Source: a virus
Lineage: Duplodnaviria > Heunggongvirae > Uroviricota > Caudoviricetes
Length of the DNA: 15,506 nucleotides
Virus record (IMG/VR): IMGVR_UViG_2703718798_000014
Location: 1 to 15,506 of that record
Direction: 5' to 3' (one strand)
How positions within the stretch are numbered: the first letter of the stretch is position 1; the number at the start of each line of letters is the position of its first letter. The notes under the pieces are model-generated. The model saw nothing but the letters and a program-made list of their open reading frames with translations. It did not search any database and was not told where the DNA came from. Positions 1 to 15,506 of the stretch are shown here, one piece after another. The position numbers and the translations under genes were made by a program.

Positions 1-440
1 GGCGCTCCCCTTCATTGGCAGATTGATTATGCCTGAGGATCTCTAAATGCGAATTGCACGATTATACGAAGTACTTAACAACGTTTTATAGAAGCTTACG
101 CTCCAACCTCTCTATCTGTAGTCTGTTACAGACTAATGATGCAGTAATCTGCAAAAAATGACCAACCAATAATGGAATATCACTACAGGTTAATCACTAT
201 TGTCAGATACAAACTGCATTTATGGTATAAAGGTATGTGATCTTTTCTATCCATACTTGGTCCGGCGTGATAATACTGAAGCCTTCTTACAAAAGGTTGT
301 ATGATACAGGCTGGTCATATTTATATGACCCGATTCTCTGCTGGCTACGCCAGCTACCACGTAAGCCGGGAAAATGACTTGAGGGTAAATTTGCATCTGC
401 AAGCCACTTCCCCTAATCTAGCACAAAATATAGAGATTCA

Positions 441-491
441 ACCAAACGACTCGGGGTGCCCTTCTGCGTGAAGGCTGAGAAATACCCGTAT
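441..491 (+). ncRNA. 5' portion of a TPP (THI-box) riboswitch aptamer, thiM-leader-like, truncated after ...GAGAAATACCCGTAT
   Basis: 441-491 (AACCAAACGACTCGGGGTGCCCTTCTGCGTGAAGGCTGAGAAATACCCGTAT) matches the E. coli thiM leader as I recall it, including the CUGAGA element. The expected continuation (CACCUGAUCUGG...GCGUAGGGAA) is absent; sequence diverges at 492. From memory, not a search. Confidence 0.6.
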
Positions 492-576
492 TTTCTCATT
501 TAGTGTTTTTTGCGGTTCGGGGGTGTTCGTGGTTGTTTGTGTATGTATTTGATATTAAATGAATTATTCTATTTTC

Positions 577-644
577 TTGTTTGTTGTTGTTCGTCGTTGT
601 TCGTAGAGCTTCAACAAAATGTGTGGTCAGTTGTGTGGTCAGTT
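577..644. repeat. Left copy of a ~75-bp imperfect direct repeat (triple TTGTT box plus tandem GTGTGGTCAGTT x2), 36 bp upstream of int
   Basis: 566-643 aligns with 15423-15497 with about 6 mismatches; tandem 12-mer GTGTGGTCAGTT at 621-632 and 633-644. Confidence 0.7.
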
Positions 645-679
645 TTTTGAGGCTGGAGGACTGAAAAGAGGATCTGATA

Positions 680-1915
680 GTGGGAAAAGCACTAAACAAA
701 CTGAGCGATTCGACGTTAAAAAAATTGGCGGCTGTCCAGGCAGAAAAAGAGCGTTTTTACTCCGACGGGGGCGGGCTGGAGATTAAACACTCAAAAGGCG
801 GCAAATTAACCTGGTATTTTCGGTACCGAACGGGAGGCCGTGAGGTCGCCGCAGAGCGGTTAAAGCTGGGGGCTTACCCTGAGCTGTCGCTGAAAGCTGC
901 TAGGGAAAAACGCACACAGTGCCGGTCATGGCTGGCTGAGGGTAAAAATCCCCGTTATGAGTTGTGCGCCACAGTACAGGAAGCATTAAAACCCGTTACG
1001 GTGAAGGAGGCGATTAACTACTGGCTGGAGGAATACGCGAAGGATAATCGCAAAGACTACATAAAACTGGTGCAACGTATGGATAAGCACATCATTTGCC
1101 ATATAGGGGCAATCCCTCTTGATAAATGCGATACAAGGCAGTGGATCGCATGTTTTGACCGTGTACGAAAAAAAGCACCAGTAGCAGCAGGGCACGTCAT
1201 GCAAACCTGCAAACAGGCGCTAAAGTTCTGCCGCAGGAGGCGCTACGCGTTCAGTAATGCCCTGGACGATTTGATCGTCAGCGATGTGGGTAAGAGAGCA
1301 GAAATTCGCGAGAGGGTACACAGTAACAGCGAATTAAAGGAAATTTTACGCGCTATCGATGGTGATGTGTTCGCGCCTTACTACAGCGCGTTAATGCGCT
1401 TGCTGATTGTGTTCGGGTGCAGAACGGCAGAGGTCAGACTTTCAGAGATCAAAGAATGGGATCTGAAAGAAATGTTGTGGACAGTGCCAAAAGAGCACAG
1501 CAAAACGAAGGTAACGATATTCAGGCCAATCCCCGATGGCATTTTGCCGTTCATTCAGAAGCTGGTGGAGCAGAACCGACATACAGGGTTATTGCTCGGA
1601 GAACTGAAAAAAGATACCACGGTAGCGCAATATGGGCGAAATGCGCATAAGCGGCTTAACCAGGAACACTGGTCGCTGCATGACTTTCGCCACACGTTTA
1701 CAACGATGATGAACGATTTAGGTGTCGATCCGCATATCGTGGAGCACATCACAGCGCATCAGATGCCCGGTCAGCAAAAAACCTATAACCATTCACGCTA
1801 TTTACAGGCAAAGCGTGACGCCCTTAATCTATGGGTAGACCGTCTCGAGCTTCTCCAGAACAATGATGAAAAAATCGTTGTTATGATCCCGCGAATTTAC
1901 ACCCAAAATTCTTGA
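680..1915 (+). CDS. int: Tyrosine recombinase / phage integrase (P4-type, N-terminal arm-binding domain)
   Basis: 411 aa ORF with GTG start and AAGAGG RBS 8 nt upstream. C-terminal catalytic signature HDFRHTF...HITAH...YNHSRY (R/H-x-x-R/H, tyrosine). Lies at the island edge next to the junction. Confidence 0.9.
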   Translation: MGKALNKLSDSTLKKLAAVQAEKERFYSDGGGLEIKHSKGGKLTWYFRYRTGGREVAAERLKLGAYPELSLKAAREKRTQCRSWLAEGKNPRYELCATVQEALKPVTVKEAINYWLEEYAKDNRKDYIKLVQRMDKHIICHIGAIPLDKCDTRQWIACFDRVRKKAPVAAGHVMQTCKQALKFCRRRRYAFSNALDDLIVSDVGKRAEIRERVHSNSELKEILRAIDGDVFAPYYSALMRLLIVFGCRTAEVRLSEIKEWDLKEMLWTVPKEHSKTKVTIFRPIPDGILPFIQKLVEQNRHTGLLLGELKKDTTVAQYGRNAHKRLNQEHWSLHDFRHTFTTMMNDLGVDPHIVEHITAHQMPGQQKTYNHSRYLQAKRDALNLWVDRLELLQNNDEKIVVMIPRIYTQNS

Positions 1916-1958
1916 CAAATTACGGCTGTTTTTCTTGCGAAAAATGGCCCTCTAAAAT

Positions 1959-1991
1959 AAATCGTCGAATATCGGCAAATATCGACGATTT
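1959..1991. promoter_or_regulatory. Inverted repeat with perfect 10-bp arms (AAATCGTCGA / TCGACGATTT, 14-bp spacer) downstream of int
   Basis: Arms at 1959-1968 and 1982-1991 are exact reverse complements. No clear U-run follows, so a protein-binding site is as likely as a terminator. Confidence 0.35.
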
Positions 1992-2323
1992 ATATGTGTC
2001 AAGTATTGAAAAAATTTGAAATGTCTTCTTCTGAGTTCTTATTCTCTGTTTCTTGATTGTTCCAACACCTGATGGTTTATCTATTTGTTTTTAATGAGGT
2101 AACTCAGGTGTCATGCCAAATGACGACATTTTTTGTTGCGTCGCTTAAAAACTCGTGACACGATTTCATGAACAGCAGCAAACTCTAGAGAACTTTGACG
2201 AACATAAAGTTCAGAAAGGTTACGTATTCAATTTAAGAGGTGAAAAAAGCTAAGAAGTAATCTTTTCCCGTATATCCACAGCGAAACAAAAATTTCTATA
2301 CGTAATTTTATGTAGGGCTTTTT

Positions 2324-2518
2324 ATGCGCGAAATAAATGAAGATCGTGTAATCCGCGAAAAAGAATGCAGAGAGCTAACAGGCGTTTGCCGCACAACTCG
2401 TTACGAGATGGAAAAACAAGGCCGCTTTCCCTCCCGTATCAGTCTTGGCGGTCGTTCGGTTGGCTGGATTAAGTCTGAGGTTGTCGCCTGGGTCAAAAAC
2501 CGCGAACGCGTCAATTAA
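2324..2518 (+). CDS. alpA: AlpA-family (Xis-like, MerR-type winged helix) transcriptional regulator
   Basis: 64 aa; motif ELTGVCRTTRYEMEKQGRFPSRISLGGRSVGWIKSEVVAWV matches the AlpA pattern TG..R.T.Y....G.FP....LG.R.VGW..SE...W. Position immediately after int is typical of P4-like elements and PICIs. Confidence 0.85.
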   Translation: MREINEDRVIREKECRELTGVCRTTRYEMEKQGRFPSRISLGGRSVGWIKSEVVAWVKNRERVN

Positions 2519-2550
2519 GAATATTCATTCTTTAAATTCCGTCCGTGTTT

Positions 2551-2577
2551 TTGTTTGTACTTGTTCGCGGTTGTTCG
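2551..2577 (+). promoter_or_regulatory. Triple-box module TTGTTTGTAC-TTGTTCGCGG-TTGTTCG (10-bp register)
   Basis: Boxes begin at 2551, 2561, 2571. The same module recurs at 577-603, 15426-15452 and, in variant form, 7910-7936; a looser copy at 514-540. Followed by SD TAAGGAG (2608-2614) and ATG 2624. Confidence 0.55.
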
Positions 2578-2676
2578 TGAAGAAAAGAAGCGGCGCGTAT
2601 GCACCGCTAAGGAGTTTATTTTCATGACTTATGCAGCTTTCAATCTTAGCACCGCCGTAGCTGGTGGACAAGGCTA

Positions 2677-2904
2677 TCAGCCAGGCGGTCGGTTTTTGCC
2701 GGATTTAAGCCGCCGTGGGTATTTCTCGACAAAATCTTCAAGGGCAAATTTTTCTGGTGGCACTAAGCGCGGCGCTGGTGGTGGTATTTTTGTTCTGGTT
2801 AGTTCTTCCTCAAGTCTGGCGCAGGCTTCTGACTGCCTTTGCCGGATGATTTCATCATCTTGCGTTTGCGTGTCTTGTATTGGTGATAGTGTGTTGTTGG
2901 TCAT
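2677..2904 (-). CDS. Hypothetical protein (75 aa), second gene of leftward regulatory pair
   Basis: ORF downstream of and co-directional with the RHH gene; charged, helical-looking composition; weak RBS. No recognised domain. Confidence 0.4.
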   Translation of the reverse strand: MTNNTLSPIQDTQTQDDEIIRQRQSEACARLEEELTRTKIPPPAPRLVPPEKFALEDFVEKYPRRLKSGKNRPPG

Positions 2905-2961
2905 GATACTGCCCTGTAAAGCAATGCGCCGGAGTACCTCACACCACGGCGCTGATAGTGA

Positions 2962-3141
2962 TTATTCTGATTCTTTGGCCTTACGGCGCTGGCGGCGTTT
3001 GATCTCGCCTCGCATGGCTGTAACGATAAATTGCGCAGTGCTCTCGCCTGTTTCTTTTACTTGCTCCATAGCCTCAACAACTTCATGCGGGGCGCGAGCC
3101 TGTAATTTCTGTGATTTGTTATTGATATGGTCTCTTTCCAT
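2962..3141 (-). CDS. Ribbon-helix-helix (CopG/Arc/MetJ-like) DNA-binding protein, candidate island repressor
   Basis: 59 aa ORF, below the ORF-track length cutoff, translated by hand: MERDHINNKSQKLQARAPHEVVEAMEQVKETGESTAQFIVTAMRGEIKRRQRRKAKESE. Segment LQARAPHEVVEAMEQVKETGESTAQFIVTAM fits the RHH beta-strand/helix A/G-x-S turn/helix B pattern. AGGGA RBS 8 nt upstream. Start abuts a triple-palindrome operator. Confidence 0.5.
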   Translation of the reverse strand: MERDHINNKSQKLQARAPHEVVEAMEQVKETGESTAQFIVTAMRGEIKRRQRRKAKESE

Positions 3142-3157
3142 TTCTGGTTCCCTTTGT

Positions 3158-3259
3158 GATTACTGGAATCCAGTATACACGAAAAAGACCAAAACAAAAC
3201 GCTTGAAGTGGATTCCACTTAGTGATTATACTGGAATCCAGTTGAGTGTTTATCACTCA
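3158..3259. promoter_or_regulatory. Divergent promoter/operator region: three related palindromes (ACTGGAaTCCAGT x2, AAGTGGAtTCCACTT) plus IR TTGAGTG-N5-CACTCAA; candidate rightward promoter TTGAAG-N18-TATACT
   Basis: Perfect palindromes at 3163-3175, 3206-3220, 3230-3242. O1 and O3 sit in ~22-bp direct repeats (TGATTA(TA)CTGGAATCCAGT). -35 TTGAAG 3203-3208 and -10 TATACT 3227-3232 are overlapped by O2 and O3. A second TATACT on the minus strand (complement of 3173-3178) could serve the RHH gene. Confidence 0.5.
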
Positions 3260-3338
3260 ATGCAAACGAGGCTGAAAAGGATTGCCGTCCTTTCGCAGCC
3301 TCTGACCACCAACGATAGCGAAAGTATCGAGGTAGCTA

Positions 3339-3538
3339 TGAGAAATCATACCACACACCCGCAAGGGCGGGACTCGCACAACCTGAATAAATTCACCTGG
3401 CGCTTTATGCAGTGCCTGACAGACAGCATTGCAATATTCACCGTTACCGCTGCCACTGAACGCGAAGCCCGCGCCCAGTTGCCGCACGCACATCTGATTT
3501 TTGTCGCCCGTATTCGTCAGGGGGTGTGCCATGCCTGA
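3339..3538 (+). CDS. Hypothetical protein (66 aa; alternative start 3260 gives 93 aa), first gene of rightward operon
   Basis: GAGGT RBS 5 nt upstream of ATG 3339; E. coli-preferred codons; stop overlaps next gene start (coupling). Strand assignment is uncertain: an antisense ORF (3257-3532) covers the same DNA. Confidence 0.35.
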
Positions 3539-3851
3539 TATGTCAAATTACCAGTACCTGATTAATCCGCATTTTAAGTGTGATCATGATATTGCTAAGA
3601 AGGTTTATTCCGCTGCTGATGGGGCTACTGACAATATATCAATGGGTATTGCGTCAATTGGTAGCCTTATGTTTCATGCGTCAGAAAATGAGGAATATGA
3701 CGAAAAGGCCATGCGCATTGATATGGGTAATATCGGTTTGTTACTGGCAATGCTTGGACATTTTGATATTTCGTTACGGTGCACCATTGAAAATGCCACA
3801 GATGCATTAAATGCCATAAAGAAAGCGAATACTGATTCAAATCGGGGATAA
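3531..3851 (+). CDS. Hypothetical protein (106 aa)
   Basis: ATG 3531 with AGGGGG RBS 6 nt upstream; overlaps previous stop. No recognised motif. Confidence 0.5.
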   Translation: MPDMSNYQYLINPHFKCDHDIAKKVYSAADGATDNISMGIASIGSLMFHASENEEYDEKAMRIDMGNIGLLLAMLGHFDISLRCTIENATDALNAIKKANTDSNRG

Positions 3852-3857
3852 ATAATC

Positions 3858-4157
3858 ATGAGAACGTATTTATCTGGCTTGACTGCCAGCGGTTATGCAC
3901 ATCCAAAAATTATCCCCGGCGCTATTTATCGGGATAAGAACGGCAACAGAGTAACAGTAAAATCGATAATGTTTGACCGTGTGTATTTTATTCGTGATGG
4001 CTATTCATTTCATAGCTCGCTGAACGTGGAGATCTTTATTTGCAGATTCCGGCGGGAAATTCCGCCTTCCAGAAATAACCATGTGTCATGTATGGATGTT
4101 GATAAAAAACTACAGGAACTGAAAAACATGATTGCCGCGTGGAGAGAGCAGAAATGA
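3858..4157 (+). CDS. Hypothetical protein (99 aa)
   Basis: ATG 3858 with GGGGA RBS; stop overlaps primase start (ATGA). Confidence 0.5.
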   Translation: MRTYLSGLTASGYAHPKIIPGAIYRDKNGNRVTVKSIMFDRVYFIRDGYSFHSSLNVEIFICRFRREIPPSRNNHVSCMDVDKKLQELKNMIAAWREQK

Positions 4158-5971
4158 AAAAAGCGCCAAATTTAAAACACCAGCCACGTGACAAAATGAC
4201 GGAAGTCATCATTTTTGCGGGTAGTGATGCGTGGGCACATGCGAAGCAGTGGCAGGAACAGGACGGGCGACTGGCTGGCGATAACGTGCCACCTGTCTGG
4301 CTTGGAGAGCAACAACTTGCCGAACTGGACAACCTGCAAATCGTACCGGACGGACGCTATCGCGTGCGTCTCTATCAGGCGGGGTTATTGCGTTCGGGGC
4401 TTGTTAATACCATCGGGCAGAAACTGGCAGCGGCAGGTGTCAGGGATGCTGATTATTACCCTGAAGGAATGCACAGCCAGAAACGGGAGAACTGGCGCGA
4501 ATATCTGGAACGTGAGCGGGGAGATCTGACGGAAAAGAAAAAGGTAGTTGAACTGCCTGTAAAGAAAAAAGAGCGGGTAAAAGACGATAACGCTTCATCA
4601 CTGGCGCTTAACCAGATGGGAGCAAGTCAACGCGGCGAAGTTCTCCTGGCACATTATGGCGGTGAACTGGCGATTAATGCTGACTCTGACACTGTTCACC
4701 ATTACAACGGCGTTGTATGGGAGCCAGTACAGGATAAAGAATTACAGCGAGCTATGGCACAGATTTTCATTGATGCGGAGATCAGCTATTCGCAGAACGC
4801 CATTAAATCGGCGGTCGATACCATGAAGTTAAGTTTGCCTGTAATGGGGAATACAGCCCGTAACCTGATTGGATTCAGTAACGGGGTATTTGATACCCGT
4901 ACAGGTGATTTCCGTGAACACGATAAAAATGACTGGCTGTTAATTGCCAGTGAGTTACCGTTCACTCCACCAGCAGAAGGTGAAACGCTGGCAACACATG
5001 CGCCGAATTTCTGGAAGTGGTTACGCCGTTCGGTGGCTGAGAATGACCGCAAGGCAGATCGCGTTCTGGCAGCGTTATTTATGGTGCTGGCGAACCGGTA
5101 CGACTGGCAGTTATTCATTGAGGTAACAGGTCCAGGGGGAAGTGGTAAAAGCGTGATGGCGGAGATTTGCACCATGCTGGCGGGTAAGGCCAACACAGTA
5201 TCGGCAAGCATGAAGGCGCTGGAAGATGCAAGGGAACGCGCGTTAGTGGTTGGCTTTTCGCTGATTATCATGCCGGATATGACCCGCTACGCTGGTGATG
5301 GGGCAGGAATTAAGGCCATTACAGGCGGTGACAAGGTGGCAATTGACCCGAAACACAAAGCCCCCTACTCAACGCGTATTCCGGCAGTAGTGCTGGCGGT
5401 TAACAATAACGCCATGTCATTCAGTGACCGCAGCGGGGGGATCTCGCGCCGTCGGGTGATATTCAATTTTTCGGAAGTTGTACCGGAGAACGAACGCGAT
5501 TCAATGCTGGCGGAAAAAATAGAAGGTGAGCTGGCGGTAGTGATTCGTCATCTGCTTACACGGTTTGCTGACCAGGACGAAGCCAGACGCCTTTTATATG
5601 AGCAGCAGAAATCAGAAGAAGCACTCGCGATAAAGCGTGAAGGTGATTCGCTGGTGGACTTCTGCGGCTATCTCATGGCGTCGGTAATGTGTGATGGCCT
5701 GTTAGTGGGTAATGCTGAAATTGTGCCATTCAGCCCGCGCAGGTATCTCTATCATGCCTATCTGGCTTATATGAAGGCACATGGGTTTGGTAAACCTGTA
5801 ACACTGACGCGCTTCGGTAAAGATATGCCGGGGGCAATGGCGGAATATGGCAGGGAGTATATGAAACGGAAAACGAAGCACGGTTTGCGTTCAAACGTGA
5901 CACTGACGGAGGAATCAGAAGACTGGATGCCGTCATGTGTATCGGTCACTAATGACGATAGCAAAAATTAA
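4154..5971 (+). CDS. DNA primase/helicase, P4-family (SF3 helicase-type NTPase)
   Basis: 605 aa from ATG 4154 (GGAGAG RBS 7 nt upstream; the track start 4139 is an upstream GTG). Walker A GPGGSGKS in ...FIEVTGPGGSGKSVMAEI...; Walker B-like LIIMPD. Followed directly by an iteron array of the P4 ori type. Confidence 0.85.
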   Translation: MKKAPNLKHQPRDKMTEVIIFAGSDAWAHAKQWQEQDGRLAGDNVPPVWLGEQQLAELDNLQIVPDGRYRVRLYQAGLLRSGLVNTIGQKLAAAGVRDADYYPEGMHSQKRENWREYLERERGDLTEKKKVVELPVKKKERVKDDNASSLALNQMGASQRGEVLLAHYGGELAINADSDTVHHYNGVVWEPVQDKELQRAMAQIFIDAEISYSQNAIKSAVDTMKLSLPVMGNTARNLIGFSNGVFDTRTGDFREHDKNDWLLIASELPFTPPAEGETLATHAPNFWKWLRRSVAENDRKADRVLAALFMVLANRYDWQLFIEVTGPGGSGKSVMAEICTMLAGKANTVSASMKALEDARERALVVGFSLIIMPDMTRYAGDGAGIKAITGGDKVAIDPKHKAPYSTRIPAVVLAVNNNAMSFSDRSGGISRRRVIFNFSEVVPENERDSMLAEKIEGELAVVIRHLLTRFADQDEARRLLYEQQKSEEALAIKREGDSLVDFCGYLMASVMCDGLLVGNAEIVPFSPRRYLYHAYLAYMKAHGFGKPVTLTRFGKDMPGAMAEYGREYMKRKTKHGLRSNVTLTEESEDWMPSCVSVTNDDSKN

Positions 5972-5984
5972 ACTTATGGAATAA

Positions 5985-6213
5985 CTGTTCACCACTGTTC
6001 ACCCTGTCATAAATATCTTTTATATCAGTATATTATAGGGTGAACAGTTATTTATGAACTGTTCACCAAACTATTCACTGTTCACCTTTTTGATTGTTTA
6101 TTGAGCTTCAAGGGTGAACAGTGGTGAACAGTTGGTGAATAGTTTTTGTGAAACTGTTCACCCCTTAACATTATGAATTAAAAGATAAAATATCAAAAGG
6201 TGAACAGGTGAAG
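5985..6213. repeat. Replication origin: at least 9 exact copies of the octamer core TGTTCACC / GGTGAACA in both orientations (plus degenerate copies), flanking an AT-rich segment
   Basis: Direct (CTGTTCACC) at 5985, 5995, 6059, 6078, 6154, with degenerate 6071. Inverted (GGTGAACAG) at 6039, 6113, 6123, 6199, with degenerate 6134 and 6208. AT-rich 6010-6038. Octamer matches the P4 ori/crr type I iteron as I recall it. Confidence 0.75.
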
Positions 6214-6258
6214 GGTTAAAACGCAAAAATTTTAATTTACTGCTGTGAGATAAAGCCT

Positions 6259-6504
6259 ATGACAGCGAAGCACACAAAAAAATCACAATCGCACGCCCTT
6301 GATTTGACGGAACACTGGTTAAGGGTGTCGATAAAAATCATCGACCGCAACGCCGGGGAAGGATATGCGAAAGCACATCCCGAACTGATTAGCGCATTCA
6401 TGACAACGGCAGCTGCAAACTTTGCCACGCTGACAGAACGGGAGATTGCCGAAGCGGAACAGGTAACAACCATCAACGTTAAAACCGGAGAGGTGGAATC
6501 ATGA
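6259..6504 (+). CDS. Hypothetical protein (81 aa)
   Basis: First ORF after ori; no clear RBS; stop overlaps next start. Confidence 0.45.
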   Translation: MTAKHTKKSQSHALDLTEHWLRVSIKIIDRNAGEGYAKAHPELISAFMTTAAANFATLTEREIAEAEQVTTINVKTGEVES

Positions 6505-6806
6505 GCGAACCAAAATTTGGTGAAAAATTTTACAAGCACAACGGACGGATCACGATTCTGCAAATAAGCGCAGCTACACCAGGCTGGTGGGTTGAAACAG
6601 ACGAAGGATCCTCACCTGTGGCATCATGGGCGCTTTGTGTGCTTAGTTACCCTGACCGCGATGTGTATCAGGATATTCTGCCTGTGATATCCACTGACAA
6701 AGGCATGAAACCCGTAGACATCAAAAACATGGGTTTTCAGTGTGTAATGCTCACTGAAAAAATGATGGAAGAGATGAAAAAGAACAACGCCGGATCGCTT
6801 CACTGA
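6501..6806 (+). CDS. Hypothetical protein (101 aa)
   Basis: GGAGAGGTGG RBS; ATGA overlap with previous gene. Confidence 0.55.
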   Translation: MSEPKFGEKFYKHNGRITILQISAATPGWWVETDEGSSPVASWALCVLSYPDRDVYQDILPVISTDKGMKPVDIKNMGFQCVMLTEKMMEEMKKNNAGSLH

Positions 6807-6815
6807 GGTGGCAAT

Positions 6816-7226
6816 ATGACAGCACAAATTGCAGCTTACGGGCGGCTGGTGGACGACCCGCAGGTAAAACAGACCAGTAAGGGCACACCGATGACGCTGG
6901 CGCGTATGGCGGTATCGTTGCCATGTAGTCAGGCGCAGGATGGGCAGGCGACGTTATGGCTATCGGTCATCGCATTTGGTAAGCAGGCCGACTTCCTGGC
7001 TAAACATCAAAAAGGCGACGTTGCCAGCGTATCCGGCACGATGCAGGTCAGCCAGTGGACCGGACAGAACGGGGAAACGCGGCAGGGTTATCAGGTTATT
7101 GCAGACAGCGTAATCAGTGCCCGTGCGGCACGTCCTGGCGGGAACAGACGCAAAACCACAGGCACACAGGGTAATCAGCCACCAGCGGGAGGCGATGACC
7201 CTTACGGTGACGGTATTCCGTTCTGA
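6816..7226 (+). CDS. ssb: Single-stranded DNA-binding protein (OB-fold, SSB family) with short C-terminal ...DDPYGDGIPF tail
   Basis: GAGGTGG RBS. N-terminal YGRLVDDPQV...; core WLSVIAFGKQADFLAKHQKGDVASVSGTMQVSQWTGQNGETRQ aligns by eye with E. coli SSB (W..V..FGK.A....KG......G....WT...G); C-terminal GIPF resembles the DIPF tip. Confidence 0.75.
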   Translation: MTAQIAAYGRLVDDPQVKQTSKGTPMTLARMAVSLPCSQAQDGQATLWLSVIAFGKQADFLAKHQKGDVASVSGTMQVSQWTGQNGETRQGYQVIADSVISARAARPGGNRRKTTGTQGNQPPAGGDDPYGDGIPF

Positions 7227-7236
7227 GGGGGTGGCG

Positions 7237-7509
7237 ATGGTACATGACCGCATAGCGGAAGAACTCGAGGCGAAAGGCTTTTACCGGAGGGCGGCGGCGC
7301 GATGGGGTGAAGTCATGCTGCTGGTGGAGACAGACAAGGAACGGCATCAGGTTACGATGCGACGGCTGGAATGTTCCAGGAAGGCACAGAAGCCACCGGA
7401 GCCGCCGGATAACTTCGGAGACCTGAGAAAGGCAGTAGATCGCACTTATGCTGAAATGGGTATAGATGGTGTAAGCGATGAAATATGGCGTAATTACCCA
7501 GACAGCTAA
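7237..7509 (+). CDS. Hypothetical small protein (91 aa); possibly PerC-like regulator (tentative)
   Basis: ATG 7237 with GAGGGGG RBS (the track start 7117 is an upstream extension overlapping ssb). Motif EELEAKGFYRRAAARWGEVM resembles my recollection of PerC-family proteins; unverified. Confidence 0.5.
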   Translation: MVHDRIAEELEAKGFYRRAAARWGEVMLLVETDKERHQVTMRRLECSRKAQKPPEPPDNFGDLRKAVDRTYAEMGIDGVSDEIWRNYPDS

Positions 7510-7514
7510 TCAAC

Positions 7515-7538
7515 AGCCGGAGAAATCCGGCTTTTTTT
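7515..7538 (+). terminator. Rho-independent terminator (stem AGCCGGA / TCCGGCT, GAAA loop, T7 run)
   Basis: Perfect 7-bp stem 7515-7521 / 7526-7532, tetraloop GAAA, then TTTTTTT; directly after the stop of the 7237-7509 gene. Confidence 0.65.
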
Positions 7539-7633
7539 GCACCAGTTGAAACGGTATGGCGCATTACCGGGTTTTCGTCACGGTCAGGCATAGTTACTAT
7601 CTGAAACAAACAGACACAACAGAGGAAAAAACA

Positions 7634-7858
7634 ATGCCGATGAAATTTGATGAGATATTAAAACAGCGTGATAAATACCATGCTGACAACATGGAGACGA
7701 TGAGCATCAATGATTACCGCGCATTCCTGGAGACGGGCGCACTGATTGAAAAGGATCAGCATGGTTTTGTGAGATGTGCTCTGTCCGGTGAAATGCTGGC
7801 GGTAAATCCTGAACAGATAGATGCATTGATAGAATTTCTGAAAGGGATCAGGGACTGA
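7634..7858 (+). CDS. Hypothetical protein (74 aa)
   Basis: ATG 7634 with AGAGGA RBS 7 nt upstream (the track start 7556 is an upstream extension). Flanked by two near-identical terminators. Confidence 0.5.
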   Translation: MPMKFDEILKQRDKYHADNMETMSINDYRAFLETGALIEKDQHGFVRCALSGEMLAVNPEQIDALIEFLKGIRD

Positions 7859-7868
7859 GCACGCATAC

Positions 7869-7890
7869 AGCCGGAGCAATCCGGCTTTTT
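7869..7890 (+). terminator. Rho-independent terminator (same stem AGCCGGA / TCCGGCT, GCAA loop, T5 run)
   Basis: Stem 7869-7875 / 7880-7886 identical to the 7515 terminator; T-run follows. Confidence 0.6.
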
Positions 7891-7909
7891 GTCATTTTTT
7901 GTAAATTAT

Positions 7910-7936
7910 TTGTTCGTGGTTGTTCCACGTTGTTCA
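7910..7936 (+). promoter_or_regulatory. Triple-box module TTGTTCGTGG-TTGTTCCACG-TTGTTCA upstream of the head/packaging operon
   Basis: Boxes at 7910, 7920, 7930 in exact 10-bp register; 215 bp upstream of the capsid ATG; third box (TTGTTCAC) also resembles the ori iteron. Confidence 0.5.
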
Positions 7937-8001
7937 CTGACAGGATCGGCATATTTTACCCGAACTGAATCATGAGTATTCTCGCCCGTGGTGCCAGGAC
8001 G

Positions 8002-8049
8002 CTGGGGCCACTTTCCCGCCTGTTAATGTGCTCGCCAATATTCATTACC
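8002..8049. promoter_or_regulatory. Long inverted repeat (11-bp perfect arms TTTCCCGCCTG / CAGGCGGGAAA, 26-bp spacer) in the capsid-operon leader
   Basis: Arms 8002-8012 and 8039-8049 are exact reverse complements. Confidence 0.35.
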
Positions 8050-8112
8050 AGGCGGGAAAACGATCGGTGCGATTGCTGATTTCCTTATGAAAAACGGTTG
8101 AGTTTTTGCCGC

Positions 8113-8150
8113 GTCCTGGAGTTCCTTACTTAACCCCAGGACTTTTTTTT
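8113..8150 (+). terminator. Intrinsic-terminator-like hairpin plus T8 run ending at the capsid start codon (candidate attenuator or antitermination target)
   Basis: Stem TCCTGGAGTT (8114-8123) pairs with AACCCCAGGA (8132-8141) with one mismatch; T8 at 8143-8150; ATG at 8151. No Shine-Dalgarno can fit between hairpin and ATG. Confidence 0.5.
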
Positions 8151-9308
8151 ATGCCGAGAATAATCGAATTACGCCAGCAGAAAACCGCCATTAAAAATCA
8201 GATGCGCGACATGCTGGAGAACGCGGAAAAAGAAAACCGCAGCCTTAACGATGCAGAGGGCGCAAAATTTGACGAATTACGCGCTAAAGCTGAATCCCTC
8301 GATAAAGACATTTCCCGCCTTGAAGCCATTGCAGACGAAGAGCGCAGCAAGCCAGGTAAAAGCAGCCAGACCACTGACCCGGCAGAACTCCGCAACTACA
8401 TCCTGACAGGTGAAACCCGCGCATTAAGTACAGGCGTTCCCGCTGATGGTGGTTATACCGTTATCCCCGAACTGAACACCGAAATCATGCGAATGCTGAC
8501 GGATGAATCCACCATGCGCCGCATCTGTACCGTGAAGAAAATCAGCAGCAACGAGTTTAAGCAGCTTGTTTCCGCTGGCGGTGCGACCGTTAACCACGGT
8601 GAAGAGGGTAAGACACGCGAACAGACCAGCACCCCGCAGATTAACGAGGTGAGCATTAAGCTGTATCCGGTCTATGCGTACCCGCGCACCACACAGGAAA
8701 TCGTGGATTTTTCCGATGTGGACATCCTTTCATGGCTGACGGGTGAGATTGGCGACACCTTCACGGAAACCGAAGAAAGCGATCTGGTTGTGGGCGACGG
8801 TGACAAAAAAGCAAAAGGTTTTTTATCCGTACCCCGTGCAGAGAAGAACGACAAAGAGCGTGATTTTGGTACGTTGCAGGTAATTAAACCTTCCGAATCT
8901 CTGGCGTGGACATCTGCGGACCCGCTGATCGACCTGAAATTTGCATTACGTAAAAAATACCGCAAAAACGCGGTCTGGGTGGTTAACTCCACGACGGCGG
9001 CAAAACTTCAGAAGGTGAAGAACGCGAACGGTGATTACATCTGGCGCGACCGTTTACAGGCTGGTGATCCTGATACGTTGCTGGGCCTTCCGGTCGAATA
9101 TCTGGAGTTTATGCCTGATAACGTTATTGCCCTGGGTGACTTCAAACGCGGTTACTACATTGTTGATCACGAAACAGGTGTTCGCACCAGACCGGACAAC
9201 CTCACAGAGCCGGGCTTCATCAAAATTTTCACGCAGAAATATTTAGGCGGTGGCGTGGTGGATTCGAACGCGATCAAGATTCTGGAACTGCCACAGGACG
9301 ACGATTAA
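8151..9308 (+). CDS. Major capsid protein, HK97 fold, with N-terminal delta (scaffold-like) domain
   Basis: 385 aa from ATG 8151 (the track start 8106 is an upstream TTG). N-terminal coiled-coil-like IELRQQKTAIKNQMRDMLENAEKENRSLNDAEGAKFDELRAKAESLDKDISRLEA; C-terminal half resembles HK97 gp5 by eye (...GDYIWRD...LLGLPVEY...GDFKRGYYIVDHETG...). Confidence 0.9.
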   Translation: MPRIIELRQQKTAIKNQMRDMLENAEKENRSLNDAEGAKFDELRAKAESLDKDISRLEAIADEERSKPGKSSQTTDPAELRNYILTGETRALSTGVPADGGYTVIPELNTEIMRMLTDESTMRRICTVKKISSNEFKQLVSAGGATVNHGEEGKTREQTSTPQINEVSIKLYPVYAYPRTTQEIVDFSDVDILSWLTGEIGDTFTETEESDLVVGDGDKKAKGFLSVPRAEKNDKERDFGTLQVIKPSESLAWTSADPLIDLKFALRKKYRKNAVWVVNSTTAAKLQKVKNANGDYIWRDRLQAGDPDTLLGLPVEYLEFMPDNVIALGDFKRGYYIVDHETGVRTRPDNLTEPGFIKIFTQKYLGGGVVDSNAIKILELPQDDD

Positions 9309-9318
9309 CAGCATACAG

Positions 9319-9347
9319 AAGGGGCTTAAAAGCCCCTTTAGTGTTTT
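9319..9347 (+). terminator. Stem-loop (AAGGGGCTT / AAGCCCCTT) after the capsid gene; partial terminator or stability element
   Basis: Perfect 9-bp inverted repeat 9319-9327 / 9330-9338, followed by T-rich TTTAGTGTTTT; sits between capsid stop and protease start. Confidence 0.4.
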
Positions 9348-9920
9348 ATGGGTGAAAAAATTATGAAGAGTATGGAAATCCGGTCATCGGAAATCACCAC
9401 CAGCGCCAGCAACACGCTTACAGGCTACGTTGTTCGCTGGGATAAGCTTTCAGAGCTGCTATGGGGGGAGTTTTACGAAAAATTCCAGCGGGGAGCGTTT
9501 ACTGAATGGCTTGCGGCGGGTAATGACGTTCGCGGCCTGTATGAGCATGACCACAGCATGTTGCTGGGGCGTACCCGTTCCGGCACGCTGAAACTGGAAG
9601 AGGACGAAACAGGGTTACGCTTTGAACTGACCCCACCGGATACCAGTACAGGGCGCGACGTTATCGAACTGGTTAAGCGTGGGGACATCTCGGGGATGAG
9701 CTTTGGCTTTCGCTCCCGTAAGGATGTATGGGATACCACAACAGATCCATGCGTGCGCACCGTGCTGGTGGCGGAACTGTACGAAATTACCGTTACATCG
9801 GTACCGGCTTACCCCGATTCCGGCGTGGAGCTGGCCCGCCGTTCCCTGTATGAGCAGCACCCCGAAAAAATGCCGCGTGCGGATAATCGCCGCTGGTGGG
9901 TGGATTTAGCGGGGGTGTGA
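9348..9920 (+). CDS. Prohead maturation protease, HK97 family (peptidase S78)
   Basis: Motifs TGYVVRWD, YEHDHSMLLGRTRSGTL, GRDVIELVKRGDISGMSFGF, ITVTSVPAYPDSG match the HK97 gp4-type protease pattern. Start ambiguous (ATG at 9348, 9363 or 9372). Confidence 0.85.
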   Translation: MGEKIMKSMEIRSSEITTSASNTLTGYVVRWDKLSELLWGEFYEKFQRGAFTEWLAAGNDVRGLYEHDHSMLLGRTRSGTLKLEEDETGLRFELTPPDTSTGRDVIELVKRGDISGMSFGFRSRKDVWDTTTDPCVRTVLVAELYEITVTSVPAYPDSGVELARRSLYEQHPEKMPRADNRRWWVDLAGV

Positions 9921-9921
9921 T

Positions 9922-11133
9922 ATGTGGCTTTTCAGAAGAAAAAAAGAGCAGCGCAGCATGACGCTTGATGAATTTATGGCGCTGGCTGGCACATCGAACA
10001 CGGGGGCGGGTGAGTACGTATCATCGGGGACAGCGGAATCACTGCCCGCCGTCATGAACGCCGTGACGGTCATCTCTGAGGCGGTGGCTACCATGCCGTG
10101 TTACCTGTACCTGGTACGCAATGAGAAGGGTAAGGAGGCCCGCGAGTGGCTTGATTCTCATCCGGTCGATCATATCCTCAACGAGCGCCCGAACGCATGG
10201 CAAACCCCCTACCAGTTTAAGCGAATGATGATCCGCCACTGCCTGTTAAACGGTAATGCTTACGCGGTGATTCAGTGGGGGCGTGATGGTTTTCCGGCGG
10301 CTTTACATCCTTACCCGCCGCAGTCGGTGAACGTGGAGCAGACAGGAGAACACAACTGGCGCTATTGCATCACTGACGCCTACACCGGAAACACCCGCAA
10401 CTATTTACCGTGGGAAGTACTTCACCTTCGTTACTCCACGGATGACGGCTTTATGGGGCGCTCACCTGTAACCATCTGCCGCGAATCGCTGGGGCTTGGG
10501 CTGGCCCAACAACGCCACGGCGCGAGCGTGATGCGTGATGGCATGATGGCGGCAGGGGTTATCACGTCAGGCGAATGGCTGGACGGCGTGAAAGGCAAAC
10601 AGGCATTAGCCGCACTGGAACGCTACAAAGGGGCCAGAAACGCCGGAAAAACGCCCATCCTTGAAGGGGGCATGAGTTACCAGCAGCTGGGCATGAGTAA
10701 CCAGGACGCCGAATGGCTGGCCTCCCGTCGCTTCACCATTGAAGACATCGCCCGAATGTTCAACGTCTCGCCGATTTTTCTGCAGGAATACAGCAACAGC
10801 ACCTACAGCAATTTCAGCGAGGCAAGCCGCGCATTTCTCACCATGACGATGCGCCCGTGGCTGGCGAACTTTGAGCAGCAGATAAAAAACGCCTTGCTGG
10901 TGGTCTCGCCTGTACCTGGTATCCGGTATCAGGTGGAGTTTGACAGCGCGGACCTGTTACGGGCCACACCTGGCGAACGCTTTGCCACCTATGAGCGAGG
11001 CATCAAATCCGGTGTTATGTGCCCGAACGAAGCCCGCGAACGAGAAGGGTTGTCTCCGCGTGATGGTGGTGATGAGTTCAGCCAGGCATGGAAACAGGAA
11101 GTAAAAATCAGCGAGGGAGAAAAACCGGAATGA
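9922..11133 (+). CDS. Portal protein, HK97 family
   Basis: 403 aa; portal-like motifs ERPNAWQTPYQF, LLNGNAYAVIQW, GRSPVTICRESLGLGLA, DAEWLASRRFTIEDIARMFNVSPIFL, NEAREREGL. GGGGGTG RBS; position after protease. Confidence 0.9.
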   Translation: MWLFRRKKEQRSMTLDEFMALAGTSNTGAGEYVSSGTAESLPAVMNAVTVISEAVATMPCYLYLVRNEKGKEAREWLDSHPVDHILNERPNAWQTPYQFKRMMIRHCLLNGNAYAVIQWGRDGFPAALHPYPPQSVNVEQTGEHNWRYCITDAYTGNTRNYLPWEVLHLRYSTDDGFMGRSPVTICRESLGLGLAQQRHGASVMRDGMMAAGVITSGEWLDGVKGKQALAALERYKGARNAGKTPILEGGMSYQQLGMSNQDAEWLASRRFTIEDIARMFNVSPIFLQEYSNSTYSNFSEASRAFLTMTMRPWLANFEQQIKNALLVVSPVPGIRYQVEFDSADLLRATPGERFATYERGIKSGVMCPNEAREREGLSPRDGGDEFSQAWKQEVKISEGEKPE

Positions 11134-11468
11134 ACATAGGGCGACTGCGTGACAGGGTAACGATTCAGACCCTGAAACAGACCAGAGCCATGACGGGCGA
11201 AATACTCGAAACGTGGGAGGACGGTCACACACTCTGGGCAAGCGTGAACATGGTCAGCAGCAAGGAGGCCATTTCATCGGGTGCAGAGCTGGCGATTGGT
11301 ACCGTAAGGATCTGGATACGGTACCGGAAGGACATCAACGCCACCAGCCGGATAAAGGTCAATACGGGGCCGCTGGCGGGGCGTGTACTGAATATCATCG
11401 GGCAGCCGCTGCCGGATGCCGCCAGGACACGCCTTGAAATTCTTTGTCGTGAGGGCGCGGAAAAATGA
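11130..11468 (+). CDS. Head closure / head-tail joining protein (Phage_H_T_join-like)
   Basis: 112 aa from ATG 11130 (ATGA overlap with portal stop; the track start 11088 is an upstream extension). N-terminus MNIGRLRDRVTIQ and ...WASV...IRYRKDI... fit the head-tail joining family pattern. Confidence 0.7.
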   Translation: MNIGRLRDRVTIQTLKQTRAMTGEILETWEDGHTLWASVNMVSSKEAISSGAELAIGTVRIWIRYRKDINATSRIKVNTGPLAGRVLNIIGQPLPDAARTRLEILCREGAEK

Positions 11469-11761
11469 CAGAAGAACTTATCACCCTGGAAGAAGTGAAA
11501 CTCCATTGCCGCATCGATGGCGACGAGGAAGACCAGTTAATCAGCGGATACATTGCCGCATCGCTTGAGGCGTGCCAGATACACATAGGCAGGCGCTTTG
11601 ATGACGGGCTGGAGTTCACGCCAGCCATAAAGATTGGCTGCATGATGTTTATCGCTCACCTGTATGAGAATCGCCAGATTGTCGCGGATAACGCAAAAAC
11701 ACACGTACCCATGACGATTGGCGCACTCTGGACGGCTTACCGTGATGTGGGGGTGTACTGA
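11465..11761 (+). CDS. gp6-like head-tail connector (DNA-packaging) protein
   Basis: 98 aa; N-terminus LITLEEVKLHCRIDGDEEDQLISGYIAASLEACQIHIGRRF matches the gp6-like connector pattern; start overlaps previous stop. Confidence 0.7.
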   Translation: MTEELITLEEVKLHCRIDGDEEDQLISGYIAASLEACQIHIGRRFDDGLEFTPAIKIGCMMFIAHLYENRQIVADNAKTHVPMTIGALWTAYRDVGVY

Positions 11762-12201
11762 TGCCGTGGCAACCATTAAGACGATGTACAGAACCAGGCT
11801 GCAACAGGCGCGTGAAGTCCGGCAAGTGTGAGGAGCACAGACGCAGCGCACGCCAGCAGCAGGACAGCCGGAGAGGCAGCAGCAGGGAGCGAGGGTATAC
11901 GAGGCAGTGGGAGAAATACCGCGCCATGTATCTGAGTAAAAACCCGTTATGTGCGCATTGCCTGGAAAAAGGAATATACACGCCCGCCGTGGTGGTGGAT
12001 CACATTATCCCAATCGATGGCGGTAATGATGTTCTCTTCTGGCCTGAGTGGAATCATCAGCCATTGTGCCAGGCGTGTCATAACCAGAAAACGAAATGGC
12101 TTGATCCGTCCACAAAAAACAAGCGTGCTGCGGGTGGATTCCGTGAGGAGGAAGAACGGGCCGCTAACCGCAATAACTGGATGTATGGCGCTGATGAATG
12201 A
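11761..12201 (+). CDS. HNH endonuclease (packaging-associated)
   Basis: 146 aa; zinc-finger/HNH signature CTEPGCNRRVKSGKCEEH...NPLCAHCL...VDHIIPIDGGND...NHQPLCQACHNQKT. Position just upstream of the terminase genes is typical of HNH/cos-packaging HK97-like heads. Confidence 0.85.
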   Translation: MPWQPLRRCTEPGCNRRVKSGKCEEHRRSARQQQDSRRGSSRERGYTRQWEKYRAMYLSKNPLCAHCLEKGIYTPAVVVDHIIPIDGGNDVLFWPEWNHQPLCQACHNQKTKWLDPSTKNKRAAGGFREEEERAANRNNWMYGADE

Positions 12202-12367
12202 GCGGGAACAAAACCGCCTTATCCGTGGACTTATAAGGCAGCGTGACGCATGGAAGGCACAGGAAACAGGGCATAAAGATAAAGCATCAGGACGCGCAGA
12301 ACGCATCACAGCGACGCGATTAAACGACCGTGACCGCGAGGTTATGGAATGTTTCCGCAATCGCTGA
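12194..12367 (+). CDS. Possible small basic protein (57 aa) between HNH and cos candidate
   Basis: ATG 12194 (or 12185), weak RBS, overlaps HNH stop. Product MNEREQNRLIRGLIRQRDAWKAQETGHK... The track ORF 11951-12367 is an upstream extension overlapping HNH. Confidence 0.3.
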   Translation: MNEREQNRLIRGLIRQRDAWKAQETGHKDKASGRAERITATRLNDRDREVMECFRNR

Positions 12368-12370
12368 TGA

Positions 12371-12489
12371 GGCAGCCGGACGGGGTGGGGGGAGTTTTCA
12401 GGACGAACCCGACCCCGCCCAGAACCGAACGCCTCCTCAAATTTTTATGCACGGGAATTTTTTGAAAAATAATCTGGCGAAAAATAAGC
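12371..12489. other. Candidate cos (terminase recognition/cleavage) region: G-rich imperfect inverted repeat followed by AT-rich A-tract DNA
   Basis: GGACGGGGTGGGG (12378-12390) and CCCGACCCCGCCC (12408-12420) are imperfect inverse complements; then AAATTTTTATGCACGGGAATTTTTTGAAAAATAAT. Located between HNH and TerS as in HK97-like cos phages. Confidence 0.35.
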
Positions 12490-12846
12490 ATGGCAAGACC
12501 ACCGAAAGTCCCCGCCTACCTGGATGACATCGCCGTGAAGCAGTGGCGGGAAAAATCGCGGCAGCTTGCGGAACGGGGAGACCTGACCCCCGCCGACTGG
12601 AGCAATCTGGAACTGTATTGTGTCAACTACTCCATTTACCGGAAAGCCGTTGCAGACCTTGCGGCGCGCGGGTTCAGCATTGTTAACAGTCAGGGCGGCG
12701 AGAGCAGAAACCCCGCATTAAGCGCAAAATCCGACGCTGAAAGAGTGATGATAAAAATGGCCTCCTTGCTCGGTTTTGACCCGATAAGCCGCCGTAAAAA
12801 TCCACCGGAAACAGAAGAAGAGGACGAGCTTGACCGCCTGGAATAA
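12490..12846 (+). CDS. terS: Terminase small subunit (P27 / HK97 gp1 family)
   Basis: 118 aa; pattern ...AVKQWREKSRQLAERGDLTPADWSNLELYCVNYSIYRKAVADL...SRNPALSAKSDAERVMIKMASLLGFDPISRRK matches P27-family small terminase; stop overlaps TerL start. Confidence 0.85.
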   Translation: MARPPKVPAYLDDIAVKQWREKSRQLAERGDLTPADWSNLELYCVNYSIYRKAVADLAARGFSIVNSQGGESRNPALSAKSDAERVMIKMASLLGFDPISRRKNPPETEEEDELDRLE

Positions 12847-14491
12847 GTACGCAGAAGACGTAAAAACGGGCAAAATTCCGGCCTGTAAACGGCTGAAACA
12901 GGCCGTTAAACGGTACTTTTCGGACCTTAAAAACCCCCTTTATACGTTCGATCGTGAGGTTGTGGAGCGGTTTATTGCCTTTTCCAGGGTGTGCCCGCAC
13001 GTAAAAGGGCCGATGCGTGGCAGACCCATTGAGCTGGAGCCGTGGCAGCAGTTCGCCTTTGCGTGCATCCTCGGCTTTAAGGTTAAGGCCACCGGACGGC
13101 GCAAATACACGAGCGCCTTTATCGAAGTGCCGCGCAAAAATGCTAAATCAACGACCGCCGCGATTCTGGCTAACTGGTTTCTGATTATGGAGAACGGTCA
13201 GCAGGATATTTACACCGCAGCGGTGAGCCGTGACCAGGCGAGGATCGTATTTGATGATGCGCGTCAGATGTGCATTTTATCCCGACCGTTACGCAGGCGG
13301 GTGAATATTCAGGCGCATAAGGTGATACACCCGAAAACCAACAGCCTGTTAAAGCCGCTGGCAGCAAAAGCGGCAACTATCGAGGGCACAAACCCCAGTC
13401 TTTCTATCGTGGACGAATACCACCTACACCCCGACAACGGCGTATATTCTGCGCTTGAACTGGGGATGGGGGCACGTCCCGAAGGGCTGTTATTTGCCAT
13501 TACCACATCGGGAAGTAACGTCGTTTCAGCCTGTAAGCAGCATTATGATTATTGCTGCCAGATCCTGGACGGCGAAGAGGTTAACGAATCGCTTTTTGTG
13601 CTGATTTACGAACTGGACGACGAAAACGAGGTTGATGATCCGGAGATGTGGATAAAGGCGAACCCTAATATCGATGTTTCCGTGGATCGTGAAAAACTGG
13701 CCTCAACCATTCAGAAAGCGCGGGGTATTCCGTCGCAATGGGTGGAGATGATGACAAAGCGATTTAATATCTGGTGTCAGGGGACTACCCCGTGGATGGG
13801 TAATGGTGCATGGGCTGAGTGTGCCGGAACGTTCACGGAGGAAGATTTACACGGTCAGGAGTGTTACGCGGGGCTGGACTTATCATCAACCAGCGATATT
13901 TCCAGCGTGTGCTATGCCTTTCCGGTCGGTAAAACCATTATGATGATTTCCCGTCATTATCTGCCGGAGTTCCAGCTACAGAACCCCGCCAATAAAAACC
14001 GCGCTGTCTATCGTCAGTGGGCTAAAGCAGGCTGGATACGCACAACGCCTGGCGACTGCATTGATTACGACCGGATCAGAGATGACATCATGCAGGACGC
14101 GGAGAAATTTAATATCAGGCTGGTGGGCTTTGATACGTGGAACGCCACGCATCTCAGAACGCAATTACAGGGGGCAGGTTTTGAGGTGGAGCCGTTCCCG
14201 CAAACCTACCTCAGATTCAGTCCGGCGGCGAAATCGTTCGAAGTTTTTGTTAACCGCAGGGTGATTGTGCATCGTGGCGATCCGGTGTTGTCCTGGTCGA
14301 TGAGTAACGTCGTGATGCAGAGTGACGCGAACGCCAATATCAAGCCGAACAAGAAAAAATCACCGAACAAGATAGACCCGAGCGTGGCGGCGCTGATGGC
14401 GTTTGGTACATTCCAGGCAGAGCATGAGGATTTTGCTTTTGATATAAGCGACAGCCACCGCCAGAAACTGGAAGAATTTAGCGGGGTGTAA
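12830..14491 (+). CDS. terL: Terminase large subunit (HK97 gp2 / Terminase_1 family)
   Basis: 553 aa; apparent TTG start overlapping terS. ATPase motif VPRKNAKSTTAA (the PRKNGKS-type Walker A of this family) and C-terminal nuclease-like region. Confidence 0.9.
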   Translation: MTAWNKYAEDVKTGKIPACKRLKQAVKRYFSDLKNPLYTFDREVVERFIAFSRVCPHVKGPMRGRPIELEPWQQFAFACILGFKVKATGRRKYTSAFIEVPRKNAKSTTAAILANWFLIMENGQQDIYTAAVSRDQARIVFDDARQMCILSRPLRRRVNIQAHKVIHPKTNSLLKPLAAKAATIEGTNPSLSIVDEYHLHPDNGVYSALELGMGARPEGLLFAITTSGSNVVSACKQHYDYCCQILDGEEVNESLFVLIYELDDENEVDDPEMWIKANPNIDVSVDREKLASTIQKARGIPSQWVEMMTKRFNIWCQGTTPWMGNGAWAECAGTFTEEDLHGQECYAGLDLSSTSDISSVCYAFPVGKTIMMISRHYLPEFQLQNPANKNRAVYRQWAKAGWIRTTPGDCIDYDRIRDDIMQDAEKFNIRLVGFDTWNATHLRTQLQGAGFEVEPFPQTYLRFSPAAKSFEVFVNRRVIVHRGDPVLSWSMSNVVMQSDANANIKPNKKKSPNKIDPSVAALMAFGTFQAEHEDFAFDISDSHRQKLEEFSGV

Positions 14492-14504
14492 TGAGGTCAG
14501 CAGC

Positions 14505-14786
14505 ATGACAGAAGCCGAAATAACGGGATTAATCCGCCGCGTTGCCGGAATCAGCCAGCAGGCTGACGAACAGGCCACGCAGCCGGACAGCGTGACAGCC
14601 GAAAACTATGCGCGTGTTGTTGCTGAGGTGATGCGCCGTGATGGTATAGAACTTAATGGCGTGGATATGCGCAACATACGAACCAGAGTTCTTGAGTTGC
14701 TGGCCTACCGTCGCCGCGTGGAGATGTATCGGGAGAAGGAGAAAATAACGTACCACTGGAAGAAGCCGGAGCGGTTGCGGCGGTAA
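14505..14786 (+). CDS. Hypothetical protein (93 aa) downstream of TerL
   Basis: GAGGT RBS 7 nt upstream of ATG 14505; basic C-terminus. No recognised motif. Confidence 0.5.
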   Translation: MTEAEITGLIRRVAGISQQADEQATQPDSVTAENYARVVAEVMRRDGIELNGVDMRNIRTRVLELLAYRRRVEMYREKEKITYHWKKPERLRR

Positions 14787-15081
14787 CTGGTTGATATTCC
14801 CGACGGACCAAAAATGGGTGGCTACATCCCTCGCTTCTGAGGACTGTTAACAAGCTGCCTGAAAGACAGTCACAAACTACGAAATTTTCGCAGTTTAATT
14901 AATGATCAGCTTAATCGCTAACCCGCTGATATTTTCGGAAACCTCAATTTGAGGAAGTCGGCGCGGTAACTCGCTGAACTTTAAGCAAAGTGCAAAATTG
15001 CGCTTGCTGAATAATCATTATGATTACGCAGATGATTAAGGAATGACCGAAGGCGGAAATTCGCCTGTGGTTAATGGGGGA

Positions 15082-15362
15082 GTTGCAGATCTGCAACTCG
15101 ACCATGAAACTACGGAAACTACCCGTAGTTTGGGTAGTAAGAGTAACACCCAGATTTTGGGTCTTACTCGTGATACCCAAATTTGGGGTATCAGTGGCAA
15201 CCATAACGACTTTCGTTACGGTTGATGCTTTTACCCCATTGGGGGAAAGGTATTACGATAATCATAACACCTACCGAACAGGTAAAGCCCACCAGCCTGA
15301 TTAACGTTTAACCGGAAAAAAATTCCGGTAGGTGGGGATCCCCATATCGGGGAACATCCACC
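15082..15362. other. Palindrome-dense non-coding segment (8 or more distinct inverted repeats), candidate structured RNA or multi-protein recognition site
   Basis: GTTGCAGATCTGCAAC (15082-15097); AAACTACGG/CCGTAGTTT (15107-15131); nested AGTAAGA...ACCCAGATTTTGGGT...TCTTACT (15136-15168); GATACCCAAATTTGGGGTATC (15172-15192); CCCCATTGGGG (15234-15244); CCGGAAAAAAATTCCGG (15312-15328); GGTGGGGATCCCCATATCGGGGAACATCCACC (15331-15362). No plausible ORF. Confidence 0.45.
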
Positions 15363-15422
15363 AGCTTCATAACGGATAGCCGGAAAATGATAACGGTTAA
15401 GCAAAACCGCCAGCAAATTTCC

Positions 15423-15497
15423 CTTTTGTTTGTTATTGTTCGTCATTGTTCGCAGAGCTTCAACGAAATGTGTGGTCAGTTGTGTGGTCAGTTTTTA
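15423..15497. repeat. Right copy of the ~75-bp imperfect direct repeat (triple TTGTT box plus tandem GTGTGGTCAGTT x2)
   Basis: 15423-15497 aligns with 566-643. Boxes at 15426, 15436, 15446; tandem 12-mer at 15469-15492. Homology ends after CAGTTTTT; the window ends 9 bp later. Confidence 0.7.
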
Positions 15498-15506
15498 GGT
15501 TTTTAA

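Follow-up and report, generated by a model that had tools for sequence, protein, structure and literature searches.

Gene content of the element

The DNA analysed here, termed the window, is a stretch of 15,506 nt (positions 1 to 15,506 of IMG/VR virus record IMGVR_UViG_2703718798_000014) that carries a mobile element with the gene order int-alpA-primase-SSB-PerC-capsid-protease-portal-connectors-HNH-TerS-TerL and no tail genes. From core to core the element is predicted to span 15.08 kb. The initial annotation, made from the nucleotide sequence without database searches, had taken it for a tyrosine-recombinase element, and the island does begin with a tyrosine integrase gene of the P4/CP4-57 type (680..1915, + strand). 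The integrase has the Arm-DNA-bind_3 and Phage_integrase architecture (PF13356, 5.6e-18; PF00589, 8e-17), with its domains encoded 189 bp downstream of the junction with host DNA. The closest integrase cluster, from E. coli, is 97% identical; a homologue of 75% identity is found at the same site in Salmonella, and homologues of 66-71% identity occupy different positions, next to cspD and next to a gene for a LysR-family regulator.

Downstream of int, alpA (2324..2518, +) encodes an excisionase/activator typical of Gram-negative PICIs (PF05930, 7.5e-16; phrog_2790, 'excisionase and transcriptional regulator'). It is followed by the gene of a D5-type primase/helicase (rep; 4139..5971, +; D5_N, DUF5906 and Pox_D5 domains) and by genes for SSB (6816-7226) and PerC (7117-7509). 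Directly after the primase gene lies a candidate origin of GGTGAACAGT iterons (5970-6190), a dense set of direct and inverted repeats that is probably the replication origin of the satellite. The block at 8106..14491 (+) encodes, by Pfam assignment, the major capsid protein, prohead protease, portal, head closure protein, head-tail connector, HNH protein, TerS and TerL; the connector annotation is taken from a 96.6%-identical copy of this capsid/packaging module in strain JNEC-KY202 (locus L004). With the O157:H7 cf-PICI at roxA-phoQ, the module shares 98.8% identity. Families of tail or lysis proteins were not detected among the ORFs scanned, of which some small ones remain unannotated, and the element has no transposase.

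The element is a capsid-forming PICI (cf-PICI) of the EcCIEDL933 type. The main text on EcCIEDL933, the cf-PICI prototype, describes a 15.4-kb element with int-alpA-rep and a capsid/packaging module that takes only tails from a helper phage (10.1101/2022.09.08.507074), and reports that induction and tail supply are provided by helper phages HK106 and HK446 (Alqurainy et al., 10.1101/2022.09.08.507074). The window element shares with EcCIEDL933 and the other cf-PICIs, as that text presents them, a size of ~15 kb and a succession from int-alpA-rep to capsid, protease, portal, connectors, HNH, TerS and TerL without tail or lysis genes (10.1101/2022.09.08.507074). Its predicted length lies within the 10-18 kb of the class and its left end bears int, alpA and a replication module; it has its own capsid and packaging genes and lacks those for tails and lysis; and its attachment site is not one used by prophages, as neither the integrase nor the att region is found in any of 50,697 GenBank phage records.

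The element has a mosaic make-up. Its int/att ends recur on elements of 7.5-11.5 kb, two of which were examined (L016 and L020) and lack the capsid module; its replication module is common to L016, L020, L012 and L015; and its packaging module is common to the cf-PICIs at thiM and at roxA-phoQ. The segments 1849-3300 and 14796-15281, compared with L004, L005, L016 and L020, have no match in any of the four. An 18-bp perfect inverted repeat (ATCAGGCTGGTGGGCTTT at 14114-14131 and AAAGCCCACCAGCCTGAT at 15284-15301) has one arm within terL and the other in the right-end accessory region, where L004 has AAAcCCACCAGCCTGAT, one base off from the repeat of the window. Between perC and the capsid gene, a near-identical pair of hairpins with T-runs (ACAGCCGGAGaAATCCGGCTTTTT at 7513-7536 and 7867-7890) brackets a small ORF (7556-7858). 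In addition, TTGTTCG motifs in 10-bp phase are present on both arms of the attachment site (501-613 and 15424-15462), just downstream of alpA (2549-2577) and upstream of the capsid operon (7898-7936); these may be binding sites for one regulator, AlpA being a candidate, at the excision site and the operon promoters.

The junction within the thiM riboswitch

The left end of the island adjoins a fragment of a host regulatory RNA. In a megablast comparison of window positions 1-700 with complete E. coli genomes, positions 439-491 (+) correspond, letter for letter, to the 5' half of the thiM TPP riboswitch in 4462 of the 5426 genomes, and an annotated TPP riboswitch underlies this match in nearly all of the matches listed. 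The match to the thiM leader stops at 491/492, position 492 being the end point in one strain with a SNP. After the shared CCCGTAT, K-12 continues with CACCTGATCTGG, and the window with TTTCTCATT (or, in another excerpt, TTTCTCATTTAG). The proposal that the junction of island and host lies inside the aptamer is borne out by this end of identity at 491, together with related elements in which attR lies directly upstream of thiM; the alignment of 439-491 to the thiM leader and the empty site in thousands of genomes agree with what the initial annotation expected of a genome search.

The fragment comprises the P1 5' strand, P2, P3 and J3-2, the last three forming the pyrimidine-sensor arm, as judged by genome identity and a partial alignment to the Rfam model RF00059. 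A scan of the whole window at the Rfam gathering threshold, which is 54.3 bits for RF00059, gives zero hits. In E-value mode, the model scores 19.9 bits over 442-547, the real alignment being confined to the 5' half. An intact copy of the thiM riboswitch scores 71.2 bits, so that the truncated hit foreseen in the initial annotation was obtained. Within the alignment, the pyrimidine-sensor arm (P2/J3-2/P3 with CUGAGA) is placed with high posterior probability at 452-488. The window thus holds a riboswitch fragment and no riboswitch.

The 3' half of the aptamer, which forms the pyrophosphate sensor, has no match in the window at up to 3 mismatches. The initial annotation noted this absence correctly; the half is missing because the window ends some 52-53 bp before the predicted attR, not as a property of the insertion. 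In the relatives, the P4/P5 arm and the P1 3' strand are found at attR, ~15 kb from the 5' half, and this remnant scores 34.6 bits, below the gathering score. PGAP annotates no riboswitch at either the attL or the attR junctions.

Core and candidate arm sites of the attachment site

Both ends of the element are available in four relatives: strain JNEC-KY202 (L004), O157:H7 strain MB41-1 (L005) and two from IMG/VR (L016 and L020). In L004, L016 and L020, a 14-bp core, AGAAATACCCGTAT, is repeated identically at attL and attR. In O157:H7 MB41-1, the attL core (17985-17998) differs by one SNP (AGAAATgCCCGTAT) while the attR core is unchanged, and the difference either arose by mutation once the element had integrated or marks the position of the crossover. 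AGAAATACCCGTAT occurs once in the window, at 478..491 (+), as the attL copy of the sequence found at both ends of the relatives. In the RNA, the core corresponds to the end of J3-2 with the conserved CUGAGA motif, the P2 3' strand and J2-4, according to the Rfam alignment.

The relatives read ...GAAGGCTG + AGAAATACCCGTAT + TTTCTCATT... at attL and ...ATTAGTA + AGAAATACCCGTAT + CACCTGATCTGGATAATGCC..., directly followed by thiM, at attR. From these ends, attP is reconstructed as ...ATTAGTA + AGAAATACCCGTAT + TTTCTCATTTAG..., and attB is ...GAAGGCTG + AGAAATACCCGTAT + CACCTGATC..., the uninterrupted riboswitch, which is unoccupied in thousands of E. coli genomes. As the 14 bp are common to attL and attR, strand exchange must fall inside 478-491.

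Repeats accompany the core on both sides. The P' arm of the att site, together with the int upstream region and its phased TTGTTCG iterons (501-613), occupies 492..679 (+), and the P arm lies at 15426..15496 (+). A 71-nt direct repeat of 94% identity joins the two (577-647 and 15426-15496), and each copy includes a tandem TGTGTGGTCAGT x2, at 620..643 (+) on the P' arm and at 15469-15492 on the P arm. The tandem starts 142 bp past the start of the attL core, a distance that is constant across elements, and 90 bp ahead of the start of the attR core, a distance that L004, L005, L016 and L020 have in common. The two TGTGTGGTCAGT units are invariant in nine elements, including that of Salmonella, though the neighbouring sequence diverges. 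This conservation and spacing, together with the Arm-DNA-bind_3 domain of the integrase, mark the tandems as good candidate sites of the arm type. The constant distance of 90 bp also allows the attR core of the window element to be placed ~53 bp past the window end, at a predicted ~15559-15572. The 14-bp core and the conserved arm repeats, which the initial annotation had missed, are the experimentally relevant unit of this site.

Taken with the gene content, these features make it very probable that 441-500 is the attL of an integrated cf-PICI, formed when its P4/CP4-57-type integrase joined attP to an attB within the thiM aptamer.

The upstream flank and a second integrase in the same aptamer

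Host identity was initially read as running without a break to position 491. This applies to 439-491, which is thiM leader, and not to the left flank (1..438, +), the DNA upstream of the riboswitch in the window strain, from which the K-12 rcnR-thiM spacer is absent. The flank is common in full, at 100% identity, to one complete genome only, that of strain GF3-3, in which the native spacer is replaced, the interval from rcnR to the one riboswitch being occupied by genes for RelA/SpoT and NACHT proteins and by an IS remnant. O157:H7 and a few other strains match only 391-438. This uneven sharing indicates that the DNA upstream of the thiM riboswitch differs between lineages. The flank is probably the right end or a remnant of a decayed defence island that also targeted the thiM riboswitch.

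A second island type bears on this reading. Window 383-491 is 86% identical to positions 26419-26528 of locus L006, which cover the right-hand end of an island and run into the beginning of a riboswitch copy. This island encodes a second tyrosine recombinase, int2, which acts in the same aptamer with a core, AATGCCAGCGTAG, located 30 bp downstream and is unrelated to the window integrase (BLASTP E > 1). Of the 5426 E. coli genomes, 191 cover at least 80% of a query that extends over attL2 and the beginning of int2. The int2 islands (L006 and L002) resemble the thiM satellite in their position at the rcnR-thiM locus and in the aptamer, in a tyrosine recombinase beside attL and in a flanking direct repeat. 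Unlike the satellite, they have an unrelated integrase, a displaced core and TIR/NACHT cargo, and L006 rebuilds the riboswitch: the right end of its island supplies ~80 bp of riboswitch 5' sequence with an upstream region of its own, and thiM is thereby preceded by a complete riboswitch (72.2 bits). The L006 island, with TIR and NACHT cargo, is flanked by an 80-bp direct repeat (16001-16080 and 26479-26560); in the L002 variant, only 13 bp are duplicated (3068-3080 and 5312-5324).

It is quite possible, if not the favoured reading, that the 439-491 fragment is itself island-borne, such that the cf-PICI interrupted a riboswitch copy brought by another island and not the ancestral leader. The departure of 1-438 from the native spacer is consistent with such a history, as are the right end of the L006 int2 island, which carries its own riboswitch 5' part preceded by sequence aligning with window 383-438, and the 80-bp direct repeat around that island. 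By contrast, in strain JNEC-KY202 (L004), which has a K-12-like background, the native rcnR-thiM spacer runs directly into this attL, which shows that the cf-PICI targets the chromosomal site. In GF3-3, the sole genome with the same flank, there is one riboswitch copy and it is the working one, whatever its history; a second, full riboswitch immediately to the left, which the initial annotation had named as evidence against a host origin of the fragment, is thus not seen, the single copy of GF3-3 lying between rcnR and thiM. An island-borne origin would alter the history of the 5' half and not the nature of the junction, which stands as an attL in either case.

The palindrome at the junction

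The junction had drawn attention as a core-like palindrome, GAGAAAT-ACCCGTA-TTTTCTC, and these are indeed the letters of window 477-497. The reported 7-bp inverted half-sites are not perfect: the arms agree at 6 of 7 positions, which amounts to an inverted repeat with perfect arms of 6 bp and a spacer of 9 bp. The feature is therefore described as an imperfect palindrome with candidate core-type half-sites, B on the host side and C' on the island side. Its spacer, ACCCGTA (484-490), falls within the block of 14-bp identity between attL and attR (478-491). A crossover layout with ACCCGTA as spacer is plausible and fits the data, with the half-sites regarded as candidates only. As a DNA hairpin, the palindrome has a predicted energy of -3.8 kcal/mol (z -2.3). 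A role as RNA terminator, separating the thiM leader from int, was also considered and was rejected, as the hairpin is weak and no terminator-like site is found.

The alternative that the palindrome is a chance feature without a role in recombination, with the core sites and overlap elsewhere in or beside the 14-bp identity, is less likely than not. Sites of equal quality number 32 in the window, compared to 19.7 in shuffled sequence, and with equals this common the palindrome by itself is only weak evidence. In the reconstructed attP, as in the attL of Salmonella, the symmetry is down to 5/7, and attB has little dyad symmetry. Against a chance origin, the palindrome is centred on the junction with its spacer inside the identity block, and its island-side arm, TTTTCT, is kept in nine elements including that of Salmonella while the sequence beyond diverges. 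Of the crossover layout first proposed, the position of the spacer is compatible with the data, and the palindrome is statistically ordinary; its location and the conservation of TTTTCT lend it some weight.

Distribution of the junctions

The attL junction and the attR junction are each present in 75 of the 5426 complete E. coli genomes, and the number that have the two together is also 75. Some ~1.4% of the complete genomes carry junctions, and these include some O157:H7 and ST131 strains. The identical junction also occurs in IMG/VR contigs, and a Salmonella enterica contig has the same split-riboswitch junction and arm repeat beside its 75%-identical integrase. Among species-representative genomes, the 23-nt attL pattern has no match, and a protein scan with the integrase confirmed no relative. 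In strain A34 (NZ_CP028741.1), attL (~3,159,900, - strand) and attR (~1,674,400, + strand) lie 1.5 Mb apart on opposite strands, a layout suggestive of a large inversion of the chromosome, one end of which would lie within the island.

Searches for the unintegrated site with the exact attP pattern gave no hits in IMG/VR and none in the JGI metagenome contigs, an absence that is weak evidence. A looser search with a 19-mer identified nine IMG/VR loci, of which seven are attL junctions and one (L019) begins at the core itself, with its upstream side unreadable. A further 19-mer hit (L017), on an 80-kb contig with no integrase nearby, was set aside, as such a match is close to chance expectation for a 19-mer in a collection of this size.

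That the junction is not site-specific at all, and is a chimera of the assembly, a breakpoint of illegitimate recombination or the insertion of a transposon with target duplication, is extremely improbable. The location of attR outside the window is the one point in favour of this reading. Against it, 75 complete genomes share the identical junction with IMG/VR contigs and with Salmonella, the flanking direct repeat is always the same 14-bp sequence, and the integrase has an arm-binding domain, in an element that has no transposase.

Predicted mechanism and consequences for thiMD

On the reading of 441-500 as the attL of a site-specific integration, strand exchange would have occurred somewhere within the 14 bp of identity (window 478-491), and the integrase would probably also bind the TGTGTGGTCAGT tandems at their fixed distances on both arms. 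By analogy with the PICI literature, AlpA would act as excisionase/activator upon induction by a helper phage. On integration, attL would retain the promoter region upstream, the P1 5' strand and the whole of the P2/P3 arm, now pointing into int, and attR would retain thiMD and its expression platform together with an orphan P2 3' strand, the P4/P5 arm and the P1 3' strand. Binding of TPP requires both sensor arms of the aptamer; as each end holds one arm, neither half should sense TPP.

The suggestion that insertion would uncouple thiMD from its promoter and riboswitch agrees with the arrangement in the relatives, in which ~15 kb lie between thiMD and any upstream promoter and the 5' aptamer half; the effect on expression is a prediction from this arrangement. 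With thiMD cut off from its promoter, the operon is expected to be blind to thiamine and would rely on transcription leaving the right end of the island. The thiM and thiD genes are annotated as intact in L004 and L005. A search of the final 1.1 kb of the island gave no consensus promoter that faces thiM, and no terminator is predicted to separate the truncated leader at attL from int.

In RNA folding, the minimum-energy structure of the attR leader keeps the hairpin of the expression platform in which the Shine-Dalgarno (SD) sequence is free. The SD-free and SD-sequestered folds differ by ~1-3 kcal/mol, and the outcome depends on the 5' end of the leader. As the sequestered alternative lies this close, a 'constitutively ON' state of thiMD translation is not claimed. 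The claim is therefore limited to the loss of ligand control, with no defined level of expression: thiMD would lose TPP control, as judged from the sequence.

At the other end, window 441-560 folded as RNA has the G/U-rich iterons of the island paired with the P1 and P2 5' strands (-35.1 kcal/mol, z -2.4). This pairing of the iterons with the truncated leader may be an incidental effect of base composition.

A broader model is offered tentatively and is unlikely to hold in full. The aptamer would be a convergent landing pad for two unrelated integrases with opposite outcomes. At least one int2 island (L006) would bring a promoter region and an aptamer 5' part and rebuild a working riboswitch, whereas the cf-PICI would split the aptamer, leaving thiMD thiamine-blind and int downstream of the host thiM promoter. 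Thiamine salvage and biosynthesis would in this model be under a reversible switch, set by integration and by excision upon helper induction, with int expression coupled to the integrated state.

Relation to known mobile elements

The cf-PICI common in O157:H7 is close to the window element in its packaging module and differs in its att site. That the two use the same site was considered for the O157:H7 element/EcCIEDL933 and rejected, as the O157:H7 element sits between roxA and phoQ. Unlike that cf-PICI, which has another integrase, the window element has an int/att module for the thiM riboswitch.

The integrase places the satellite with the P4/CP4-57 family, whose members target tRNA genes and the tmRNA gene ssrA. 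It shares the Arm-DNA-bind_3 and Phage_integrase domains of that family and is ~55% identical to CP4-57-like integrases. As in elements of the family, int adjoins attL, repeats are present on both att arms and the target is a highly conserved structured RNA. By contrast, the target of the window element is the cis-regulatory leader of an mRNA and not an RNA gene. Elements that insert in tRNA genes normally bring a replacement for the displaced 3' end; the thiM satellite differs in that it duplicates only 14 bp, such that the aptamer is split and the target is not rebuilt.

Elements that disrupt a gene and act as regulatory switches include phi10403S in Listeria comK and SpyCIM1 in mutL. Like these prophages and islands, the satellite parts a host operon from its promoter and regulator, and precise excision would restore the arrangement. 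Unlike them, it disrupts a riboswitch aptamer and not a coding sequence or promoter.

The mechanism is ordinary integration by a tyrosine recombinase, and the satellite family is published; what is unusual is the aptamer as target and its division without regeneration. In the literature searched, which for the cf-PICI papers means their main text, no paper was found in which an attachment site is connected with thiM or with a riboswitch; six attB sites are mentioned in the cf-PICI papers, and neither thiM nor a riboswitch is named among them. A riboswitch aptamer as attB thus appears to be undescribed.

The practical value of the site is modest, the attB, attP and arm sites being of use for detecting excision of the satellite or for engineering integration. 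Its biological interest is wider. Known landing sites of mobile elements are tRNA genes, the tmRNA gene and a few protein genes, and the thiM satellite indicates that conserved structured-RNA leaders can serve the same role as tRNA genes. The ~1.4% of complete E. coli genomes in which thiMD stands behind half a riboswitch constitute a natural experiment, and if thiMD expression changes, carriage of the satellite would alter the thiamine metabolism of its host.

Follow-up and report, generated by a model that had tools for sequence, protein, structure and literature searches.

Sequence analysis of a 15-kb island in the thiM riboswitch of Escherichia coli, very probably a capsid-forming PICI related to EcCIEDL933

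Background

The stretch of viral DNA analysed here (15,506 nt, hereafter called the window) combines an integrase, a primase and a set of phage head and packaging genes, which raises the question of whether it is a satellite that builds its own head or the head end of an ordinary prophage. The first-pass annotation chose the former, a tailless element that makes its own small head and borrows the tail of a helper. This reading is right, and the kind of element that it describes is already known, as the capsid-forming PICI (cf-PICI) family has been published by Alqurainy et al. 2022/2023 (10.1101/2022.09.08.507074). We are highly confident that positions 492-15506 of the window represent nearly the whole of an intact E. 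coli cf-PICI, a mosaic sibling of the prototype EcCIEDL933. With cf-PICIs described in 2022/2023 and the capsid identical to that of the solved prototype, it adds little to satellite biology; its value is that of a well-delimited further member of the family, with a documented insertion site inside a riboswitch and a case of modular exchange, in which a block of head, packaging and replication genes resembling the prototype's is combined with an integrase/att module otherwise found on classical PICIs at thiM.

Results and discussion

Extent of the element and its insertion site

The element is about 15.08 kb long and is bounded by a 13-bp direct repeat. Its left junction is exactly at 491/492: the flank (positions 1-491) matches, at 100% identity, an E. 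coli genome whose site is empty, and the match stops at 491. Comparison of the junctions places the attL core (GAAATACCCGTAT, 13 bp, 479-491, plus strand) in the last 13 nt of the 5' half of the thiM TPP riboswitch (442..491, plus strand). The riboswitch is severed by the insertion, the empty site (L003, 4442-4538) scoring 71.2 bits against RF00059 (cutoff: 54.3) and window positions 442-547 only 19.9 bits; integrases of this type insert in the middle of the aptamer and split it. The right end lies ~65 nt past the window and was taken not from the window itself but from the identical contig L007 (GCA_001606525.1; 0 mismatches over 12,677 bases against window 2830-15506). There, another 52 nt of the element follow the window's last position; then come the second copy of the 13-bp core (attR, which would fall at 15559-15571, past the window's end), the remaining 3' half of the riboswitch, and thiM, thiD, yegX and yegW. 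Both ends, which the first-pass annotation had left to be fixed by genome comparison, are thereby defined, and no tail or lysis genes adjoin the window. Because the core repeat is directly followed by thiM-thiD-yegX, the element is not the head end of a prophage; the contiguous tail, lysis and immunity modules of an HK97-like prophage were not found in the window or past attR in L007. Relatives at the thiM site terminate in the same manner, and the same architecture occurs at tqsA, cspD/clpS and phoQ-adjacent sites, each time flanked by chromosomal genes. The element is thus a discrete island in the ~10-16 kb range with an integrase at one end, att direct repeats and a specific site.

In the left arm of the att region (523..647, plus strand), TTGTTCG repeats phased at 10 bp occupy 523-602, and a 71-nt direct repeat containing a tandem TGTGTGGTCAGT occupies 577-647. 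A second copy of the 71-nt repeat (15426-15496), 94% identical to the first, is located in the right arm (15350..15506, plus strand), which is specific to the thiM-site att type and carries TTGTTCG repeats at 15426-15451. The left-arm repeats (523-647) are probably binding sites of Int and/or AlpA. The 10-bp-phased TTGTTCG repeat forms four clusters in total; the second was found by the repeat scan just past alpA (2551..2576, plus strand), and the third, which is conserved in relatives, upstream of the capsid operon (7910..7935, plus strand).

Integration, regulation and early genes

The tyrosine integrase with an arm-type DNA-binding domain (680..1915, plus strand; PF13356, 65 bits; PF00589, 62 bits) is 96.5% identical to the integrases of other thiM-site elements and 66-69% identical to those of elements at the tqsA or cspD/clpS sites. 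It is followed by the AlpA regulator (2324..2518, plus strand; PF05930, 58 bits), which in this family is induced by the helper and activates the PICI cycle (PMC6092414; 10.1101/2022.09.08.507074). Two genes on the minus strand, orf75 (2677-2904) and a YlcI/YnfO-family gene (2962-3141; NF041551, 72 bits), are both called on contig L007, and the pair (2677..3141) has a phrog_949 match. The early rightward genes (3338..4157, plus strand, with a phrog_15327 match among them) comprise an Icd-like gene (3338-3538; NF033153), orf106 (3531-3851) and a DUF4222 gene (3858-4157; PF13973). A 327-aa ORF at 2555-3538 is probably not a gene, as small genes are called there in L007 (which covers the window from position 2830) and in annotated relatives.

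Replication module and middle genes

The Pri-Rep protein (4154..5971, plus strand; PF08706, PF19263, PF03288) is a D5/P4-alpha-like primase-helicase. The first-pass annotation assigned it to the P4 family; the general D5/P4-alpha-like character stands, but the P4 label has only a sub-threshold match (NCBIfam TIGR01613: 96.9 bits, cutoff 108.7). The iteron origin that it named together with the primase was confirmed: directly past the primase stop, at 5984..6208, there are 10 GGTGAACAGT iterons in both orientations, lying within nested inverted repeats. The whole window contains 11 matches to this motif, against 0.73 expected, and 10 of the 11 fall in this interval; statistically, the iterons are genuine. 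PICIs are described as having their origin directly 3' of rep (PMC6092414), and the Gram-negative PICI backbone as defined from the same source, which consists of alpA, pri-rep and an origin in that position, is complete in the window.

Between the origin and the capsid operon, the segment 6259..7858 (plus strand; PF00436, PF06069 and PHROGs) encodes orf81, orf101, an SSB (6816-7226; PF00436), a PerC-family regulator (7237-7509; PF06069) and orf74 (7634-7858). Terminator-like hairpins were found by the terminator scan at 7515-7532 and 7869-7886.

Head and packaging module

All gene families named by the first-pass annotation were recovered in the order in which it had listed them, with Pfam matches above the gathering scores (8/8 components for the head and packaging module), and every gene in the window is full-length relative to its homologues. 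The HK97-fold major capsid protein (8151..9308, plus strand; PF05065, 208 bits; TIGR01554, 295 bits) is identical in 385/385 residues to PDB 9gyi and carries the residues D257, K290, D295, E319 and R345, as reported for EcCIEDL933. The 9gyi entry has four chains, in agreement with the four-protein asymmetric unit described for EcCIEDL933, whose capsids are T=4 (10.1101/2025.02.11.637232), in contrast to T=7 for HK97-type phages. By analogy, the identity of the capsid protein makes small (~47 nm) island-encoded T=4 capsids, filled with island DNA only, likely for the window element as well.

The capsid gene is followed on the plus strand by genes for a prohead serine protease (9348..9920; PF04586, 164 bits), a portal protein (9922..11133; PF04860, 303 bits), whose closest solved relatives are phage and GTA portals, a head closure/head-tail adaptor protein (11130-11468; PF05521) and a gp6-like head-tail connector (11465-11761; PF05135). 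The adaptor/connector pair (11130..11761) also matches TIGR01563 and TIGR01560, as well as the "putative head-tail adaptor" structure 2kz4 (230 bits); in this family the two proteins form the tail-docking interface and set the tail specificity (10.1101/2025.02.11.637232). Next, again on the plus strand, come an HNH endonuclease (11761-12201; PF01844), orf60 (12185-12367), the positional counterpart of EcCIEDL933 gene 1792 (with a phrog_3173 match in the hnh/orf60 segment, 11761..12367), a P27-family TerS (12490-12846; PF05119, TIGR01558) and TerL (12830-14491; PF03354 plus PF20441). The intergenic region between hnh/orf60 and terS (12368..12489) contains non-coding blocks that are kept as far as Pasteurella Pmp8, and the vB_KppS-Ant record is linearised at this very region; judging from these sequence features, it probably harbors the cos site, and we regard it as the candidate.

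The gene order of window 8151-14491 is that of Proteobacterial cf-PICIs, namely capsid-protease-portal-head connectors followed by hnh-terS-terL (10.1101/2022.09.08.507074). The first-pass annotation remarked that the order is permuted with respect to HK97 (capsid first, terminase last). It does differ from HK97, but as a documented cf-PICI order it is not a new feature, and the terminase comes last partly because of how att is placed with respect to the candidate cos.

The absence of tail, baseplate, tail-fiber and lysis genes from the ~15 kb was also borne out: none was found on either strand, and chromosomal genes follow attR. The small ORFs match only PHROGs of unknown function or the Icd-like and YlcI/YnfO families, none of them contains a membrane-helix-like stretch, and ten antisense ORFs have no Pfam match. 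At the DNA level, the head module is shared by no tailed phage among 50,697 phage records searched. The sole matches there, 66-70% identical, are three complete records with the same layout (10.7-16.5 kb), two short fragments and the end of one 106-kb record. vB_KppS-Ant (LR881103, 16.5 kb) and Pasteurella Pmp8 (OR544139, 15.3 kb) have the same capsid-to-terL block together with an integrase and a primase, at 66-70% DNA identity, and differ from the window in their hosts and accessory genes; they are probably cf-PICIs deposited as phages.

Right end

The last gene, orf93 (14505..14786, plus strand; phrog_1561), is the conserved last gene of E. coli PICIs, a 282-nt homologue closing both cf-PICIs and classical PICIs. 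It is followed by a modular non-coding right end (14787..15349) with repeat units of ~88 nt (14880-15060) and two palindrome-rich modules (15075-15197 and 15196-15349; fold z-scores -7.5 and -8.5), the right end being generally dense in palindromes. These modules have no Rfam match and show weak covariation. A Chi-containing block at 15279-15303 is invariant.

Relationship to EcCIEDL933

Gene content and order are the same as in the O157:H7 EDL933 prototype EcCIEDL933 (15.4 kb vs. 15.08 kb). Sequence identities were calculated for a tqsA-site element from an O157:H7 strain other than EDL933, which we infer to be equivalent to EcCIEDL933 from the serotype, the tqsA location and the 9gyi-identical capsid. 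Its DNA is ~96% identical over 76% of the window, and the encoded proteins are closely similar (protease: 98%, portal: 99%, adaptor: 95.5%, connector: 99%, HNH: 88%, TerS: 99%, TerL: 98%, Pri-Rep: 97%), whereas Int (66%) and AlpA (64%) are divergent and the alpA-to-icd regulatory segment differs. The window element further differs from the EcCIEDL933-like element in its att site (thiM TPP riboswitch vs. tqsA) and in the presence of an extra gene, orf101. Owing to the divergence of Int, AlpA and the alpA-to-icd segment, the inducing signal and the helper range could be different from those of the O157 element.

For EcCIEDL933, induction and infective particles were shown with the helpers HK106 and HK446, and alpA, each packaging gene and the helper tail genes are required; its 15.4-kb size is given in the same work (10.1101/2022.09.08.507074). 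Near-identity to this experimentally characterised lineage supports the first-pass interpretation of the element as a capsid-forming PICI. The satellite lifestyle of the window element (induction by a helper, tail theft) is taken over from the prototype, and we likewise infer by analogy the helper identity, induction, excision, cos ends and capsid size. With 95-99% identity to the corresponding proteins of the tqsA-site relative, the adaptor and connector predict tails of the HK106 type as partners.

Based on this analogy, the cycle may proceed as follows. A helper siphovirus of the HK106/HK97-like, HNH-dependent cos group would induce alpA; AlpA would turn the island on, which would be excised by Int and replicated by Pri-Rep from its own origin. 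The island's capsid protein, protease and portal would build small T=4 heads; HNH, TerS and TerL would cut the island's cos (probably in the hnh-terS intergenic region), and the heads would be filled with one 15-kb genome. Finally, the adaptor and connector would dock ready-made helper tails to yield infective particles.

HK97-type phages and the possibility of a decayed prophage

HK97 and the helpers HK106/HK446 have in common with the window the HK97-fold capsid, the protease, the portal, a P27-family TerS, a TerL, and an HNH accessory nuclease next to the presumed cos. Unlike them, the window lacks tail, lysis, immunity and recombination genes, and its morphogenesis genes run capsid-protease-portal rather than portal-protease-capsid. 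The proteins of cf-PICIs are reported to have low identity to their phage homologues. One could propose that the element is the decayed head half of an ordinary HK97-like prophage with the tail, lysis and immunity modules deleted, and the common gene families fit this idea, as do the pseudogenes seen in some relatives: the frameshifted terL of relative H1 indicates that such islands do decay. We nonetheless consider this very unlikely, given the precise boundary at the 13-bp att repeat with thiM directly after it, the recurrence of the same 15-kb layout with PICI-type int-alpA-pri genes at at least 4 att sites, a head module found at the DNA level in no tailed phage of the collection, a gene order that is unlike HK97 and agrees with the published cf-PICI order, and a prototype with an identical capsid protein that is an experimentally functional satellite.

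P4, classical PICIs and other alternatives

Satellite P4 resembles the window in its integrase, Vis/AlpA-type regulator, alpha-like primase-helicase, helper dependence and small capsids, but it has no capsid, portal or terminase genes, resizes P2 capsids by means of Sid, and may persist as a plasmid. Classical PICIs (EcCICFT073, EcCIED1a; Fillol-Salom et al. 2018, 2019) share with the window the int-alpA-pri/rep arrangement, the origin 3' of rep, mostly rightward transcription, orf93 as the last gene and the non-coding right-end modules, and integrase types and att sites are common to the classical and capsid-forming lineages. Classical PICIs, however, use helper capsids and helper TerS/TerL via Rpp and a lambda-like cos, whereas the window has its own head and terminase genes. 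A satellite of either kind, which would redirect helper capsid proteins and have no head of its own, could account for Int, AlpA (related to P4 Vis) and the D5/P4-alpha-like primase, for the right-end modules, and for the location, as classical PICIs with the same integrase occupy the thiM site (e.g. ST130). It would not account for the full capsid-protease-portal-connectors-HNH-TerS-TerL set, which is missing from P4 and classical PICIs. A P4-like satellite would carry sid, psu, delta and cnr/eta and no head genes, and the window has none of P4's morphogenesis or regulatory genes; Pfam/PHROG searches of its ORFs revealed no homologue of Sid, Psu, Delta or Rpp (DUF1441). The lambda cosN GGGCGGCGACCT, which together with Rpp would mark a classical cos PICI, is absent from the window, where the closest sequence differs from it at 2 positions and matches are as numerous as chance would give. 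We thus find this explanation hardly tenable.

An intact-looking but immobile domesticated relic, i.e. an encapsulin- or GTA-like head producer that is helper-independent or unresponsive, is just as improbable. A distant similarity does link the capsid and portal with their counterparts in the Rhodobacter gene transfer agent, and a 2025 preprint describes cf-PICIs as able to release tail-less capsids when no helper is resident. However, the window has an intact int, alpA, origin and terminase along with intact att repeats, GTAs have tail genes and lack int and rep, and near-identical modules at several chromosomal sites in different lineages indicate recent mobility.

Chi sites and the riboswitch insertion

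Returning to the cf-PICI reading, we observed that Chi (GCTGGTGG) occurs at ~1 per kb in E. coli PICIs, both capsid-forming and classical, which is ~5 times its density in the flanking E. coli chromosome and also 5 times the value for Chi-rich lambdoid phages that lack a recombinase, reported as 0.2 per kb. We found neither the enrichment of Chi in PICIs nor the insertion in the thiM riboswitch in the searchable literature. No RecBCD inhibitor or recombinase is recognisable in these satellites, so they may depend on the host Chi/RecBCD system for the protection and recombination of their linear concatemers and of the cos-ended DNA that enters the cell. We tentatively suggest, as a possibility somewhat short of an even chance, that there are two adaptations at the DNA level, a reliance of these satellites on Chi/RecBCD and, for the integrase type of the window, an insertion that separates thiMD from both its riboswitch and its native promoter. 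The Chi enrichment, if upheld, would suggest how satellites without an anti-RecBCD function survive as linear DNA. One of the Chi sites is part of the single invariant extended block within the conserved right-end module.

Ends of the element and its attachment site

The left end of the element was placed at 491/492 by comparison with E. coli GF3-3, whose thiM site is empty: positions 1-491 of the window are 100% identical to the GF3-3 sequence upstream of thiM, and the match ends at 491. The right end was taken from L007 (GCA_001606525.1), a contig found by looking up contigs that encode exactly the window's TerL, which corresponds to window 2830-15506 with 0 mismatches in 12,677 bases and extends beyond it. 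Past the window end, L007 contains another 52 nt of element DNA, followed by GAAATACCCGTAT (identical to the 13 bp at window 479-491), the 3' half of a riboswitch, and thiM, thiD, yegX and yegW. Since the 13-bp core is present at both ends, as attL (479-491) and as attR (~65 nt outside the window), the element is ~15.08 kb long. Related elements at the thiM site in two complete genomes have identical junctions. No complete E. coli genome gave a full-length match at 99% identity or more, the best reaching 87% coverage with 93.5% identity and 80% coverage with 96.5% identity.

The chromosomal flank (1-438) is variable, and only GF3-3 matched all of 1-491. In GF3-3 this flank adjoins an IS remnant and genes for proteins with NACHT and RelA/SpoT domains; the thiM-site relatives examined (JNEC-KY202 and ST130) have rcnR upstream instead.

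The attachment target is a riboswitch; a tRNA gene was also considered and rejected, as ARAGORN finds neither tRNA nor tmRNA. The core GAAATACCCGTAT is placed centrally in the aptamer of the thiM TPP riboswitch (attR side: L007 12681-12790), and the insertion splits the riboswitch between its two sensor helices, so that ~15 kb now separate the 5' half (window 442-491) from the 3' half and thiMD. The empty site of GF3-3 carries a complete TPP riboswitch (RF00059, score: 71.2 bits; cutoff: 54.3), whereas the window retains the 5' half alone (score: 19.9 bits). That the riboswitch is rebuilt at one of the junctions was considered and rejected, because the window and L007 both score below the RF00059 threshold. 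The insertion also cuts thiMD off from its native upstream region, and to judge from these junctions, thiMD at an occupied site must be expressed without the riboswitch and the native promoter. The attB stretch gave 290 more match places than records in 5,425 genomes; as a crude indicator, this suggests that a few per cent of strains have an insertion there. Nothing specific to the thiM att site appeared in the literature found, a search that did not take in the att-site tables (six sites) of the paper on capsid-forming PICIs.

Gene content

The rightward genes run nearly uninterrupted from 680 to 14786 in the window ORF map. All genes named in the first-pass annotation were assigned to the predicted families, each above the curated Pfam threshold and each on the + strand: the integrase (680-1915; PF13356 and PF00589), AlpA (2324-2518; PF05930), primase-helicase (4154-5971; D5_N/DUF5906/Pox_D5), major capsid protein (8151-9308; PF05065), prohead protease (9348-9920; PF04586), portal (9922-11133; PF04860), head-closure protein (11130-11468; PF05521), gp6-like connector (11465-11761; PF05135), HNH protein (11761-12201; PF01844), TerS (12490-12846; PF05119) and TerL (12830-14491; PF03354 and PF20441). 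NCBIfam is concordant, reporting an HK97-type capsid, an SPP1-gp16-type head-closure protein, a head-tail connector and a P27-family TerS. The label "P4-family primase" was correct as to the primase-helicase; its P4 part is backed by TIGR01613, a match below threshold (96.9 vs. a cutoff of 108.7 bits).

Pfam additionally identified a DUF4222 protein, an SSB and a PerC-family regulator, and NCBIfam together with PHROGs assigned one small protein to an Icd-like family and another to the YlcI/YnfO family. A further seven small proteins received no functional assignment from NCBIfam or PHROGs, the small ORF at 15043-15225 has neither a PHROG nor a Pfam match, none of the small proteins contains a membrane-helix-like stretch, and 10 antisense ORFs gave zero Pfam matches. 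A 327-aa ORF (2555-3538) is unlikely to be a gene: it has no Pfam match, and small genes are called there in identical and related loci.

The family searches found no tail or lysis families in any window ORF. The possibility that such genes follow just beyond the window, which the first-pass annotation had named as a finding that would refute its reading, is answered by L007, where the chromosomal genes thiM-thiD-yegX-yegW come after attR and nothing phage-like does. The exact att borders, together with the presence of one and the same 15-kb unit at several locations, exclude a decayed prophage.

The segment 5984-6208, immediately 3' of the primase stop codon, holds 10 copies of the iteron GGTGAACAGT in both orientations (11 matches in the whole window vs. 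0.73 expected). Such a cluster, far above expectation, bears out the iteron origin proposed earlier. A nearly identical pair of terminator-like hairpins, AGCCGGAGNAATCCGGCT plus a T run, is located at 7515-7532 (after perC) and 7869-7886 (after orf74), and another terminator-like hairpin (9318-9339) immediately follows the capsid gene; their positions suggest that read-through is attenuated both at the entry to the head operon and inside it.

Relationship to capsid-forming PICIs

The family of capsid-forming PICIs (cf-PICIs) was defined on EcCIEDL933 from E. coli O157:H7 EDL933, a 15.4-kb element with int-alpA-rep and head/packaging genes (capsid, protease, portal, head-tail connectors, HNH, TerS and TerL), but without tail genes; its transfer needs each packaging gene, alpA and the helper tail genes, while the helper capsid gene is dispensable (10.1101/2022.09.08.507074). 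The capsid protein of the window is identical to PDB 9gyi in 385 of 385 residues and possesses D257, K290, D295, E319 and R345, the positions at which the EcCIEDL933 capsid study introduced mutations. With all the named families present in a bounded island without tail genes, the sequence supports the membership of this element in the cf-PICIs, as the first-pass annotation had proposed. The alternative that it is a P4 satellite or a classical PICI is excluded, as the element encodes a full head module, Sid, Psu and Rpp are absent, and so is the lambda cosN. The cf-PICI is an already known and well-characterised kind of element, and the side observations alone might be new.

Comparison with the tqsA-site element of another O157:H7 strain revealed high identity of the protease (98%), portal (99%), adaptor (95.5%), connector (99%), HNH (88%), TerS (99%), TerL (98%), Pri-Rep (97%) and SSB (98.5%), but only 66% for Int and 64% for AlpA. 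The integrases of other thiM-site islands, including that of an 11-kb classical PICI in ST130, share 96.5% identity with the window Int. Because a prototype-like head block is combined with divergent Int and AlpA, the former of the thiM type, the window is, as judged from these identities, a mosaic in which a prototype-like replication and head block resides on a different integration module. Integration modules have evidently, on this comparison, been exchanged between PICI lineages. The cf-PICI architecture was also found at tqsA, at cspD/clpS, at thiM and next to phoQ, always with chromosomal genes on both sides.

The classical PICI of E. coli ST130 (L005 2881-14270) occupies the same thiM riboswitch site; of the structural genes it has those for capsid, decoration and connector proteins only, and the terminase and portal are missing.

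Proposed mechanism

Following the prototype EcCIEDL933 and PMC6092414, we propose that a helper siphovirus would induce alpA, AlpA would activate the island, and Int would excise it at the 13-bp core. Pri-Rep would replicate it from the iteron origin, and its capsid protein, protease and portal would form T=4 heads. HNH, TerS and TerL would cut the island cos and package one genome, and the adaptor and connector would dock helper tails. The identity of the adaptor (95.5%) and connector (99%) to those of the O157 element predicts tails of the HK106 type, our best guess for the tail partner. The AlpA region is divergent, so the inducer could differ from that of the prototype.

Gene order, candidate cos and phage records

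In HK97 the packaged genome begins with terS-terL and finishes with hnh, and the order of the head genes is portal-protease-capsid. The capsid-protease-portal order of the window is a real difference, and to this extent its earlier description as permuted relative to HK97 is correct; the terminal position of the terminase is partly apparent, reflecting where att lies relative to the candidate cos. Were cos to lie between hnh and terS, terS-terL would come first in the packaged DNA and hnh last, as in HK97. The candidate cos is the region 12368-12489, whose non-coding blocks are kept as far as a Pasteurella element and at the equivalent of which the record of vB_KppS-Ant is linearised. The window's order, capsid-protease-portal-connectors and then hnh-terS-terL, is documented in Proteobacterial cf-PICIs (10.1101/2022.09.08.507074) and is therefore a family trait.

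At the DNA level the head module has no match above 70% identity in 50,697 phage records. Three of the six matching phage records are complete (10.7-16.5 kb) and have the same layout as the window; these are probably satellites that were deposited as phages. Of the remaining matches, two are short fragments and one is the terminal part of a Klebsiella phage record of 106 kb. LR881103 (vB_KppS-Ant) and OR544139 (Pmp8), both filed as phages, are 15-16.5 kb long and show the cf-PICI layout without a tail module. In vB_KppS-Ant, a 766-aa protein annotated as "tail length tape measure protein" is encoded between terL and int, and is probably a mis-annotated accessory gene product.

Repeats and the non-coding right end

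Repeats of the form TTGTTCG-N3-TTGTTC, with 10-bp phasing and invariably on the + strand, are grouped in four clusters: within attL (523-602), after alpA (2551-2576), upstream of the capsid operon (7910-7935) and within attR (15426-15451), with 9 matches vs. 0.16 expected. They occupy analogous positions in relatives with other integrase types, and are plausible candidate binding sites of AlpA or of the Int arm domain. A 71-nt direct repeat (577-647 and 15426-15496, 94% identical) contains a tandem TGTGTGGTCAGT; after excision its two copies would lie on either side of the attP core in the circular form, and they are probably recombination arm sites.

The non-coding right end (14880-15349) consists of shuffled modules, namely ~88-nt repeat units and two palindrome-dense modules, which are common to classical PICIs and are partly shared with a lambdoid prophage (L018), 3' of the Q antiterminator gene. 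The region 15060-15350 folds far better than shuffled sequences (z-scores -7.5 and -8.5), and its hairpins have no match in Rfam, even at E<=1. Examined as a possible new structured RNA, the region shows almost no covariation, with a two-sided change in only 1 of 25 consensus pairs among 10 sequences, and several of the "hairpins" are loop-less DNA palindromes containing GATC. The region also includes an invariant 24-nt block, a Chi site whose flanking bases are conserved. The right end was further considered as a cos of the lambda type, such as classical PICIs have, and this was rejected because cosN is absent.

Chi sites

The element contains 17 copies of Chi (GCTGGTGG; 11 on the + and 6 on the - strand, spanning 1561-15365), vs. 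0.42 sites predicted from shuffles, and the flank has none. Its density is 1.13 per kb, whereas the flanking chromosome of the retrieved loci (68 kb) has 0.21 per kb (Poisson P 3e-8). Other E. coli PICIs, both related cf-PICIs and classical ones, contain ~1 Chi per kb, including in segments non-homologous to the window; recombinase-less Chi-rich lambdoid phages are reported to have about 0.2 per kb (PMC3784561). No report of Chi enrichment in PICIs was found in the literature searched.

An 18-nt perfect inverted repeat pairs terL (14114-14131) with the invariant right-end block (15284-15301), and both arms are Chi sites (14119-14126 on the + and 15289-15296 on the - strand) with identical 5-nt flanks. 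A role of this repeat as an antisense-RNA target found no support, as the arms are Chi and a right-end A/G variant shows no covariation at the terL site. A third, partial copy (ATCAGGCTGGTGGGC) is present in the regulatory region of three relatives (L002, L004 and L011).

Follow-up and report, generated by a model that had tools for sequence, protein, structure and literature searches.

Near-identical direct repeats at the two ends of a PICI-like satellite in the thiM riboswitch as probable attachment-site arm cassettes

The 15,506-nt stretch of DNA analysed here (hereafter the window) contains a long direct repeat with one copy near each end. We regard it as quite probable that these copies serve as accessory-site cassettes, in the P' arm (attL) and the P arm (attR), of one capsid-forming PICI-type satellite, in which a doubled 12-mer is putatively read by the integrase (Int) and an array of TTGTTYG units putatively by the regulator AlpA. 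Underlying this proposal are the position of the copies in the arms, a separate core, the status of the sequence as a single element, variation that is constrained by the motifs and a geometry that is conserved in three att modules.

A repeat search of the window aligned positions 577-647 with 15426-15496 over 71 nt without gaps and in direct orientation, with 67 of the 71 positions (94%) identical, a match far beyond chance. The likeness is weak to the left of 574/15423 and extends rightward to 647/15496. An earlier sequence-only reading had described an imperfect direct repeat of about 75 bp at both ends, which is hereby confirmed; the limits that it gave (566-643 and 15423-15497) were off by a few bases, but its description and the tandem GTGTGGTCAGTT x2 within the repeat hold. 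It had also placed the left copy just upstream of int, in agreement with the end of this copy 32 nt before the GTG of int, while the right copy ends 10 nt short of the window edge. Exact GTGTGGTCAGTT is present four times in the window, as one tandem pair in each arm and nowhere else; with up to two mismatches it has six matches against 0.91 expected, a number reached in none of 200 shuffles. The cassette was recovered from 76 of 5,426 complete E. coli genomes at 154 places, all chromosomal and at least two per genome, and is absent from both the phage and the plasmid collections that were searched. Given that megablast finds no more than two copies in any genome, we take the extra places in the single genome with four cassette places in sensitive blastn to be weak hits. 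The left cassette of the window has no 100% match among the genomes of the collection.

Both copies share the same layout, namely three TTGTTYG heptamers at 10 nt start to start, a 17-nt spacer (TAGAGCTTCAACAAAAT in the left copy and CAGAGCTTCAACGAAAT in the right copy) and the doubled 12-mer (Table 1). The second phased block of the P' arm, which is proximal to the core, varies between strains more than the distal block. All four differences between the two copies of the window fall outside the heptamers and 12-mers (p=0.015). Likewise, 15 copies from eight sources display 13 variable positions, which include 3 of the 45 motif positions versus 10 of the 26 spacer positions (one-sided Fisher p=0.0014), with one of the three motif changes retaining the TTGTTYG consensus; as the copies compared are related, we read this constraint as a footprint and not as a set of independent trials.

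Table 1. Coordinates of the att-related and associated features of the window
Feature	Position	Strand	Basis
att core AGAAATACCCGTAT, attL copy, inside the thiM TPP riboswitch aptamer	478..491	.	one copy in the window, two per complete relative
Core-proximal GTTYG block in 10-bp phase (GGTTCG, TGTTCG, TGTTTG), P' arm; putative second RDF (AlpA) array	510..539	+	repeat search, attP reconstruction
IHF-like site TATCAAATACATA, one mismatch to WATCAANNNNTTR, between the two phased blocks; tentative	542..554	-	attP reconstruction
Left 71-nt copy, P'-arm cassette (attL)	577..647	+	repeat search, attP reconstruction, relatives
Three TTGTTYG units (TTGTTTG, TTGTTCG, TTGTTCG; starts 577, 587, 597); putative AlpA/RDF array	577..603	+	none in 100 shuffles; TorI analogy
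Doubled GTGTGGTCAGTT x2; putative Int arm-type sites (P')	621..644	+	motif search, other modules, HE-PICI analogue
Tyrosine integrase; arm-DNA-binding domain PF13356 (aa 8-94, E=5.6e-18) and catalytic domain PF00589	680..1915	+	Pfam
AlpA-family regulator, putative recombination directionality factor; PF05930 (E=7.5e-16)	2324..2518	+	Pfam, relatives
Internal phased TTGTTYG triplet just downstream of alpA; arm motif class	2551..2577	+	motif scan, shuffles
Phased TTGTTC triplet inside the element, between the terminator at 7869-7886 and the capsid operon	7910..7936	+	motif scan, relatives
P-arm segment of the int/att module	15350..15506	+	same-cargo relatives with other integrases stop at ~15349
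Right 71-nt copy, P-arm cassette (attR)	15426..15496	+	repeat search, continuation in relatives
Three 10-bp-phased TTGTTYG units, P arm (starts 15426, 15436, 15446)	15426..15452	+	none in 100 shuffles
Doubled GTGTGGTCAGTT x2 (P arm)	15470..15493	+	motif search

Strand exchange most likely takes place outside the repeat, at a separate 14-bp core, AGAAATACCCGTAT. This core is found only once in the window, with the left copy lying 86 nt inward of it, and to its left the window has the 5' portion of the thiM TPP riboswitch, as far as ...GAGAAATACCCGTAT. Reconstruction of attP gives a dyad at the core region, AAATAC-CC-GTATTT. Five complete E. coli genomes match the final 167 nt of the window at 100% identity. 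In two of them (L001 and L002), 62 nt separate the right copy from AGAAATACCCGTAT, which leads into the remaining 3' half of the riboswitch and then thiM; the thiM start codon is 148 nt beyond the position of the window end. The relatives with an identical right end thus place a second core about 70 nt outside the window edge, and the window itself is expected to continue past 15506 with about 62 nt, AGAAATACCCGTAT, TCACCTGATCTGGATAATGCC... and thiM. Furthermore, each of six complete relatives (L003-L006, L024 and L025) has exactly two cores, two cassettes inside the cores, one int and thiM directly after the element. In genomes that lack the element, the annotated riboswitch and thiM run contiguously across the junction at 100% identity.

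Since the relatives repeat AGAAATACCCGTAT past the right copy, before the 3' half of the riboswitch and thiM, the crossover block can be equated with the 14-mer at 478-491; with a core beyond the right copy, the left copy, before int, falls in the P' arm of attL and the right copy in the P arm of attR. The sequence-only reading was right in judging the repeat too long and too imperfect for an att core, and one of its options, the arm regions of attL and attR, proved to be the correct one. It had taken thiM sequence after the repeat as the mark of attR, and attR is the outcome in the relatives with an identical right end. It had also held the lack of an ACCCGTA-TTTTCTC junction before the right copy against a simple head-to-tail duplicate; this junction is indeed absent from there, but the argument was misdirected because the core lies after that copy and the junction past the window edge.

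The insertion has several consequences for the target. The element splits the aptamer of the thiM TPP riboswitch (442-491 in the window; 4162-4280 in L001), and at attR the 5' half of the aptamer is replaced by a degenerate counterpart from the P arm of the island, with a CUAA/UUAG stem and GUAAGA in place of the conserved CUGAGA. The resulting hybrid aptamer scores 34.6 bits against the Rfam TPP model, for which the gathering score is 54.3. The insertion also separates thiMD from its promoter, and a scan of the P arm recovered no sigma-70-like promoter. On the other side, positions 1-438 of the window, upstream of the riboswitch, are unlike most E. coli relatives, in which rcnR is situated about 130 nt before the core; the sequence to the left of about 439 is matched only by O157-type strains and a few others.

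Judged by its predicted genes, the window represents a capsid-forming PICI-like satellite of about 15 kb in the thiM TPP riboswitch. In addition to Int and AlpA, it encodes a D5-type primase/helicase, an SSB, a PerC-like protein and a head/packaging set that is complete by Pfam: HK97-type capsid, S78 protease, portal, head completion, connector, HNH, TerS and TerL. No tail or lysis families of Pfam were matched in the window. EcCIEDL933, a published capsid-forming PICI, has gene content as in the element of the window; an O157:H7 genome carries a cf-PICI-type element at the same thiM site, and the cargos of the thiM module probably include the family of the cf-PICI prototype. We found no full-text paper that links thiM to PICIs as an integration site. 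An AlpA homologue (PF05930) is encoded by every related element.

At thiM, one int with both arms is joined to at least three different capsid/replication cargos. Conversely, the same cargo as in the window is combined with another integrase in an element of PCN033, which resides in tqsA, and homology between the two ends at about 15349 of the window. On these sequence comparisons the repeat belongs to the int/att module and not to the cargo. The six complete relatives mentioned above further encode an extra ORF of about 260 aa (hypothetical/DUF6387) between int and alpA, along with an AlpA of 74 aa; in the window, a 400-nt non-coding spacer takes the place of this ORF, and AlpA has 64 aa and shares 69-72% identity with the AlpA of those relatives. 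Such int-alpA differences among relatives with the same int and arms point to exchange of the early region independently of the att module.

The PCN033 element in tqsA provided a comparison across att modules, with an Int 67% and an AlpA 66% identical to those of the window. The layout of its att module resembles that at thiM on both arms, with the doubled motif GTGTAGTCACTG x2. A search of genome contigs by integrase alignment returned 97 pattern matches, none of which was confirmed, while a scan of species-representative genomes with a DNA pattern for the doubled motif gave 14 hits. Seven of these 14 loci, all non-enterobacterial, were rejected as chance matches or coding tandem repeats. The scan also uncovered a third module, with an Int 53-55% identical to that of the window, in elements at the 3' end of fis in Raoultella, Kosakonia, Phytobacter, Tenebrionibacter, Pectobacterium and Symbiopectobacterium. 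In these fis PICIs (L011, L012, L013, L015-L018 and L020), GTGTAGTCAGTG x2 is located about 25 nt before int and a second doubled motif beside fis.

Comparison of the three modules reveals which parts of the cassette are retained. In all of them GTTY units occur at -43/-33/-23 from the doubled motif in the P' arm, and the doubled motifs of the two arms of one element are identical at 23-24 of 24 positions. In the 60 nt upstream of the doubled motif, inter-arm identity declines from 44/60 in thiM to 34/60 in tqsA and 19/60 in fis, the last being near random. Core and doubled motif are separated by 129, 129 and 128 nt in the P' arms of thiM, tqsA and fis, respectively, and by 65, 71 and 63 nt in the P arms; in attP the doubled motifs are 232, 233 and 234 bp apart, start to start. 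Given that the flank identity falls while the geometry is kept, the 71-nt repeat at thiM can be seen as the extreme of a general design that works through the two motif classes. From module to module Int has diverged about as much as AlpA, so co-variation of motif and protein does not assign the binders.

The pairing of proteins with motifs, like any effect on int transcription, is argued here by analogy with studied systems. The doubled 12-mer is most likely the better candidate for binding by the Int arm domain, for its exact copies are confined to the arms, its four half-sites fit an Int tetramer and it has in common with the arm sites of lambda the sequence RGTCA(C/G)T. The phased TTGTTYG units are in turn most likely the better candidate for AlpA acting as a recombination directionality factor (RDF). 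This proposal draws on the organisation of RDF sites as direct repeats one helical turn apart, the GTTCG sites of TorI, excision in EcCICFT073 and the internal triplets described below. RDFs have been reported to act also at distant promoters (PMC7498355), and overexpression of AlpA in EcCICFT073 results in int-dependent excision (PMC6092414). TorI is only a remote relative, being 27% identical to the AlpA of the window and having no PF05930 hit, and hence the resemblance to GTTCG could be coincidental.

In the proposed arrangement, the N-terminal arm-binding domain of Int would bind the doubled 12-mers, the two doubled motifs offering four half-sites, and AlpA would bind the three helical-turn-spaced TTGTTYG units cooperatively as an RDF. 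In the circular element the core would have one cassette on either side, both facing the same way and with 232 bp from one doubled motif to the other, start to start, and the cassettes could form the scaffold of an intasome. In the integrated state the left cassette would be located directly before int and could feed back on its expression. AlpA leaves the activity of Pint unchanged in EcCICFT073 (PMC6092414), which weakens the case for the left cassette as an AlpA operator for int, and a consensus scan found no sigma-70 promoter in or near the left copy.

The opposite assignment, in which the TTGTTYG triplets are the arm-type sites of Int and the doubled 12-mer is read by AlpA or another factor, appears unlikely to us. 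It gains from the three adjacent direct repeats with a spacing of about 10 bp that make up P'1-P'3 of lambda, and the study of HE-PICIs left open whether Int arm domains, AlpA or another protein bind the doubled motif (PMC10111431); the equal divergence of Int and AlpA does not discriminate between the two assignments. However, the TGTTY triplets also occupy regulatory positions away from att, behind alpA and ahead of the capsid operon, that one would expect to be bound by a transcription factor and not by an integrase, and the triplet at the capsid operon moves with the cargo under two different integrases. The RGTCA(C/G)T shared with lambda arm sites, the match of four half-sites to an Int tetramer and the GTTCG-type, phased sites of the RDF TorI all argue in the same direction, namely for Int on the 12-mers and AlpA on the triplets.

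The remaining alternatives concern the nature of the repeat itself. One of them holds that it is a duplicated promoter/operator, of which the left copy controls int and the right copy drives or regulates the thiMD genes cut off by the insertion. The short distance from the left copy to int would suit such a role, as would the int promoters of KplE1 and P4, which lie within att and are repressed by Int and RDF (PMC2951348, PMC7498355), and thiM has indeed been parted from its promoter and the 5' half of its aptamer. Nevertheless, neither the copies nor the stretch from the right copy to thiM gave a sigma-70-like promoter in consensus scans, AlpA has no effect on Pint in EcCICFT073, and a distance to the core that is conserved among three modules, whose target genes are unrelated, speaks for a role in recombination. 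We consider this explanation quite improbable, though a transcriptional role could be a secondary function of the left copy. The duplicated regulatory cassette that the sequence-only reading had listed among its options stands in so far as the copies are sets of putative protein-binding sites, the left one close before int. The same reading had also allowed for a second related element in tandem, so that the right copy would be the int-upstream region of a neighbour. Tandem PICIs are known at other sites such as fis (PMC10111431), and the window stops soon after the right copy. Yet the five genomes identical over the last 167 nt continue into core and thiM, and past the doubled motif the right copy departs from the int leader (TTTTTAGGTTTTTAA vs TTTTTTGAGGCTGGAGG). 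A tandem arrangement is refuted for all relatives examined, as the six complete ones each have two cores, two cassettes and a single int, and as megablast yields at most two cassette copies per genome; for the window itself we deem it extremely improbable. As to a structured RNA or another transcript element at both ends, the left copy folds better than its shuffles (z = -2.98), but the right copy does not (z = -0.04) and has a different predicted fold, the minus strands are unremarkable, Rfam gives no match, and an A/G difference at position 40 disrupts the hairpin of the left copy; the probability of this reading is practically negligible. The repeat as att core or as a host-derived identity block was rejected, the empty site being devoid of the repeat and the cassette confined to the 76 element-bearing genomes.

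The closest precedent for arm cassettes of this kind comes from a sister clade, the helper-embedded PICIs (HE-PICIs), whose attPs contain a doubled motif, tgTGTATTGCantgTGTATTGCa, in two co-oriented copies located 81+-2 bp upstream and 132+-2 bp downstream of the attP centre, with Int arm domains or AlpA proposed as the binders (PMC10111431). Like the present elements, the HE-PICIs are PICIs of Gram-negative bacteria, and their integrase and AlpA are related to those here; in both, a tandem motif with a 12-bp period is found in two co-oriented copies (both on the + strand in the window) that flank the attP centre at fixed distances. In contrast, the thiM motif has a different sequence, GTGTRGTCASTK; the HE-PICI core TGTATTGC was not encountered, and only the prefix GTGT is common with GTGTGGTCAGTT. 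The separation of the copies is 213 bp (81+132) in HE-PICIs versus 232-234 bp here, start to start; the thiM motif starts about 97 bp upstream and 134 bp downstream of the dyad centre, a comparison in which the reference point within the motif used in that paper may differ. Moreover, a phased TTGTTYG triplet is situated upstream of each doubled motif in the present elements, unlike in the HE-PICIs. The HE-PICI motif was reported to be absent from other PICIs, including those at fis (PMC10111431), whereas a sequence-variant analogue is seen here in thiM, tqsA and fis PICIs. The presence of a doubled motif in these three kinds of PICIs at a near-constant distance of about 232-234 bp is, as far as sequence comparison goes, a modest extension of that work.

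The recombination module of KplE1 (CPS-53) offers a parallel for the second motif class. The sites of its RDF TorI are of the GTTCG type, with three of them in a phased block, and overlap PintS in attL (PMC2951348). As in the window, the arm-binding domain of its integrase IntS is of the PF13356 family, arm-type Int sites are combined with GTTCG RDF sites that include a block of three at about 10-11 bp, in an attL position directly upstream of int, and the recombination module of att arms, int and RDF is conserved across cargos (PMC2951348, PMC3509656). On the other hand, IntS is 20-35% identical to the Int of the window, TorI falls outside PF05930, with the low identity to AlpA given above, and the arm-type sites of KplE1 contain a TAAA motif as opposed to GTCA here. 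Additionally, TorI sites are reported on attL only, whereas phased units occur on both arms here, and the target is the argW tRNA gene instead of a riboswitch.

The attP of lambda (P1, P2 and P'1-P'3) likewise serves a heterobivalent integrase, with arm-type sites on both arms apart from the core and with adjacent direct repeats among them. Its annotated Int arm sites share the RGTCA(C/G)T core with the 12-mers, and its X1-X1.5-X2 sites for Xis are three head-to-tail RDF units one helical turn apart. It differs in that neither of its arms is a long, near-identical copy of the other, P2 has the opposite orientation to P1, the Xis sites are restricted to one arm, the N-terminal domain of Int belongs to a Pfam family other than PF13356, and int is oriented differently relative to attP'. 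Arrays of 10-11 bp direct repeats at both att and distant promoters, alike in sequence and arrangement, are also known for Apl of 186, Cox of P2 and Vis of P4, which serve both as RDFs and as regulators of transcription (PMC7498355), reminiscent of the arms and internal triplets in the window; these belong to other protein families with other recognition sequences, and Apl and Cox repress, whereas AlpA is an activator in EcCICFT073. Taken as a whole, the repeat most likely represents ordinary, well-resolved arm-site cassettes of a heterobivalent integrase in a phage satellite, with no new system or mechanism. The analysis pins down precisely where this satellite integration module, widespread in E. 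coli (76/5,426 complete genomes), begins and ends and how its att sites are built. The doubled motif with its constant spacing provides a simple signature for the prediction of attP arms and element ends in this integrase clade, and the putative Int and AlpA sites would be useful in engineering PICIs as delivery vehicles.

Outside the arms, the TTGTTYG class recurs in two internal triplets (Table 1). The triplet at the capsid operon is retained in four of four elements with an HK97-type cargo, irrespective of their integrase, and strict TGTTY triplets arose in none of 100 shuffles of any locus. Two near-identical intrinsic terminators at 7515-7532 and 7869-7886, with the sequence AGCCGGAG[A/C]AATCCGGCT followed by a T run, bracket a 100-aa ORF, and the TGTTC triplet at 7910-7936 comes within 25 nt of the second of these, followed by the capsid operon. 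Such an order of terminator, triplet and capsid operon would suit activation or antitermination by AlpA. A looser GTTYN array (GAGTTCT, TGTTTC, TTGTTCC, GGTTTA and TTGTTTT) at 2016-2092 overlaps TTGAAA-18-TATTCT, the sole promoter-like site upstream of alpA, and could be related to the reported autoactivation of AlpA; in PCN033, the spacer between int and alpA contains an inverted TTGTTCG-TTGTTCC pair. A broader and more tentative possibility, to which we give well under even odds, is that AlpA reads all of these arrays and thereby couples excision, early gene control and activation or antitermination of the capsid genes, with the near-identical thiM arms being kept alike by inter-arm exchange. 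If AlpA did read all arrays, one small protein and a single array design would serve several functions of the satellite.

The bases that distinguish left from right copies (cassette positions 10, 20, 28 and 40) have a mosaic distribution among the window and the relatives L003-L006, L024 and L025. The right copies of L006, L024 and L025 bear left-type bases, and in the O157 element the two cassette copies are identical at 70 of 71 positions. This mosaic suggests that the two arms, or different elements, have undergone exchange or gene conversion with each other.

Two further regions of the window stand out by their palindromes or repeats. The non-coding block at 14900-15349, especially 15040-15240, is rich in palindromes (e.g. 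15071-15108 and the paired ACCCAGATTTTGGGT / ACCCAAATTTGGGGT) and is matched in 1,281 E. coli genomes, with 100% identity in those listed and with at least one genome that has a different integrase (PCN033) among the matches; it is part of the cargo and may be the packaging (cos) region. Dense direct and inverted GGTGAACAG(T) repeats at 5970-6207, right after the primase/helicase gene, are probably the iterons of the satellite replication origin. Within this origin region, TTGTTTATTGAGCTTCAA (6094-6111) matches TTGTTCGTAGAGCTTCAA of the cassette at 15 of 18 positions, for which a rough estimate puts chance in the order of 0.01.

Follow-up and report, generated by a model that had tools for sequence, protein, structure and literature searches.

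Which protein reads the short, evenly phased repeats that recur along this stretch of viral DNA, and what does it do there? The stretch that was analysed, referred to below as the window, is 15,506 nucleotides long and carries, at five places, three heptamers arranged as direct repeats with an exact 10-bp spacing, approximately one helical turn. A first-pass annotation had described these arrays as a dispersed 27-bp triple-box module and had suggested that they are boxes for an Xis/AlpA-type protein, linking excision, replication and late-operon expression; integrase arm-type sites and degenerate primase iterons were offered as alternatives.

The window is a satellite of the capsid-forming phage-inducible chromosomal island (cf-PICI) type, inserted in the thiM leader. 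It possesses int, alpA, a primase gene, its own capsid and packaging set and a dedicated att site, within about 15 kb. The att core and the genes for the integrase and for AlpA are the following:

478..491, + strand: att core at the left junction (AGAAATACCCGTAT), within the thiM TPP-riboswitch leader; a 14-mer common to attL and attR of an O157 island
680..1915, + strand: int, tyrosine integrase with an N-terminal arm-binding domain (Pfam Arm-DNA-bind_3, 5.6e-18; Phage_integrase, 8e-17)
2324..2518, + strand: alpA, 64-aa winged-helix regulator/excisionase and candidate binder of the boxes (Pfam Phage_AlpA, 7.5e-16)

AlpA was assigned to PHROG 2790 ("excisionase and transcriptional regulator") and matched PDB 8C3T ("AlpA family") with an E value of 2.7e-7; it is 27% identical to TorI and 32% identical to the AlpA of K-12. 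A single-sequence AlphaFold model of the protein had a mean pLDDT of 52.8, which is too poor for a fold search. Further along the window are a D5-type primase gene (4139-5971) and an SSB gene, a PerC-family gene (7237-7509) and an HK97-type capsid protein gene (8151-9308), together with genes recognized through Pfam as encoding a prohead protease, a portal, head completion and connector proteins, an HNH protein and the small and large terminase subunits; no tail or lysis genes were recognized among the window proteins scanned. The minus-strand reading frame at 2962-3141 belongs to PHROG 949 and is annotated as YlcI/YnfO family in related islands.

Annotated E. coli islands cover 76-87% of the window at 93-97% identity, and the published prototype of the capsid-forming PICIs is EcCIEDL933. 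An O157 island (L001) has the thiM site and the gene layout of the window; both its attL and its attR carry AGAAATACCCGTAT, and thiM follows attR. The window itself ends approximately 60-70 bp short of the right att core. TPP riboswitch matches were present at both junctions, albeit sub-threshold, and Rfam at gathering thresholds and tRNA scans returned nothing in the window.

When the whole window was searched with the pattern TTGTTYG-N3-TTGTTCG-N3-TTGTTCG, three arrays matched without a mismatch and the array before the head operon matched with two; 200 dinucleotide shuffles of the window produced no match at all. A position weight matrix (PWM) was made from related arrays, and an array threshold of 17 was applied. 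With this matrix, a looser array upstream of int (cGGTTCG/GTGTTCG/TTGTTTG) gave a triple score of 19.1, against a null maximum of 16.8 in 200 window shuffles. All of the triple-box arrays in the window lie on the + strand:

513..539, + strand: looser, core-proximal box array of the P' arm, in 10-bp register (PWM)
577..603, + strand: int-proximal triple-box array of the P' arm, TTGTTTG/TTGTTCG/TTGTTCG (exact match)
2551..2577, + strand: triple-box array just after alpA, TTGTTTG/TTGTTCG/TTGTTCG (exact match)
7910..7936, + strand: head-operon triple-box array, TTGTTCG/TTGTTCC/TTGTTCA (2 mismatches)
15426..15452, + strand: triple-box array of the P arm, attR side (exact match)

The module described at first pass was thus confirmed at its loci by the pattern search and by its absence from the shuffles. 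The loose copy upstream of int is also real, but its register is 513-539, one base to the left of the 514-540 given originally, and the places assigned relative to genes hold with the exception of the copy after alpA, as 2551-2577 does not stand in front of a + strand gene. The copy reported from a right-end repeat does lie in one: a 71-bp direct repeat (577-647 and 15426-15496, 94% identical) begins with the triple-box array and then runs on into two tandem copies of a second motif, TGTGTGGTCAGT.

Two other candidate arrays were discarded. An inverted, degenerate run of four boxes at about 2169-2205 (minus strand, upstream of alpA) scored below its own shuffle null and does not count as a sixth copy; clear inverted arrays are present in the int-alpA spacer of other islands. 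A marginal PWM match upstream of alpA in thiM-type islands (L001, 19342-19368) corresponded to the arms of a terminator-like hairpin and contained no box array. A consensus scan for sigma-70 promoters detected none in the vicinity of the arrays of the window and did not place Pint.

With the left junction and core at 478-491 and the right core past the end of the window, the arrays at 513-539 and 577-603 fall in the P' arm and that at 15426-15452 falls in the P arm. The order on the left side of the window is core, loose array, tight array, doubled motif and int. The doubled motif is found as follows:

620..643, + strand: doubled 12-bp TGTGTGGTCAGT, putative Int arm-type sites of the P' arm (from sequence)
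15469..15492, + strand: doubled TGTGTGGTCAGT, putative Int arm-type sites of the P arm (from sequence)

Exact copies of TGTGTGGTCAGT were found in the window in the two arms only. In attL and attR of L001, L003 and L004, and at the left junction of the window, core, arrays and doubled motif followed one another in identical order; in L001 the right-end array precedes the attR core by about 125 bp, and the midpoint of the doubled motif is about 85 bp upstream of that of the core, with the P' copy about 148 bp downstream. Islands at three other integration sites (cspD/clpS and tqsA among them) had both arms built in the same manner, with a TTGTTYN array in 10-bp phase and, after it, a doubled 12-bp motif. 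The sequence of the doubled motif shifted with the type of the Int N-terminus, of which five or six were compared: it was TGTGTGGTCAGT with the type of the window (W), GGTGTAGT(C/T)A(A/C)T with the S type, GTGTAGTCATC with the type of L056 and, with the type of L046, TGTGTATTGCA, which is the motif published for helper-embedded PICIs. The boxes remained TTGTTYG across types W and S while the neighbouring doubled motif changed. Because its layout is that of the P4 arm repeats and because it changes with Int type, we assigned the doubled motif to the arm-binding domain of Int.

This assignment bears directly on the proposal that the boxes themselves are arm-type sites for the Int N-terminal domain, the internal copies being Int regulatory sites or relics of old att arms. 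The boxes do lie to either side of the core and point the same way, as would be expected of arm-type sites, Int does have an Arm-DNA-bind_3 domain, and both P4 Int and KplE1 IntS repress their own promoters. However, a separate doubled 12-bp motif with the P4 arm-repeat layout, tracking the Int N-terminal type, accompanies every arm array; position 7 of the boxes differs between arms that have one Int type and one doubled motif in common, and follows AlpA instead; arrays also occur away from attP, namely behind alpA, in the spacer between int and alpA and ahead of the capsid gene; and the box core is that of the mapped sites of TorI, a recombination directionality factor (RDF), rather than that of the IntS arm sites, which have a TAAA motif. 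As the boxes neither co-varied with Int nor kept to attP, we rejected the integrase alternative, which we consider unlikely. The Int arm-type sites would then be the doubled TGTGTGGTCAGT copies, not the heptamer boxes.

To follow the arrays beyond the window, genome contigs were searched with an alignment of AlpA; only 2 loci were returned, and the comparison set was hence drawn from IMG/VR and from annotated E. coli genomes. It amounted to approximately 100 related loci, of which the PWM scan took in approximately 86. Every array that scored at least 17 in the scan was located in one of five non-coding contexts, with none elsewhere; there were 32 upstream of int, 23 in the right arm, 22+7 in the int-alpA spacer, 21 upstream of the capsid gene and 3 after alpA. 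Arrays in relatives reach 3 to 6 units, and those in the int-alpA spacer, which lie on the opposite strand, likewise have 3 to 6. The looser array at 513-539 has a counterpart at the same place in L001, L043, L047 and L049-L054, and a C-type version in L004-type arms. Conservation in related islands, the check that had been suggested for the motif, was therefore borne out, the arrays being kept in only these five contexts. Three of these contexts (behind alpA, within the int-alpA spacer and ahead of the capsid gene) are far from att, and there the arrays stand without the doubled motif.

The related loci also revealed a relationship between the boxes and AlpA. Leaving the head operon aside, position 7 was G in 69 of 82 boxes from islands whose AlpA has the recognition helix RTTRYE, and C in 54 of 77 where this helix reads R[ST]CRYR. 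Arms of the L003 type and of the L005/L063 type are visibly homologous and have the Int strand region and the doubled motif in common, and the L003 arm (AlpA type 1) reads TTGTTCG/TTGTTCG/CTGTTTG/TTGTACG, the L063 arm (AlpA type 2) TTGTTCC/TTGTTCC/TTGTACC/TTGTGCA. These comparisons suggest that the doubled motif tracks Int while position 7 of the box tracks AlpA, also within one Int type. Because the independent lineages are few, with roughly seven array contexts set against four and one recombinant class (L003/L015/L039), we take the co-variation as supportive rather than conclusive. The fourth combination, a thiM-type Int W with a class-2 AlpA, was present in none of the 16 stretches searched for it. 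Islands of either AlpA class have head-operon arrays in common, in which position 7 is variously G, C or A; specificity at that site would therefore be loose or tolerant.

The same set of loci was informative about the second alternative, in which the boxes would be degenerate iterons of the primase/replicase or functionless repeats spread by duplication. The pentamer TGTTC is common to the boxes and to the iteron, CTGTTCACC, and an arm-like 18-mer (TTGTTTATTGAGCTTCAA) is located in the origin region at 6094-6111. The ten matches to CTGTTCACC, however, in both orientations, are grouped within 5985-6207, right behind the primase gene, and do not overlap any of the box arrays, whereas the head-operon and arm arrays persist in islands with primases that range from 47% to 98% identity to that of the window. 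The conservation of the boxes while spacers and flanks diverge argues against neutral repeats. With the iterons assigned to the clustered CTGTTCACC copies, this alternative was rejected as extremely improbable.

The array before the head operon is situated 215 bp upstream of the capsid ATG (8151), in the company of three further features:

7897..7909, + strand: TTTTGTAAATTAT, invariant element abutting box 1 (alignment of related upstream regions)
7955..7982, + strand: putative weak sigma-70 late promoter, with -35 TTTACC (7955-7960), a 16-nt spacer and -10 TATTCT (7977-7982)
8113..8150, + strand: terminator-like hairpin and U8 that close a structured leader of about 160 nt and adjoin the capsid ATG

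The 13-mer at 7897-7909 had a single copy, at the same position, in the window and all 21 related loci with the capsid module; it was found in 0 of the other 68 loci. When the regions ahead of the capsid gene in diverged cf-PICIs were aligned, TTTTGTAAATTAY plus the three boxes alone formed an invariant block. Its flanks have diverged beyond recognition between lineages, and the block itself is kept in the most diverged islands, L055-L057, in which the capsid protein is 63-64% identical. The predicted -35 lies 16-18 bp after box 3 in all cf-PICI lineages examined, its distance from the boxes varying by 2 bp between lineages. The predicted hexamers were TTTACA and TATGTT in the L029 type and in L055/L056, TTTACA and TATCTT in L057, and TTTATC and TATTCT in L030, in every case with a 16-nt spacer, and the conserved pattern is written TTTAC(A/C)-N16-TATnyT. 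As it falls below the threshold of the consensus scan, the late promoter is proposed from its conservation only. The box centres lie at about -56, -66 and -76 relative to the predicted start of this weak promoter, near 7989, a geometry that would be of the upstream activator type.

It is conceivable, and we put it forward tentatively, that TTTTGTAAATTAY and the boxes constitute a portable late-promoter cassette, and that AlpA is both excisionase and direct activator of the capsid and terminase genes. The boxes of the cassette end in G, C and A, so that either class of AlpA allele could read it. Were this the case, such tolerance would allow satellites that differ in int-alpA module and integration site to exchange capsid modules freely.

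A protein other than AlpA might also occupy these repeats, be it an island protein, of the PerC family or another small one, or a host regulator of 10-bp repeats such as an OmpR-family response regulator. The PerC-family gene of the window is positioned just upstream of the head-operon array, and TorR boxes (CTGTTCATAT) resemble the arrays in being decameric direct repeats with a similar TGTTC core. PerC was ruled out as binder of the head-operon array by its presence and absence, as 9 of the 22 loci with the head-operon signature lack it and 14 loci without the signature have it. A host factor would not account for the way in which position 7 goes with the AlpA allele, or for the restriction of the arrays to regulatory and att sites of the satellites. 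Another binder is, in our estimation, very improbable.

AlpA could alternatively bind the head-operon array as the loader of a processive antitermination complex of the P. aeruginosa type, with polymerase then reading through the leader hairpin. The capsid leader of the window is strongly structured (z = -3.7) and ends in the hairpin and U8 at the ATG, a similar hairpin-U7-ATG arrangement precedes alpA in L001, and the P. aeruginosa AlpA bypasses intrinsic terminators located just upstream of its target genes (PMC7969949). Yet the P. aeruginosa element is placed between -35 and -10 (GGGACG-N5-GGTA; PMC7969949), whereas the boxes here are 16-18 bp upstream of the predicted -35, and the leader hairpin is not kept in the L029 lineage, the cf-PICIs of which retain the array. 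In a PDB sequence search (E up to 1), AlpA matched no solved chain but 8C3T, which we took as no detectable similarity to the P. aeruginosa AlpA. Antitermination at this array is thus distinctly unlikely, and upstream activation by AlpA is the reading that we retained.

The copy at 2551-2577 is located between the alpA stop codon (2518) and a hairpin:

2589..2608, no strand assigned: GC-rich hairpin separating alpA from the convergent minus-strand genes (terminator scan; terminator-like on the minus strand)

This hairpin reads as the terminator of the minus-strand gene at 2962-3141, and possibly also of that at 2677-2904. The box order of the array (TTGTTTG, TTGTTCG, TTGTTCG) is that of the arm arrays. 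An array after alpA accompanied only the alpA allele of the window, L007 and L008, with two units in L009; with other alpA alleles the array is absent, and the stop codon runs directly into the terminator. There is no evident target promoter, and the array is dispensable in most relatives. Being limited to one allele lineage and not placed in front of replication genes, it lends no support to the link with replication that had been suggested, and that part of the original claim was dropped. We regard 2551-2577 as a probable accessory AlpA site of a single alpA allele lineage, which might serve as an auto-regulatory sink, as a roadblock to convergent transcription or as a looping partner of an arm array.

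Together, the placement in the attP arms, the likeness to TorI sites, the co-variation at position 7 and the head-operon block make AlpA/Xis-type boxes that would join excision to late-operon expression the best-supported reading of the arrays, in agreement with the remainder of the first-pass proposal. We hold with good confidence that some protein binds the arrays and that they are functional. AlpA is probably the protein that binds them, on the grounds of the TorI precedent, the co-variation at position 7 and the presence, at regulatory places, of arrays that lack Int motifs; and the arrays likely represent AlpA operators through which it would act both as excision factor and as activator of a conserved weak late promoter.

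We envisage that one AlpA monomer would occupy each heptamer, TTGTTYG with GTTYG as its core, and that the 10-bp register would set three monomers on one face of the helix, favouring cooperative binding and bending. AlpA would fill two arrays on the int side, where they separate the core from the doubled Int arm sites, and one array beside the doubled Int sites on the other side; in these positions it would serve as recombination directionality factor, shaping attL and attR for Int-mediated excision; at the arms it may also modulate the int promoter. Before the capsid and packaging operon, AlpA would be an upstream, class I-like activator, such that helper-induced AlpA alone could couple excision to the production of capsid and terminase. 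Published observations on AlpA in related islands are in line with this picture. Over-expression of AlpA induces Int-dependent excision and replication of EcCICFT073, with the activity of Pint unchanged (PMC6092414), and AlpA activates its own gene and those downstream (PMC6092414). When alpA is mutated, the cf-PICI EcCIEDL933 is neither induced nor transferred. Sites for RDFs commonly take the form of direct repeats spaced by one turn of the helix, and Apl is active at promoters as well as at att (PMC7498355).

In the phage-inducible chromosomal islands of Gram-negative bacteria, AlpA is the master switch. No defined site was found in the literature on AlpA binding sites in PICIs, and full-text searches for the box and motif strings returned nothing relevant. 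In the literature searched, therefore, three elements of the present proposal appear to be undescribed: a putative operator for AlpA in Gram-negative PICIs, the distinction between this operator and the doubled Int motif, and the conserved box cassette before the capsid operon of capsid-forming satellites. The operator as proposed has the core GTTYG, a 10-bp register and 2 to 6 units. It offers a mechanism by which AlpA could trigger PICI excision without a change at the int promoter, and it predicts that the capsid and packaging operon is wired directly to AlpA via the conserved cassette. It also supplies a sequence signature with which att arms and late promoters may be found in new satellites and with which Int arm sites (the doubled 12-mers) may be told apart from RDF sites, an assignment that a 2023 paper on helper-embedded PICIs had left open. 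For Apl, Cox, Vis and TorI it is established that an excisionase can also serve as transcription factor on phased repeats, so that a known design would be extended here and not a new one introduced; the proposal is useful and directly testable, and in principle holds no surprise.

The arms of the window have close parallels in helper-embedded PICIs, in which the published motif (tgTGTATTGCa, twice) is doubled and co-oriented in the manner of the two TGTGTGGTCAGT copies (PMC10111431). The distances from the core are also comparable, at about 85 upstream and 148 downstream in L001 and 81 and 132 in helper-embedded PICIs (PMC10111431). That study left open whether the doubled motif is bound by the arm domain of Int or by AlpA, and TTGTTYG arrays were not reported in it (PMC10111431).

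The attP of P4 follows the same plan as that of the window, the core being flanked on each side by a doubled 12-bp Int arm repeat; in the P4 record, tandem 12-bp "attP arm sequence repeats" are centred about 75 bp and about 134 bp to either side of it. The P4 Vis protein (Pfam Phage_AlpA, 1.7e-20) and the AlpA of CP4-57 belong to the same family as the AlpA of the window. On the int side of P4, 10-bp phased xTCCG boxes are situated between core and arm repeats, and in CP4-57 just upstream of the doubled repeat; in our reading the P4 boxes would be Vis sites. The box core in P4 and CP4-57 is GTCCG/TTCCG, in contrast to GTTCG in the window. Vis is needed for P4 excision and represses Pint together with Int. 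The late genes of P4 are under the control of Delta/Ogr and are not known to be governed by Vis-type boxes before a capsid operon.

The three lambda Xis sites, X1, X1.5 and X2, are arranged head to tail about one helical turn apart and give rise to a bent protein-DNA filament in the att arm. Lambda Xis acts on one arm only and is not known to activate late genes; the arrays of the window, on both arms, are less usual in this respect. The Apl protein of phage 186 and the Cox protein of P2 are of another protein family than AlpA, and P2 Cox additionally activates the late promoter PLL of the satellite P4. They resemble the proposal made here in that a single small protein occupies direct repeats phased by one helical turn, at promoters as well as at att, and thereby links excision to the developmental switch (PMC7498355). 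Apl and Cox are mainly repressors at pR-pL, whereas the internal target in the window would be the satellite's capsid and packaging operon, with activation predicted.

In the KplE1 (CPS-53) prophage of E. coli K-12, TorI sites with the cores GTTCG, GATCG and GTCCG have been mapped on attL (PMC2951348); the sequence of these sites reads CAGTTCGTcaTGGTTCGCttCAGATCGTTGACA. They consist of a distal pair and of three 8-bp sites that lie 2 nt apart, hence with a 10-bp period, and abut the -35 of PintS, the IntS arm sites being nearer to intS than the TorI sites (PMC2951348). The boxes of the window (TTGTTCGT / TTGTTCGC) agree with these sites in core, in period, in the triple block, in the two-block layout and in their order relative to the Int sites, and both lie between the att core and the Int arm sites, directly upstream of int, with a small winged-helix protein as the known or the proposed binder. 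The proteins are only distantly related, with 27% identity and a pairwise E value of 5e-5, and TorI is under the Pfam Phage_AlpA threshold. In KplE1, TorI sites have been described on attL only and TorI represses PintS (PMC2951348), whereas in the window arrays are also present on the other arm, after alpA and before the capsid operon.

The satellite is inserted within the thiM TPP riboswitch (window 442-541; 32829-32911 in L001, the O157 island at the same site). The attL junction keeps the 5' part of the aptamer (17.9 bits) and attR its 3' part (36.9 bits, with ~20 nt contributed by island sequence), both scores lying below the Rfam threshold of 54.3. Because the aptamer is split between the two junctions, thiM regulation may be altered in carriers of the island.

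The likely replication origin is a cluster of matches to one short motif, CTGTTCACC, which has two more matches within the primase gene (4661-4700); a separate family of 18-mers has one member in the origin region:
Window 5985-6207, both orientations: ten matches to CTGTTCACC, directly 3' of the primase gene
Window 597-614, 6094-6111 and 15446-15463: 18-mer family TTGTTCGTAGAGCTTCAA

The origin-region member of the 18-mer family, 6094-6111, resembles the att-arm copies (83% identical), and the family is a possible shared host-factor site. In both att arms, the 18-mer spans the last TTGTTYG box (part of a predicted AlpA operator array) and the GAGCTTCAA after it.

Box arrays varied among related islands. 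Those encoding the second AlpA class (recognition helix R[ST]CRYR; RTTRYE in the first class) have strong box arrays in inverted orientation, with 3 to 6 units each, placed shortly after int and ~290 bp upstream of alpA:
L075 1254-1310, minus strand: inverted box array
L060-L086: inverted box arrays
L004 5082-5108: inverted box array

The window counterpart of these int-alpA arrays (~2169-2205) is degenerate and non-significant. The post-alpA array consists of three boxes in the window (2551-2577), L007 and L008, and of two in L009 (~1876-1892), which lost one unit through a clean 10-bp deletion.

The leader of the capsid operon (7989-8150) is strongly structured (z = -3.7) and lacks an obvious Shine-Dalgarno sequence, its end being a hairpin and U8 abutting the ATG; this arrangement, which is not conserved in all lineages, may serve attenuation or translational control. 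A similar hairpin-U7-ATG arrangement precedes alpA in L001 (19335-19371). Further hairpins and palindromes were found as follows:
Window 7513-7536 and 7867-7890: two terminator hairpins, ACAGCCGGAG(A/C)AATCCGGCTTTTT, 96% identical
Window 15071-15108: perfect-centre palindrome
Window 15071-15195: several ACCCA...TGGGT palindromes

The terminator hairpins flank a small ORF (7556-7858; PHROG 1957), which sits just upstream of the predicted late-promoter cassette. The palindromes lie ahead of the P arm, in non-coding DNA at the right end, and could mark a site for packaging or encode a small RNA.

The segment adjoining the left att core, TTTCTCATTTAGTGTTTTTTG (492-512), is conserved in the form TTTTATCATTTAGTGTTTTTTG among islands with quite different integration sites (L004 ~3615-3635), and may be an Int or host-factor site. 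A doubled motif is found in the two att arms only:
Window 620-643 and 15469-15492: doubled TGTGTGGTCAGT

This doubled motif changes along with the Int N-terminal type, and its layout is that of the annotated arm repeats of P4 and of the unexplained doubled motif published for helper-embedded PICIs. Such co-variation, together with the matching layouts, suggests that the published motif of helper-embedded PICIs is an Int arm site.

What the first reader, a model, noticed from the sequence alone, without database searches (positions are those of the whole stretch)
2962..3141. Unlisted 59-aa ribbon-helix-helix gene hidden under a long antisense shadow ORF
The ORF track reports only a 327-aa plus-strand ORF here, whose product is Cys/Ser-rich and reads through the operator palindromes. 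On the minus strand a 59-aa ORF just under the length cutoff has a clean RHH signature and a good RBS, followed by a 75-aa partner (2677-2904). This pair is easily missed by automated calling.
Basis: seen in the sequence. Interest (0 to 1): 0.5.

Follow-up and report, generated by a model that had tools for sequence, protein, structure and literature searches.

The report
Satellite repressor gene nested in antisense ORF
The 59-codon gene is real and already annotated: it is most likely the operator-binding repressor of a phage satellite, and the long ORF on the opposite strand is not a meaningless shadow, because selection keeps it free of stop codons in nearly every relative examined.

Summary
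The 59-aa minus-strand ORF (2962-3141) is a real gene. RefSeq already calls it "YlcI/YnfO family protein", and the identical protein occurs on at least 1000 contigs. Its model matches solved ribbon-helix-helix (RHH) repressors such as AmrZ, omega and Arc. The window is a capsid-forming PICI satellite. The same module sits in the model island EcCICFT073, for which no repressor has been described.

Upstream lie three palindromic boxes over a conserved sigma-70-like promoter that faces the icd-like/primase operon. Across 29 diverged loci the boxes match within a locus, differ between loci, and covary with the RHH beta-strand. This is the signature of a repressor and its operators.

The plus-strand "shadow" ORF is kept open. 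Its frame has no stop inside the RHH gene in 64 of 65 distinct relatives. Synonymous codons that would create an antisense TGA are avoided: 1 of 143 against about 37 expected. Its ends are usually coupled to the neighbouring genes, yet its amino-acid sequence is not conserved. Its last third is the Icd-like gene.

I read it as a translated bridge that lets alpA-side transcription cross the repressor gene, as eta does in P4. The 75-aa "partner" is confined to E. coli-type elements.

The parts
2962..3141 (-). 59-aa YlcI/YnfO-family gene with a ribbon-helix-helix fold; the proposed operator-specific repressor of the satellite
3149..3154 (-). SD-like AAGGGA, 7 nt upstream of the ATG of the RHH gene
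   Evidence: Sequence. GGAG or GAGG sits at the same distance in nearly all 29 representative loci.
3161..3175 (.). Operator box 3 (TACTGGAATCCAGTA), proximal, in the 5' leader or start region of the RHH gene
   Evidence: Same position in all 29 representative loci, with locus-specific sequence.
3206..3220 (.). Operator box 2 (AAGTGGATTCCACTT); overlaps the -35 element and the spacer of the icd-side promoter
3230..3242 (.). Operator box 1 (ACTGGAATCCAGT); overlaps the -10 edge and the predicted start site of the icd-side promoter
3203..3232 (+). Sigma-70-like promoter facing icd/primase: TTGAAG, 18-nt spacer, TATACT
   Evidence: Consensus scan. The motif TTGA.. followed by TATA(C/G)T recurs around the boxes in the 29 loci. 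No transcript mapping was available.
3225..3252 (-). Candidate promoter for the RHH gene (TAAACA, 16-nt spacer, TATAAT). A second candidate -10 (TATACT on the minus strand) lies at 3172-3177, next to box 3.
   Evidence: 10 of 12 consensus matches. Conserved TATA after box 1 and GTATACT before box 3. Which of the two is used is not known.
2624..3538 (+). Long 'bridge' ORF of 304 codons from the ATG. The frame is open from 2519, directly after the alpA stop codon. It runs antisense through the 75-aa and RHH genes, through the operators and the leader, and ends as the Icd-like gene.
   Evidence: No stop inside the RHH gene in 64 of 65 distinct relatives. Antisense-stop-creating codons avoided, 1/143 against 326/992, with the control and the site table. 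Coupled start and stop. Sequence not conserved as protein.
2609..2614 (+). AAGGAG Shine-Dalgarno sequence, 9 nt upstream of ATG 2624 of the bridge ORF
   Evidence: Sequence. The same arrangement is seen in L082.
2589..2608 (-). Terminator-like hairpin followed by a T-run, for the minus-strand genes
   Evidence: An equivalent A-run plus hairpin is conserved downstream of the RHH gene in other genera; it reads as 'QKEKDSTANATLW' in the bridge frame.
2677..2904 (-). 75-aa hypothetical gene downstream of the RHH gene; a lineage-specific accessory of unknown function
   Evidence: PGAP WP_077881502.1. No Pfam, NCBIfam or PHROG family. Found in only 10 of 93 fetched loci. 20 clusters, all E. coli, with the conserved C-terminus FALEDFVEKYPRRLKSGKNRPPG. 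CFT073 has a 57-aa variant carrying FALEQFLKEY.
3338..3538 (+). Icd-like gene (PGAP start). It is the 3' end of the long ORF and is coupled to the next gene.
   Evidence: NF033153 E 2.5e-13 on residues 280-322 of the 327-aa ORF. phrog_6196 E 3.6e-38 on residues 236-326.
3268..3332 (+). Conserved structured leader of icd: hairpin 1 at 3268-3302, single-stranded TCTGACCACCAA at 3301-3312, hairpin 2 at 3314-3328, SD GAGG at 3329-3332
   Evidence: Alignment A3 of 29 loci. 14 pairs, 89.9% of cells paired against 32-38% when the partner is slid. 10 pairs carry compensatory changes; none of 500 shuffles reached the observed value. No Rfam family matched.
2324..2518 (+). alpA (activator of Gram-negative PICIs). 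Its stop codon is the only stop separating it, in the same frame, from the bridge ORF.
   Evidence: PF05930 E 7.5e-16. Frame relation. AlpA's role is taken from PMC6092414.

Best explanation
The window is a capsid-forming PICI phage satellite. Between alpA and the icd-like/primase operon it carries a small immunity-type module.

(1) The 59-aa minus-strand gene encodes a YlcI/YnfO-family ribbon-helix-helix protein. As a dimer it should insert its beta-ribbon (residues ~11-17, with R16 invariant) into three palindromic boxes. Boxes 1 and 2 cover the -35 element, the spacer, the -10 element and the start site of the sigma-70-like promoter that drives icd-like, DUF4222 and primase. Box 3 lies in the gene's own leader. 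The protein would therefore repress the replication operon and regulate itself, keeping the island quiescent.

(2) The same 180 nt are also read on the plus strand, as part of a long ORF. That ORF starts at or near the end of the upstream gene (alpA or a Bro-N gene). It ends at or within the icd-like gene, overlapping the next start codon. Its amino-acid sequence is free to drift, but its frame is kept open. The most likely reason is that transcripts started upstream, at the helper-induced AlpA-dependent promoter, must be translated continuously. Otherwise Rho would terminate them while they run antisense across the repressor gene, its terminator and the operators.

Read-through would then express the replication operon despite the repressor, and convergent transcription would shut repressor synthesis off. 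This is the logic of eta in satellite P4, with a protein repressor nested antisense in place of the CI RNA.

Shown here: the gene, its fold, the operator architecture and covariation, and the stop-codon avoidance and coupling. Inferred: DNA binding, repression, translation of the bridge, and the role of Rho.

My confidence by component: the gene is real with an RHH fold, about 0.95; it binds the boxes as a repressor, about 0.75; the antisense frame is kept open by selection, about 0.9; the reason is protection from Rho polarity, about 0.5.
For: Gene and fold:
- hhalign places KSQKLQARAPHEVVEAMEQVKETG in register with the beta-strand, proline and helix A of Arc.
- Pairwise differences at codon positions 1/2/3 are 0.268/0.210/0.555. 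Replacements average BLOSUM62 +0.10 in this frame and -0.95 in the antisense frame.

Operators:
- Three sites against 0.2 expected, and none elsewhere in the 15.5-kb window.
- The three boxes sit at about -101, -79 and -34 in 29 loci from many genera.
- Box type follows the beta-strand: QK[LVI]Q[AT]RA with TGGA-N-TCCA; QKMSARV with TGGCACCCA; QQLNARF with GTGAATCGCAC; KKLEARV with GTGTCAGCCAC; QALKARV with GTGTGGCCCAC; TQ[IL]ASRV with GGTGCT(A/T)A(C/G)CACC.
- Mean box match is 9.9 of 11 within a locus, 9.5 between loci with the same beta-strand, and 7.4 between loci with different beta-strands.
- Box type does not follow Icd. L012 and L040 have near-identical Icd N-termini but different boxes and beta-strands.

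Bridge ORF:
- No stop inside the RHH gene in 64 of 65 distinct coding sequences; the other two antisense frames have 1-7 stops.
- In 29 representatives below 85% nt identity, T-ending codons before CAN occur 1/143 times against 326/992 elsewhere. The expectation is 37 (Fisher 1e-21).
- 54 control genes from the same loci show no such bias (34.6% against 33.1%). Their antisense stop density gives P(open) about 0.13 per 60 codons.
- Site by site: Asp4 is GAC 7/7 before CAN and GAT 4/4 otherwise. Arg50 uses five synonyms but never CGT. CCT occurs only where the next codon is not CAN, or where it creates the single observed stop.
- The bridge frame has no stop in the 36-codon operator stretch in 28 of 28 loci; the other two frames have 73 and 89.
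- In about 18 of 29 loci the first ATG or GTG has a GGAGG-type SD and overlaps or abuts the upstream gene's stop. In most loci the stop overlaps the next start, for example ATGA onto icd in L040.

Context and precedent:
- The window has cf-PICI gene content.
- EcCICFT073 carries the same module, with a 428-aa bridge ORF.
[quoted passage not shown] - Ribosomes shield nascent RNA from Rho, and Rho suppresses antisense transcription (PMC12360218).
Against: - There is no experimental evidence here for DNA binding, for repression, for any transcript start, or for translation of either strand.
- No curated Pfam RHH model reaches threshold. The best is PF07704 at E 0.024. Foldseek against the PDB found nothing, and HMM search of PDB sequences found nothing meaningful.
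- The model is a monomer, so the beta-strand appears only as an extended arm.
- The related sequences are not independent, so the P values overstate significance. One codon (Ser10, TCA) is almost invariant for no known reason.
- One locus (L079) has a stop in the bridge frame yet keeps intact boxes.
- In 7 of 29 loci the bridge ORF stops before icd, and in some loci its start is 50-170 nt from the upstream gene.
- If AlpA were a processive antiterminator, as in Pseudomonas, translation might not be needed. The window's AlpA did not match that protein in the PDB by sequence.
- What 'ORF3' is in the 2018 paper could not be established.
Confidence: 0.58

Rival explanations
1. One reading: the RHH gene is real and the plus-strand ORF is a meaningless shadow that is open only by chance or because of composition.
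For: The plus-strand product has an odd composition: 16% Ser, 5% Cys, and only 39% purine at codon position 1. Its replacements are radical. Its N-terminal parts are unrelated between loci. In this antisense frame only His, Gln and Tyr codons of the RHH gene can give stops, so an open frame has about 10-13% prior probability.
Against: The frame is open in 64 of 65 distinct sequences and 28 of 29 diverged representatives. T-ending codons are missing specifically before CAN, although other synonyms vary freely. Control genes show no such bias. The frame also stays open through non-coding operator and terminator DNA. SD sequences and overlapping start/stop junctions link it to the neighbouring genes.
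Confidence: 0.07
2. This is true dual coding with two functional proteins. The long plus-strand ORF would encode a functional long Icd-type protein whose N-terminal extension matters as protein.
For: 22 of 29 loci keep the ORF in frame with the Icd-like domain through to its stop. phrog_6196 extends about 26 residues upstream of the PGAP start. In CFT073 the N-terminus keeps a Bro-N/Ant fragment.
Against: The extension varies from 13 to 461 codons and is unrelated between loci. The only shared stretches are DNA or RNA elements: terminator, operators and leader hairpins. No family matches outside the Icd part. In 7 of 29 loci the ORF ends before icd and is merely coupled to it.
Confidence: 0.12
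3. The RHH protein binds the boxes but is not the maintenance repressor of the replication operon. It could instead be an activator, a purely autoregulatory protein, or an architectural factor for excision or replication, like TraY or omega.
Against: Boxes 1 and 2 lie on the -35, spacer, -10 and start site of the conserved icd-side promoter, which is a repressing geometry. The gene is divergent from that operon, as in classical immunity regions. The many specificity classes resemble immunity types.
Confidence: 0.15
4. The RHH gene and the 75-aa gene form a two-gene unit, such as a type II toxin-antitoxin pair or a repressor with a co-factor.
Against: The 75-aa gene is absent from most loci and from every genus other than Escherichia. 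It matches no toxin family or any other family. The operators overlap the icd promoter, not just a promoter for the pair.
Confidence: 0.05
5. Only the plus-strand ORF is real, and 'YlcI/YnfO' in this location is a conserved antisense artefact.
For: Third codon positions coincide in the two frames, so conservation and openness are partly mirrored between them.
Against: A conserved SD and start codon precede the RHH gene. Replacements are conservative in the RHH frame only. The fold is confidently RHH. The beta-strand covaries with the operators. The family also occurs in another context: K-12 ylcI lies next to cos and nohD and appears in a list of excludons detected in RNA-seq data.
Confidence: 0.02

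Closest known systems
Arc/Mnt/CopG/omega/AmrZ ribbon-helix-helix repressors
   Same: Small size. Beta-strand, helix, G-x-S turn, helix topology. An invariant Arg in the strand, aligned with Arc R13. Best structural matches. Several short palindromic operators overlapping a promoter. Divergent, probably autoregulated arrangement.
   Different: No curated RHH Pfam model reaches threshold. It has a long, invariant, basic C-terminal helix (GEIKRRQRR). It belongs to the uncharacterised YlcI/YnfO family (NF041551). The gene is nested antisense in a maintained ORF.
E. coli K-12 YlcI (DLP12) and YnfO (Qin); NCBIfam NF041551, phrog_949
   Same: Family membership by HMM: 72.3 bits against a cut-off of 30. 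Same RHH-like pattern. No function has been reported.
   Different: K-12 ylcI lies next to cos and nohD in a lambdoid prophage, not between alpA and a primase operon. The open antisense frame there is only 90 codons and is not linked to neighbouring genes.
Satellite P4 immunity region: vis/alpA, eta/kil, CI RNA, primase (alpha)
   Same: Same position, between the alpA homologue and the primase operon (the 'Bro zone'). [quoted passage not shown] In P4, translation of that ORF prevents premature termination, so upstream-promoter transcripts read through (PMC10111431, citing Forti 1999).
   Different: The immunity determinant here is a protein (RHH) encoded on the opposite strand, with DNA operators. 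It is not a sense-strand CI/C4 RNA with seqA/seqC targets, and no C4 or isrK Rfam hit was found. The bridge ORF here has mostly lost any Bro-N domain.
Stl/Rpr master repressors of Gram-positive PICIs (SaPIs)
   Same: A repressor divergent from the excision/replication operon that would keep the island quiescent. This is the role proposed here for Gram-negative PICIs, where no repressor has been identified.
   Different: Unrelated fold and size. Stl is lifted by binding of a helper-phage protein. Here the bypass is proposed to be AlpA-driven read-through.
Noncontiguous operons and excludons
   Same: An operon co-transcribed across a gene on the opposite strand, so that expression is mutually exclusive. 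The concept as used in PMC12288877.
   Different: Here the sense transcript also carries a maintained reading frame across the antisense gene, making the segment dual-coding. I found no description of that feature in the papers I read.

Membership tests
YlcI/YnfO family (NCBIfam NF041551) | HMM score above the curated cut-off | tested here: met
   72.3 bits against a cut-off of 30, E 2.4e-20, residues 9-50. RefSeq gives the identical protein this name.
Ribbon-helix-helix (Arc/MetJ/CopG) superfamily | N-terminal strand followed by two helices joined by a G-x-S/T/N turn | tested here: met
   AF2 model: extended residues 1-18, helix 19-28, turn G32-E-S34, helix 35-58, pLDDT 86. The strand cannot pair in a monomer model.
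Ribbon-helix-helix (Arc/MetJ/CopG) superfamily | Structural similarity to solved RHH proteins | tested here: met
Ribbon-helix-helix (Arc/MetJ/CopG) superfamily | Match to a curated RHH sequence family (Pfam clan Met_repress) | tested here: not met
   Only PF07704 at E 0.024 and 16 bits, against a cut-off of 28.3. hhalign to Arc is in register but has only 19% probability; to CopG, 0.9%.
Ribbon-helix-helix (Arc/MetJ/CopG) superfamily | Dimer that binds repeated or palindromic operators through the beta-ribbon | tested here: inconclusive
   Three palindromes covary with beta-strand residues across 29 loci. Binding and dimerisation cannot be tested with these tools.
Type II toxin-antitoxin (RHH antitoxin plus toxin) | A conserved adjacent toxin gene | tested here: not met
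   The 75-aa neighbour occurs only in E. coli-type loci and matches no family.
P4/P1-type RNA immunity (CI/C4, isrK) | Rfam C4 (RF01695) or isrK match upstream of icd or primase | tested here: not met
   No hit at gathering score in the window or in 17 related loci, and none at E<=10 in 2200-4200.
P4 eta-type translated leader ORF | ORF between the alpA homologue and the primase operon, translationally coupled to the upstream gene, spanning the immunity determinant | tested here: met
   Coupled or SD-led starts. Stops coupled to the next gene. The ORF spans the RHH gene and the operators. A Bro-N remnant is present in CFT073.
P4 eta-type translated leader ORF | Translation of the ORF prevents premature transcription termination | not testable with these tools
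   Inferred from the stop-codon avoidance and from general Rho polarity.
Capsid-forming PICI (cf-PICI) | int, alpA and primase, plus own capsid, protease, portal, TerS and TerL, with no tail genes, in about 15 kb | tested here: met
   Pfam assignments. Comparison with the 15.4-kb EcCIEDL933 description. In the nearest RefSeq relative the element is integrated beside cspD.
Icd-like protein (NCBIfam NF033153) | HMM score above the cut-off (applies to the C-terminus of the plus-strand ORF) | tested here: met
   49.9 bits against a cut-off of 25 on residues 280-322 of the 327-aa ORF. PGAP annotates the relative's gene that maps to window 3338-3538.

The most novel reading that the evidence does not exclude
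Gram-negative PICI and cf-PICI satellites do have a master repressor. It is a YlcI/YnfO-family RHH protein that comes in at least nine operator-specificity (immunity) types. Its 180-nt gene is dual-coding, because it is nested antisense inside a translated, sequence-free 'bridge' ORF. That ORF lets helper-induced, AlpA-driven transcription run through the repressor gene into the replication operon and silence it. The result is a compact convergent-transcription switch maintained by selection on synonymous sites.
Probability: 0.5. Interest if true: 0.8.

Novelty: new variant of a known kind. Interest (0 to 1): 0.64.

Why it matters
The 2018 description of Gram-negative PICIs left open whether these islands have a repressor at all (PMC6092414). 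This module is present in both model islands: EcCICFT073, and the EDL933-type cf-PICI. It offers a concrete candidate, with predicted operators and specificity classes that can be tested by simple reporter and swap experiments.

The plus-strand ORF is also one of the clearest comparative signals of selection on an antisense reading frame. The signal is site-specific avoidance of exactly those synonymous codons that would create a stop on the other strand, in a frame whose protein sequence is otherwise free. That makes a long-debated question directly testable, namely whether long antisense ORFs are ever functional, and in this case why. A single silent mutation would do it.

The result also gives a first functional lead for the uncharacterised YlcI/YnfO family.

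Tried and rejected
- tblastn of the 59-aa protein against 50,697 deposited phage genomes found nothing. The family lives in satellites and prophages rather than in sequenced phages.
- Rfam found no C4, isrK or other family in the window or its relatives, so RNA immunity of the P4/P1 kind was rejected. The one SNORA13 hit (E 1.5) is chance.
- A literature search for YlcI, YnfO or DUF3950 found no functional study. A search for RHH together with PICI found nothing relevant. The EcCIMP1 paper's 'repressor' is an unrelated PerC-like protein.
- I considered generic codon-pair bias against NNT-CAN as the cause of the open frame. It was rejected by the control on 54 genes from the same loci.
- I considered that conserved peptide motifs in the bridge frame show protein coding. 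They coincide with DNA or RNA elements instead. 'QKEKDSTANATLW' is the terminator, 'WNPVYTKK..KW.P' the operators, and 'ASNHNV'/'LTGLLTT' the leader hairpins.
- I considered the Icd-like protein (labelled 'transcriptional repressor' in PHROGs) as the box-binding protein. Box type does not follow Icd (L012 against L040).
- The window's AlpA did not match the Pseudomonas antiterminator AlpA in the PDB. It matched only a generic AlpA-family chain, 8c3t.
- My first attempt to split the long ORFs at the RHH boundary was off by one base. Only the 5' parts of that output were used.
Full report
**1. What is in the window**

All ORFs are at the stated coordinates:
- a 59-aa ORF on the minus strand, 3141..2962;
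- a 75-aa ORF on the minus strand, 2904..2677;
- a 327-aa plus-strand ORF, 2555..3538, with its first ATG at 2624.

The window as a whole has the gene content of a capsid-forming PICI satellite. In order it carries a tyrosine integrase, AlpA, this module, an Icd-like gene, DUF4222, a D5-type primase, SSB, an HK97-type capsid, a prohead protease, a portal, TerS and TerL. This matches the published description of the 15.4-kb EcCIEDL933. In the closest RefSeq relative (96% identity) the element lies beside cspD. PGAP there annotates the 59-aa ORF as "YlcI/YnfO family protein" and the 75-aa ORF as hypothetical. It annotates no plus-strand gene over them, but it does annotate an Icd-like gene at the position corresponding to 3338-3538, which is the 3' end of the long ORF.

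**2. The 59-aa gene is real and has an RHH fold**

- It scores 72 bits against NCBIfam NF041551 (cut-off 30) and matches phrog_949 end to end. Pfam gives only a sub-threshold hit to PF07704.
- The identical protein is on at least 1000 contigs. 108 clusters, down to 58% identity, occur across Escherichia, Klebsiella, Serratia, Yersinia, Xenorhabdus, Pantoea, Pectobacterium, Proteus and Morganella.
- An AlphaFold model built on 39 homologues has pLDDT 86: an extended arm, helix 19-28, a G-E-S turn, and helix 35-58.
- hhalign puts the segment K9-G32 in register with the strand, proline and helix A of Arc, although with low probability.
- An SD sequence 7-10 nt upstream of the start codon is conserved in nearly all loci.
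- Across 29 representatives below 85% nt identity, codon positions 1/2/3 differ by 0.268/0.210/0.555. Amino-acid replacements average BLOSUM62 +0.10 in this frame and -0.95 in the overlapping antisense frame. Protein-level selection therefore acts on this frame.

**3. The palindromes behave as its operators**

- TGGAWTCCA occurs three times, at 3164, 3209 and 3232, and nowhere else in the window. Chance predicts 0.2 sites.
- Aligning the 125 nt upstream of the gene in 29 loci shows a fixed architecture, with three boxes at about -101, -79 and -34 from the ATG.
- Between boxes 1 and 2, read towards icd, lies a conserved TTGA(C/A)G, then 17-18 nt, then TATA(C/G)T. In the window this is the promoter-like site 3203-3232. 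Boxes 1 and 2 therefore cover its -35 edge, spacer, -10 edge and start site. Box 3 lies beside a conserved GTATACT, just upstream of the RHH gene's SD.
- Box sequence is nearly identical within a locus (9.9 of 11 positions). It is similar between loci whose proteins share beta-strand residues 11-17 (9.5 of 11) and different otherwise (7.4 of 11).
- At least nine classes are visible. For example, QK[LVI]Q[AT]RA goes with TGGA-N-TCCA, QKMSARV with TGGCACCCA, QQLNARF with GTGAATCGCAC, KKLEARV with GTGTCAGCCAC, and TQ[IL]ASRV with GGTGCTAACCACC.
- Arg16, which aligns with Arc R13, is invariant, as are the outer TG/CA of the boxes.
- Box type does not follow the neighbouring Icd-like protein. L012 and L040 have near-identical Icd N-termini but different boxes.
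- L082 has window-like flanks but a QQLNARF-type protein and boxes, so the gene and its operators move as a unit.

This is the pattern expected of a repressor and its operators, with immunity-like specificity types. Binding itself remains inferred.

**4. The plus-strand ORF is not a shadow**

The frame relation. The frame of the 327-aa ORF is the antisense frame whose third codon positions coincide with those of the RHH gene. In that frame a stop can arise only where an RHH codon ending in T precedes a CAN codon, or where one ending in T or C precedes a TAY codon.

The open frame.
- Among 65 distinct coding sequences (the window, 12 species genomes, and IMG/VR contigs), 64 have no stop in this frame. 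The other two antisense frames carry 1-7 stops.
- The open stretch is 123-653 codons long.

Avoidance of stop-creating codons.
- In the 29 representatives, codons that have a T-ending synonym end in T in 1 of 143 cases before CAN, against 326 of 992 elsewhere. The amino-acid-matched expectation is 37.
- The single exception creates the single observed stop, in L079.
- Site by site: Asp4 is GAC in 7 of 7 cases before CAY and GAT in 4 of 4 otherwise. Arg50 uses CGC, CGG, CGA, AGA and AGG but never CGT. Ala/Gly36 never use GCT or GGT, although GGT is the commonest Gly codon elsewhere. In L012, the only locus where Ser10 and Pro18 are not followed by CAN, they are TCT and CCT.
- 54 long genes from the same loci show no NNT-CAN avoidance (34.6% against 33.1%). 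Their antisense stop density predicts an open 60-codon frame only about 13% of the time.

Openness outside the RHH gene.
- In the 36-codon operator stretch the bridge frame has no stop in 28 of 28 loci. The other frames have 73 and 89.
- 5' of the gene it stays open for a mean of about 112 codons, where the other frames have a stop every 16 codons or so.

Junctions with neighbouring genes.
- In about 18 of 29 loci the first ATG or GTG has a GGAGG-type SD and overlaps or abuts the stop of the upstream gene, usually a Bro-N-type gene of 170-441 aa.
- In the window, AAGGAG lies 9 nt before ATG 2624. The frame opens directly after the alpA stop codon.
- At the 3' end, 22 of 29 loci run in frame into the Icd-like domain, and the stop overlaps the next start codon. 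In the remaining loci the ORF stops earlier, for example with an ATGA overlap onto icd in L040.

No conservation as protein.
- N-terminal parts are unrelated between loci.
- The shared "motifs" coincide with the RHH gene's terminator, the operators and the icd leader hairpins.
- The composition is abnormal.
- No family matches outside the Icd part.

The frame, not the protein, is what selection keeps.

**5. Mechanism proposed**

Established knowledge:
- Ribosomes shield nascent RNA from Rho, and Rho suppresses antisense transcription inside genes (PMC12360218).
- In Gram-negative PICIs, helper phage induces alpA. AlpA activates its own promoter and a fusion to the downstream "ORF3". Its overexpression alone triggers replication. 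No repressor is known (PMC6092414).
[quoted passage not shown] 1999).

Inference:
- In the quiescent island the RHH protein occupies the three boxes, shuts the icd/primase promoter and limits its own synthesis.
- On induction, transcripts from the alpA side are translated without interruption: upstream gene, bridge ORF, icd, next gene. They therefore escape Rho while crossing about 0.8 kb antisense to the repressor gene(s).
- These transcripts express the replication operon regardless of the repressor.
- They also oppose repressor transcription by convergent collision.

The model island EcCICFT073 has the same layout: alpA, a 57-aa ORF and the YlcI/YnfO gene on the opposite strand, an Icd-like gene, and a 428-aa bridge ORF whose N-terminus keeps a Bro-N/Ant fragment.

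**6. The 75-aa "partner"**

It is called by PGAP but has no family. It occurs in 10 of 93 fetched loci, and only in Escherichia. Its relatives share a conserved C-terminus (FALEDFVEKYPRRLKSGKNRPPG) and a variable N-terminus with in-frame indels, so it is probably a real lineage-specific accessory protein. It is not a conserved second component, and a toxin-antitoxin reading is not supported.

**7. Limits**

- Everything about binding, promoters, transcripts and translation is inferred from sequence comparison.
- The loci are related, so the nominal P values are too small, although synonymous sites are clearly saturated.
- One locus, L079, breaks the frame.
- Ser10 is almost always TCA, for unknown reasons.
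- No curated RHH sequence model reaches threshold.

**8. Verdict**

The RHH reading is supported. The claims "unlisted", "shadow" and "partner" are not.

- The gene itself is a known, annotated but uncharacterised family.
- The operator covariation makes it a concrete candidate for the missing repressor of Gram-negative PICIs.
- The maintained antisense frame is a new variant of the P4 eta principle, and an unusually clean case of selection on an antisense ORF.

Noticed in passing
window 3268-3332 (+); alignment A3 of 29 loci: The leader between the icd-side promoter and the icd-like start codon holds a conserved two-hairpin RNA element, joined by a near-invariant single-stranded UCU(A/G)ACCA(C)AA. 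In most loci the SD lies in or just after hairpin 2. Of 14 pairs, 89.9% of cells are paired against 32-38% in slid controls, 10 pairs carry compensatory changes, and none of 500 shuffles reached the observed value. No Rfam family matches. It occupies the position that the c4 RNA has relative to icd in P1, but membership in C4 was tested and not met.
   Followed up: partly
L002 7860-7929, L006 7519-7587, L012 8113-8181, L013 8057-8125, L029 5354-5423, L033 5491-5561: The Rfam 'int-alpA RNA' motif (RF02996) is present in six related loci. It did not reach gathering score anywhere in the window.
   Followed up: no
L096 (NC_004431.1, E. coli CFT073) 7526-9053: The model PICI EcCICFT073 carries the same module. 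The YlcI/YnfO gene has a late-numbered locus tag (C_RS30120). The plus-strand ORF there is 428 aa, with a weak Bro-N/anti-repressor fragment at residues ~49-91.
   Followed up: partly
L020 (IMG/VR) long ORF, locus 2603-4562: One contig has a 653-codon open frame. It crosses what looks like two tandem modules: a second, degenerate antisense-RHH-like stretch with operator-like repeats and an icd remnant. The frame stays open through both.
   Followed up: no
L082 compared with window 2519-3250: L082 shares the window's 75-aa gene and the start of the bridge ORF (MTYAAF...), but it has a QQLNARF-type RHH protein with GTGAATCGCAC boxes. This indicates exchange of the repressor-plus-operator unit between otherwise similar islands.
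   Followed up: partly
window 2516-2518 and 2324-3538 (+): alpA and the long ORF are in the same reading frame, separated only by the alpA TAA stop codon. In other loci the two are in different frames or are separated by a Bro-N gene, so this is probably incidental.
   Followed up: partly
RHH gene codon 10 (window 3112-3114, minus strand) across loci: Ser10 is TCA in 24 of 29 representatives, although TCC, TCG and AGC would also keep the antisense frame open. The proteins also lack Tyr and almost entirely lack Cys and Trp. No explanation was found.
   Followed up: no
L094 (E. coli K-12) 6252-6834: K-12 ylcI, the family's namesake, lies on the opposite strand immediately beside the DLP12 cos region and nohD. 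Its product shows the same strand-helix-turn-helix pattern. ybcW-ylcI appears in a published list of convergent excludons detected in RNA-seq samples (PMC12288877).
   Followed up: partly
L079 (IMG/VR, 58-kb contig) around 2983-3171: This is the only relative with a stop in the bridge frame (CCT before CAT at Pro17/18). It still has three intact GGTGCTTAGCACC boxes. It sits on a much larger contig than the satellites.
   Followed up: no

Follow-up and report, generated by a model that had tools for sequence, protein, structure and literature searches.

How is the replication operon of a Gram-negative PICI kept silent, and is a repressor involved? The published model of these satellites comprises the activator AlpA but no repressor, whose existence was called 'unclear' (PMC6092414). 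AlpA is needed for the induction of EcCICFT073, where it activates its own transcription and downstream genes (PMC6092414), and it is also required for the induction of EcCIEDL933 (10.1101/2022.09.08.507074). A homologue in Pseudomonas is reported to be an antiterminator (PMC9371919). The locus analyzed here raises the question anew, as three palindromes are located between a small leftward gene and a rightward replication operon. In the following, the window is the whole stretch of DNA that was analyzed (15,506 nt). All coordinates are given on the window and refer to the plus strand unless stated otherwise.

Genetic setting of the regulatory region

The features of the region are compiled in Table 1. 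Judged by its gene content, the window represents a capsid-forming PICI (cf-PICI)-type island. Farther along the window, genes for SSB, an HK97-type capsid protein (Phage_capsid), a protease (Peptidase_S78), a portal protein (Phage_portal), HNH, TerS (Terminase_4) and TerL follow. The gene set of a cf-PICI (integrase, alpA, primase, own capsid, protease, portal and TerS/TerL) was thus found; as the window ends at position 15506, the right end and the lack of tail genes could be seen only in part. An island copy of 96.6% identity adjoins cspD in E. coli UCPROB-002, and its RefSeq annotation was also used for the target operon.

Table 1. Positions of genes and regulatory elements in the window
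Feature	Position	Strand	Basis or remark
Integrase	680-1915		Pfam Phage_integrase
alpA, activator/excisionase family	2324-2518	+	Pfam Phage_AlpA, E = 7.5e-16
Terminator-like intrinsic hairpin closing the leftward transcript	2589-2608	-	Terminator scan
75-aa proline-rich ORF	2677-2904	-	3' of the repressor gene, probably co-transcribed
59-aa YlcI/YnfO gene, predicted RHH repressor	2962-3141	-	Start at 3141
Site A, CTGGAATCCAG	3163-3173		Within the 13-bp palindrome ACTGGAATCCAGT (3162-3174); corresponding site at -32
Putative leftward -10, TATACT	3172-3177	-	AGTATA on the + strand
A-rich tract	3178-3202	+	Just 5' of the rightward -35; kept across loci
Rightward -35, TTGAAG	3203-3208	+	Promoter scan
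Site B, GTGGATTCCAC	3208-3218		Within the 15-bp palindrome AAGTGGATTCCACTT (3207-3221); corresponding site at -77
Rightward -10, TATACT	3227-3232	+	Promoter scan; 18 nt after TTGAAG; predicted start near 3239-3240
Site C, CTGGAATCCAG	3231-3241		Within the 13-bp palindrome ACTGGAATCCAGT (3230-3242); corresponding site at -100 or -112
Conserved structured leader	3242-3337	+	Folds of related leaders; alignment A2, 53 loci
Leader hairpin 1	3242-3260	+	Inverted repeat TTGAGTG/CACTCAA, directly 3' of site C
Leader hairpin 2, long, two-tier	3268-3302	+	Covariation
Single-stranded stretch CUGACCACCAA		+	Between hairpins 2 and 3; invariant CU(A/G)ACCA in the alignment
Leader hairpin 3	3313-3329	+	Followed by Shine-Dalgarno GAGG (3329-3332)
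Icd-like 66-aa protein, first gene of the rightward operon	3338-3535	+	NCBIfam NF033153, 54.1 bits (cutoff 25)
106-aa ORF, predicted target operon	3531-3851	+	
DUF4222 protein, predicted target operon	3858-4157	+	Pfam DUF4222
D5-type primase-helicase, predicted target operon	4139-5971	+	Pfam D5_N, DUF5906, Pox_D5

Searches of Pfam, NCBIfam, PHROGs and PADLOC gave no match to the 75-aa ORF, and related loci of other species lack it; it looks like variable cargo. A PADLOC search with the small ORFs did not detect a defence system. On the other side of the intergenic region, the rightward series of genes begins with an Icd-like ORF in 57 of 61 loci. The protein falls into PHROG families labelled 'transcriptional repressor' (phrog_6196 and phrog_1743), but its sequence does not track the operators. 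An open frame of 327 aa (2555-3538, +) runs across the regulatory region antisense to both leftward genes and is almost certainly spurious.

Putative operators and promoters in the intergenic region

The motif TGGANTCCA occurs three times in the 15,506-nt window, while 0.23 copies are expected by chance, and all three copies lie within an 80-bp stretch. None of 200 shuffles of the window contained three or more copies. A first-pass annotation of this DNA had described three GGA-N-TCC palindromes between the RHH start at 3141 and the rightward gene, overlapping a candidate promoter TTGAAG-N18-TATACT. All three sites (3/3 in 15.5 kb) were confirmed with the sequence given there, and a promoter scan recovered the same promoter. 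A search for STGGAWTCCAS allowing up to two mismatches found perfect copies only at the three operator sites; the remaining matches were near chance level (17 versus 9.9 expected), and no extra copies beyond chance were detected elsewhere in the island, e.g. near alpA or int. TATA followed by CTGGAATCCAG was reported by a repeat finder as an inverted pair (3162-3177 with 3227-3242).

The sites overlap the elements of two predicted divergent promoters. Site B occupies the spacer between -35 and -10 of the rightward promoter, and site C overlaps its -10 and the predicted start. Site A overlaps the leftward -10 at its end, includes the predicted start of the leftward transcript near 3165 and is therefore the predicted site of autoregulation. 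The putative leftward promoter has a poor -35 (GTTTTG, at about 3195-3200). The A-rich tract that precedes the rightward -35 may serve this promoter as an UP element. On the minus strand, a further strong promoter-like match (TAAACA, 16 nt, TATAAT; 3252-3225, 10/12) opposes the rightward promoter. It was rejected as the promoter of the repressor gene since related loci do not conserve it, in contrast to the TATACT at 3177-3172.

The direct repeat GTGATTA (3156-3162 and 3222-3228) precedes sites A and C on the plus strand, resulting in CTTTGTGATTA and CTTAGTGATTA. Its conservation does not extend to other genera, and it could have arisen by a local duplication or serve as an accessory half-site.

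Conservation of the scaffold in related loci

Sixty related loci, one per species, were taken from genome contigs across Enterobacterales; promoter elements were counted in 41 dereplicated loci. Reading rightward, the order of the elements is start codon and ribosome binding site of the repressor gene, site A joined to the leftward -10, A-rich tract, -35, site B, -10 and site C. Counted from the start codon of the repressor gene, the sites of the related loci begin at -32, -77 and -100 or -112. De novo counting of 9-mers revealed three copies of a locus-specific 9-mer at these positions in about 49 of the 60 loci. The leftward -10 TATACT was present at the same position in 37/41 dereplicated loci, the rightward -35 is conserved as TTGA(A/C/G)G, and TAnnnT follows it at 17-18 nt in 29/41 loci.

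The comparison also disclosed the general form of the operator, an 11-bp frame (C/G)TG-N5-CA(C/G). In most of the related islands, its N5 lacks symmetry. The palindromes in the window are thus the local form of this operator, with an N5 (GAWTC) that is symmetric by happenstance. From centre to centre, the sites are 23 or 35 bp and 45 bp apart, each value lying close to a multiple of about 11.4 bp. Operators were identical among relatives whose dS is saturated (1.4-2.4).

The 59-aa protein

The product of the leftward gene belongs to the YlcI/YnfO family (NCBIfam NF041551, 72.3 bits with a cutoff of 30, E = 2.4e-20, residues 9-50), and identical proteins carry this name in RefSeq. Homologues were found across Enterobacterales. 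Scanning 1.84 billion representatives in full with HMMER yielded only 93 YlcI/YnfO clusters; the family is therefore small. Compared to relatives of the same class, the gene has a dN/dS of 0.02-0.08 with dS saturated, and the ORF is evidently a real, conserved gene under purifying selection. A tblastn search against 50,697 phage records (threshold 1e-3) gave no match and thus no evidence for a close homologue in a helper phage. In Yersinia pekkanenii (locus L056, 532-864), the repressor occurs as a 110-aa variant with an insertion and, in its C-terminal helix, a second copy of the motif EIKRRQRKK. Among the family members found in the search of the representatives were also several proteins of about 100 aa in which two stretches matched.

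A ribbon-helix-helix (RHH) fold is predicted for the protein on the basis of an AF2 monomer model (pLDDT 86.8), while RHH proteins act as dimers. The model shows an extended segment (residues 9-18, KSQKLQARAP), predicted to form a strand, which is followed by two helices (19-28 and 35-58), as in the RHH (Arc/MetJ/CopG) fold. The fold assignment rests on this model. At the sequence level, the protein is only weakly linked to curated RHH families. By hhalign, K9-T31 was aligned with K6-E28 of Arc (E = 0.0014, probability 18%). The Pfam family PSK_trans_fac matched with E = 0.024 and 16 bits, below its cutoff of 28.3. Searches of PDB sequences with the protein and with the family profile did not detect an RHH protein, and Foldseek found nothing for the 59-aa protein. 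The best structural matches of the protein include the RHH antitoxins Rv0298, CopA_SO, HicB, TacA and ParD.

In the Arc-operator structure, Q9, N11 and R13 are the residues of Arc that contact bases. According to the hhalign alignment, K12, Q14 and R16 of the 59-aa protein fall on these three positions. Within the family, positions 12-14 are among the most variable, while N7, S10 and R16 are invariant.

Specificity classes

N5 is common to the three sites of one locus and differs between loci. Sites B and C deviate from site A of their own locus by 3.6 mismatches of 22, compared to 8.1 if site A of another class is used. Which N5 is present goes along with the strand residues of the adjacent protein (Table 2), and the remaining classes follow the same pattern. 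The correlation between operator N5 and strand residues (r about 0.70; partial r = 0.53 after controlling for the remainder of the protein) was reached in none of 2000 permutations. By contrast, the operator core and the Icd-like protein are correlated with only r = 0.12, though the Icd-like ORF is equally near the operators. There were 11 class pairs with different operators in spite of Icd-like proteins at least 85% identical, and 19 class pairs sharing the operator with Icd-like proteins of 45% identity or less.

Table 2. Strand residues of the YlcI/YnfO protein and the operators found with them
Strand	Operator
QK[LVI]QARA	GGA(A/T/C/G)TCC
QKMSARV	CTGGCACCCAG
QQLNARF	GTGAATCGCAC
QMTTVRI	GTGAAATACAC
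LQVSVRL	GTGAACACCAC
QALKARV and QSLKSRV	GTGTGGCCCAC
KKLEARV and RKLEARV	GTGTCAGCCAC
KKMQARV and QKMQARV	GTGTGCTCCAC

The other genes of the islands do not follow the operators either. E. coli islands with repressors 97-100% identical and with identical operators have AlpA, integrase and Icd-like proteins sharing 31-35%, 25-27% and 51-59% identity, respectively. The same operator was found in Serratia fonticola (L002), where a D5 primase is missing and AlpA is 31% identical, and in two loci (L003 and L004) whose primase is only 48-54% identical. Conversely, four loci with a 76-77% identical primase (L019, L038, L054 and L055) carry a different operator. Because the operator core is decoupled from Icd, AlpA, integrase and primase, repressor gene and operators behave as an independently recombining cassette. 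On the other hand, the repressor gene adjoins the operators and, therefore, part of the co-variation could be due to linkage. The comparison with the Icd-like protein speaks against linkage, though it is not a perfectly symmetric control.

EcCICFT073 and distribution of the cassette

The relation between strand and operator was applied to EcCICFT073, the prototype of the Gram-negative PICIs, whose coordinates were taken from the supplement of PMC6092414 (locus L065, E. coli CFT073, NC_004431.1, 1380473-1381052). This island possesses a RefSeq YlcI/YnfO gene (C_RS30120) divergent from an Icd-like gene (C_RS30125); both tags are far from the numbering of the neighbouring genes (C_RS069xx), and neither small gene is discussed in the papers on this island. 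Since the strand reads QALKARV, GTGTGGCCCAC was predicted as operator. The intergenic region contains GTGTGGCCCAC twice and a copy with two mismatches, CTGTCCCCCAC, beside TATAC, at the expected places, and the rightward promoter elements are TTGACG and TATAGT separated by 18 nt. The class code held in this one out-of-sample prediction. The YlcI/YnfO gene is unmentioned in PMC6092414, in the cf-PICI preprint (10.1101/2022.09.08.507074), in the satellite census and in the helper-embedded PICI paper. A description of the module was not found in the literature searched (YnfO/YlcI, PICI and RHH, satellite and ribbon-helix-helix).

Of 5,426 complete E. coli genomes, 99 contain a single copy of the cassette class of the window; many of these belong to Shiga-toxin-producing serotypes. 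In E. coli O157:H7 146N4 (L062, 11532-21337), the identical repressor protein and operators are part of a satellite that is inserted into the gene for the large terminase of an Stx1a prophage. The integrase and AlpA of this helper-embedded PICI are very different (25% and 35% identity, respectively). In variants of 94-95% identity, the operators are invariant, while the spacer and the loop of a leader hairpin vary.

Six genomes contain two or three co-resident islands (L005/L010/L042, L036/L045/L056, L025/L028, L023/L044, L032/L048 and L004/L041), and these always belong to different repressor/operator classes. This is compatible with hetero-immunity, with cases too few for significance: different classes in about 10 within-genome pairs would arise by chance in an estimated one of roughly four trials. 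Hence, no claim is derived from the co-resident classes, nor from the single copy in the 99 E. coli genomes.

The leader RNA of the rightward operon

The rightward transcript is predicted to begin with a conserved structured leader, which all loci have in common (Table 1). Its structure was defined by hand and tested by pair counts because RNAalifold on the raw MAFFT alignment recovered only six pairs. For hairpins 2 and 3, compensatory changes were detected in 14 of 18 tested pairs, and 89.5% of the cells were paired compared to 26-41% when the partners were slid. Hairpin 1 has stems of at least 6 bp in 51% of the loci, whereas shuffles reached this in 6%. The inverted repeat at 3242-3260 is part of this leader RNA rather than an operator.

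Rfam searches of the whole window at the gathering threshold and of positions 3100-3600 at E values up to 10 detected neither C4/isrK nor another family. The best isrK match scored 10.9 bits (gathering threshold 50), lies on the opposite strand and is at chance level. The leader RNA stays, therefore, unclassified. Possible functions are attenuation, control of translation or, by analogy with P1 c4 and P4 CI, that of an immunity RNA.

Discussion

What is expected of an RHH repressor/operator switch can be read from this locus: repeated sites lie over the core promoters, and their core co-varies with the strand residues of the protein that is predicted to bind them. We consider it probable that the 59-aa YlcI/YnfO protein is an RHH repressor and that the three 11-bp sites are its operators. 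With similar confidence, the locus can be interpreted as an autoregulated system in which the protein would occlude the promoter of the replication operon. The first-pass annotation had proposed a repressor switch and named conservation of the palindromes in homologous islands as a test. Conservation at fixed positions over conserved divergent promoter elements bears it out. All computational checks proposed there turned out in its favour, and the switch itself is supported computationally by a real conserved 59-aa gene, by the scaffold and by the co-variation of core and strand, with binding and repression as predictions. The same annotation had set a divergent repressor apart from the E. coli PICIs known to rely on AlpA. 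While the literature indeed describes AlpA and no repressor, the cassette turned out not to be unusual, as EcCICFT073 carries it.

The mechanism may be envisaged as follows. Since sites B and C lie on the spacer, the -10 and the start, protein bound there should exclude RNA polymerase from the rightward promoter, and the leader, the Icd-like gene, the DUF4222 gene and the primase operon would be kept off while the island is integrated. Judging by the position of site A, its occupation would shut the leftward promoter of the repressor gene itself. The invariant residues N7, S10 and R16 may read the constant (C/G)TG...CA(C/G) frame and the variable strand residues 12 and 14 the N5 core, a division that would give rise to many mutually orthogonal repressor/operator classes. 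Gene and operators would travel together, as one cassette, among islands with different integrases, AlpA and Icd-like proteins and replication genes.

Several other explanations for the sites were weighed. AlpA, which is encoded in the window and whose requirement for the induction of EcCICFT073 and EcCIEDL933 speaks for it, might bind the sites and switch on the rightward operon. This is very unlikely, as identical operators are accompanied by AlpA proteins of only 31-35% identity (31% in S. fonticola), positions in the spacer and over -10 and start are those of a repressor and not of an activator, and the site core follows the RHH strand residues. The Icd-like protein could likewise bind the sites and autoregulate its own operon, in agreement with the 'transcriptional repressor' label of its PHROG families and its first place in the operon of 57/61 loci. 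However, the marked difference between its correlation with the operator core (0.12) and that of the RHH strand (about 0.70), together with the 11 class pairs in which nearly identical Icd-like proteins are associated with different operators, renders this highly improbable. It is also conceivable that the 59-aa protein is a type II antitoxin with the 75-aa ORF as toxin, the palindromes merely autoregulating the pair. Both the RHH antitoxins among the best structural matches and the gene order, antitoxin first and small ORF next, would fit. Yet the 75-aa ORF has no family match and is absent from related loci, so that a conserved toxin was not found. Moreover, alpA is located only 101-250 nt after the RHH gene in many loci, which therefore have no room for a toxin, and two of the three sites lie on the rightward rather than the leftward promoter. 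We regard this possibility as quite improbable.

Short repeats adjoining a replication operon may also be origin iterons or loading sites of the primase-helicase, and P4-type primases bind repeated sites at their origin. The presence of the same operator in L002 without D5 primase and in L003 and L004 with a 48-54% identical primase, as well as the different operator of the four loci with a 76-77% identical primase, make such a function extremely unlikely. The report of PICI origins downstream of pri (PMC6092414, PMC10111431) counts against it as well. Finally, the palindromes could be RNA hairpins in two 5' leaders or chance repeats without function. Sites A and C indeed coincide with the beginning of the two predicted transcripts, and site C is followed by a real conserved leader hairpin. 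Nevertheless, the sites are kept at fixed positions although most classes have an asymmetric N5 and arms of 3 bp, and thus cannot form a hairpin. Furthermore, site B lies upstream of both predicted starts, and chance is excluded by the shuffles (0/200) and by the scaffold shared between loci. This explanation is hardly credible.

For the repressor reading, the question of induction arises. In all 42 loci in which alpA was found downstream of the repressor gene, the two genes are convergent, often with a gap of 100-250 nt and without a clear terminator in the direction of alpA. This arrangement favours a model of interference or read-through: helper-activated transcription of alpA might silence the repressor gene and/or read through into the operon. 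Both this model and the alternative, a helper-encoded anti-repressor, are speculation. In view of the published AlpA-dependent induction without a repressor, the protein may not be the induction switch. Its role could instead be copy control or the exclusion of other satellites.

The proposed mechanism as such is that of a classical RHH repressor switch, and the novelty lies in the protein family, in its occurrence in Gram-negative PICIs including the prototype, and in the many specificity classes. The RHH proteins Arc and Mnt of the P22 immI region have no detectable family-level sequence relationship to the 59-aa protein. In P22, two proteins act on one 21-bp operator of adjacent half-sites, whereas here one protein faces three 11-bp sites 45 and 23 bp apart. 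Unlike Arc and Mnt, the 59-aa protein possesses a long basic C-terminal helix (GEIKRRQRRK), and its predicted target is the replication operon of a satellite instead of an antirepressor gene. CopG of pMV158 and omega of pSM19035 are RHH repressors of replication or copy-control promoters. They belong to a different sequence family (hhalign against CopG gave a probability of 1%) and to plasmids with another site architecture, while the element described here is an integrated phage satellite.

The Stl/Rpr master repressors of the Gram-positive PICIs (SaPIs) are larger and are not RHH proteins. As in the present locus, their genes are divergent from the excision/replication operon (PMC6092414). 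Derepression of Stl by a helper protein has been demonstrated; only the divergent gene arrangement is shared here, and the islands also need AlpA. EcCICFT073 and EcCIEDL933, to which the AlpA-only model applies, are elements of the same type, and their published model lacks a repressor. The P1 immI region (c4 RNA-icd-ant) resembles the locus in having a repressed promoter, a structured leader RNA and an icd-like gene. With respect to the P1 c4 and P4 CI RNAs, the leader differs by the missing Rfam C4/isrK match, and an antisense target pairing was not identified.

A functional study of the YlcI/YnfO family was not found in the literature search, and the prediction made here is the first one for this uncharacterised family. 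With it, the AlpA-only model gains a candidate layer of repression ahead of the replication operon, and the open repressor question in Gram-negative PICIs becomes testable, even in EcCICFT073. A more far-reaching and rather doubtful possibility is that Gram-negative PICIs, cf-PICIs and helper-embedded PICIs, EcCICFT073 among them, have in this swappable cassette their missing master or immunity repressor. It would then be hetero-immune with at least a dozen orthogonal specificities, relieved by convergent transcription from alpA and complemented by the leader RNA as a second layer like P1 c4/P4 CI. The loci provide a natural set of predicted orthogonal pairs of 59-aa repressors and 11-bp operators with a readable residue-to-base code. 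They suggest that satellites may carry immunity groups, as lambdoid phages do. Such groups would bear on the co-residence and competition of islands with virulence and defence genes in pathogenic E. coli.

Follow-up and report, generated by a model that had tools for sequence, protein, structure and literature searches.

For PICIs, the replication origin has been placed directly 3' of the gene that encodes the initiator (Fillol-Salom et al. 2018, PMC6092414). For one of these islands, EcCICFT073, the pri-ori segment maintains a temperature-sensitive plasmid at the restrictive temperature, and deletion of either pri or ori reduces plasmid maintenance (PMC6092414); in the same report Pri-Rep is described as only distantly related to the alpha protein of phage P4, and the organisation of ori as common to no other replicon. 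In P4, a C-terminal winged-helix domain has a role in the binding of alpha to the origin (PMC2777425). What is said below about the binding of alpha to its iterons is based on GenBank annotation, secondary papers and general knowledge; GenBank entry X51522, with its "ori type 1 repeat" features, was used as the P4 reference.

In this work, we describe a cluster of repeats, at positions 5986-6214 of the analysed DNA, which on sequence grounds is very probably the initiator-dependent vegetative replication origin of a capsid-forming PICI. The window, that is the whole stretch of 15,506 nucleotides, contains the following features:

680-1915, plus strand: integrase
2324-2518, plus strand: AlpA
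about 3260-3538, plus strand: Icd-like protein
3858-4157, plus strand: DUF4222 gene (Pfam DUF4222), the stop of which overlaps the initiator start (ATGA)
4154-5971, plus strand: alpha-like initiator gene, 605 aa from the ATG at 4154
5986-6214: putative origin, between the initiator and SSB genes
6816-7226, plus strand: SSB (Pfam SSB, E=4e-17)
7117-7509, plus strand: PerC
8106-9308, plus strand: major capsid protein
9348-9920, plus strand: prohead protease
9922-11133, plus strand: portal
11088-11468, plus strand: head completion protein
11465-11761, plus strand: head-tail connector
11761-12201, plus strand: HNH endonuclease
12490-12846, plus strand: TerS
12830-14491, plus strand: TerL

The element is a capsid-forming PICI, and not a P4-like satellite. 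As in other PICIs, int, alpA, pri-rep and the accessory genes (SSB, PerC) all lie on the plus strand; the capsid and packaging set of cf-PICIs is present, with Pfam matches across 8106-14491, and the gene organisation is that of EcCIEDL933-type cf-PICIs (bioRxiv 10.1101/2022.09.08.507074). Capsid-forming PICIs have no tail genes of their own and rely on the tails of a helper phage; in the window none were seen up to position 15506, where it may stop short of the island end, and a tRNA scan, run as a clue to the integration site, found none.

EcCICFT073 and an O157:H7 island both have an annotated SSB gene at this position, and the island SSB is a probable accessory replication factor. The DUF4222 gene is probably translationally coupled with the initiator gene, as suggested both by the ATGA overlap of stop and start and by the RefSeq annotation of L075, L077 and EcCICFT073, where a DUF4222 gene lies directly upstream of the initiator. 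Its product was also considered as a counterpart of P4 cnr (ORF106) and rejected, BLASTP revealing no similarity to Cnr; no NCBIfam model matched it. Some of the mechanical gene calls deserve a comment. A 327-aa ORF starting with TTG at 2555-3538 is probably over-called, with matches (Icd-like cell-division inhibitor / phrog_6196) confined to its final 90 residues or so; in related islands an Icd-like gene of about 67 aa is annotated at this position. SSB (6816-7226) and the PerC-family ORF (7117-7509) overlap in different frames, and the true PerC start is probably 3' of the SSB stop. A link to LEE pathogenicity island activation has been described for PerC homologues from E. coli PICIs (PMC6092414).

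Two public records contain relatives of this island. The 10,790-bp circular "plasmid" pZ1323HEC0475-3 (NZ_CP148328.1, L075) is a PICI, carrying an integrase, an AlpA-like regulator, Icd-like and DUF4222 genes, the same initiator and a protease-capsid fusion; its origin is 99.3% identical to that of the window, and the record may represent the island in extrachromosomal state or have been assembled from excised circles. The 16.5-kb LR881103.1 (L002) bears the name "Escherichia phage vB_KppS-Ant" and was deposited as an induced prophage. Its gene set is that of a cf-PICI, its "DNA primase" gene is followed by the same dyad TTCACC origin, and it looks like a packaged satellite rather than a phage.

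The cluster is built on the octamer TGTTCACC, of which ten exact matches are present in the window, nine of them within 5986-6206 (five on the plus and four on the minus strand). The expected number, from dinucleotide shuffles, is 0.59 per window, and none of 200 shuffles reached ten; the binomial probability of finding nine out of ten matches inside one given 221-bp span is about 2e-16. The tenth match (4693) is no more than chance would give. With three degenerate copies, the array numbers 12 iterons; the figure of about eleven copies in both orientations, given in an earlier note on this DNA, was a fair one. Iterons, modules and spacers are arranged as follows:

5986-6086, minus strand: left origin module, matching the P4 ori core in reverse orientation (two iterons, 35-bp AT-rich spacer, one opposite iteron, three iterons)
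5986-5993, plus strand: iteron, exact TGTTCACC, from the exact-match scan
5996-6003, plus strand: iteron, exact TGTTCACC, from the same scan
6004-6038, no strand: left AT-rich spacer, candidate unwinding element (35 bp, 80% AT)
6039-6046, minus strand: iteron, exact TGTTCACC, from the same scan
6060-6067, plus strand: iteron, exact TGTTCACC, from the same scan
6072-6079, plus strand: degenerate iteron TATTCACT, two mismatches, overlapping the next iteron by 1 nt
6079-6086, plus strand: iteron, exact TGTTCACC, from the same scan
6087-6112, no strand: central spacer separating the inverted modules (26 bp, 73% AT), of low sequence conservation
6113-6214, plus strand: right origin module, matching the P4 ori core in direct orientation (three iterons, one opposite iteron, 36-bp AT-rich spacer, two iterons)
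6113-6120, minus strand: iteron, exact TGTTCACC, from the same scan
6123-6130, minus strand: iteron, exact TGTTCACC, from the same scan
6134-6141, minus strand: iteron TATTCACC, one mismatch
6155-6162, plus strand: iteron, exact TGTTCACC, followed by the conserved CCnnTAAC...ATGAAT, also found in P4 ori
6163-6198, no strand: right AT-rich spacer, second candidate unwinding element (36 bp, 83% AT)
6199-6206, minus strand: iteron, exact TGTTCACC, from the same scan
6207-6214, minus strand: degenerate iteron CCTTCACC, two mismatches

Related islands show TATTCACC at the position of the degenerate iteron 6072-6079, and GTGTTCACC at that of 6207-6214. The array begins 14 bp past the initiator stop codon (5969-5971), directly downstream of the gene, as had been proposed. 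The 10-bp phase, earlier ascribed to most of the copies, extends to the whole array: the 12 iterons share a single helical face, with Rayleigh R=0.81 at 10.5-10.75 bp, a value equalled by only 6 of 20000 random placements. Submitted to the same test, the six iterons of P4 ori give R=0.86-0.98. In RefSeq no feature is annotated beneath the repeats, and an Rfam scan of the whole window found no family above threshold, so that a structured RNA is not indicated.

The single AT-rich core of 29 bp, around which the octamers had been thought to be placed, gave way to a different arrangement: two AT-rich spacers, of 35 and 36 bp, and a 26-bp central one. Iterons and spacers are disposed with dyad symmetry, and by pairwise scoring the left and right halves match each other when inverted. 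As in the ori regions of Gram-negative PICIs, two units are found, with spacers that are 80% and 83% AT; the left spacer is AT-rich in all aligned relatives, and in EcCICFT073 too. A short motif, CCnnTAAC...ATGAAT in PICIs and CCCTTTAACTTACTGTAT in P4, adjoins the lone opposite iteron (window 6163-6180, P4 9361-9380) and is kept across genera, the rest of the AT-rich spacer being variable; melting or priming may start at this point.

Comparison with P4 showed that the octamer had been matched correctly to the type I iteron in the earlier note: all six type 1 repeats of the X51522 ori (9310-9413) are exactly TGTTCACC, and the ten of crr are either TGTTCACC or variants of it with one mismatch. 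The similarity is not limited to the repeats. By blastn, window 6108-6180 matches P4 ori 9304-9378 with 78.7% identity. The right half aligns with the P4 ori core with 80% identity over 76 bp (z=23 against shuffles), the left half with the reverse complement of P4 9300-9420 with 73% identity over 109 bp (z=18 against shuffles), while the scores of both halves against the P4 crr units are lower (z=8-15). In a multiple alignment, the right half and the reverse-complemented left half fall in register with P4 9300-9420, as do the two halves of the LR881103 origin. Since both halves align in register with the same core, the region consists, at the sequence level, of two copies of the P4 ori core in inverted orientation.

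P4 ori and the cluster thus have in common the octamer, the helical phasing, a DNA identity of 73-80% and the composition of the module: three phased iterons, one opposite iteron with CCnnTAAC, about 35 bp of AT-rich DNA and two iterons. There are also clear differences. P4 features one module, the window two inverted ones side by side; type 2 repeats are absent, as is a separate crr several kb away, and in place of the two cis elements of P4 (ori and a distant crr) a single compound cluster is found both in the window and in LR881103. Moreover, P4 ori lies 2.3 kb upstream of alpha, while the cluster is directly 3' of the initiator gene, and the element that hosts it is, in contrast to P4-like satellites, a PICI with capsid and terminase genes of its own. 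A full-text literature search with the octamer alone retrieved only unrelated primer sequences, and none of the papers searched ties PICI iterons to the P4 iteron.

Position is one argument against an origin, as the cluster occupies the place of P4 crr, an auxiliary cis element, and not that of P4 ori; the lack of a RefSeq feature at the repeats is another. With crr it shares a location directly downstream of the initiator gene, a duplicated structure and a T-rich spacer flanked by type I iterons of both orientations. It could then be a crr-like enhancer, which binds the initiator and loops to, or stimulates, a separate initiation site in the island, as crr does for P4 ori; the halves do align with crr units, although less well. 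We assign to this explanation only a slight probability. In crr, the repeats are direct ones of 120 bp, with iterons in the order two, spacer, three opposite, one, whereas the two halves of the cluster are inverted and both nearer, by score, to the ori core than to crr. No second iteron cluster is present in the 15.5-kb window, in the complete 16.5-kb LR881103 or in the 3-kb flanks on either side of PICI-type loci, and the EcCICFT073 gene with its downstream region was alone able to support plasmid replication. The alpha-type locus of Erwinia rhapontici (L016) has no iterons directly 3' of the alpha gene, and its TGTTCACC clusters are found about 4.3 kb upstream and about 2.1-2.2 kb downstream of the alpha stop codon: ori and crr thus have no set place in P4-like elements.

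An origin of the P4 kind calls for an initiator of the P4 kind, and the gene upstream of the cluster corresponds to this in part. In the mechanical ORF list this gene begins with GTG at 4139; the most likely start is, however, ATG 4154, as indicated by alignment of homologues and by the 1818-nt RefSeq gene in pZ1323HEC0475-3. Pfam identifies D5_N, DUF5906 and Pox_D5, and, from the N-terminus onward, the protein consists of a domain of about 115 aa, D5_N, a helicase of the SF3/D5 type and the origin-binding domain at the C-terminus. With residues 290-771 of P4 alpha it shares 48% identity over 484 aa (E=3e-164); the homologous span includes D5_N, the SF3 helicase, where Walker A GPGGSGKS is conserved, and the C-terminal domain. 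The last 100 residues or so match PDB 1KA8, the origin-binding domain of P4 alpha (phmmer, E=1.4e-24), to which the window domain is about 50% identical. Its coding region is:

5642-5932, plus strand: winged-helix origin-binding domain, residues 502-598 (numbering from 4139), including the variable segment KRKTKHGLRSNVTL

SF3 helicase and winged-helix origin-binding domain are therefore shared with alpha. In contrast, the DnaG-type primase typical of a P4-type initiator is missing: the Pfam domain search found neither the Zn-ribbon nor the Toprim domain of alpha, and their place is taken by the unrelated domain of about 115 aa, which has no match in Pfam or NCBIfam and is also found fused to RepA/AAA_25-type helicases. 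Invariant residues of this domain are F-A-G, just past the first strand, and A-G, just past the third one; according to our model, the two sites would fall at what we take to be the Toprim positions of the conserved Glu-Gly and DxD. The first half of the term "primase/helicase", used for this gene in the earlier note, is not substantiated, the primase domain of alpha not being recognisable. As far as the sequence goes, "primase" in "DNA primase family protein" is an annotation label, with no recognisable primase active site behind it. As the initiator is devoid of the Zn-ribbon and Toprim domains, the mechanism of P4 cannot be transferred to it as a whole.

Conservation of the cluster was evaluated in a survey of one genome per species, which provided 72 loci encoding relatives of the initiator. 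Absence of iterons from related islands would have spoken against an origin; instead, a cluster was found in relatives from about ten genera, its distance from the stop codon being preserved. In Kluyvera, Raoultella, Pluralibacter, Citrobacter, Klebsiella and other E. coli islands, iterons are placed at +15, +68, +108, +152 and +228 relative to that codon. The PICI-type relatives from the five named genera feature 9-11 TTCACC cores, the conserved part of the iteron, in the 450 bp after the initiator gene, with nearly equal offsets, and none in the flanks. Within ten PICI-type origins, mean pairwise identity is 0.93 in iteron columns and 0.62 in spacer columns (Mann-Whitney p=2e-16).

In other relatives the cluster is found in the same place, but with a different repeated word. 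The word tracks a single variable segment ("wing") of the C-terminal domain, the remainder of which is conserved. The pairs of segment and word are:

KRKTKHG(L/I)RSN or KRHTKQGIQTN: word TGTTCACC, in the window, P4 and others
C-T-(K/R)-GPDKGR: word TGTCTACC (GTCTACC), in E. ruysiae, K. georgiana and Enterobacter
ESKKKATRGR: word TGTCCGCC, in Serratia
ERATRGPSKGN: word TGTCCACC, in Serratia oryzae
(K/I)KGVTQTN: TCTACC core, in EcCICFT073 and Symbiopectobacterium
KFKTKRGYYYN: word TGTGCACC, in Proteus

The TTCACC core thus pairs with the segment pattern KR[KH]TK.G..[ST]N. The association holds both for proteins with the PICI-type N-terminus (about 600 aa) and for those with an alpha-type primase (about 800 aa), and such co-variation is what would be expected if the domain binds the repeats. 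It is even conceivable that this short segment works as an exchangeable code of specificity, covering at least six words of iteron whatever the N-terminal domain. Together with the match to 1KA8, the co-variation of the word with the most variable segment of the domain supports the tie to alpha specificity put forward in the earlier note.

These results make it barely credible that the cluster is a non-functional relic or a chance repeat, left for example by recombination with a P4-like satellite. Chance is excluded by the clustering statistics, and a relic would not be expected to show, across genera, selective conservation of iterons over spacers and co-variation with the binding domain. Moreover, the 601 bp around the origin are found in 652 of 5426 complete E. 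coli genomes (about 12%), mostly with at least 95% identity, and the region reaches this level in more than 500 E. coli genomes, O157:H7 being among the carriers.

The cluster can also be compared with the tested origin of EcCICFT073. Its Pri-Rep is 49% identical to the window initiator over the full length, N-terminal domain included, and the two islands share the order int, alpA, DUF4222, pri-rep, ori, ssb, perC. In both, ori is directly 3' of the gene, where PICI origins are located, and iterons have a dyad arrangement: in EcCICFT073 two iterons, an AT-rich spacer, one opposite, three, then two opposite, one, a spacer and two opposite. In view of this homology and of the shared layout, the cluster can be regarded as an allelic variant of the tested origin. 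The iteron core is different, TCTACC in EcCICFT073 and TTCACC in the window, and so is the corresponding segment of the binding domain. In addition, the right spacer of EcCICFT073 (L078 7000-7240) is GC-rich (ccgcgccattactggcatggtggcc) while the left one is AT-rich, which suggests that the two modules may not be equivalent and that unwinding may take place chiefly in the left spacer.

A more distant likeness is to the palindromic origins of other SF3 initiators, such as SV40 large T and papillomavirus E1, where a helicase of the same superfamily acts at inverted initiator sites flanking easily melted DNA. SV40, papillomavirus and poxvirus origins differ, however, in having no sequence relationship with the one described here and a different DNA-binding domain. 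Double hexamers are described for poxvirus D5/E5 (PMC12137749), and by analogy two opposed hexamers would be likely at the window origin.

The iterons might, on the other hand, be mainly an operator, by which the initiator regulates its own gene or blocks read-through into the genes from 6259 onward. All island genes are transcribed rightward through the cluster, and a consensus scan of 5850-6350 found no promoter- or terminator-like site, so that transcription would run into a bound protein; plasmid initiators that bind iterons often have a regulatory role as well. As the main function, this is improbable: twelve phased sites, two inverted modules, AT-rich spacers and homology to a proven origin exceed the needs of an operator, and in EcCICFT073 deletion of ori lowered replication. 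A secondary regulatory role is possible.

An origin remains the best explanation by far, and the proposal that this is the island ori agrees with the homology to the P4 ori core, with the conserved offsets, with the higher conservation of iteron over spacer columns and with the layout of EcCICFT073. Binding, melting, loading of a double hexamer, directionality and priming at this site are steps that we infer, in the following terms. Upon island induction, the gene at 4154-5971 would produce the alpha-like initiator, the winged-helix domain of which would recognise the TGTTCACC iterons, with their conserved core TTCACC, the binding array being provided by the twelve iterons on one helix face, in two inverted modules homologous to the P4 ori core. 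Bound molecules would multimerise by means of the SF3/D5-type helicase domain, melt one or both AT-rich spacers and load as one or more hexameric helicases. The dyad layout suggests that two hexamers would be loaded in opposed orientation and that theta replication would be bidirectional, in the manner of P4 ori or of other SF3 palindromic origins. The unwound strands would be coated by the island SSB and copied by host Pol III, from primers that either the N-terminal Toprim-like domain or host DnaG might supply.

The location of PICI origins after pri-rep, the type I iterons of P4 and the homology of Pri-Rep to alpha are already known. What is added here is the identity of the iteron word to that of P4, the DNA homology to the P4 ori core, its inverted duplication, the lack of a recognisable primase domain and the co-variation of word and segment. 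An origin is thereby located, where public annotation has none, in a very common mobile island of E. coli. As homologues of the P4 origin, PICI origins of this type are not a separate invention, which qualifies the statement that the organisation of ori is unique to PICIs (PMC6092414). The natural co-variation of word and segment offers ready predictions of how these initiators read DNA.

P4-like satellites are present in almost half of E. coli genomes (PMC8628076). As they share the iteron with this PICI family, the binding domains are about 50% identical and both satellites are frequent, replication cross-talk between the two through their common iteron specificity could occur, although we consider it rather unlikely. 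If it does, the PICI origin might be fired, or titrated, by P4 alpha and the PICI initiator might act on P4 ori or crr, and piracy, interference or incompatibility between satellites might follow.

What the first reader, a model, noticed from the sequence alone, without database searches (positions are those of the whole stretch)
6259..7858. Accessory block of five small genes, including an SSB, bracketed by twin terminators
Between ori and the head operon lie two overlapping hypotheticals, an SSB with an abbreviated C-terminal tip (..GDGIPF instead of DDDIPF), a possible PerC-like regulator, and a 74-aa gene enclosed by two terminators with identical stems (7515-7538 and 7869-7890). In satellites this position usually holds helper-interference, anti-defence or defence cargo. 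The altered SSB tip could change host-partner interactions or matter for defence systems that sense phage SSBs.
Basis: inference. Interest (0 to 1): 0.5.

Follow-up and report, generated by a model that had tools for sequence, protein, structure and literature searches.

The report
Conserved SSB–PchE module of an E. coli satellite
The five small genes are the standard middle section of a known E. coli phage satellite (the Sakai Sp7 / EcCIEDL933 type): its SSB and its PerC-like regulator (the studied gene pchE) are already known, and only two tiny insert genes of unknown function, one sitting between duplicated terminators, are still open.

Summary
In detail: five co-oriented ORFs, a 4-nt overlap between the first two, an SSB ending GDGIPF, a PerC-family gene, and a 74-aa gene between two terminators that share a 24-nt repeat (23/24 identical).

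The window is a capsid-forming PICI. Its SSB, PerC-like protein and 74-aa protein are 100% identical to ECs1587, ECs1588 (PchE) and ECs1589 of E. coli O157:H7 Sakai prophage Sp7 (OI-51/CP-933C). PchE has been studied experimentally.

o1–SSB–PerC is a conserved scaffold, not variable cargo. It matches 1899 of 5426 complete E. coli genomes and sits next to several replication modules and two unrelated capsid modules.

The SSB tip is a single allelic substitution. The family consensus is GDDIPF, and position −4 varies (D/N/G/S/E).

The variable parts are:
- o2 (101 aa), in 82 genomes, inserted exactly at the o1-stop/SSB-start junction.
- The o5 cassette (terminator–o5–terminator). It is absent from otherwise intact relatives that carry a single hybrid terminator.

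o5 is acidic and has no recognisable fold. It precedes a capsid module in all 58 viral-contig loci examined. No gene matches a known defence family.

This is ordinary and largely known. The functions of o5 and o2 remain open.

The parts
5985..6207 (.). Iteron replication origin (context, left border of the block)
   Evidence: 10 copies of CTGTTCACC (at most 1 mismatch) in both orientations here. 13 matches in the whole window against about 3 expected by chance; 0 of 200 shuffles reach 13. Repeat families. The interval 5972-6258 is 33% GC.
6259..6504 (+). o1, 81-aa conserved small protein (phrog_1231), function unknown; always directly upstream of the SSB
   Evidence: phrog_1231 E=5e-50. No Pfam, NCBIfam, PADLOC or PDB hit. 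Residues 13-81 are nearly invariant across PICIs with three different replicases. Its stop overlaps the next start (ATGA).
6501..6806 (+). o2, 101-aa rare insert gene (phrog_27268), function unknown
   Evidence: Found in 82 of 5426 E. coli genomes. Only 8 protein clusters, all E. coli. Absent from 50,697 phage records. Inserted exactly at the o1-stop/SSB-start junction, with GAGGTGG..ATGA duplicated at both ends. AlphaFold2 pLDDT 48, so the model is unusable.
6816..7226 (+). Single-stranded DNA-binding protein, 136 aa, identical to Sakai ECs1587
   Evidence: PF00436 E=4e-17; TIGR00621 above its cut-off. 100% identical to ECs1587. 26% identical to E. coli SSB, with the W54, F60 and W88 equivalents kept. 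Tip is GDGIPF against a family consensus of GDDIPF.
7237..7509 (+). pchE, PerC-family regulator (group 3 Pch), 90 aa
   Evidence: PF06069 E=3e-45, full length. 90/90 identical to Sakai ECs_1588, annotated pchE. Literature: PMC6265319, PMC7369912, PMC3378721.
7513..7538 (+). Intrinsic terminator T1 (end of the o1-SSB-pchE transcription unit); left copy of the 24-nt repeat
   Evidence: 7-bp stem, GAAA loop, T7 tail. -12.6 kcal/mol, z=-3.9. Repeat D6.
7572..7600 (+). Weak sigma-70-like promoter candidate for o5 (TTTTCG-17-TACTAT)
   Evidence: Only 7 of 12 consensus matches, so inferred, not shown. The whole 7540-7862 cassette interior is at least 90% identical in 539 genomes.
7634..7858 (+). o5, 74-aa acidic protein (phrog_1957), identical to Sakai ECs1589; present/absent cassette gene
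   Evidence: 100% identical to ECs1589. Absent from the cf-PICI in L021, which has a single hybrid terminator instead. Only 21 relatives at E<=1e-3 among 1.84 billion representative proteins. AlphaFold2 pLDDT 86.6, with no PDB or BFVD fold match. pI 4.9. Precedes a capsid module in 58 of 58 IMG/VR loci.
7867..7890 (+). Intrinsic terminator T2; right copy of the 24-nt repeat and right junction of the o5 cassette
   Evidence: 7-bp stem, GCAA loop, T5GT tail. -14.4 kcal/mol. BLAST matches to other PICI types break exactly here.
7897..7909 (+). Conserved 13-mer TTTTGTAAATTAT at the start of the capsid-operon leader (outside the finding, right border)
   Evidence: Exact in cf-PICIs of E. coli, Shigella, Rosenbergiella and Erwinia, although the surrounding intergenic DNA has diverged.
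8113..8150 (+). Third terminator-like hairpin plus U8, directly abutting the capsid start codon (8151)
   Evidence: -14.1 kcal/mol, z=-3.7. No Shine-Dalgarno between it and the ATG.

Best explanation
The region is the conserved middle module of AlpA-type E. coli phage-inducible chromosomal islands. Here it sits in a capsid-forming PICI of the EcCIEDL933 / Sakai Sp7 / OI-51 kind. It consists of two transcription units.

**Unit 1: o1-(o2)-SSB-pchE.** This is the tightly packed, probably translationally coupled tail of the rightward operon that runs through pri-rep and the iteron origin. It ends at intrinsic terminator T1.
- The SSB most likely coats the single-stranded DNA made when the island's Pri-Rep unwinds the origin. 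Through its ...D-x-IPF tip it would recruit host replication proteins. (Inferred.)
- PchE is a PerC-family regulator that acts on host genes. Overexpression represses csgD and curli and raises flagellar expression, and it has little effect on LEE. (Shown by others.)
- o2 is a rare gene inserted in-frame-neutral at the o1/SSB junction.

**Unit 2: a moron-like cassette.** It has a weak promoter, o5, and a second copy of the same terminator. It is gained or lost by recombination at the duplicated terminator, which is why the two stems are identical.
- o5 is a small acidic protein that travels with capsid-encoding satellites.
- I infer that it works by binding another protein, either of the helper or of the satellite's morphogenesis pathway, rather than binding DNA. 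Its target is unknown.
For: **Identity with the known element**
- SSB, PchE and o5 are 100% identical to ECs1587, ECs1588 and ECs1589.
- The window has int, alpA, pri-rep, an iteron ori and an HK97-type capsid/protease/portal/HNH/terS/terL set.

**Scaffold conservation**
- SSB+PerC DNA matches 1899 of 5426 genomes, with up to 7 copies per genome.
- The same o1-SSB-PerC(-o5) set lies beside pri-rep, RepA-helicase and DUF927 replicases. It also lies beside both HK97-type and lambda-like capsid modules.
- The o1 core is nearly invariant across these contexts.

**Cassette**
- L021 has PerC, one terminator, then the capsid gene. Its junction is the T1 left flank joined to the T2 right flank.
- BLAST matches break at window 7864 and 7890.
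- The loop variants GAAA and GCAA swap between the two copies in different elements.
- The terminators fold well.

**o2 junction**
- The duplicated GAGGTGG..ATGA is shown.

**SSB**
- OB-fold hits and conserved aromatic residues.
- The IPF tip is conserved in the family, apart from a few variant or truncated sequences.

**PchE function**
- PMC6265319 and PMC7369912. PMC11773190 and PMC5931665 report little or no effect on LEE1.

**Expression**
- ECs1586, ECs1588, ECs1589 and ECs1590 are detectably transcribed without a helper and fall after SOS induction. ECs1589 has FDR 0.

**o5**
- The family is uniformly acidic.
- It precedes a capsid module in 58 of 58 loci.
Against: - No experiment links the SSB to island replication. 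It is missing from related cf-PICIs of Citrobacter, Erwinia and Gilliamella and from 17 IMG/VR loci. It is mostly deleted in a Shigella copy. So it is dispensable, or its role is replaced by the host SSB.
- His55 of E. coli SSB is Leu here.
- The PchE phenotypes come from plasmid overexpression. Its role in the satellite's own life cycle is untested.
- The o5 promoter is only a 7/12 consensus match, so autonomous transcription is not shown.
- The cassette could equally be ancestral and lost by recombination between the repeats, rather than inserted.
- o5 is absent from apparently intact elements (L021, L023, L025, L028), so it cannot be essential for capsid formation.
- Weak o5 relatives also occur beside Hcp/Tlde1 genes and beside an integrase.
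Confidence: 0.7

Rival explanations
1. One reading: the block is a cargo hotspot for helper interference, anti-defence or defence. On this view the SSB tip is adapted to change partner binding or to evade or trigger SSB-sensing defence systems.
For: - The slots at o1|SSB, SSB|PerC and PerC|capsid hold different unknown genes in different elements.
- o5 and o2 are satellite-specific and absent from 50,697 phage records.
- o5 is small, acidic and has no fold match.
Against: - No PADLOC hit for any of the five genes, nor for five alternative slot genes.
- SSB, PchE and o1 are conserved scaffold, not variable.
- The tip differs from the family consensus by one residue, at a position that varies D/N/G/S/E among close alleles.
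- The cf-PICI prototype is reported not to interfere with its helper (10.1101/2022.09.08.507074).
Confidence: 0.15
2. The block is regulatory for the satellite's own late genes. PchE and/or o5 would control the capsid operon. T1, T2 and the hairpin-U8 in front of the capsid ATG would form a barrier that is read through only by an antitermination-competent polymerase. A candidate loader is the island's AlpA, since Pseudomonas aeruginosa AlpA is a processive antiterminator.
For: - Three terminator-like structures lie within 640 nt upstream of the capsid ATG.
- o5 always precedes a capsid module.
- PchE is always the last gene before the packaging side.
- A 13-mer is conserved at the start of the capsid leader across genera.
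- alpA is required for induction and transfer of EcCIEDL933 (10.1101/2022.09.08.507074).
- P. aeruginosa AlpA bypasses intrinsic terminators (PMC7969949, PMC9371919).
Against: - cf-PICIs lacking PerC (L006-L009 and 17 IMG/VR loci) or lacking o5 (L021, L025) keep the same capsid module, and several of them (L006, L008, L021) also keep the conserved 13-mer. So neither gene is a universal late regulator.
- o5 is acidic, which is atypical for a DNA-binding activator.
- The window's AlpA matches an 'AlpA family' structure (8c3t, E=3e-7) but gave no hit to the P. aeruginosa AlpA complexes.
- In EcCICFT073, AlpA was described as an activator (PMC6092414).
Confidence: 0.15
3. The block is decaying remnant DNA of a defective prophage, as OI-51/Sp7 was historically annotated, and the twin terminators are a chance resemblance.
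For: Sp7 is labelled 'untypable' in the Sakai record, and OI-51 was described as a degraded P4-like prophage (PMC3378721). One Shigella copy carries a deletion across SSB-PchE.
Against: - All five ORFs are intact and compactly arranged with ribosome-binding sites.
- The genes are at least 90% conserved in hundreds of genomes.
- EcCIEDL933 is experimentally mobilisable (10.1101/2022.09.08.507074).
- The 23/24 repeat recurs as the cassette junction in every E. coli-clade locus examined whose contig spans the site.
Confidence: 0.02

Closest known systems
E. coli O157:H7 Sakai prophage Sp7 = EDL933 O-island 51 / CP-933C = cf-PICI EcCIEDL933 (genes ECs1586-ECs1589)
   Same: Same gene order: rep, ori, small gene, SSB, pchE, 74-aa gene, HK97-type capsid. 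The SSB, PchE and 74-aa proteins are 100% identical, and the capsid is 100% identical.
   Different: - The window has a different integrase (66% identical) and a different pri-rep type.
- Its o1 N-terminus differs (74% identity overall).
- It carries the extra o2 gene, which Sp7 lacks.
- No complete E. coli genome covers more than 87% of the window, so this is a new mosaic of known modules.
PerC/Pch family regulators (EPEC PerC; EHEC PchA-C, PchD, PchE)
   Same: Full-length PF06069 match and identity with PchE.
   Different: - Unlike PerC and PchA-C, PchE barely activates LEE1/ler. It represses csgD/curli and raises flagellar genes when overexpressed (PMC6265319, PMC7369912, PMC5931665).
- A PICI-borne relative (EcCIMP1_025) represses LEE (PMC11773190).
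- There is a weak similarity to ANR-family anti-activators (E=0.002, below the cut-off).
Bacterial homotetrameric SSB (E. coli Ssb) and plasmid/phage SSBs
   Same: OB-fold, the W54/F60/W88 equivalents, a short disordered linker and a C-terminal ...D-x-I-P-F tip.
   Different: - Only 136 aa, with a linker of about 25 residues.
- A shorter L23 loop without W40, and Leu in place of His55.
- The tip has one Asp in the last six residues (GDGIPF) against three in DDDIPF. The family consensus is GDDIPF.
Phage morons (promoter-gene-terminator units inserted between conserved genes)
   Same: o5 is present or absent between the same neighbours, has its own downstream terminator, and is separated from the upstream operon by a terminator.
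   Different: - It sits in a satellite rather than a phage.
- The flanking terminators are duplicates of one another.
- The promoter is only weakly predicted.
- The gene is tied to capsid-encoding satellites rather than scattered.

Membership tests
Capsid-forming PICI (EcCIEDL933 type) | Integrase, alpA, pri-rep and an iteron ori, followed by its own capsid, protease, portal, connectors, HNH, terS and terL; no tail or lysis genes; about 15 kb | tested here: met
   ORF map and RefSeq annotation of near-identical loci. Iterons.
Capsid-forming PICI (EcCIEDL933 type) | Induction by a helper phage and packaging into small self-encoded capsids | not testable with these tools
   Shown only for EcCIEDL933 itself (10.1101/2022.09.08.507074).
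Bacterial SSB (PF00436 / TIGR00621) | OB-fold SSB domain above the curated thresholds | tested here: met
   PF00436 62.5 bits against 26; TIGR00621 57.7 against 53.95. 25 PDB SSB hits.
Bacterial SSB (PF00436 / TIGR00621) | Aromatic ssDNA-stacking residues (E. coli W54, F60, W88) | tested here: met
   Pairwise alignment places W48, F54 and W81 at those positions. W40 is absent because the loop is shorter.
Bacterial SSB (PF00436 / TIGR00621) | Acidic C-terminal tip ending in IPF that binds partner proteins | tested here: inconclusive
   IPF and one Asp are present (GDGIPF), with DD at -9/-10. Acidity is reduced. Family alleles carry D, N, G, S or E at -4. Partner binding was not tested.
PerC family (PF06069); Pch group 3 | Full-length match to the PerC model; identity with PchE | tested here: met
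   152.8 bits against 22.6, profile positions 1-89 of 90. 90/90 identical to ECs_1588 pchE.
PerC family (PF06069); Pch group 3 | Activation of the LEE1/ler promoter | not testable with these tools
   Literature reports a minimal effect for PchE (PMC5931665, PMC6265319, PMC11773190).
Moron-like cassette | Presence/absence polymorphism between the same conserved neighbours | tested here: met
   L021 lacks o5 and has one hybrid terminator. L022 and 41 IMG/VR loci carry it.
Moron-like cassette | Own terminator | tested here: met
   T2 stem-loop plus T tail, -14.4 kcal/mol.
Moron-like cassette | Own promoter, and expression from the quiescent element | tested here: inconclusive
   The best promoter candidate matches 7 of 12 consensus positions. 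Published RNA-seq detects ECs1589 transcripts without a helper, but gives no transcription start.
Known anti-phage defence systems (PADLOC-DB 2.0) | Match to any defence-system protein model | tested here: not met
   No hit at E<=1 for the five proteins, nor at E<=0.01 for five alternative slot genes from relatives.

The most novel reading that the evidence does not exclude
o5 (ECs1589 family) would be a new, satellite-specific small acidic effector expressed from its own cassette. It would bind a helper-phage or host protein. Examples of what it might do are steering tail supply or head-tail joining towards satellite capsids, or blocking a host defence. That would explain why it accompanies capsid-encoding PICIs of two unrelated capsid types and several genera. 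In addition, the o1|SSB junction would be a previously unrecognised in-operon cargo slot carrying orphan genes such as o2.
Probability: 0.25. Interest if true: 0.55.

Novelty: already known. Interest (0 to 1): 0.22.

Why it matters
- **Correct labelling.** A block that looks like mysterious satellite cargo is mostly a conserved, already annotated module. It includes the virulence-associated regulator pchE, and related copies are present in about a third of complete E. coli genomes.
- **pchE belongs to a satellite.** Placing pchE inside a mobilisable capsid-forming satellite, rather than a 'defective prophage', links two bodies of work: Pch regulation in EHEC, and PICI biology.
- **What is left to test.** The open questions reduce to two small genes (o5 and o2) and the leader of the capsid operon. 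These are cheap to test in the existing EcCIEDL933/HK106 system.

Tried and rejected
- **Sequence searches for o1, o2 and o5.** Pfam, NCBIfam, PADLOC and PDB gave nothing significant. The PHROG families they match are all of unknown function.
- **o2 structure.** pLDDT 48, not usable, so no fold search was run.
- **Rfam.** Only two sub-threshold miRNA-family matches, both in the iteron region.
- **Rep binding at the capsid leader.** I considered that Rep iterons recur in the capsid leader (GTTGTTCCACGTTGTTCAC). Rejected: no match to the iteron within 1 mismatch there.
- **o1 co-varying with the replicase.** Rejected: the o1 core is invariant across three replicase types.
- **PerC as universal late activator.** Rejected as universal, because PerC-less cf-PICIs keep the capsid module, and some of them (L006, L008) also keep the conserved 13-mer.
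- **'Hypothetical gene 1792'.** I tried to find out whether this gene, whose mutation reduces transfer in the cf-PICI paper, is o5. The text does not say and the figures are not held.
- **Contexts of three distant o5 relatives.** The contigs were short or the settings unrelated, so they were uninformative.
- **Profile-based locus search with the o5 alignment.** It failed for lack of a conserved stretch.
Full report
**What is in the window.** The 15.5-kb window encodes, all on the + strand:
- an integrase (680-1915) and an AlpA-type regulator (2324-2518);
- a DUF4222 protein (3858-4157) and a primase-helicase (4139-5971);
- an AT-rich origin with ten CTGTTCACC iterons (5985-6207);
- the five small genes of the finding;
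- an HK97-type capsid (from 8151), protease, portal, head-closure and connector proteins, HNH, terS and terL.

There are no tail or lysis genes. This is the architecture of a capsid-forming phage-inducible chromosomal island (cf-PICI; 10.1101/2022.09.08.507074).

**Checking the observation.**
- The ORFs are 6259-6504 (o1, 81 aa), 6501-6806 (o2, 101 aa, ATGA overlap with o1), 6816-7226 (SSB, 136 aa), 7237-7509 (90 aa) and 7634-7858 (o5, 74 aa).
- The SSB call is solid: PF00436 E=4e-17, TIGR00621 above its cut-off, and 25 solved SSBs hit.
- The 'possible PerC-like regulator' is a full-length PerC-family protein, E=3e-45.
- The two terminators (stems 7515-7532 and 7869-7886) lie inside a 24-nt direct repeat that is 23/24 identical. 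Both fold far better than shuffled controls.
- The SSB ends DDPYGDGIPF.

**Identity with a known element.** The annotated Sakai genome shows that prophage 'Sp7; untypable' has the same order: hypothetical, SSB, pchE, hypothetical, major head protein. Sp7 spans 1,594,711-1,610,171, between roxA and phoQ.
- The window's SSB, PerC-like protein and o5 are 100% identical to ECs1587, ECs1588 (PchE) and ECs1589.
- o1 is 74% identical to ECs1586, and the difference is confined to the N-terminus.
- Sp7 corresponds to O-island 51 / CP-933C. Flockhart et al. [quoted passage not shown] They also identified the DUF4222 protein ECs1581 as the T3S regulator RgdR.
- The same island type was later shown to be the prototype cf-PICI EcCIEDL933.
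- PchE (group 3 Pch) has been studied. On overexpression it represses csgD and curli and raises flagellar expression. It hardly affects ler/LEE1, and its transcript falls on SOS induction (PMC6265319, PMC7369912, PMC5931665; also PMC11773190).

**Scaffold versus cargo.** I tested whether the block is variable cargo by looking at relatives.

Counts in 5426 complete E. coli genomes:

| Query | Genomes with a match | Note |
|---|---|---|
| SSB+PerC DNA | 1899 | 763 cover at least 80% of the query; up to 7 copies per genome |
| o5 cassette interior | 539 | all at least 90% identical |
| o2 | 82 | |

Annotated loci and 58 IMG/VR loci show the same o1-SSB-PerC(-o5) set in many settings:
- next to at least three replicase types (pri-rep variants, RepA helicase, DUF927);
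- next to two unrelated morphogenesis modules (HK97-type cf-PICI, and a lambda-like capsid/decoration/terS set).

The o1 core (residues 13-81) is nearly invariant across these contexts. So o1, SSB and PerC form a conserved, exchangeable scaffold.

The variable parts are discrete slots:
- **o1|SSB junction:** o2 here, and an unrelated 248-aa gene in strain A19.
- **SSB|PerC junction:** ProQ/FinO and others.
- **PerC|capsid junction:** o5, or a minus-strand gene.

None of these slot genes, nor the five window proteins, matches a PADLOC defence model.

**The twin terminators.** BLAST matches to other elements break exactly at the terminators (window 7864 and 7890).
- A UPEC cf-PICI (L021) has PerC, one terminator and then the capsid leader, with no o5.
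- Its single terminator joins T1's left flank to T2's right flank.
- O157:H7 EC4115 carries T1-o5-T2 in front of a different, lambda-like capsid module.
- The GAAA and GCAA loop variants swap between the two copies in different elements.

The 'identical stems' are therefore the duplicated junctions of a present/absent cassette. Either the cassette was inserted carrying a terminator copy, or it is lost by recombination between the repeats. T1 ends the o1-SSB-pchE unit. o5 then has a 97-nt leader with only a weak promoter candidate (7/12), a good Shine-Dalgarno, and its own terminator. This is a moron-like layout. Published RNA-seq of an O157 strain without a helper detects ECs1589 transcripts, which fall on SOS induction with FDR 0.

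o2 is likewise a precise insertion. The o1-stop/SSB-start sequence GAGGTGGAATCATGA of o2-less elements is found at o2's 5' end, and a near copy (GAGGTGGCAATATGA) at its 3' end.

**The SSB tip.** Among the 120 closest cluster representatives, the last six residues are as follows:

| Tip | Representatives |
|---|---|
| GDDIPF | 67 |
| GDNIPF | 26 |
| SDDIPF | 6 |
| GDGIPF | 4 |

- The remainder are single variants or truncated sequences.
- The family consensus is DDPYGDDIPF.
- The window's allele, shared with Sakai, differs by one residue at a position that tolerates D, N, G, S and E. D(-5), I, P and F are conserved, apart from a few variant or truncated sequences.
- The tip is therefore not abbreviated and not specially derived.
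- Alignment with E. coli SSB (26% identity) keeps the W54, F60 and W88 equivalents. His55 is Leu and the W40 loop is shorter.
- The SSB is absent from cf-PICIs of Citrobacter, Erwinia and Gilliamella and from 17 IMG/VR loci. It is largely deleted in a Shigella copy.
- It is therefore helpful rather than essential. Its most likely role is support of island replication at the adjacent origin, which is an inference.

**o5.**
- An exhaustive HMMER search of 1.84 billion representatives finds only 21 relatives at E<=1e-3. The true relatives are proteins of about 50-106 aa (a 1383-aa repeat protein also matched and looks spurious). They share Y28, D41, H43, A56, Q61 and L69.
- The AlphaFold2 model is confident (pLDDT 86.6): three helices, a three-stranded sheet and a C-terminal helix.
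- The family is uniformly acidic, with net charge mostly -4 to -8. This argues against DNA binding.
- o5 is not found in 50,697 phage records.
- In all 58 IMG/VR loci it lies upstream of a capsid-containing module. In 17 loci of a non-E. coli clade, the order is replicase, o5, then HK97-type capsid, with no SSB, PerC or o1.
- It is nevertheless missing from apparently intact elements (L021, L023, L025, L028).
- My best guess is a non-essential, protein-binding accessory factor tied to satellites that build their own heads. Its target is unknown.

**o2.** It is confined to E. coli (8 clusters). It has no homologue in phage records, and its structure prediction failed (pLDDT 48). It occurs with either replicase type and either capsid type. 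This fits an independent cargo gene.

**Rival readings.**
- **Defence or interference cargo.** This remains possible for o2 and o5 only.
- **Regulation of the capsid operon.** The evidence for it:
  - a third hairpin-U8 abuts the capsid ATG (8113-8150, -14.1 kcal/mol);
  - a 13-mer (7897-7909) is conserved across four genera;
  - P. aeruginosa AlpA acts as an antiterminator (PMC7969949, PMC9371919).

  Against it: elements lacking PerC or o5 keep the same capsid module and, in L006, L008 and L021, the 13-mer. The window's AlpA gave no hit to the P. aeruginosa AlpA structures.
- **Decaying prophage junk.** This is contradicted by conservation and by the demonstrated mobility of EcCIEDL933.

**Verdict.** The block is an already annotated, partly characterised module of a known satellite family. 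No complete E. coli genome covers more than 87% of the window, so the window is a new mosaic of known modules. Interest is low (0.22). The residual value lies in o5, o2 and the capsid-operon leader.

Noticed in passing
window 7897-7909: The 13-mer TTTTGTAAATTAT, 7 nt after T2, is exactly conserved at the start of the capsid-operon leader in cf-PICIs of E. coli, Shigella, Rosenbergiella (L006 3928-3940) and Erwinia (L008 5776-5788). Their capsids are only 66-74% identical to the window's. It is a candidate operator or promoter element.
   Followed up: partly
window 8113-8150: A terminator-like hairpin (-14.1 kcal/mol) followed by U8 abuts the capsid start codon at 8151, with no Shine-Dalgarno. 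Together with T1 and T2 this makes three terminator-like signals in 640 nt, which hints at antitermination or unusual translation initiation.
   Followed up: partly
window 8012-8059: A 17-nt inverted repeat (94% complementary, -23.5 kcal/mol, z=-3.7) lies in the capsid leader. Its function is unknown.
   Followed up: no
window 3858-4157: A DUF4222 protein lies directly upstream of pri-rep. It is the positional homologue (31% identity) of Sakai ECs1581 = RgdR, a published regulator of type III secretion (PMC3378721).
   Followed up: partly
L005 5176-5352 (Shigella flexneri SFBU1023): A deletion joins the first 25 codons of the SSB to the C-terminal third of PchE in an otherwise conserved cf-PICI. 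o1, o2 and o5 are retained.
   Followed up: no
L007 5307-5717, minus strand (Citrobacter amalonaticus): A 136-aa protein made of 17-residue tandem repeats (..TSRQGTDGRV..) sits on the opposite strand between the o5 homologue and the capsid gene. It has no Pfam or PADLOC hit.
   Followed up: partly
window 7466-7594: In related genomes, RefSeq PGAP annotates a 42-aa 'hypothetical protein' or a 'trigger factor, frameshifted' pseudogene across the 3' end of pchE and terminator T1. This is probably spurious.
   Followed up: no
L022 (E. coli O157:H7 EC4115, 1536196-1548584): At the same roxA/phoQ attachment site as Sakai Sp7 there is a different PICI. It has a RepA helicase and a lambda-like capsid/decoration/terS module, but the same o1-SSB-PerC-T-o5-T block. 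This shows module exchange at one site within a single serotype.
   Followed up: partly
L024 4258-5004 and 5446-5991 (E. coli A19): The o1|SSB slot holds an unknown 248-aa gene, and a ProQ/FinO-family gene sits between SSB and PerC. A ProQ/FinO gene also follows the SSB in L026.
   Followed up: partly

Follow-up and report, generated by a model that had tools for sequence, protein, structure and literature searches.

How is the capsid operon of a phage satellite kept silent in uninduced cells in which a transcript already starts upstream of it? This question is raised by the window analysed here, i.e., the whole stretch of 15.5 kb, in which the major capsid gene is directly preceded by a hairpin and a run of T residues. 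Based on its gene order, with int, alpA, and genes for a D5-type primase, SSB, and PerC, followed by those for capsid, protease, portal, head completion, connector, HNH, TerS, and TerL, the window is EcCIEDL933, and the 274-nt stretch searched, which included the hairpin, was identical to the chromosome of E. coli O157:H7 EDL933. EcCIEDL933 is the prototype of the capsid-forming PICIs (cf-PICIs) (10.1101/2022.09.08.507074) and serves as the reference capsid-forming satellite. According to the literature, its induction needs alpA, and overexpression of alpA drives its reproduction for purification. While alpA is known as its on-switch, no description of the regulation of its packaging operon, neither of its silencing nor of its expression, was found in the literature searched. 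Here, we supply a testable model consisting of a mapped start, a conserved folded leader, a terminator-like hairpin hiding the Shine-Dalgarno (SD) sequence, and a defined competing strand. The features concerned are compiled in Table 1.

Table 1. Features in and around the capsid-operon leader of EcCIEDL933 (window coordinates).
Feature	Position	Strand	Basis
Canonical terminator AGCCGGAGCAATCCGGCT + TTTTT, ending the upstream early-region gene	7869–7891	+	terminator scan
TTTTGTAAATTA motif	7897–7908	+	nearly universal 5' of cf-PICI capsid genes; fixed 66–68 nt from TAnnnT hexamer
Three TTGTTC boxes (7910, 7920, 7930), 10-bp phase; candidate AlpA sites	7910–7935	+	motif; binding inferred
Mapped transcription start	7945	+	Cappable-seq, uninduced EDL933, 7/8 conditions, genome position 1687918
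Predicted promoter TTTACC-16 nt-TATTCT	7955–7982	+	conserved hexamers in relatives
P1 hairpin GUGGU-G-CCAG-GACG-CUGG-G-GCCAC	7988–8011	+	GACG tetraloop conserved across leader types
CCAGGACGC, copy of the P3 3' arm; candidate antiterminator/anti-sequestor strand	7994–8002	+	complementary to 8111–8119
P2 hairpin UUUCCCGCCUG / CAGGCGGGAAA	8012–8059	+	best-supported helix of the family
P3 hairpin, terminator-like and SD-sequestering	8113–8142	+	folding, comparison with relatives
AGGA, weak SD in the P3 3' arm, 9 nt before ATG	8138–8141	+	anti-SD pairing prediction
U8 tract	8143–8150	+	sequence; most close relatives with T7, divergent L127/L256 with T8
Major capsid gene of the HK97 type (PF05065), opening the packaging operon	8151–9308	+	profile match
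Terminator-like hairpin 3' of the capsid gene; its T-rich tail extends into the protease ATG	9318–9347	+	conserved in relatives

A terminator-like hairpin abutting the capsid start codon

The initial annotation had placed a GC-rich stem followed by eight T residues directly in front of the capsid ATG, and this arrangement was borne out. The outer stem of the hairpin, here termed P3, is formed by GTCCTGG (8113–8119) and CCAGGAC (8136–8142), resulting in 7 bp with five G-C pairs; the T8 run starts at the base next to the stem, and the ATG at 8151 follows it directly. The loop comprises 16 nt, or 8 nt if three inner pairs (GUU/AAC) form across a 1 × 1 mismatch, and is long compared with the 3–8 nt typical of terminators. 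Folding of a 61-nt piece containing the hairpin yielded −14.1 kcal/mol (z = −2.1), and folding of the 40 nt preceding the T-run −13.0 kcal/mol. A generic terminator scan of the window, which returned 20 terminator-like sites compared with 17.7 in shuffles, missed P3 because its loop limit was 3–8 nt. The T8 run is the longest in the window, both strands counted, and a hairpin of −10 kcal/mol or lower abutting at least seven T residues was found at two sites, compared with 0.05 expected in shuffles, the second of them being the canonical terminator at 7515–7538. On the transcribed strand, P3 thereby displays the anatomy of an intrinsic terminator, i.e., a GC-rich stem followed by a U-tract of about 7–9 nt; the minus strand of the capsid-leader region revealed neither terminator geometry nor a gene.

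The capsid gene had further been described as lacking an SD sequence, which had to be revised, as AGGA within the P3 3' arm has a predicted pairing energy of −4.0 kcal/mol with the anti-SD. This is similar to the values for int, DUF4222, and TerL, better than those for the protease and TerS, and average for genes of EcCIEDL933, so that the capsid gene has a weak SD that is buried in the hairpin. Since capsid homologues begin with M(K/P)(K/R)(L/I)(I/L)ELRQQ at the codon aligned with the ATG at 8151, and since the T7 found instead of T8 in most close relatives moves the upstream in-frame TTG at 8106 out of frame, this ATG is the true start.

Transcription start and promoter region

Cappable-seq start sites of uninduced EDL933 were determined by Zehentner et al. 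on NZ_CP008957, and position 1687918(+) is listed there for "phage major capsid protein" (PMC10469882, supplementary file 6). Conversion of genome to window coordinates, based on the match of the window to EDL933 (7887 = 1687860), locates this start at 7945; the set comprises 19,975 start sites genome-wide, very many of them weak (PMC10469882). Since the start lies upstream, P3 is inside a transcribed 5' UTR, and P3 together with the U8 tract corresponds to +169 to +206 of a leader transcribed without induction.

Homology of the capsid module with other E. coli cf-PICIs begins at about the canonical terminator that ends the early region. The TTTTGTAAATTA motif beyond it is followed by three units of about 10 nt, which are other sequences in other elements and TTGTTC in the window, in agreement with the triple boxes noted in the initial annotation. 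Relative to the mapped start, these boxes span −35 to −10, and a −10-like TATTTT is located at +8 to +13. A second signal was revealed by comparison: in 97 of 98 distinct relatives, a TAnnnT hexamer is found at −11 to −6, directly 5' of the first leader hairpin (P1), with a TTTAC-like hexamer 16 nt upstream and with varying sequence between the two. These conserved hexamers are predicted to be a sigma70 promoter signature with a start at P1, at about 7988 in the window. Since no start near 7988 is listed among the Cappable-seq sites of uninduced EDL933, this second promoter was treated as predicted and possibly inducible. The two starts differ, the mapped one lying 43 nt upstream, and relative to the predicted one the TTGTTC boxes would be at −78 to −53.

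A structured leader shared by cf-PICIs

Folding of the 206-nt leader was far more favourable than that of its shuffles (z of about −5). For comparison, the region 5' of the capsid gene was gathered for more than 250 loci, taken from genomes, viral contigs, and metagenomes, and a P1-like hairpin was common to 121 of them, representing 93 distinct leaders. In the family, P1 reads GUGGC-A-CUCA-GACG-UGAG-CC-GCCAC, and its highly conserved GACG hairpin is a candidate protein-binding site. Directly 3' of P1 follows the long P2, for which 45 distinct stem sequences belonging to several unrelated sequence types were found. Among 28 diverse leaders of type B, compensatory changes were detected in 3 of 9 pairs of P1 and in 9 of 10 pairs of P2; in this set, 95.9% of cells were paired, a value reached by none of 500 shuffles and also far from that of slid controls. 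G-U pairs in P2 are compatible with RNA of the + strand only.

P3 occurs in three unrelated sequence versions, namely GUCCUGG/CCAGGAC in type A, UGGUUUC-a-CGU/ACG-GAAACCA in type B, and CUGCAUG/CAUGCAG(GAG) in type C, and it ends 1–12 nt before the start codon in all three. A purine stretch resembling an SD is present in the 3' arm of each version (cAGGAc, cGGAAAcc, and gcAGGAGc, respectively). A T-run after P3 was found only in type A, which consists of the EDL933 clade, with T7 or T8, and of L127/L256, a divergent lineage with T8; most relatives belong to type B and keep the hairpin before the start codon without such a run. A comparison of the window with L127 revealed conservation of the stems, T8, and the first codons but divergence of the P3 loop and of the leader's middle part; among about 40 type-A sequences, no loss of P3 was seen in otherwise intact close relatives. 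AT-rich relatives (type D) revealed no such leader.

Since most relatives lack the T-run, termination is not the ancestral or general function of P3, and the output common to the family is probably translational. In the EDL933-type lineage, the U-tract was acquired or kept. The intrinsic terminator of the initial annotation thus stands with regard to its anatomy and its position in a transcribed 5' UTR, but not as the conserved job of the hairpin.

Altogether, relatives sharing the leader number more than 100 and come from across Enterobacterales. A scan of the window and four relatives against Rfam 15 resulted in no match to the leader at E ≤ 1, and a search of phage genomes found it in no records except cf-PICI-like ones. 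The P1-P2-P3 region is a conserved folded mRNA leader that was previously undescribed. The sole Rfam matches were spurious hits of miRNA models on ori iterons. On reading the sequences, a mini-ORF at 8087–8101 and an in-frame upstream ATG in one relative (L002) were considered as leader peptide or upstream ORF and rejected, as neither is conserved, and lambda-nut-like boxA/boxB elements in the leader were unconvincing.

Alternative pairing between P1 and the P3 5' arm

A copy of the P3 3' arm is located within P1. In type A, CCAGGACGC (7994–8002) can form 9 bp with GCGUCCUGG (8111–8119; shuffle p = 0.002). Complementarity between P1 and the P3 5' arm was found in every structured leader type, in four different sequence solutions: AGACGUGA with UCACGUCU in type B (8 bp, shuffle p = 0.003), GACGGGA with UCCCGUC in type B' (7 bp, p = 0.02), where a U-A pair of type B is replaced by G-C in a compensatory manner, and CAUGCAG with CUGCAUG in type C (7 bp, p = 0.004). 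This long-range helix and P3 are mutually exclusive, as expected for the attenuation checkpoint suggested in the initial annotation. Because type B displays almost no variation in P3 or in the long-range pairing, both are supported mainly by the comparison between types.

In the window, the equilibrium favours the long-range helix (0.94–0.98) when only the P3 5' arm has been made and flips to P1 plus P3 (0.99) once the P3 3' arm is present. When the antiterminator fold was forced on the full leader of the window, it was about 10 kcal/mol worse than the minimum-energy ("off") fold; in L127, a divergent type-A leader, the antiterminator fold is itself the minimum-energy structure. As modelled, the geometry of P1 and the P3 arm is that of a kinetically decided attenuator of the terminator/antiterminator type.

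The likeness to the trp and pyrBI attenuators and to riboswitch platforms comprises mutually exclusive helices, a last hairpin with U-tract and SD, and an upstream strand that copies the 3' arm and competes for the 5' arm, so that the kinetics of co-transcriptional folding should decide. Unlike these systems, the cf-PICI leader revealed no conserved upstream ORF for a leader peptide, no Rfam aptamer, and no known protein partner or other switching factor, and the U-tract is missing in most members. A further pairing recalls the leader of the MS2 maturation gene, in which the start region is closed by upstream pairing and a 5' hairpin controls the availability of the competing strand. In EcCIEDL933, the beginning of the transcript (UCGGCAUA, 7946–7953) is perfectly complementary to UAUGCCGA at the start codon (p of about 0.01). 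EcCIEDL933, however, is a DNA element and has a promoter of the sigma70 type, and this pairing was given little weight because it is not conserved in L127.

A proposed switch in the capsid leader and its rivals

We favour the reading that P3 is the last stem of a structured leader of the cf-PICI capsid operon, combining an SD sequestor with terminator anatomy, that a strand of P1 competes with it, and that basal capsid expression is off until induction; taken as a whole, we give it an even chance of being right. Such a leader would comprise about 160–206 nt, with P1 and its GACG loop as 5' hairpin, the long P2, a variable middle, and P3 directly before the start codon. By burying AGGA as the sole SD-like sequence, P3 would sequester translation, and in the EDL933-type lineage the U7–8 following it would add intrinsic-terminator anatomy to the sequestor, so that P3 probably also terminates transcription there. 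Pairing of the P1 strand with the P3 5' arm would exclude P3, as in a classical attenuator. Basal transcripts from 7945 would then mostly stop at U8 or remain untranslated, leaving the capsid gene off. Relief of this silence on induction is most likely due to promoter activation, possibly by AlpA at the TTGTTC boxes, combined with read-through or refolding into the form with P1 paired to the P3 arm. As P3 hides the ribosome-binding site and the U-tract is a probable terminator, the silence of the capsid operon despite a start in uninduced cells would be explained.

A serious rival, albeit an unlikely one, is that P3 acts as a translational operator only, with the U-tract as a spacer between SD and AUG or as an S1-binding enhancer; polymerase would read through, and control would be exerted via translation or mRNA stability. 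This is how the hairpin must work in the majority of relatives without a T-run, and it would suit both the position of AGGA in the P3 3' arm and a loop atypically long for a terminator. In addition, T-rich stretches likewise run into the ATG of the protease (9348) and alpA (2324) genes, where the SD is weak or absent. It does not account for a perfect U7–8 abutting a GC-rich stem that two type-A lineages retained as the loop diverged, nor for the longest T-run of the window forming a terminator pattern far above chance. Moreover, the leader is transcribed in uninduced cells, and nothing else was found that would bar this transcription from the capsid gene.

AlpA, the TTGTTC boxes, and processive antitermination

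A real terminator could also be overcome by a processive protein antiterminator loaded at the promoter, in the style of lambda Q or Pseudomonas AlpA; the TTGTTC boxes would be the loading site and the PICI AlpA the factor, a model that we regard as rather improbable. Modules of this type have a Q-like protein of about 150–200 aa, with an N-terminal ring reaching inside the RNA exit channel as well as a C-terminal HTH, and factor-binding DNA between −35 and −10 of a constitutive promoter, together with a −10-like pause element early in the transcript. Similar to lambda PR'-6S RNA-tR' with Q and to P. aeruginosa AlpA at PalpB-tB, EcCIEDL933 displays a promoter active without induction and, before late or structural genes, a terminator-like hairpin at the end of a leader of about 200 nt. 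Its repeated boxes overlap the promoter region of the mapped start, and the layout of start, boxes, TATTTT, and hairpin end at +206 resembles that of lambda PR'-6S-tR'. Further points in favour are that alpA is required for induction and drives reproduction of the element when overexpressed, that further TTGTTC arrays are located near alpA as well as at the att ends, and that a second canonical terminator past the capsid gene would also have to be passed.

The protein itself does not fit. AlpA of the window has only 64 aa, belongs to PF05930, and is annotated as "excisionase and transcriptional regulator"; among PDB entries it matched only 8c3t and, even at E ≤ 1, neither of the two structures of P. 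aeruginosa AlpA, 7XYA and 7XYB. The latter protein has eight helices, at least 142 aa, and a 21Q-like fold, and its binding element is located between −35 and −10 (PMC7969949, PMC9371919). As far as their sequences tell, the PICI and Pseudomonas proteins share a name and no common ancestry. Among the ORFs of EcCIEDL933, no Q-like protein or member of an antiterminator family was detected by sequence either. This removes a false lead, as the initial annotation had taken Pseudomonas AlpA as the precedent for a Q/AlpA-type checkpoint at this locus. Differing from the lambda and PalpB-tB systems, the leaders of most relatives also have no terminator to antiterminate, and the conserved alternative pairing in the RNA requires no protein nozzle. 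Positive support for processive antitermination by AlpA, a possible mechanism, was not found.

If the boxes bind AlpA, it more likely acts at the promoter. TTGTTC was matched 15 times compared with 1.8 expected, and arrays similar to the one before the capsid gene, also in 10-bp phase, were identified at 577–602, 2551–2576, and 15426–15451. They occur at both island ends, where they are part of an imperfect repeat of about 80 nt, and just after alpA; weaker arrays are found near the mapped start sites of alpA. This layout would suit an excisionase-type protein that promotes excision and regulates promoters. P2 Cox, P4 Vis, and lambda Xis are excisionase-regulators that bind phased direct repeats, and the annotation of the window AlpA as well as phased TTGTTC at the island ends, after alpA, near the alpA starts, and before the capsid promoter are in line with this group, although the AlpA sites here are candidates from sequence.

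The link between AlpA and the boxes is weakened by comparison with other cf-PICIs. Repetition of the capsid-promoter boxes elsewhere in the element was seen for the window and L186, whereas about 20 other elements lacked it. Class II boxes always occur alongside an AlpA at most 51% identical to that of the window, but TTGTTC boxes are also found with AlpA proteins of 47–50% identity. As determinants of box specificity, the product of the small gene just upstream (phrog_1957) and PerC were considered and rejected, since near-identical proteins occur with different boxes and the same boxes with different upstream genes, and since PerC is replaced by ProQ/FinO in L016.

Small RNA, chance, and wider meaning

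A further reading, which has little likelihood, takes the leader mainly for an independent small RNA of about 206 nt with its own function, e.g., bound by Hfq or ProQ, like StxS from PR' of Stx phage. Its start in seven of eight uninduced conditions, its strong structure, and its terminator-type 3' end would allow it, and in a related cf-PICI (L016) a ProQ/FinO gene adjoins the leader in place of PerC. Type-B leaders, however, cannot yield such an RNA because they have no terminator, and in the EDL933-type lineage a small RNA would be compatible with the favoured switch rather than exclusive of it. A functionless chance hairpin beside a chance T-run is very unlikely and the least probable reading of all, for although short stems are common and the generic scan barely exceeded its shuffles, the specific pattern was far above expectation, stems and T-run were conserved while the loop diverged, and the leader revealed strong covariation.

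Going back to the switch model, a wider reading is put forward tentatively, as a doubtful possibility: cf-PICIs may control the whole packaging operon via a widespread, undescribed leader-RNA switch. In the EcCIEDL933 lineage, this switch would form a PR'/tR'-like checkpoint, and a signal specific to the satellite would open it by acting on the RNA, e.g., a protein recognising the GACG hairpin or a head protein exerting autoregulation. If true, the switch would constitute a family of cis-regulatory RNAs that is new and confined to one class of phage satellites. Within the same operon, the conserved terminator-like hairpin between the capsid and protease genes (9318–9347) probably determines how much capsid is made relative to the downstream proteins.

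Capsid leader and flanking elements

Analysis of the capsid leader of EcCIEDL933 revealed that the 5' end of the mapped transcript, UCGGCAUA (7946-7953), is perfectly complementary to UAUGCCGA (8150-8157) at the start codon. This pairing is present in the minimum-energy fold, and it is not kept in L127, a divergent relative with a type-A leader. In L002-L004 and many loci with type-B leaders, the stretch that separates the boxes from the TAnnnT hexamer harbors a GC hairpin followed by a T-run (e.g., CCCCTGTCTCTGACGGGGGTTTTCTTT); this element may represent an insulating terminator or a part of the promoter. In these loci, it is located about 40-70 nt after TTTTGTAAATTA, where the window displays a TTTACC -35-like hexamer instead.

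The GC-rich hairpin with a T-rich tail at the capsid-protease junction of the window lies directly 3' of the capsid stop codon, and the protease ATG (9348) reached by its tail is not preceded by a Shine-Dalgarno sequence. Nearly all relatives carry a similar terminator-like hairpin 3' of the capsid gene. The structure probably determines how much capsid protein is made relative to the products of the downstream genes.

Directly upstream of the capsid promoter, many, though not all, cf-PICIs carry a small phrog_1957 gene (7634-7858 in the window) with the C-terminal motif EQ(L/I)DxLIxxL. Across cf-PICIs, the gene did not track with the box type. In the window, this gene is flanked by the two terminators listed in the table. 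In the E. coli O177:H21 element L016, the place of PerC in EcCIEDL933 is taken by a ProQ/FinO-family gene, which lies one small ORF upstream of the homologous capsid leader; its product is a possible candidate for an RNA-level regulator.

Features identified in EcCIEDL933 and in the relative L016
Feature	Position	Remark
Canonical terminators, near-identical	7515-7538 and 7869-7891	AGCCGGAG(A/C)AATCCGGCT + T-run
Dense GGTGAACAG iterons	5965-6210	both orientations, downstream of primase gene
TTGTTC x3 array	2551-2576	immediately after alpA stop
Imperfect direct repeat, ~80 nt	570-650 and 15420-15500	one copy per island end
GC-rich hairpin + T-rich tail	9318-9347	tail reaches protease ATG
ProQ/FinO-family RNA-chaperone gene	L016 2199-2729	E. 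coli O177:H21 cf-PICI

Other regions of the island

Downstream of the TTGTTC array next to alpA come a hairpin at 2589-2608, then AAGGAG as a strong Shine-Dalgarno sequence, and ATG 2624, the start of a 304-aa ORF whose C-terminus resembles Icd, a family of host cell-division inhibitors. TTGTTT/TTGTTC x3 arrays also occur, together with tandem TGTGTGGTCAG units, within the end repeats. These repeats probably constitute the att region and contain sites for a recombinase or excisionase. The iteron field is probably the replication origin; weak, spurious Rfam matches to miRNA models coincide with its inverted repeats. Apart from the capsid transcript, Cappable-seq of uninduced EDL933 revealed starts assigned to int (315), to alpA (1906, 1914, and 1923), and to TerL (12616, within TerS); those assigned to alpA precede its ATG by about 400 nt (PMC10469882, supplementary file 6).

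Follow-up and report, generated by a model that had tools for sequence, protein, structure and literature searches.

Capsid-forming PICIs (cf-PICIs) are characterized as islands of 10-18 kb possessing an integrase gene (int), a replication module, a set of capsid, protease, portal and connector genes and an hnh-terS-terL cassette, and as lacking tail and lysis genes (10.1101/2025.02.11.637232; 10.1101/2022.09.08.507074). Their DNA is packaged by the island's own HNH, TerS and TerL proteins, and packaging of island and of helper is mutually exclusive (10.1101/2022.09.08.507074). The packaged DNA has already been reported to carry cohesive ends and to re-anneal through them (10.1101/2025.02.11.637232), and the location of a cos site between hnh and terS is itself textbook for HK97-like systems. 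For the packaging of cf-PICI DNA to be exclusive, a private cos site is required. Its existence is assumed in the cf-PICI literature, where no map or description of it was found (10.1101/2022.09.08.507074 being covered in its preprint, not its published, version).

In phage HK97 the HNH gene (gp74) occupies positions 39054-39413, the genome ends at 39732 and terS begins at base 50. The mature DNA possesses 10-nt 3' overhangs, and cleavage by TerL (gp2) is stimulated by the HNH protein gp74 (PMC9410871). The HK97 small terminase (gp1) binds 15 bp at +15 to +29 (CTAACCCGATTTTTT), where it reads one G:C pair together with the shape of an A-tract (PMC11331095). A different arrangement is found in the classical PICIs and cos-SaPIs, typified by EcCICFT073 and SaPIbov5, in which the helper cos has been copied (lambda/phi80-type cosN or phi12-type) and the helper terminase is used.

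The stretch of DNA analysed here (the window; 15,506 nucleotides, positions 1 to 15,506 of IMG/VR record IMGVR_UViG_2703718798_000014) is a cf-PICI of the EcCIEDL933 kind. A Pfam scan revealed int, a D5 primase, capsid, S78 protease, portal, HNH, TerS and TerL genes, and no tail or lysis genes are present in the window as judged from the list of open reading frames only. The genes of interest are the following:

680-1915: tyrosine integrase (Pfam and ORF list).
4139-5971: D5-type primase (Pfam and ORF list).
8106-9308: HK97-fold major capsid protein (Pfam and ORF list).
9348-9920: S78 prohead protease (Pfam and ORF list).
9922-11133: portal protein (Pfam and ORF list).
11761-12201, plus strand: HNH endonuclease, a packaging accessory nuclease (Pfam HNH PF01844, E = 9.4e-8; phrog_144, E = 4e-43).
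12194-12367, plus strand: small ORF of 57 aa, function unassigned (full-length match to phrog_3173, E = 8e-35).
12490-12846, plus strand: terS, P27-family small terminase (Pfam Terminase_4 PF05119, E = 1.3e-23; phrog_83).
12830-14491, plus strand: terL, HK97-type large terminase (Pfam TerL_ATPase and TerL_nuclease; PDB 6Z6D, E = 1e-42).

Direct (att) repeats of 71 nt at 577-647 and 15426-15496 bound the island and are spaced 14.85 kb apart. The hnh-terS region is present in 533 of 5,426 complete E. coli genomes, is chromosomal in every case, and is carried at 98-99% identity by strains that include O157:H7; the endonuclease gene is annotated as HNH in 533 E. coli genomes. The 57-aa ORF has no Pfam match and is listed as a hypothetical protein in RefSeq genomes. 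A sequence search of PDB with the island TerS returned no match, and its single-sequence AlphaFold2 model exhibited a mean pLDDT of 51 and was too poor for a comparison with HK97 TerS (6Z6E).

Between the small ORF and terS lies a gap of 122 bases (12368-12489). The original prediction placed a candidate cos site at 12371-12489, between the HNH gene and terS, and this position was borne out: the flagged stretch is essentially the whole of the non-coding gap between terS and the 57-aa ORF that follows the HNH gene. The AT-rich, A-tract DNA that was said to follow a G-rich part is also there, GC content falling from 0.65-0.70 over 12360-12440 to 0.30-0.33 over 12440-12500, with T5, T6 and A5 runs. 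The imperfect two-fold symmetric element held in part, in that an inverted repeat does exist:

12378-12390 (GGACGGGGTGGGG) and 12408-12420 (CCCGACCCCGCCC), no strand: arms of an imperfect inverted repeat, 13 nt each and 85% complementary (11 of 13 positions pair), with a spacer of 17 nt (12391-12407).

This repeat is no better than chance, since 33 of 500 dinucleotide shuffles of the region hold a 13-nt repeat at least as good. Its right arm falls in the variable part of the gap, is not the same in all E. coli lineages and is missing from other genera, and the symmetry is at most a weak, lineage-specific feature. Folding of the gap as DNA is likewise no better than that of shuffled sequences (z = -1.19). 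A reading of the repeat as a hairpin or terminator was rejected on this z-score and on the plus strand of the gap, in which neither a sigma-70-like promoter nor an intrinsic terminator was found. No Rfam families were found in the gap or in the whole window, and the tRNA scan of these gave none.

To describe the gap in relatives, sequences were gathered from 80 IMG/VR loci, 80 metagenome contigs and 39 bacterial loci taken as one genome per species, the last covering Klebsiella, Citrobacter, Enterobacter, Aeromonas, Pantoea, Serratia, Pectobacterium and at least eight genera of Pasteurellaceae. Column identity was computed in an alignment of 35 diverse sequences, and the gap resolves as follows:

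12382-12404, plus strand: G-block (GGGGTGGGGGGAGTTTTCAGGAC), column identity 0.81, single copy in the window.
12405-12424, no strand: variable spacer of fixed length (20 nt between the blocks), column identity 0.64.
12425-12446, plus strand: C-rich block plus CTCAAATTTTT, predicted cleavage and cohesive-end region (cosN-like).
12447-12475, plus strand: ATGCACGGGAATTTTTTGAAAAATAATCT, predicted TerS-binding (cosB-like) T/A-tract block with invariant GC, T5 and AAATAA columns.

The consensus of the G-block across relatives is GGGGTGGGGG(G)AGnTTTTCAGGAC. That of the core (about 12424-12475) is ACCgCCCGCCyCCyCAAATTTTTAyGCACGGnnATTTTTT(T)GAAAATAA, or in its short form (12425-12475) CCGCCyCCyCAAATTTTTAyGCACGGnnATTTTTTGAAAATAA. 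In the 35-sequence alignment the core has a column identity of 0.90 (12425-12469), which exceeds that of codon positions 1 and 2 of terS (0.82; position 3, 0.57), and the most conserved 10-mer of the region, at 12440-12449, reaches 0.96; the last 20 nt before terS stand at 0.61. The G-block and the C-block are both nearly invariant, and both blocks are found from the Enterobacterales, including E. coli, to the Pasteurellaceae, in at least 30 genera-level genomes. Counted from the start of the G-block to the CTCAAA of the core, the spacing measures 54 nt in the window, as it does in 77 of 79 metagenome loci and in most genome loci; the remaining genome loci in which both blocks were detected give 53-55 nt. 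Between the core and the terS ATG, in contrast, lie anywhere from 46 to 221 nt depending on the relative, several Pasteurellaceae having palindrome-rich insertions there, and the site is thus not tied to the expression of terS. With its fixed geometry, high conservation and independence of the start codon, it looks like a site for the assembly of a protein-DNA complex rather than an expression signal.

By comparison with HK97, the gap occupies the position of a cos between hnh and terS with the HNH gene adjacent, and the TerL proteins are homologous (PDB 6Z6D, E = 1e-42). Across its ends HK97 reads GGGCAGGGGGGGGGATCAAATCTTCAAAACCTTTGCCCCAAATGACCGCCGCCAAA up to the junction and GTTTGAATTTAACGCTAACCCGATTTTTTTAG beyond it, the right end being GACCGCCGCCAAA. 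The G-run starts 60 nt before the AAA/TTTTT junction in the island and 56 nt before it in HK97. After a C-rich stretch ending in AAA the island possesses CACGGGAATTTTTT at +9 to +22, and HK97 shows the same order; downstream of the known or predicted cut both have a G/C triplet followed by a T6-7 tract, and terS starts 49 nt after the predicted cut in the island and 50 nt after the cut in HK97. The island sequence at 12425-12446 resembles both the HK97 right end and the GACCGCCCCCTAAA of Acinetobacter phage AbIPP1. Alignment of the HK97 cos region with the gaps of the window, ET670 and Klebsiella was not significant (z = 0.8-1.5 against dinucleotide shuffles), and the likeness to HK97 is therefore claimed at the level of architecture only. 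BLASTP of the island TerS against HK97 gp1 gave E = 2.4, and HK97 gp1 has no match to PF05119. Unlike HK97, the island possesses a P27-family (PF05119) TerS and a 57-aa ORF between hnh and cos, and is a 15-kb satellite.

A similar arrangement is seen in other phages, the TerS proteins of which are 30-38% identical to that of the island. AbIPP1 has the same layout as the island, namely hnh, a small ORF, a gap of 123 nt and terS, and its gap (CAGGGGGAGGGTGGGTTTTGAC...ATGACCGCCCCCTAAAGTACATTTTTACG) resembles those of both HK97 and the island. Together with Shigella phage SfII (GAGGGGAGGGGCGGGTCAAATCC...CTGCCCGCCCCATCGTTTTTTTATACCCGCGAAAAATGAAA) it possesses GGGG-N-GGGG, CCGCCCC and TTTTTAC/T-tracts in the island's order and with similar spacing. 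The genome ends of HK97, Gordonia phage Bialota, Clostridium phage PhiS63 and Streptococcus phage Sfi21 are those declared in their records, whereas the SfII and AbIPP1 records have been re-oriented and their ends are not physical. In Bialota GGTAGGGGGGCGGG precedes the declared end by 52-56 nt and TTTTTACACGC follows it at 6 nt; PhiS63 has an 11-nt terminal repeat after GGTGGGGAC and before GATTTTTTGTAATTTTTT. In both, the declared end falls between a G-block and a T-tract. Sfi21 has an annotated 3' overhang of 15 nt followed by TCGCACGC...GGATTTTTAAA. HK97, Bialota, SfII and AbIPP1 all have a G-run 52-60 nt ahead of their genome end or T-run. These P27-TerS/HNH phages differ from the island outside the short motifs, and their annotated overhangs measure 11 nt in PhiS63 and 15 nt in Sfi21. 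We read the order of G-run, C-rich cut region, T-tract and terS as a recurring architecture of HNH-dependent cos sites, and the island as a further member of it.

As in the classical PICIs and cos-SaPIs, the cos of the satellite would decide what is packaged, but in the island the site is paired with its own HNH, TerS and TerL. Among 50,697 phage records, only those derived from cf-PICIs carry its sequence. This fits the suggestion in the original prediction that an island-specific cos would let the island's terminase package island DNA selectively. No lambda-type cosN (GGGCGGCGACCT) is present at the site; the sole match with two or fewer mismatches in the whole island is at 843-854, inside int, and is at chance level. 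Together with the absence from phage records, this agrees with the mutual exclusion of island and helper in packaging that is reported for cf-PICIs (10.1101/2022.09.08.507074).

Besides the order of elements shared with HK97 and other HNH-dependent cos phages, two further independent lines of evidence place cos in the gap, the first being DNA of relatives sequenced from particles. The record LR881103 (Escherichia phage vB_KppS-Ant) is a linear sequence of 16,548 nt with a cf-PICI gene set, the TerS and TerL of which are respectively 83% and 81% identical to those of the window. It derives from a lysate raised on K. pneumoniae DSM 30104 and treated with DNase, using a Nextera XT library and SPAdes assembly, and the accompanying paper, which makes no mention of re-orientation, took the element for a filamentous prophage (PMC8006926). 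The record starts with ACGAAAAGG, 22 nt ahead of terS, and ends with GGGGTGGGGGAGGTTTTCAGGAC, inside the G-block. An integrated copy is found in K. pneumoniae ATCC 13883, which we take to be the same strain as DSM 30104, and matches LR881103 at 400 of 400 nt on each side of the break; it contains 69 extra nucleotides between the end and the start of LR881103 (GAACACGAGGGCGCCAGGCACCACCCGCCCCCTCAAATTTTTTCGCACGGTGATTTTTTTGAAAATAAA). These missing bases correspond to 12405-12473 of the window, with a midpoint at about 12439. Tagmentation with Nextera XT causes the loss of some tens of bases at each end of a linear DNA. A circular or permuted template would assemble with overlapping ends and with no loss.

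A second record, PQ569648 (Klebsiella phage P12620-1; 106,503 nt), is a chimera in which a cf-PICI contig has been fused to a phage contig. At base 90,645 unrelated sequence meets position ATG+1 of terS; the 15,859 nt from there to the end of the record belong to a different cf-PICI, which breaks off 3-5 nt short of the small-ORF stop codon. This contig stops 42 nt further upstream than the end of LR881103. In these 16-kb elements the breaks of the two particle-derived contigs thus both fall in one gap of approximately 130 nt and nowhere else, the chance of two independent breaks in the gap being, by our estimate, roughly 0.008 squared. Two cf-PICIs are thus concealed in database records, one under the description of a filamentous phage and the other within a chimeric 106-kb "phage."

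Mapping of packaged ends had been put forward as the means of checking the prediction, and its contig-based counterpart in these related Klebsiella cf-PICIs yields unique ends, two linear assemblies broken in the hnh-terS gap with 69 nt missing in LR881103. The alternative location named in the original prediction, 15080-15360, receives no support, the particle-derived contigs breaking only at the hnh-terS gap. The ends so located are those of close relatives, not of this island's own particles, and were read from assembled contigs of elements with TerL and TerS 81-84% identical rather than from pile-ups of read starts. Since contig ends under-run the true ends, the cut is placed to about +/-10-15 nt. 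Among the 80 metagenome contigs, two (L253 and L307) end within 125 nt upstream of terS, which is about the number expected by chance, and in IMG/VR, scanned by TerS and by a core DNA pattern, almost only prophage-derived contigs were found, with the site internal.

Mosaic islands point to the same region. At the gap the E. coli islands fall into two main lineages, with TerS 98-100% or 88% identical to that of the window, and the block at 12447-12475 differs by lineage (ATGCACGGGAATTTTTTGAAAAATAA versus GTGCACGGGAATTTTTTTGAAAATAA). Four islands are recombinant across the gap, three of them (L016, L025 and L027) being 88%-type on the left and window-type on the right, and L062 the reciprocal. 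The switch of lineage occurs between the informative sites 12429 and 12447 in the first three and between 12416 and 12447 in L062, which places it inside CGCCTCCTCAAATTTTT. The remaining breakpoints of the four mosaics differ, which implies at least three events, the numbers being small and L016 and L027 possibly sharing one. Other switches among the 69 classifiable sequences amount to only about 4-5 and are scattered over the 1.1 kb considered (+/-560 nt); given about eight events in 1.1 kb, we estimate that a 31-nt interval should receive 0.2 of them. The ATGCACGGGAATTTTTTGAAAAATAA block, on the right-hand side of the junction, travels with terS, and the G-block and C-block travel with hnh. 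A hotspot of recombination at the point of cutting and re-joining would be expected of a cos, and we take the mosaics as supporting evidence.

We surmise, with a probability of about 0.82, that this cf-PICI has its cos site in the gap between hnh and terS. The cos interpretation in the original prediction is supported by the HK97-like position, the homology of TerL, the adjacent HNH gene and the breaks in particle-derived contigs. Besides the ends in relatives, what has been demonstrated is the conservation of the blocks and their fixed spacing, the recombination junctions in the core, and the fact that TerL and HNH have homologues in the HK97 system. Our best guess is a cut at 12430-12450, to which the centre of the stretch missing from LR881103, the mosaic interval and the analogy to HK97 and Bialota all point; by analogy only, the overhang may be 3' and about 10 nt long.

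A cut in the spacer of the inverted repeat (12391-12407), with the G-rich arms forming a lambda-like symmetric cosN, would be in keeping with the two-fold symmetry of classical cosN sites, with the dyad symmetry annotated for the Sfi21 cos, and with LR881103 ending at the base equivalent to 12404. However, cleavage at 12404 would mean that tagmentation removed 0 nt from one end and 69 nt from the other, and the PQ569648 contig ends another 42 nt upstream. Even among the E. coli islands the right arm lacks conservation, the repeat does no better than shuffled sequence, the mosaic junctions are at 12430-12446 rather than in the spacer, and in HK97 and Bialota the G-run is 52-56 nt upstream of the declared genome end. 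We consider this placement unlikely. With the ends centred in 12405-12473 and the mosaic junctions at 12430-12446, the symmetric element is probably not the site of cleavage, and the predicted cut is moved some 40 nt downstream of it.

It is very improbable that the blocks control the transcription or translation of terS-terL, as a late promoter, attenuator or operator, instead of packaging. The internal spacing of 54 nt is fixed while the distance to the ATG varies from 46 to 221 nt; plus-strand promoters and terminators, a fold beyond shuffle level and an Rfam match are all lacking in the gap; and the breaks in contigs of encapsidated DNA and the mosaic junctions would be left unexplained, even though the element is directly upstream of terS in most islands and its G-run, C-run and subsequent T-runs could make an RNA hairpin. 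Small terminases also recognise pac sites, usually in or near terS, and the element could on that account be a pac recognition site for headful packaging without precise ends. Headful DNA is permuted and would assemble as a circle with overlapping ends, whereas the particle-derived contigs are linear, show no end overlap and lack internal bases (69 nt in LR881103). In addition, cohesive ends through which cf-PICI DNA re-anneals have been reported (10.1101/2025.02.11.637232), and the island possesses an HK97-type TerL and an HNH nuclease, a combination given as the hallmark of cos packaging for this group in the preprint text of 10.1101/2022.09.08.507074, which cites Kala et al. 2014 and Quiles-Puchalt et al. 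2014. We find the headful reading scarcely credible.

If the gap is the cos site, packaging may be envisaged as follows. The excised and replicated island would form concatemers, on which the island TerS would bind the GCACGGnnATTTTTT-GAAAATAA block, at about 12447-12475, between the cut and terS; this assignment is suggested by where the T/A-tract block lies, by the way it travels together with terS in the mosaics, and by the precedent of HK97. The model of an A-tract TerS site is carried over from HK97 by analogy only, since the TerS of that phage has no detectable sequence relation to the P27-family TerS. TerL, assisted by the HNH nuclease, would then make staggered nicks in the C-rich/AAATTTTT block, about 12430-12450, and packaging would proceed terS-first into the small capsids made by the island, to stop at the next cos about 14.9 kb further on. 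One island length suits the small capsids that the island builds (10.1101/2022.09.08.507074).

The G-block would be an accessory element of the same site, acting in cleavage or termination from a position like that of lambda cosQ, and one may speculate that it positions HNH or TerL. More tentatively, the G-block situated 54 nt (approximately five helical turns) upstream of the cut region, together with the matching C-run, might constitute an undescribed general module of HNH-dependent cos sites, which could dock HNH or TerL for second-strand nicking or termination and whose lineage-specific sequence would make the packaging of cf-PICIs orthogonal to that of their helpers; we hold this broader proposal to be possible but doubtful.

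The cf-PICIs are abundant, and cross genera by means of self-made capsids, only the tails being borrowed. A site of about 100 bp with a separable G-block, cut region and TerS block would offer a handle on how the island terminase discriminates self from helper DNA. Other uses may include the construction of cos-plasmids for packaging in cf-PICI capsids, the recognition of cf-PICI ends in virome data, and the definition of the target of the HNH partner in HK97-type systems. A lesson of general value on HNH-dependent terminases might come from one feature alone, the G-block with its fixed spacing.

Two database records bearing on this family prove to be misdescribed. Accession LR881103.1, deposited as "Escherichia phage vB_KppS-Ant," was assigned, in the paper that reported it, to the filamentous ssDNA prophages (PMC8006926). 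The record carries genes for capsid, portal, HNH, TerS, and TerL, and is not such a prophage; rather, the whole of it is a K. pneumoniae cf-PICI (strain DSM 30104 / ATCC 13883), presumably the element termed KpCIDSM30104 in later studies. PQ569648.1 ("Klebsiella phage P12620-1"; 106.5 kb) is chimeric: a 15,859-nt cf-PICI contig (positions 90645-106503, loci L244 and L245) has been joined onto unrelated phage sequence, the join falling at terS ATG+1.

Features of the window include the following:

577-647 and 15426-15496, 71-nt direct repeat (copies lying 14,849 nt apart, at 94% identity)
7513-7536 and 7867-7890, terminator-like hairpin present twice, 354 nt apart
12194-12367, 57-amino acid ORF overlapping the hnh stop by 8 nt
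15071-15240, cluster of closely packed palindromes, both nested and side by side, just within the right end of the island

The direct repeats are probably the attL and attR sites of the island. The palindromes of the right-end cluster include TTAATGGGGGAGTTGCAGAT/ATCTGCAACTC..., ACCCAGATTTTGGGT, and ACCCAAATTTGGGGT; a further example has arms 33 nt in length (15120-15152 and 15158-15190), and Rfam and tRNA searches of the cluster returned no match. The two terminator-like hairpins, of sequence ACAGCCGGAG(A/C)AATCCGGCTTTTT, flank a small ORF (7556-7858) lying immediately upstream of the capsid gene.

Hairpins of the CCCAAAATTTGGGG type, which resemble these right-end palindromes, adjoin cos in Pasteurellaceae islands. 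Some Pasteurellaceae islands (L107, L108, L116, and L124; from Lonepinella, Macca, Rodentibacter, and Bisgaard taxon 46) possess insertions of 110-170 nt between the conserved cos core and terS, which contain many short perfect palindromes; the spacing from the G-block to the core is still 53-55 nt. A single assembly of Pasteurellaceae bacterium Macca (LVZB01) contains at least nine loci (L108-L115 and L125) on seven contigs, the terS and cos blocks of which are near-identical to one another. Either this genome holds unusually many copies of cf-PICI-like elements, or the repetition is an artefact of assembly.

Within hnh, 27 islands that are otherwise of the window type match the 88%-type lineage across positions 11841-11901, and the window does not. 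This patch of the window is a short stretch of different ancestry, that is, a small gene-conversion-like mosaic, and has no relation to cos. The 57-residue ORF is conserved across the Enterobacterales, with a C-terminal end of ...RDREVMECFRNR, and is absent from Pasteurellaceae islands. In phage AbIPP1 the same slot is filled by a small ORF unrelated to that of the window. A role for the product of the 57-residue ORF in packaging is possible.
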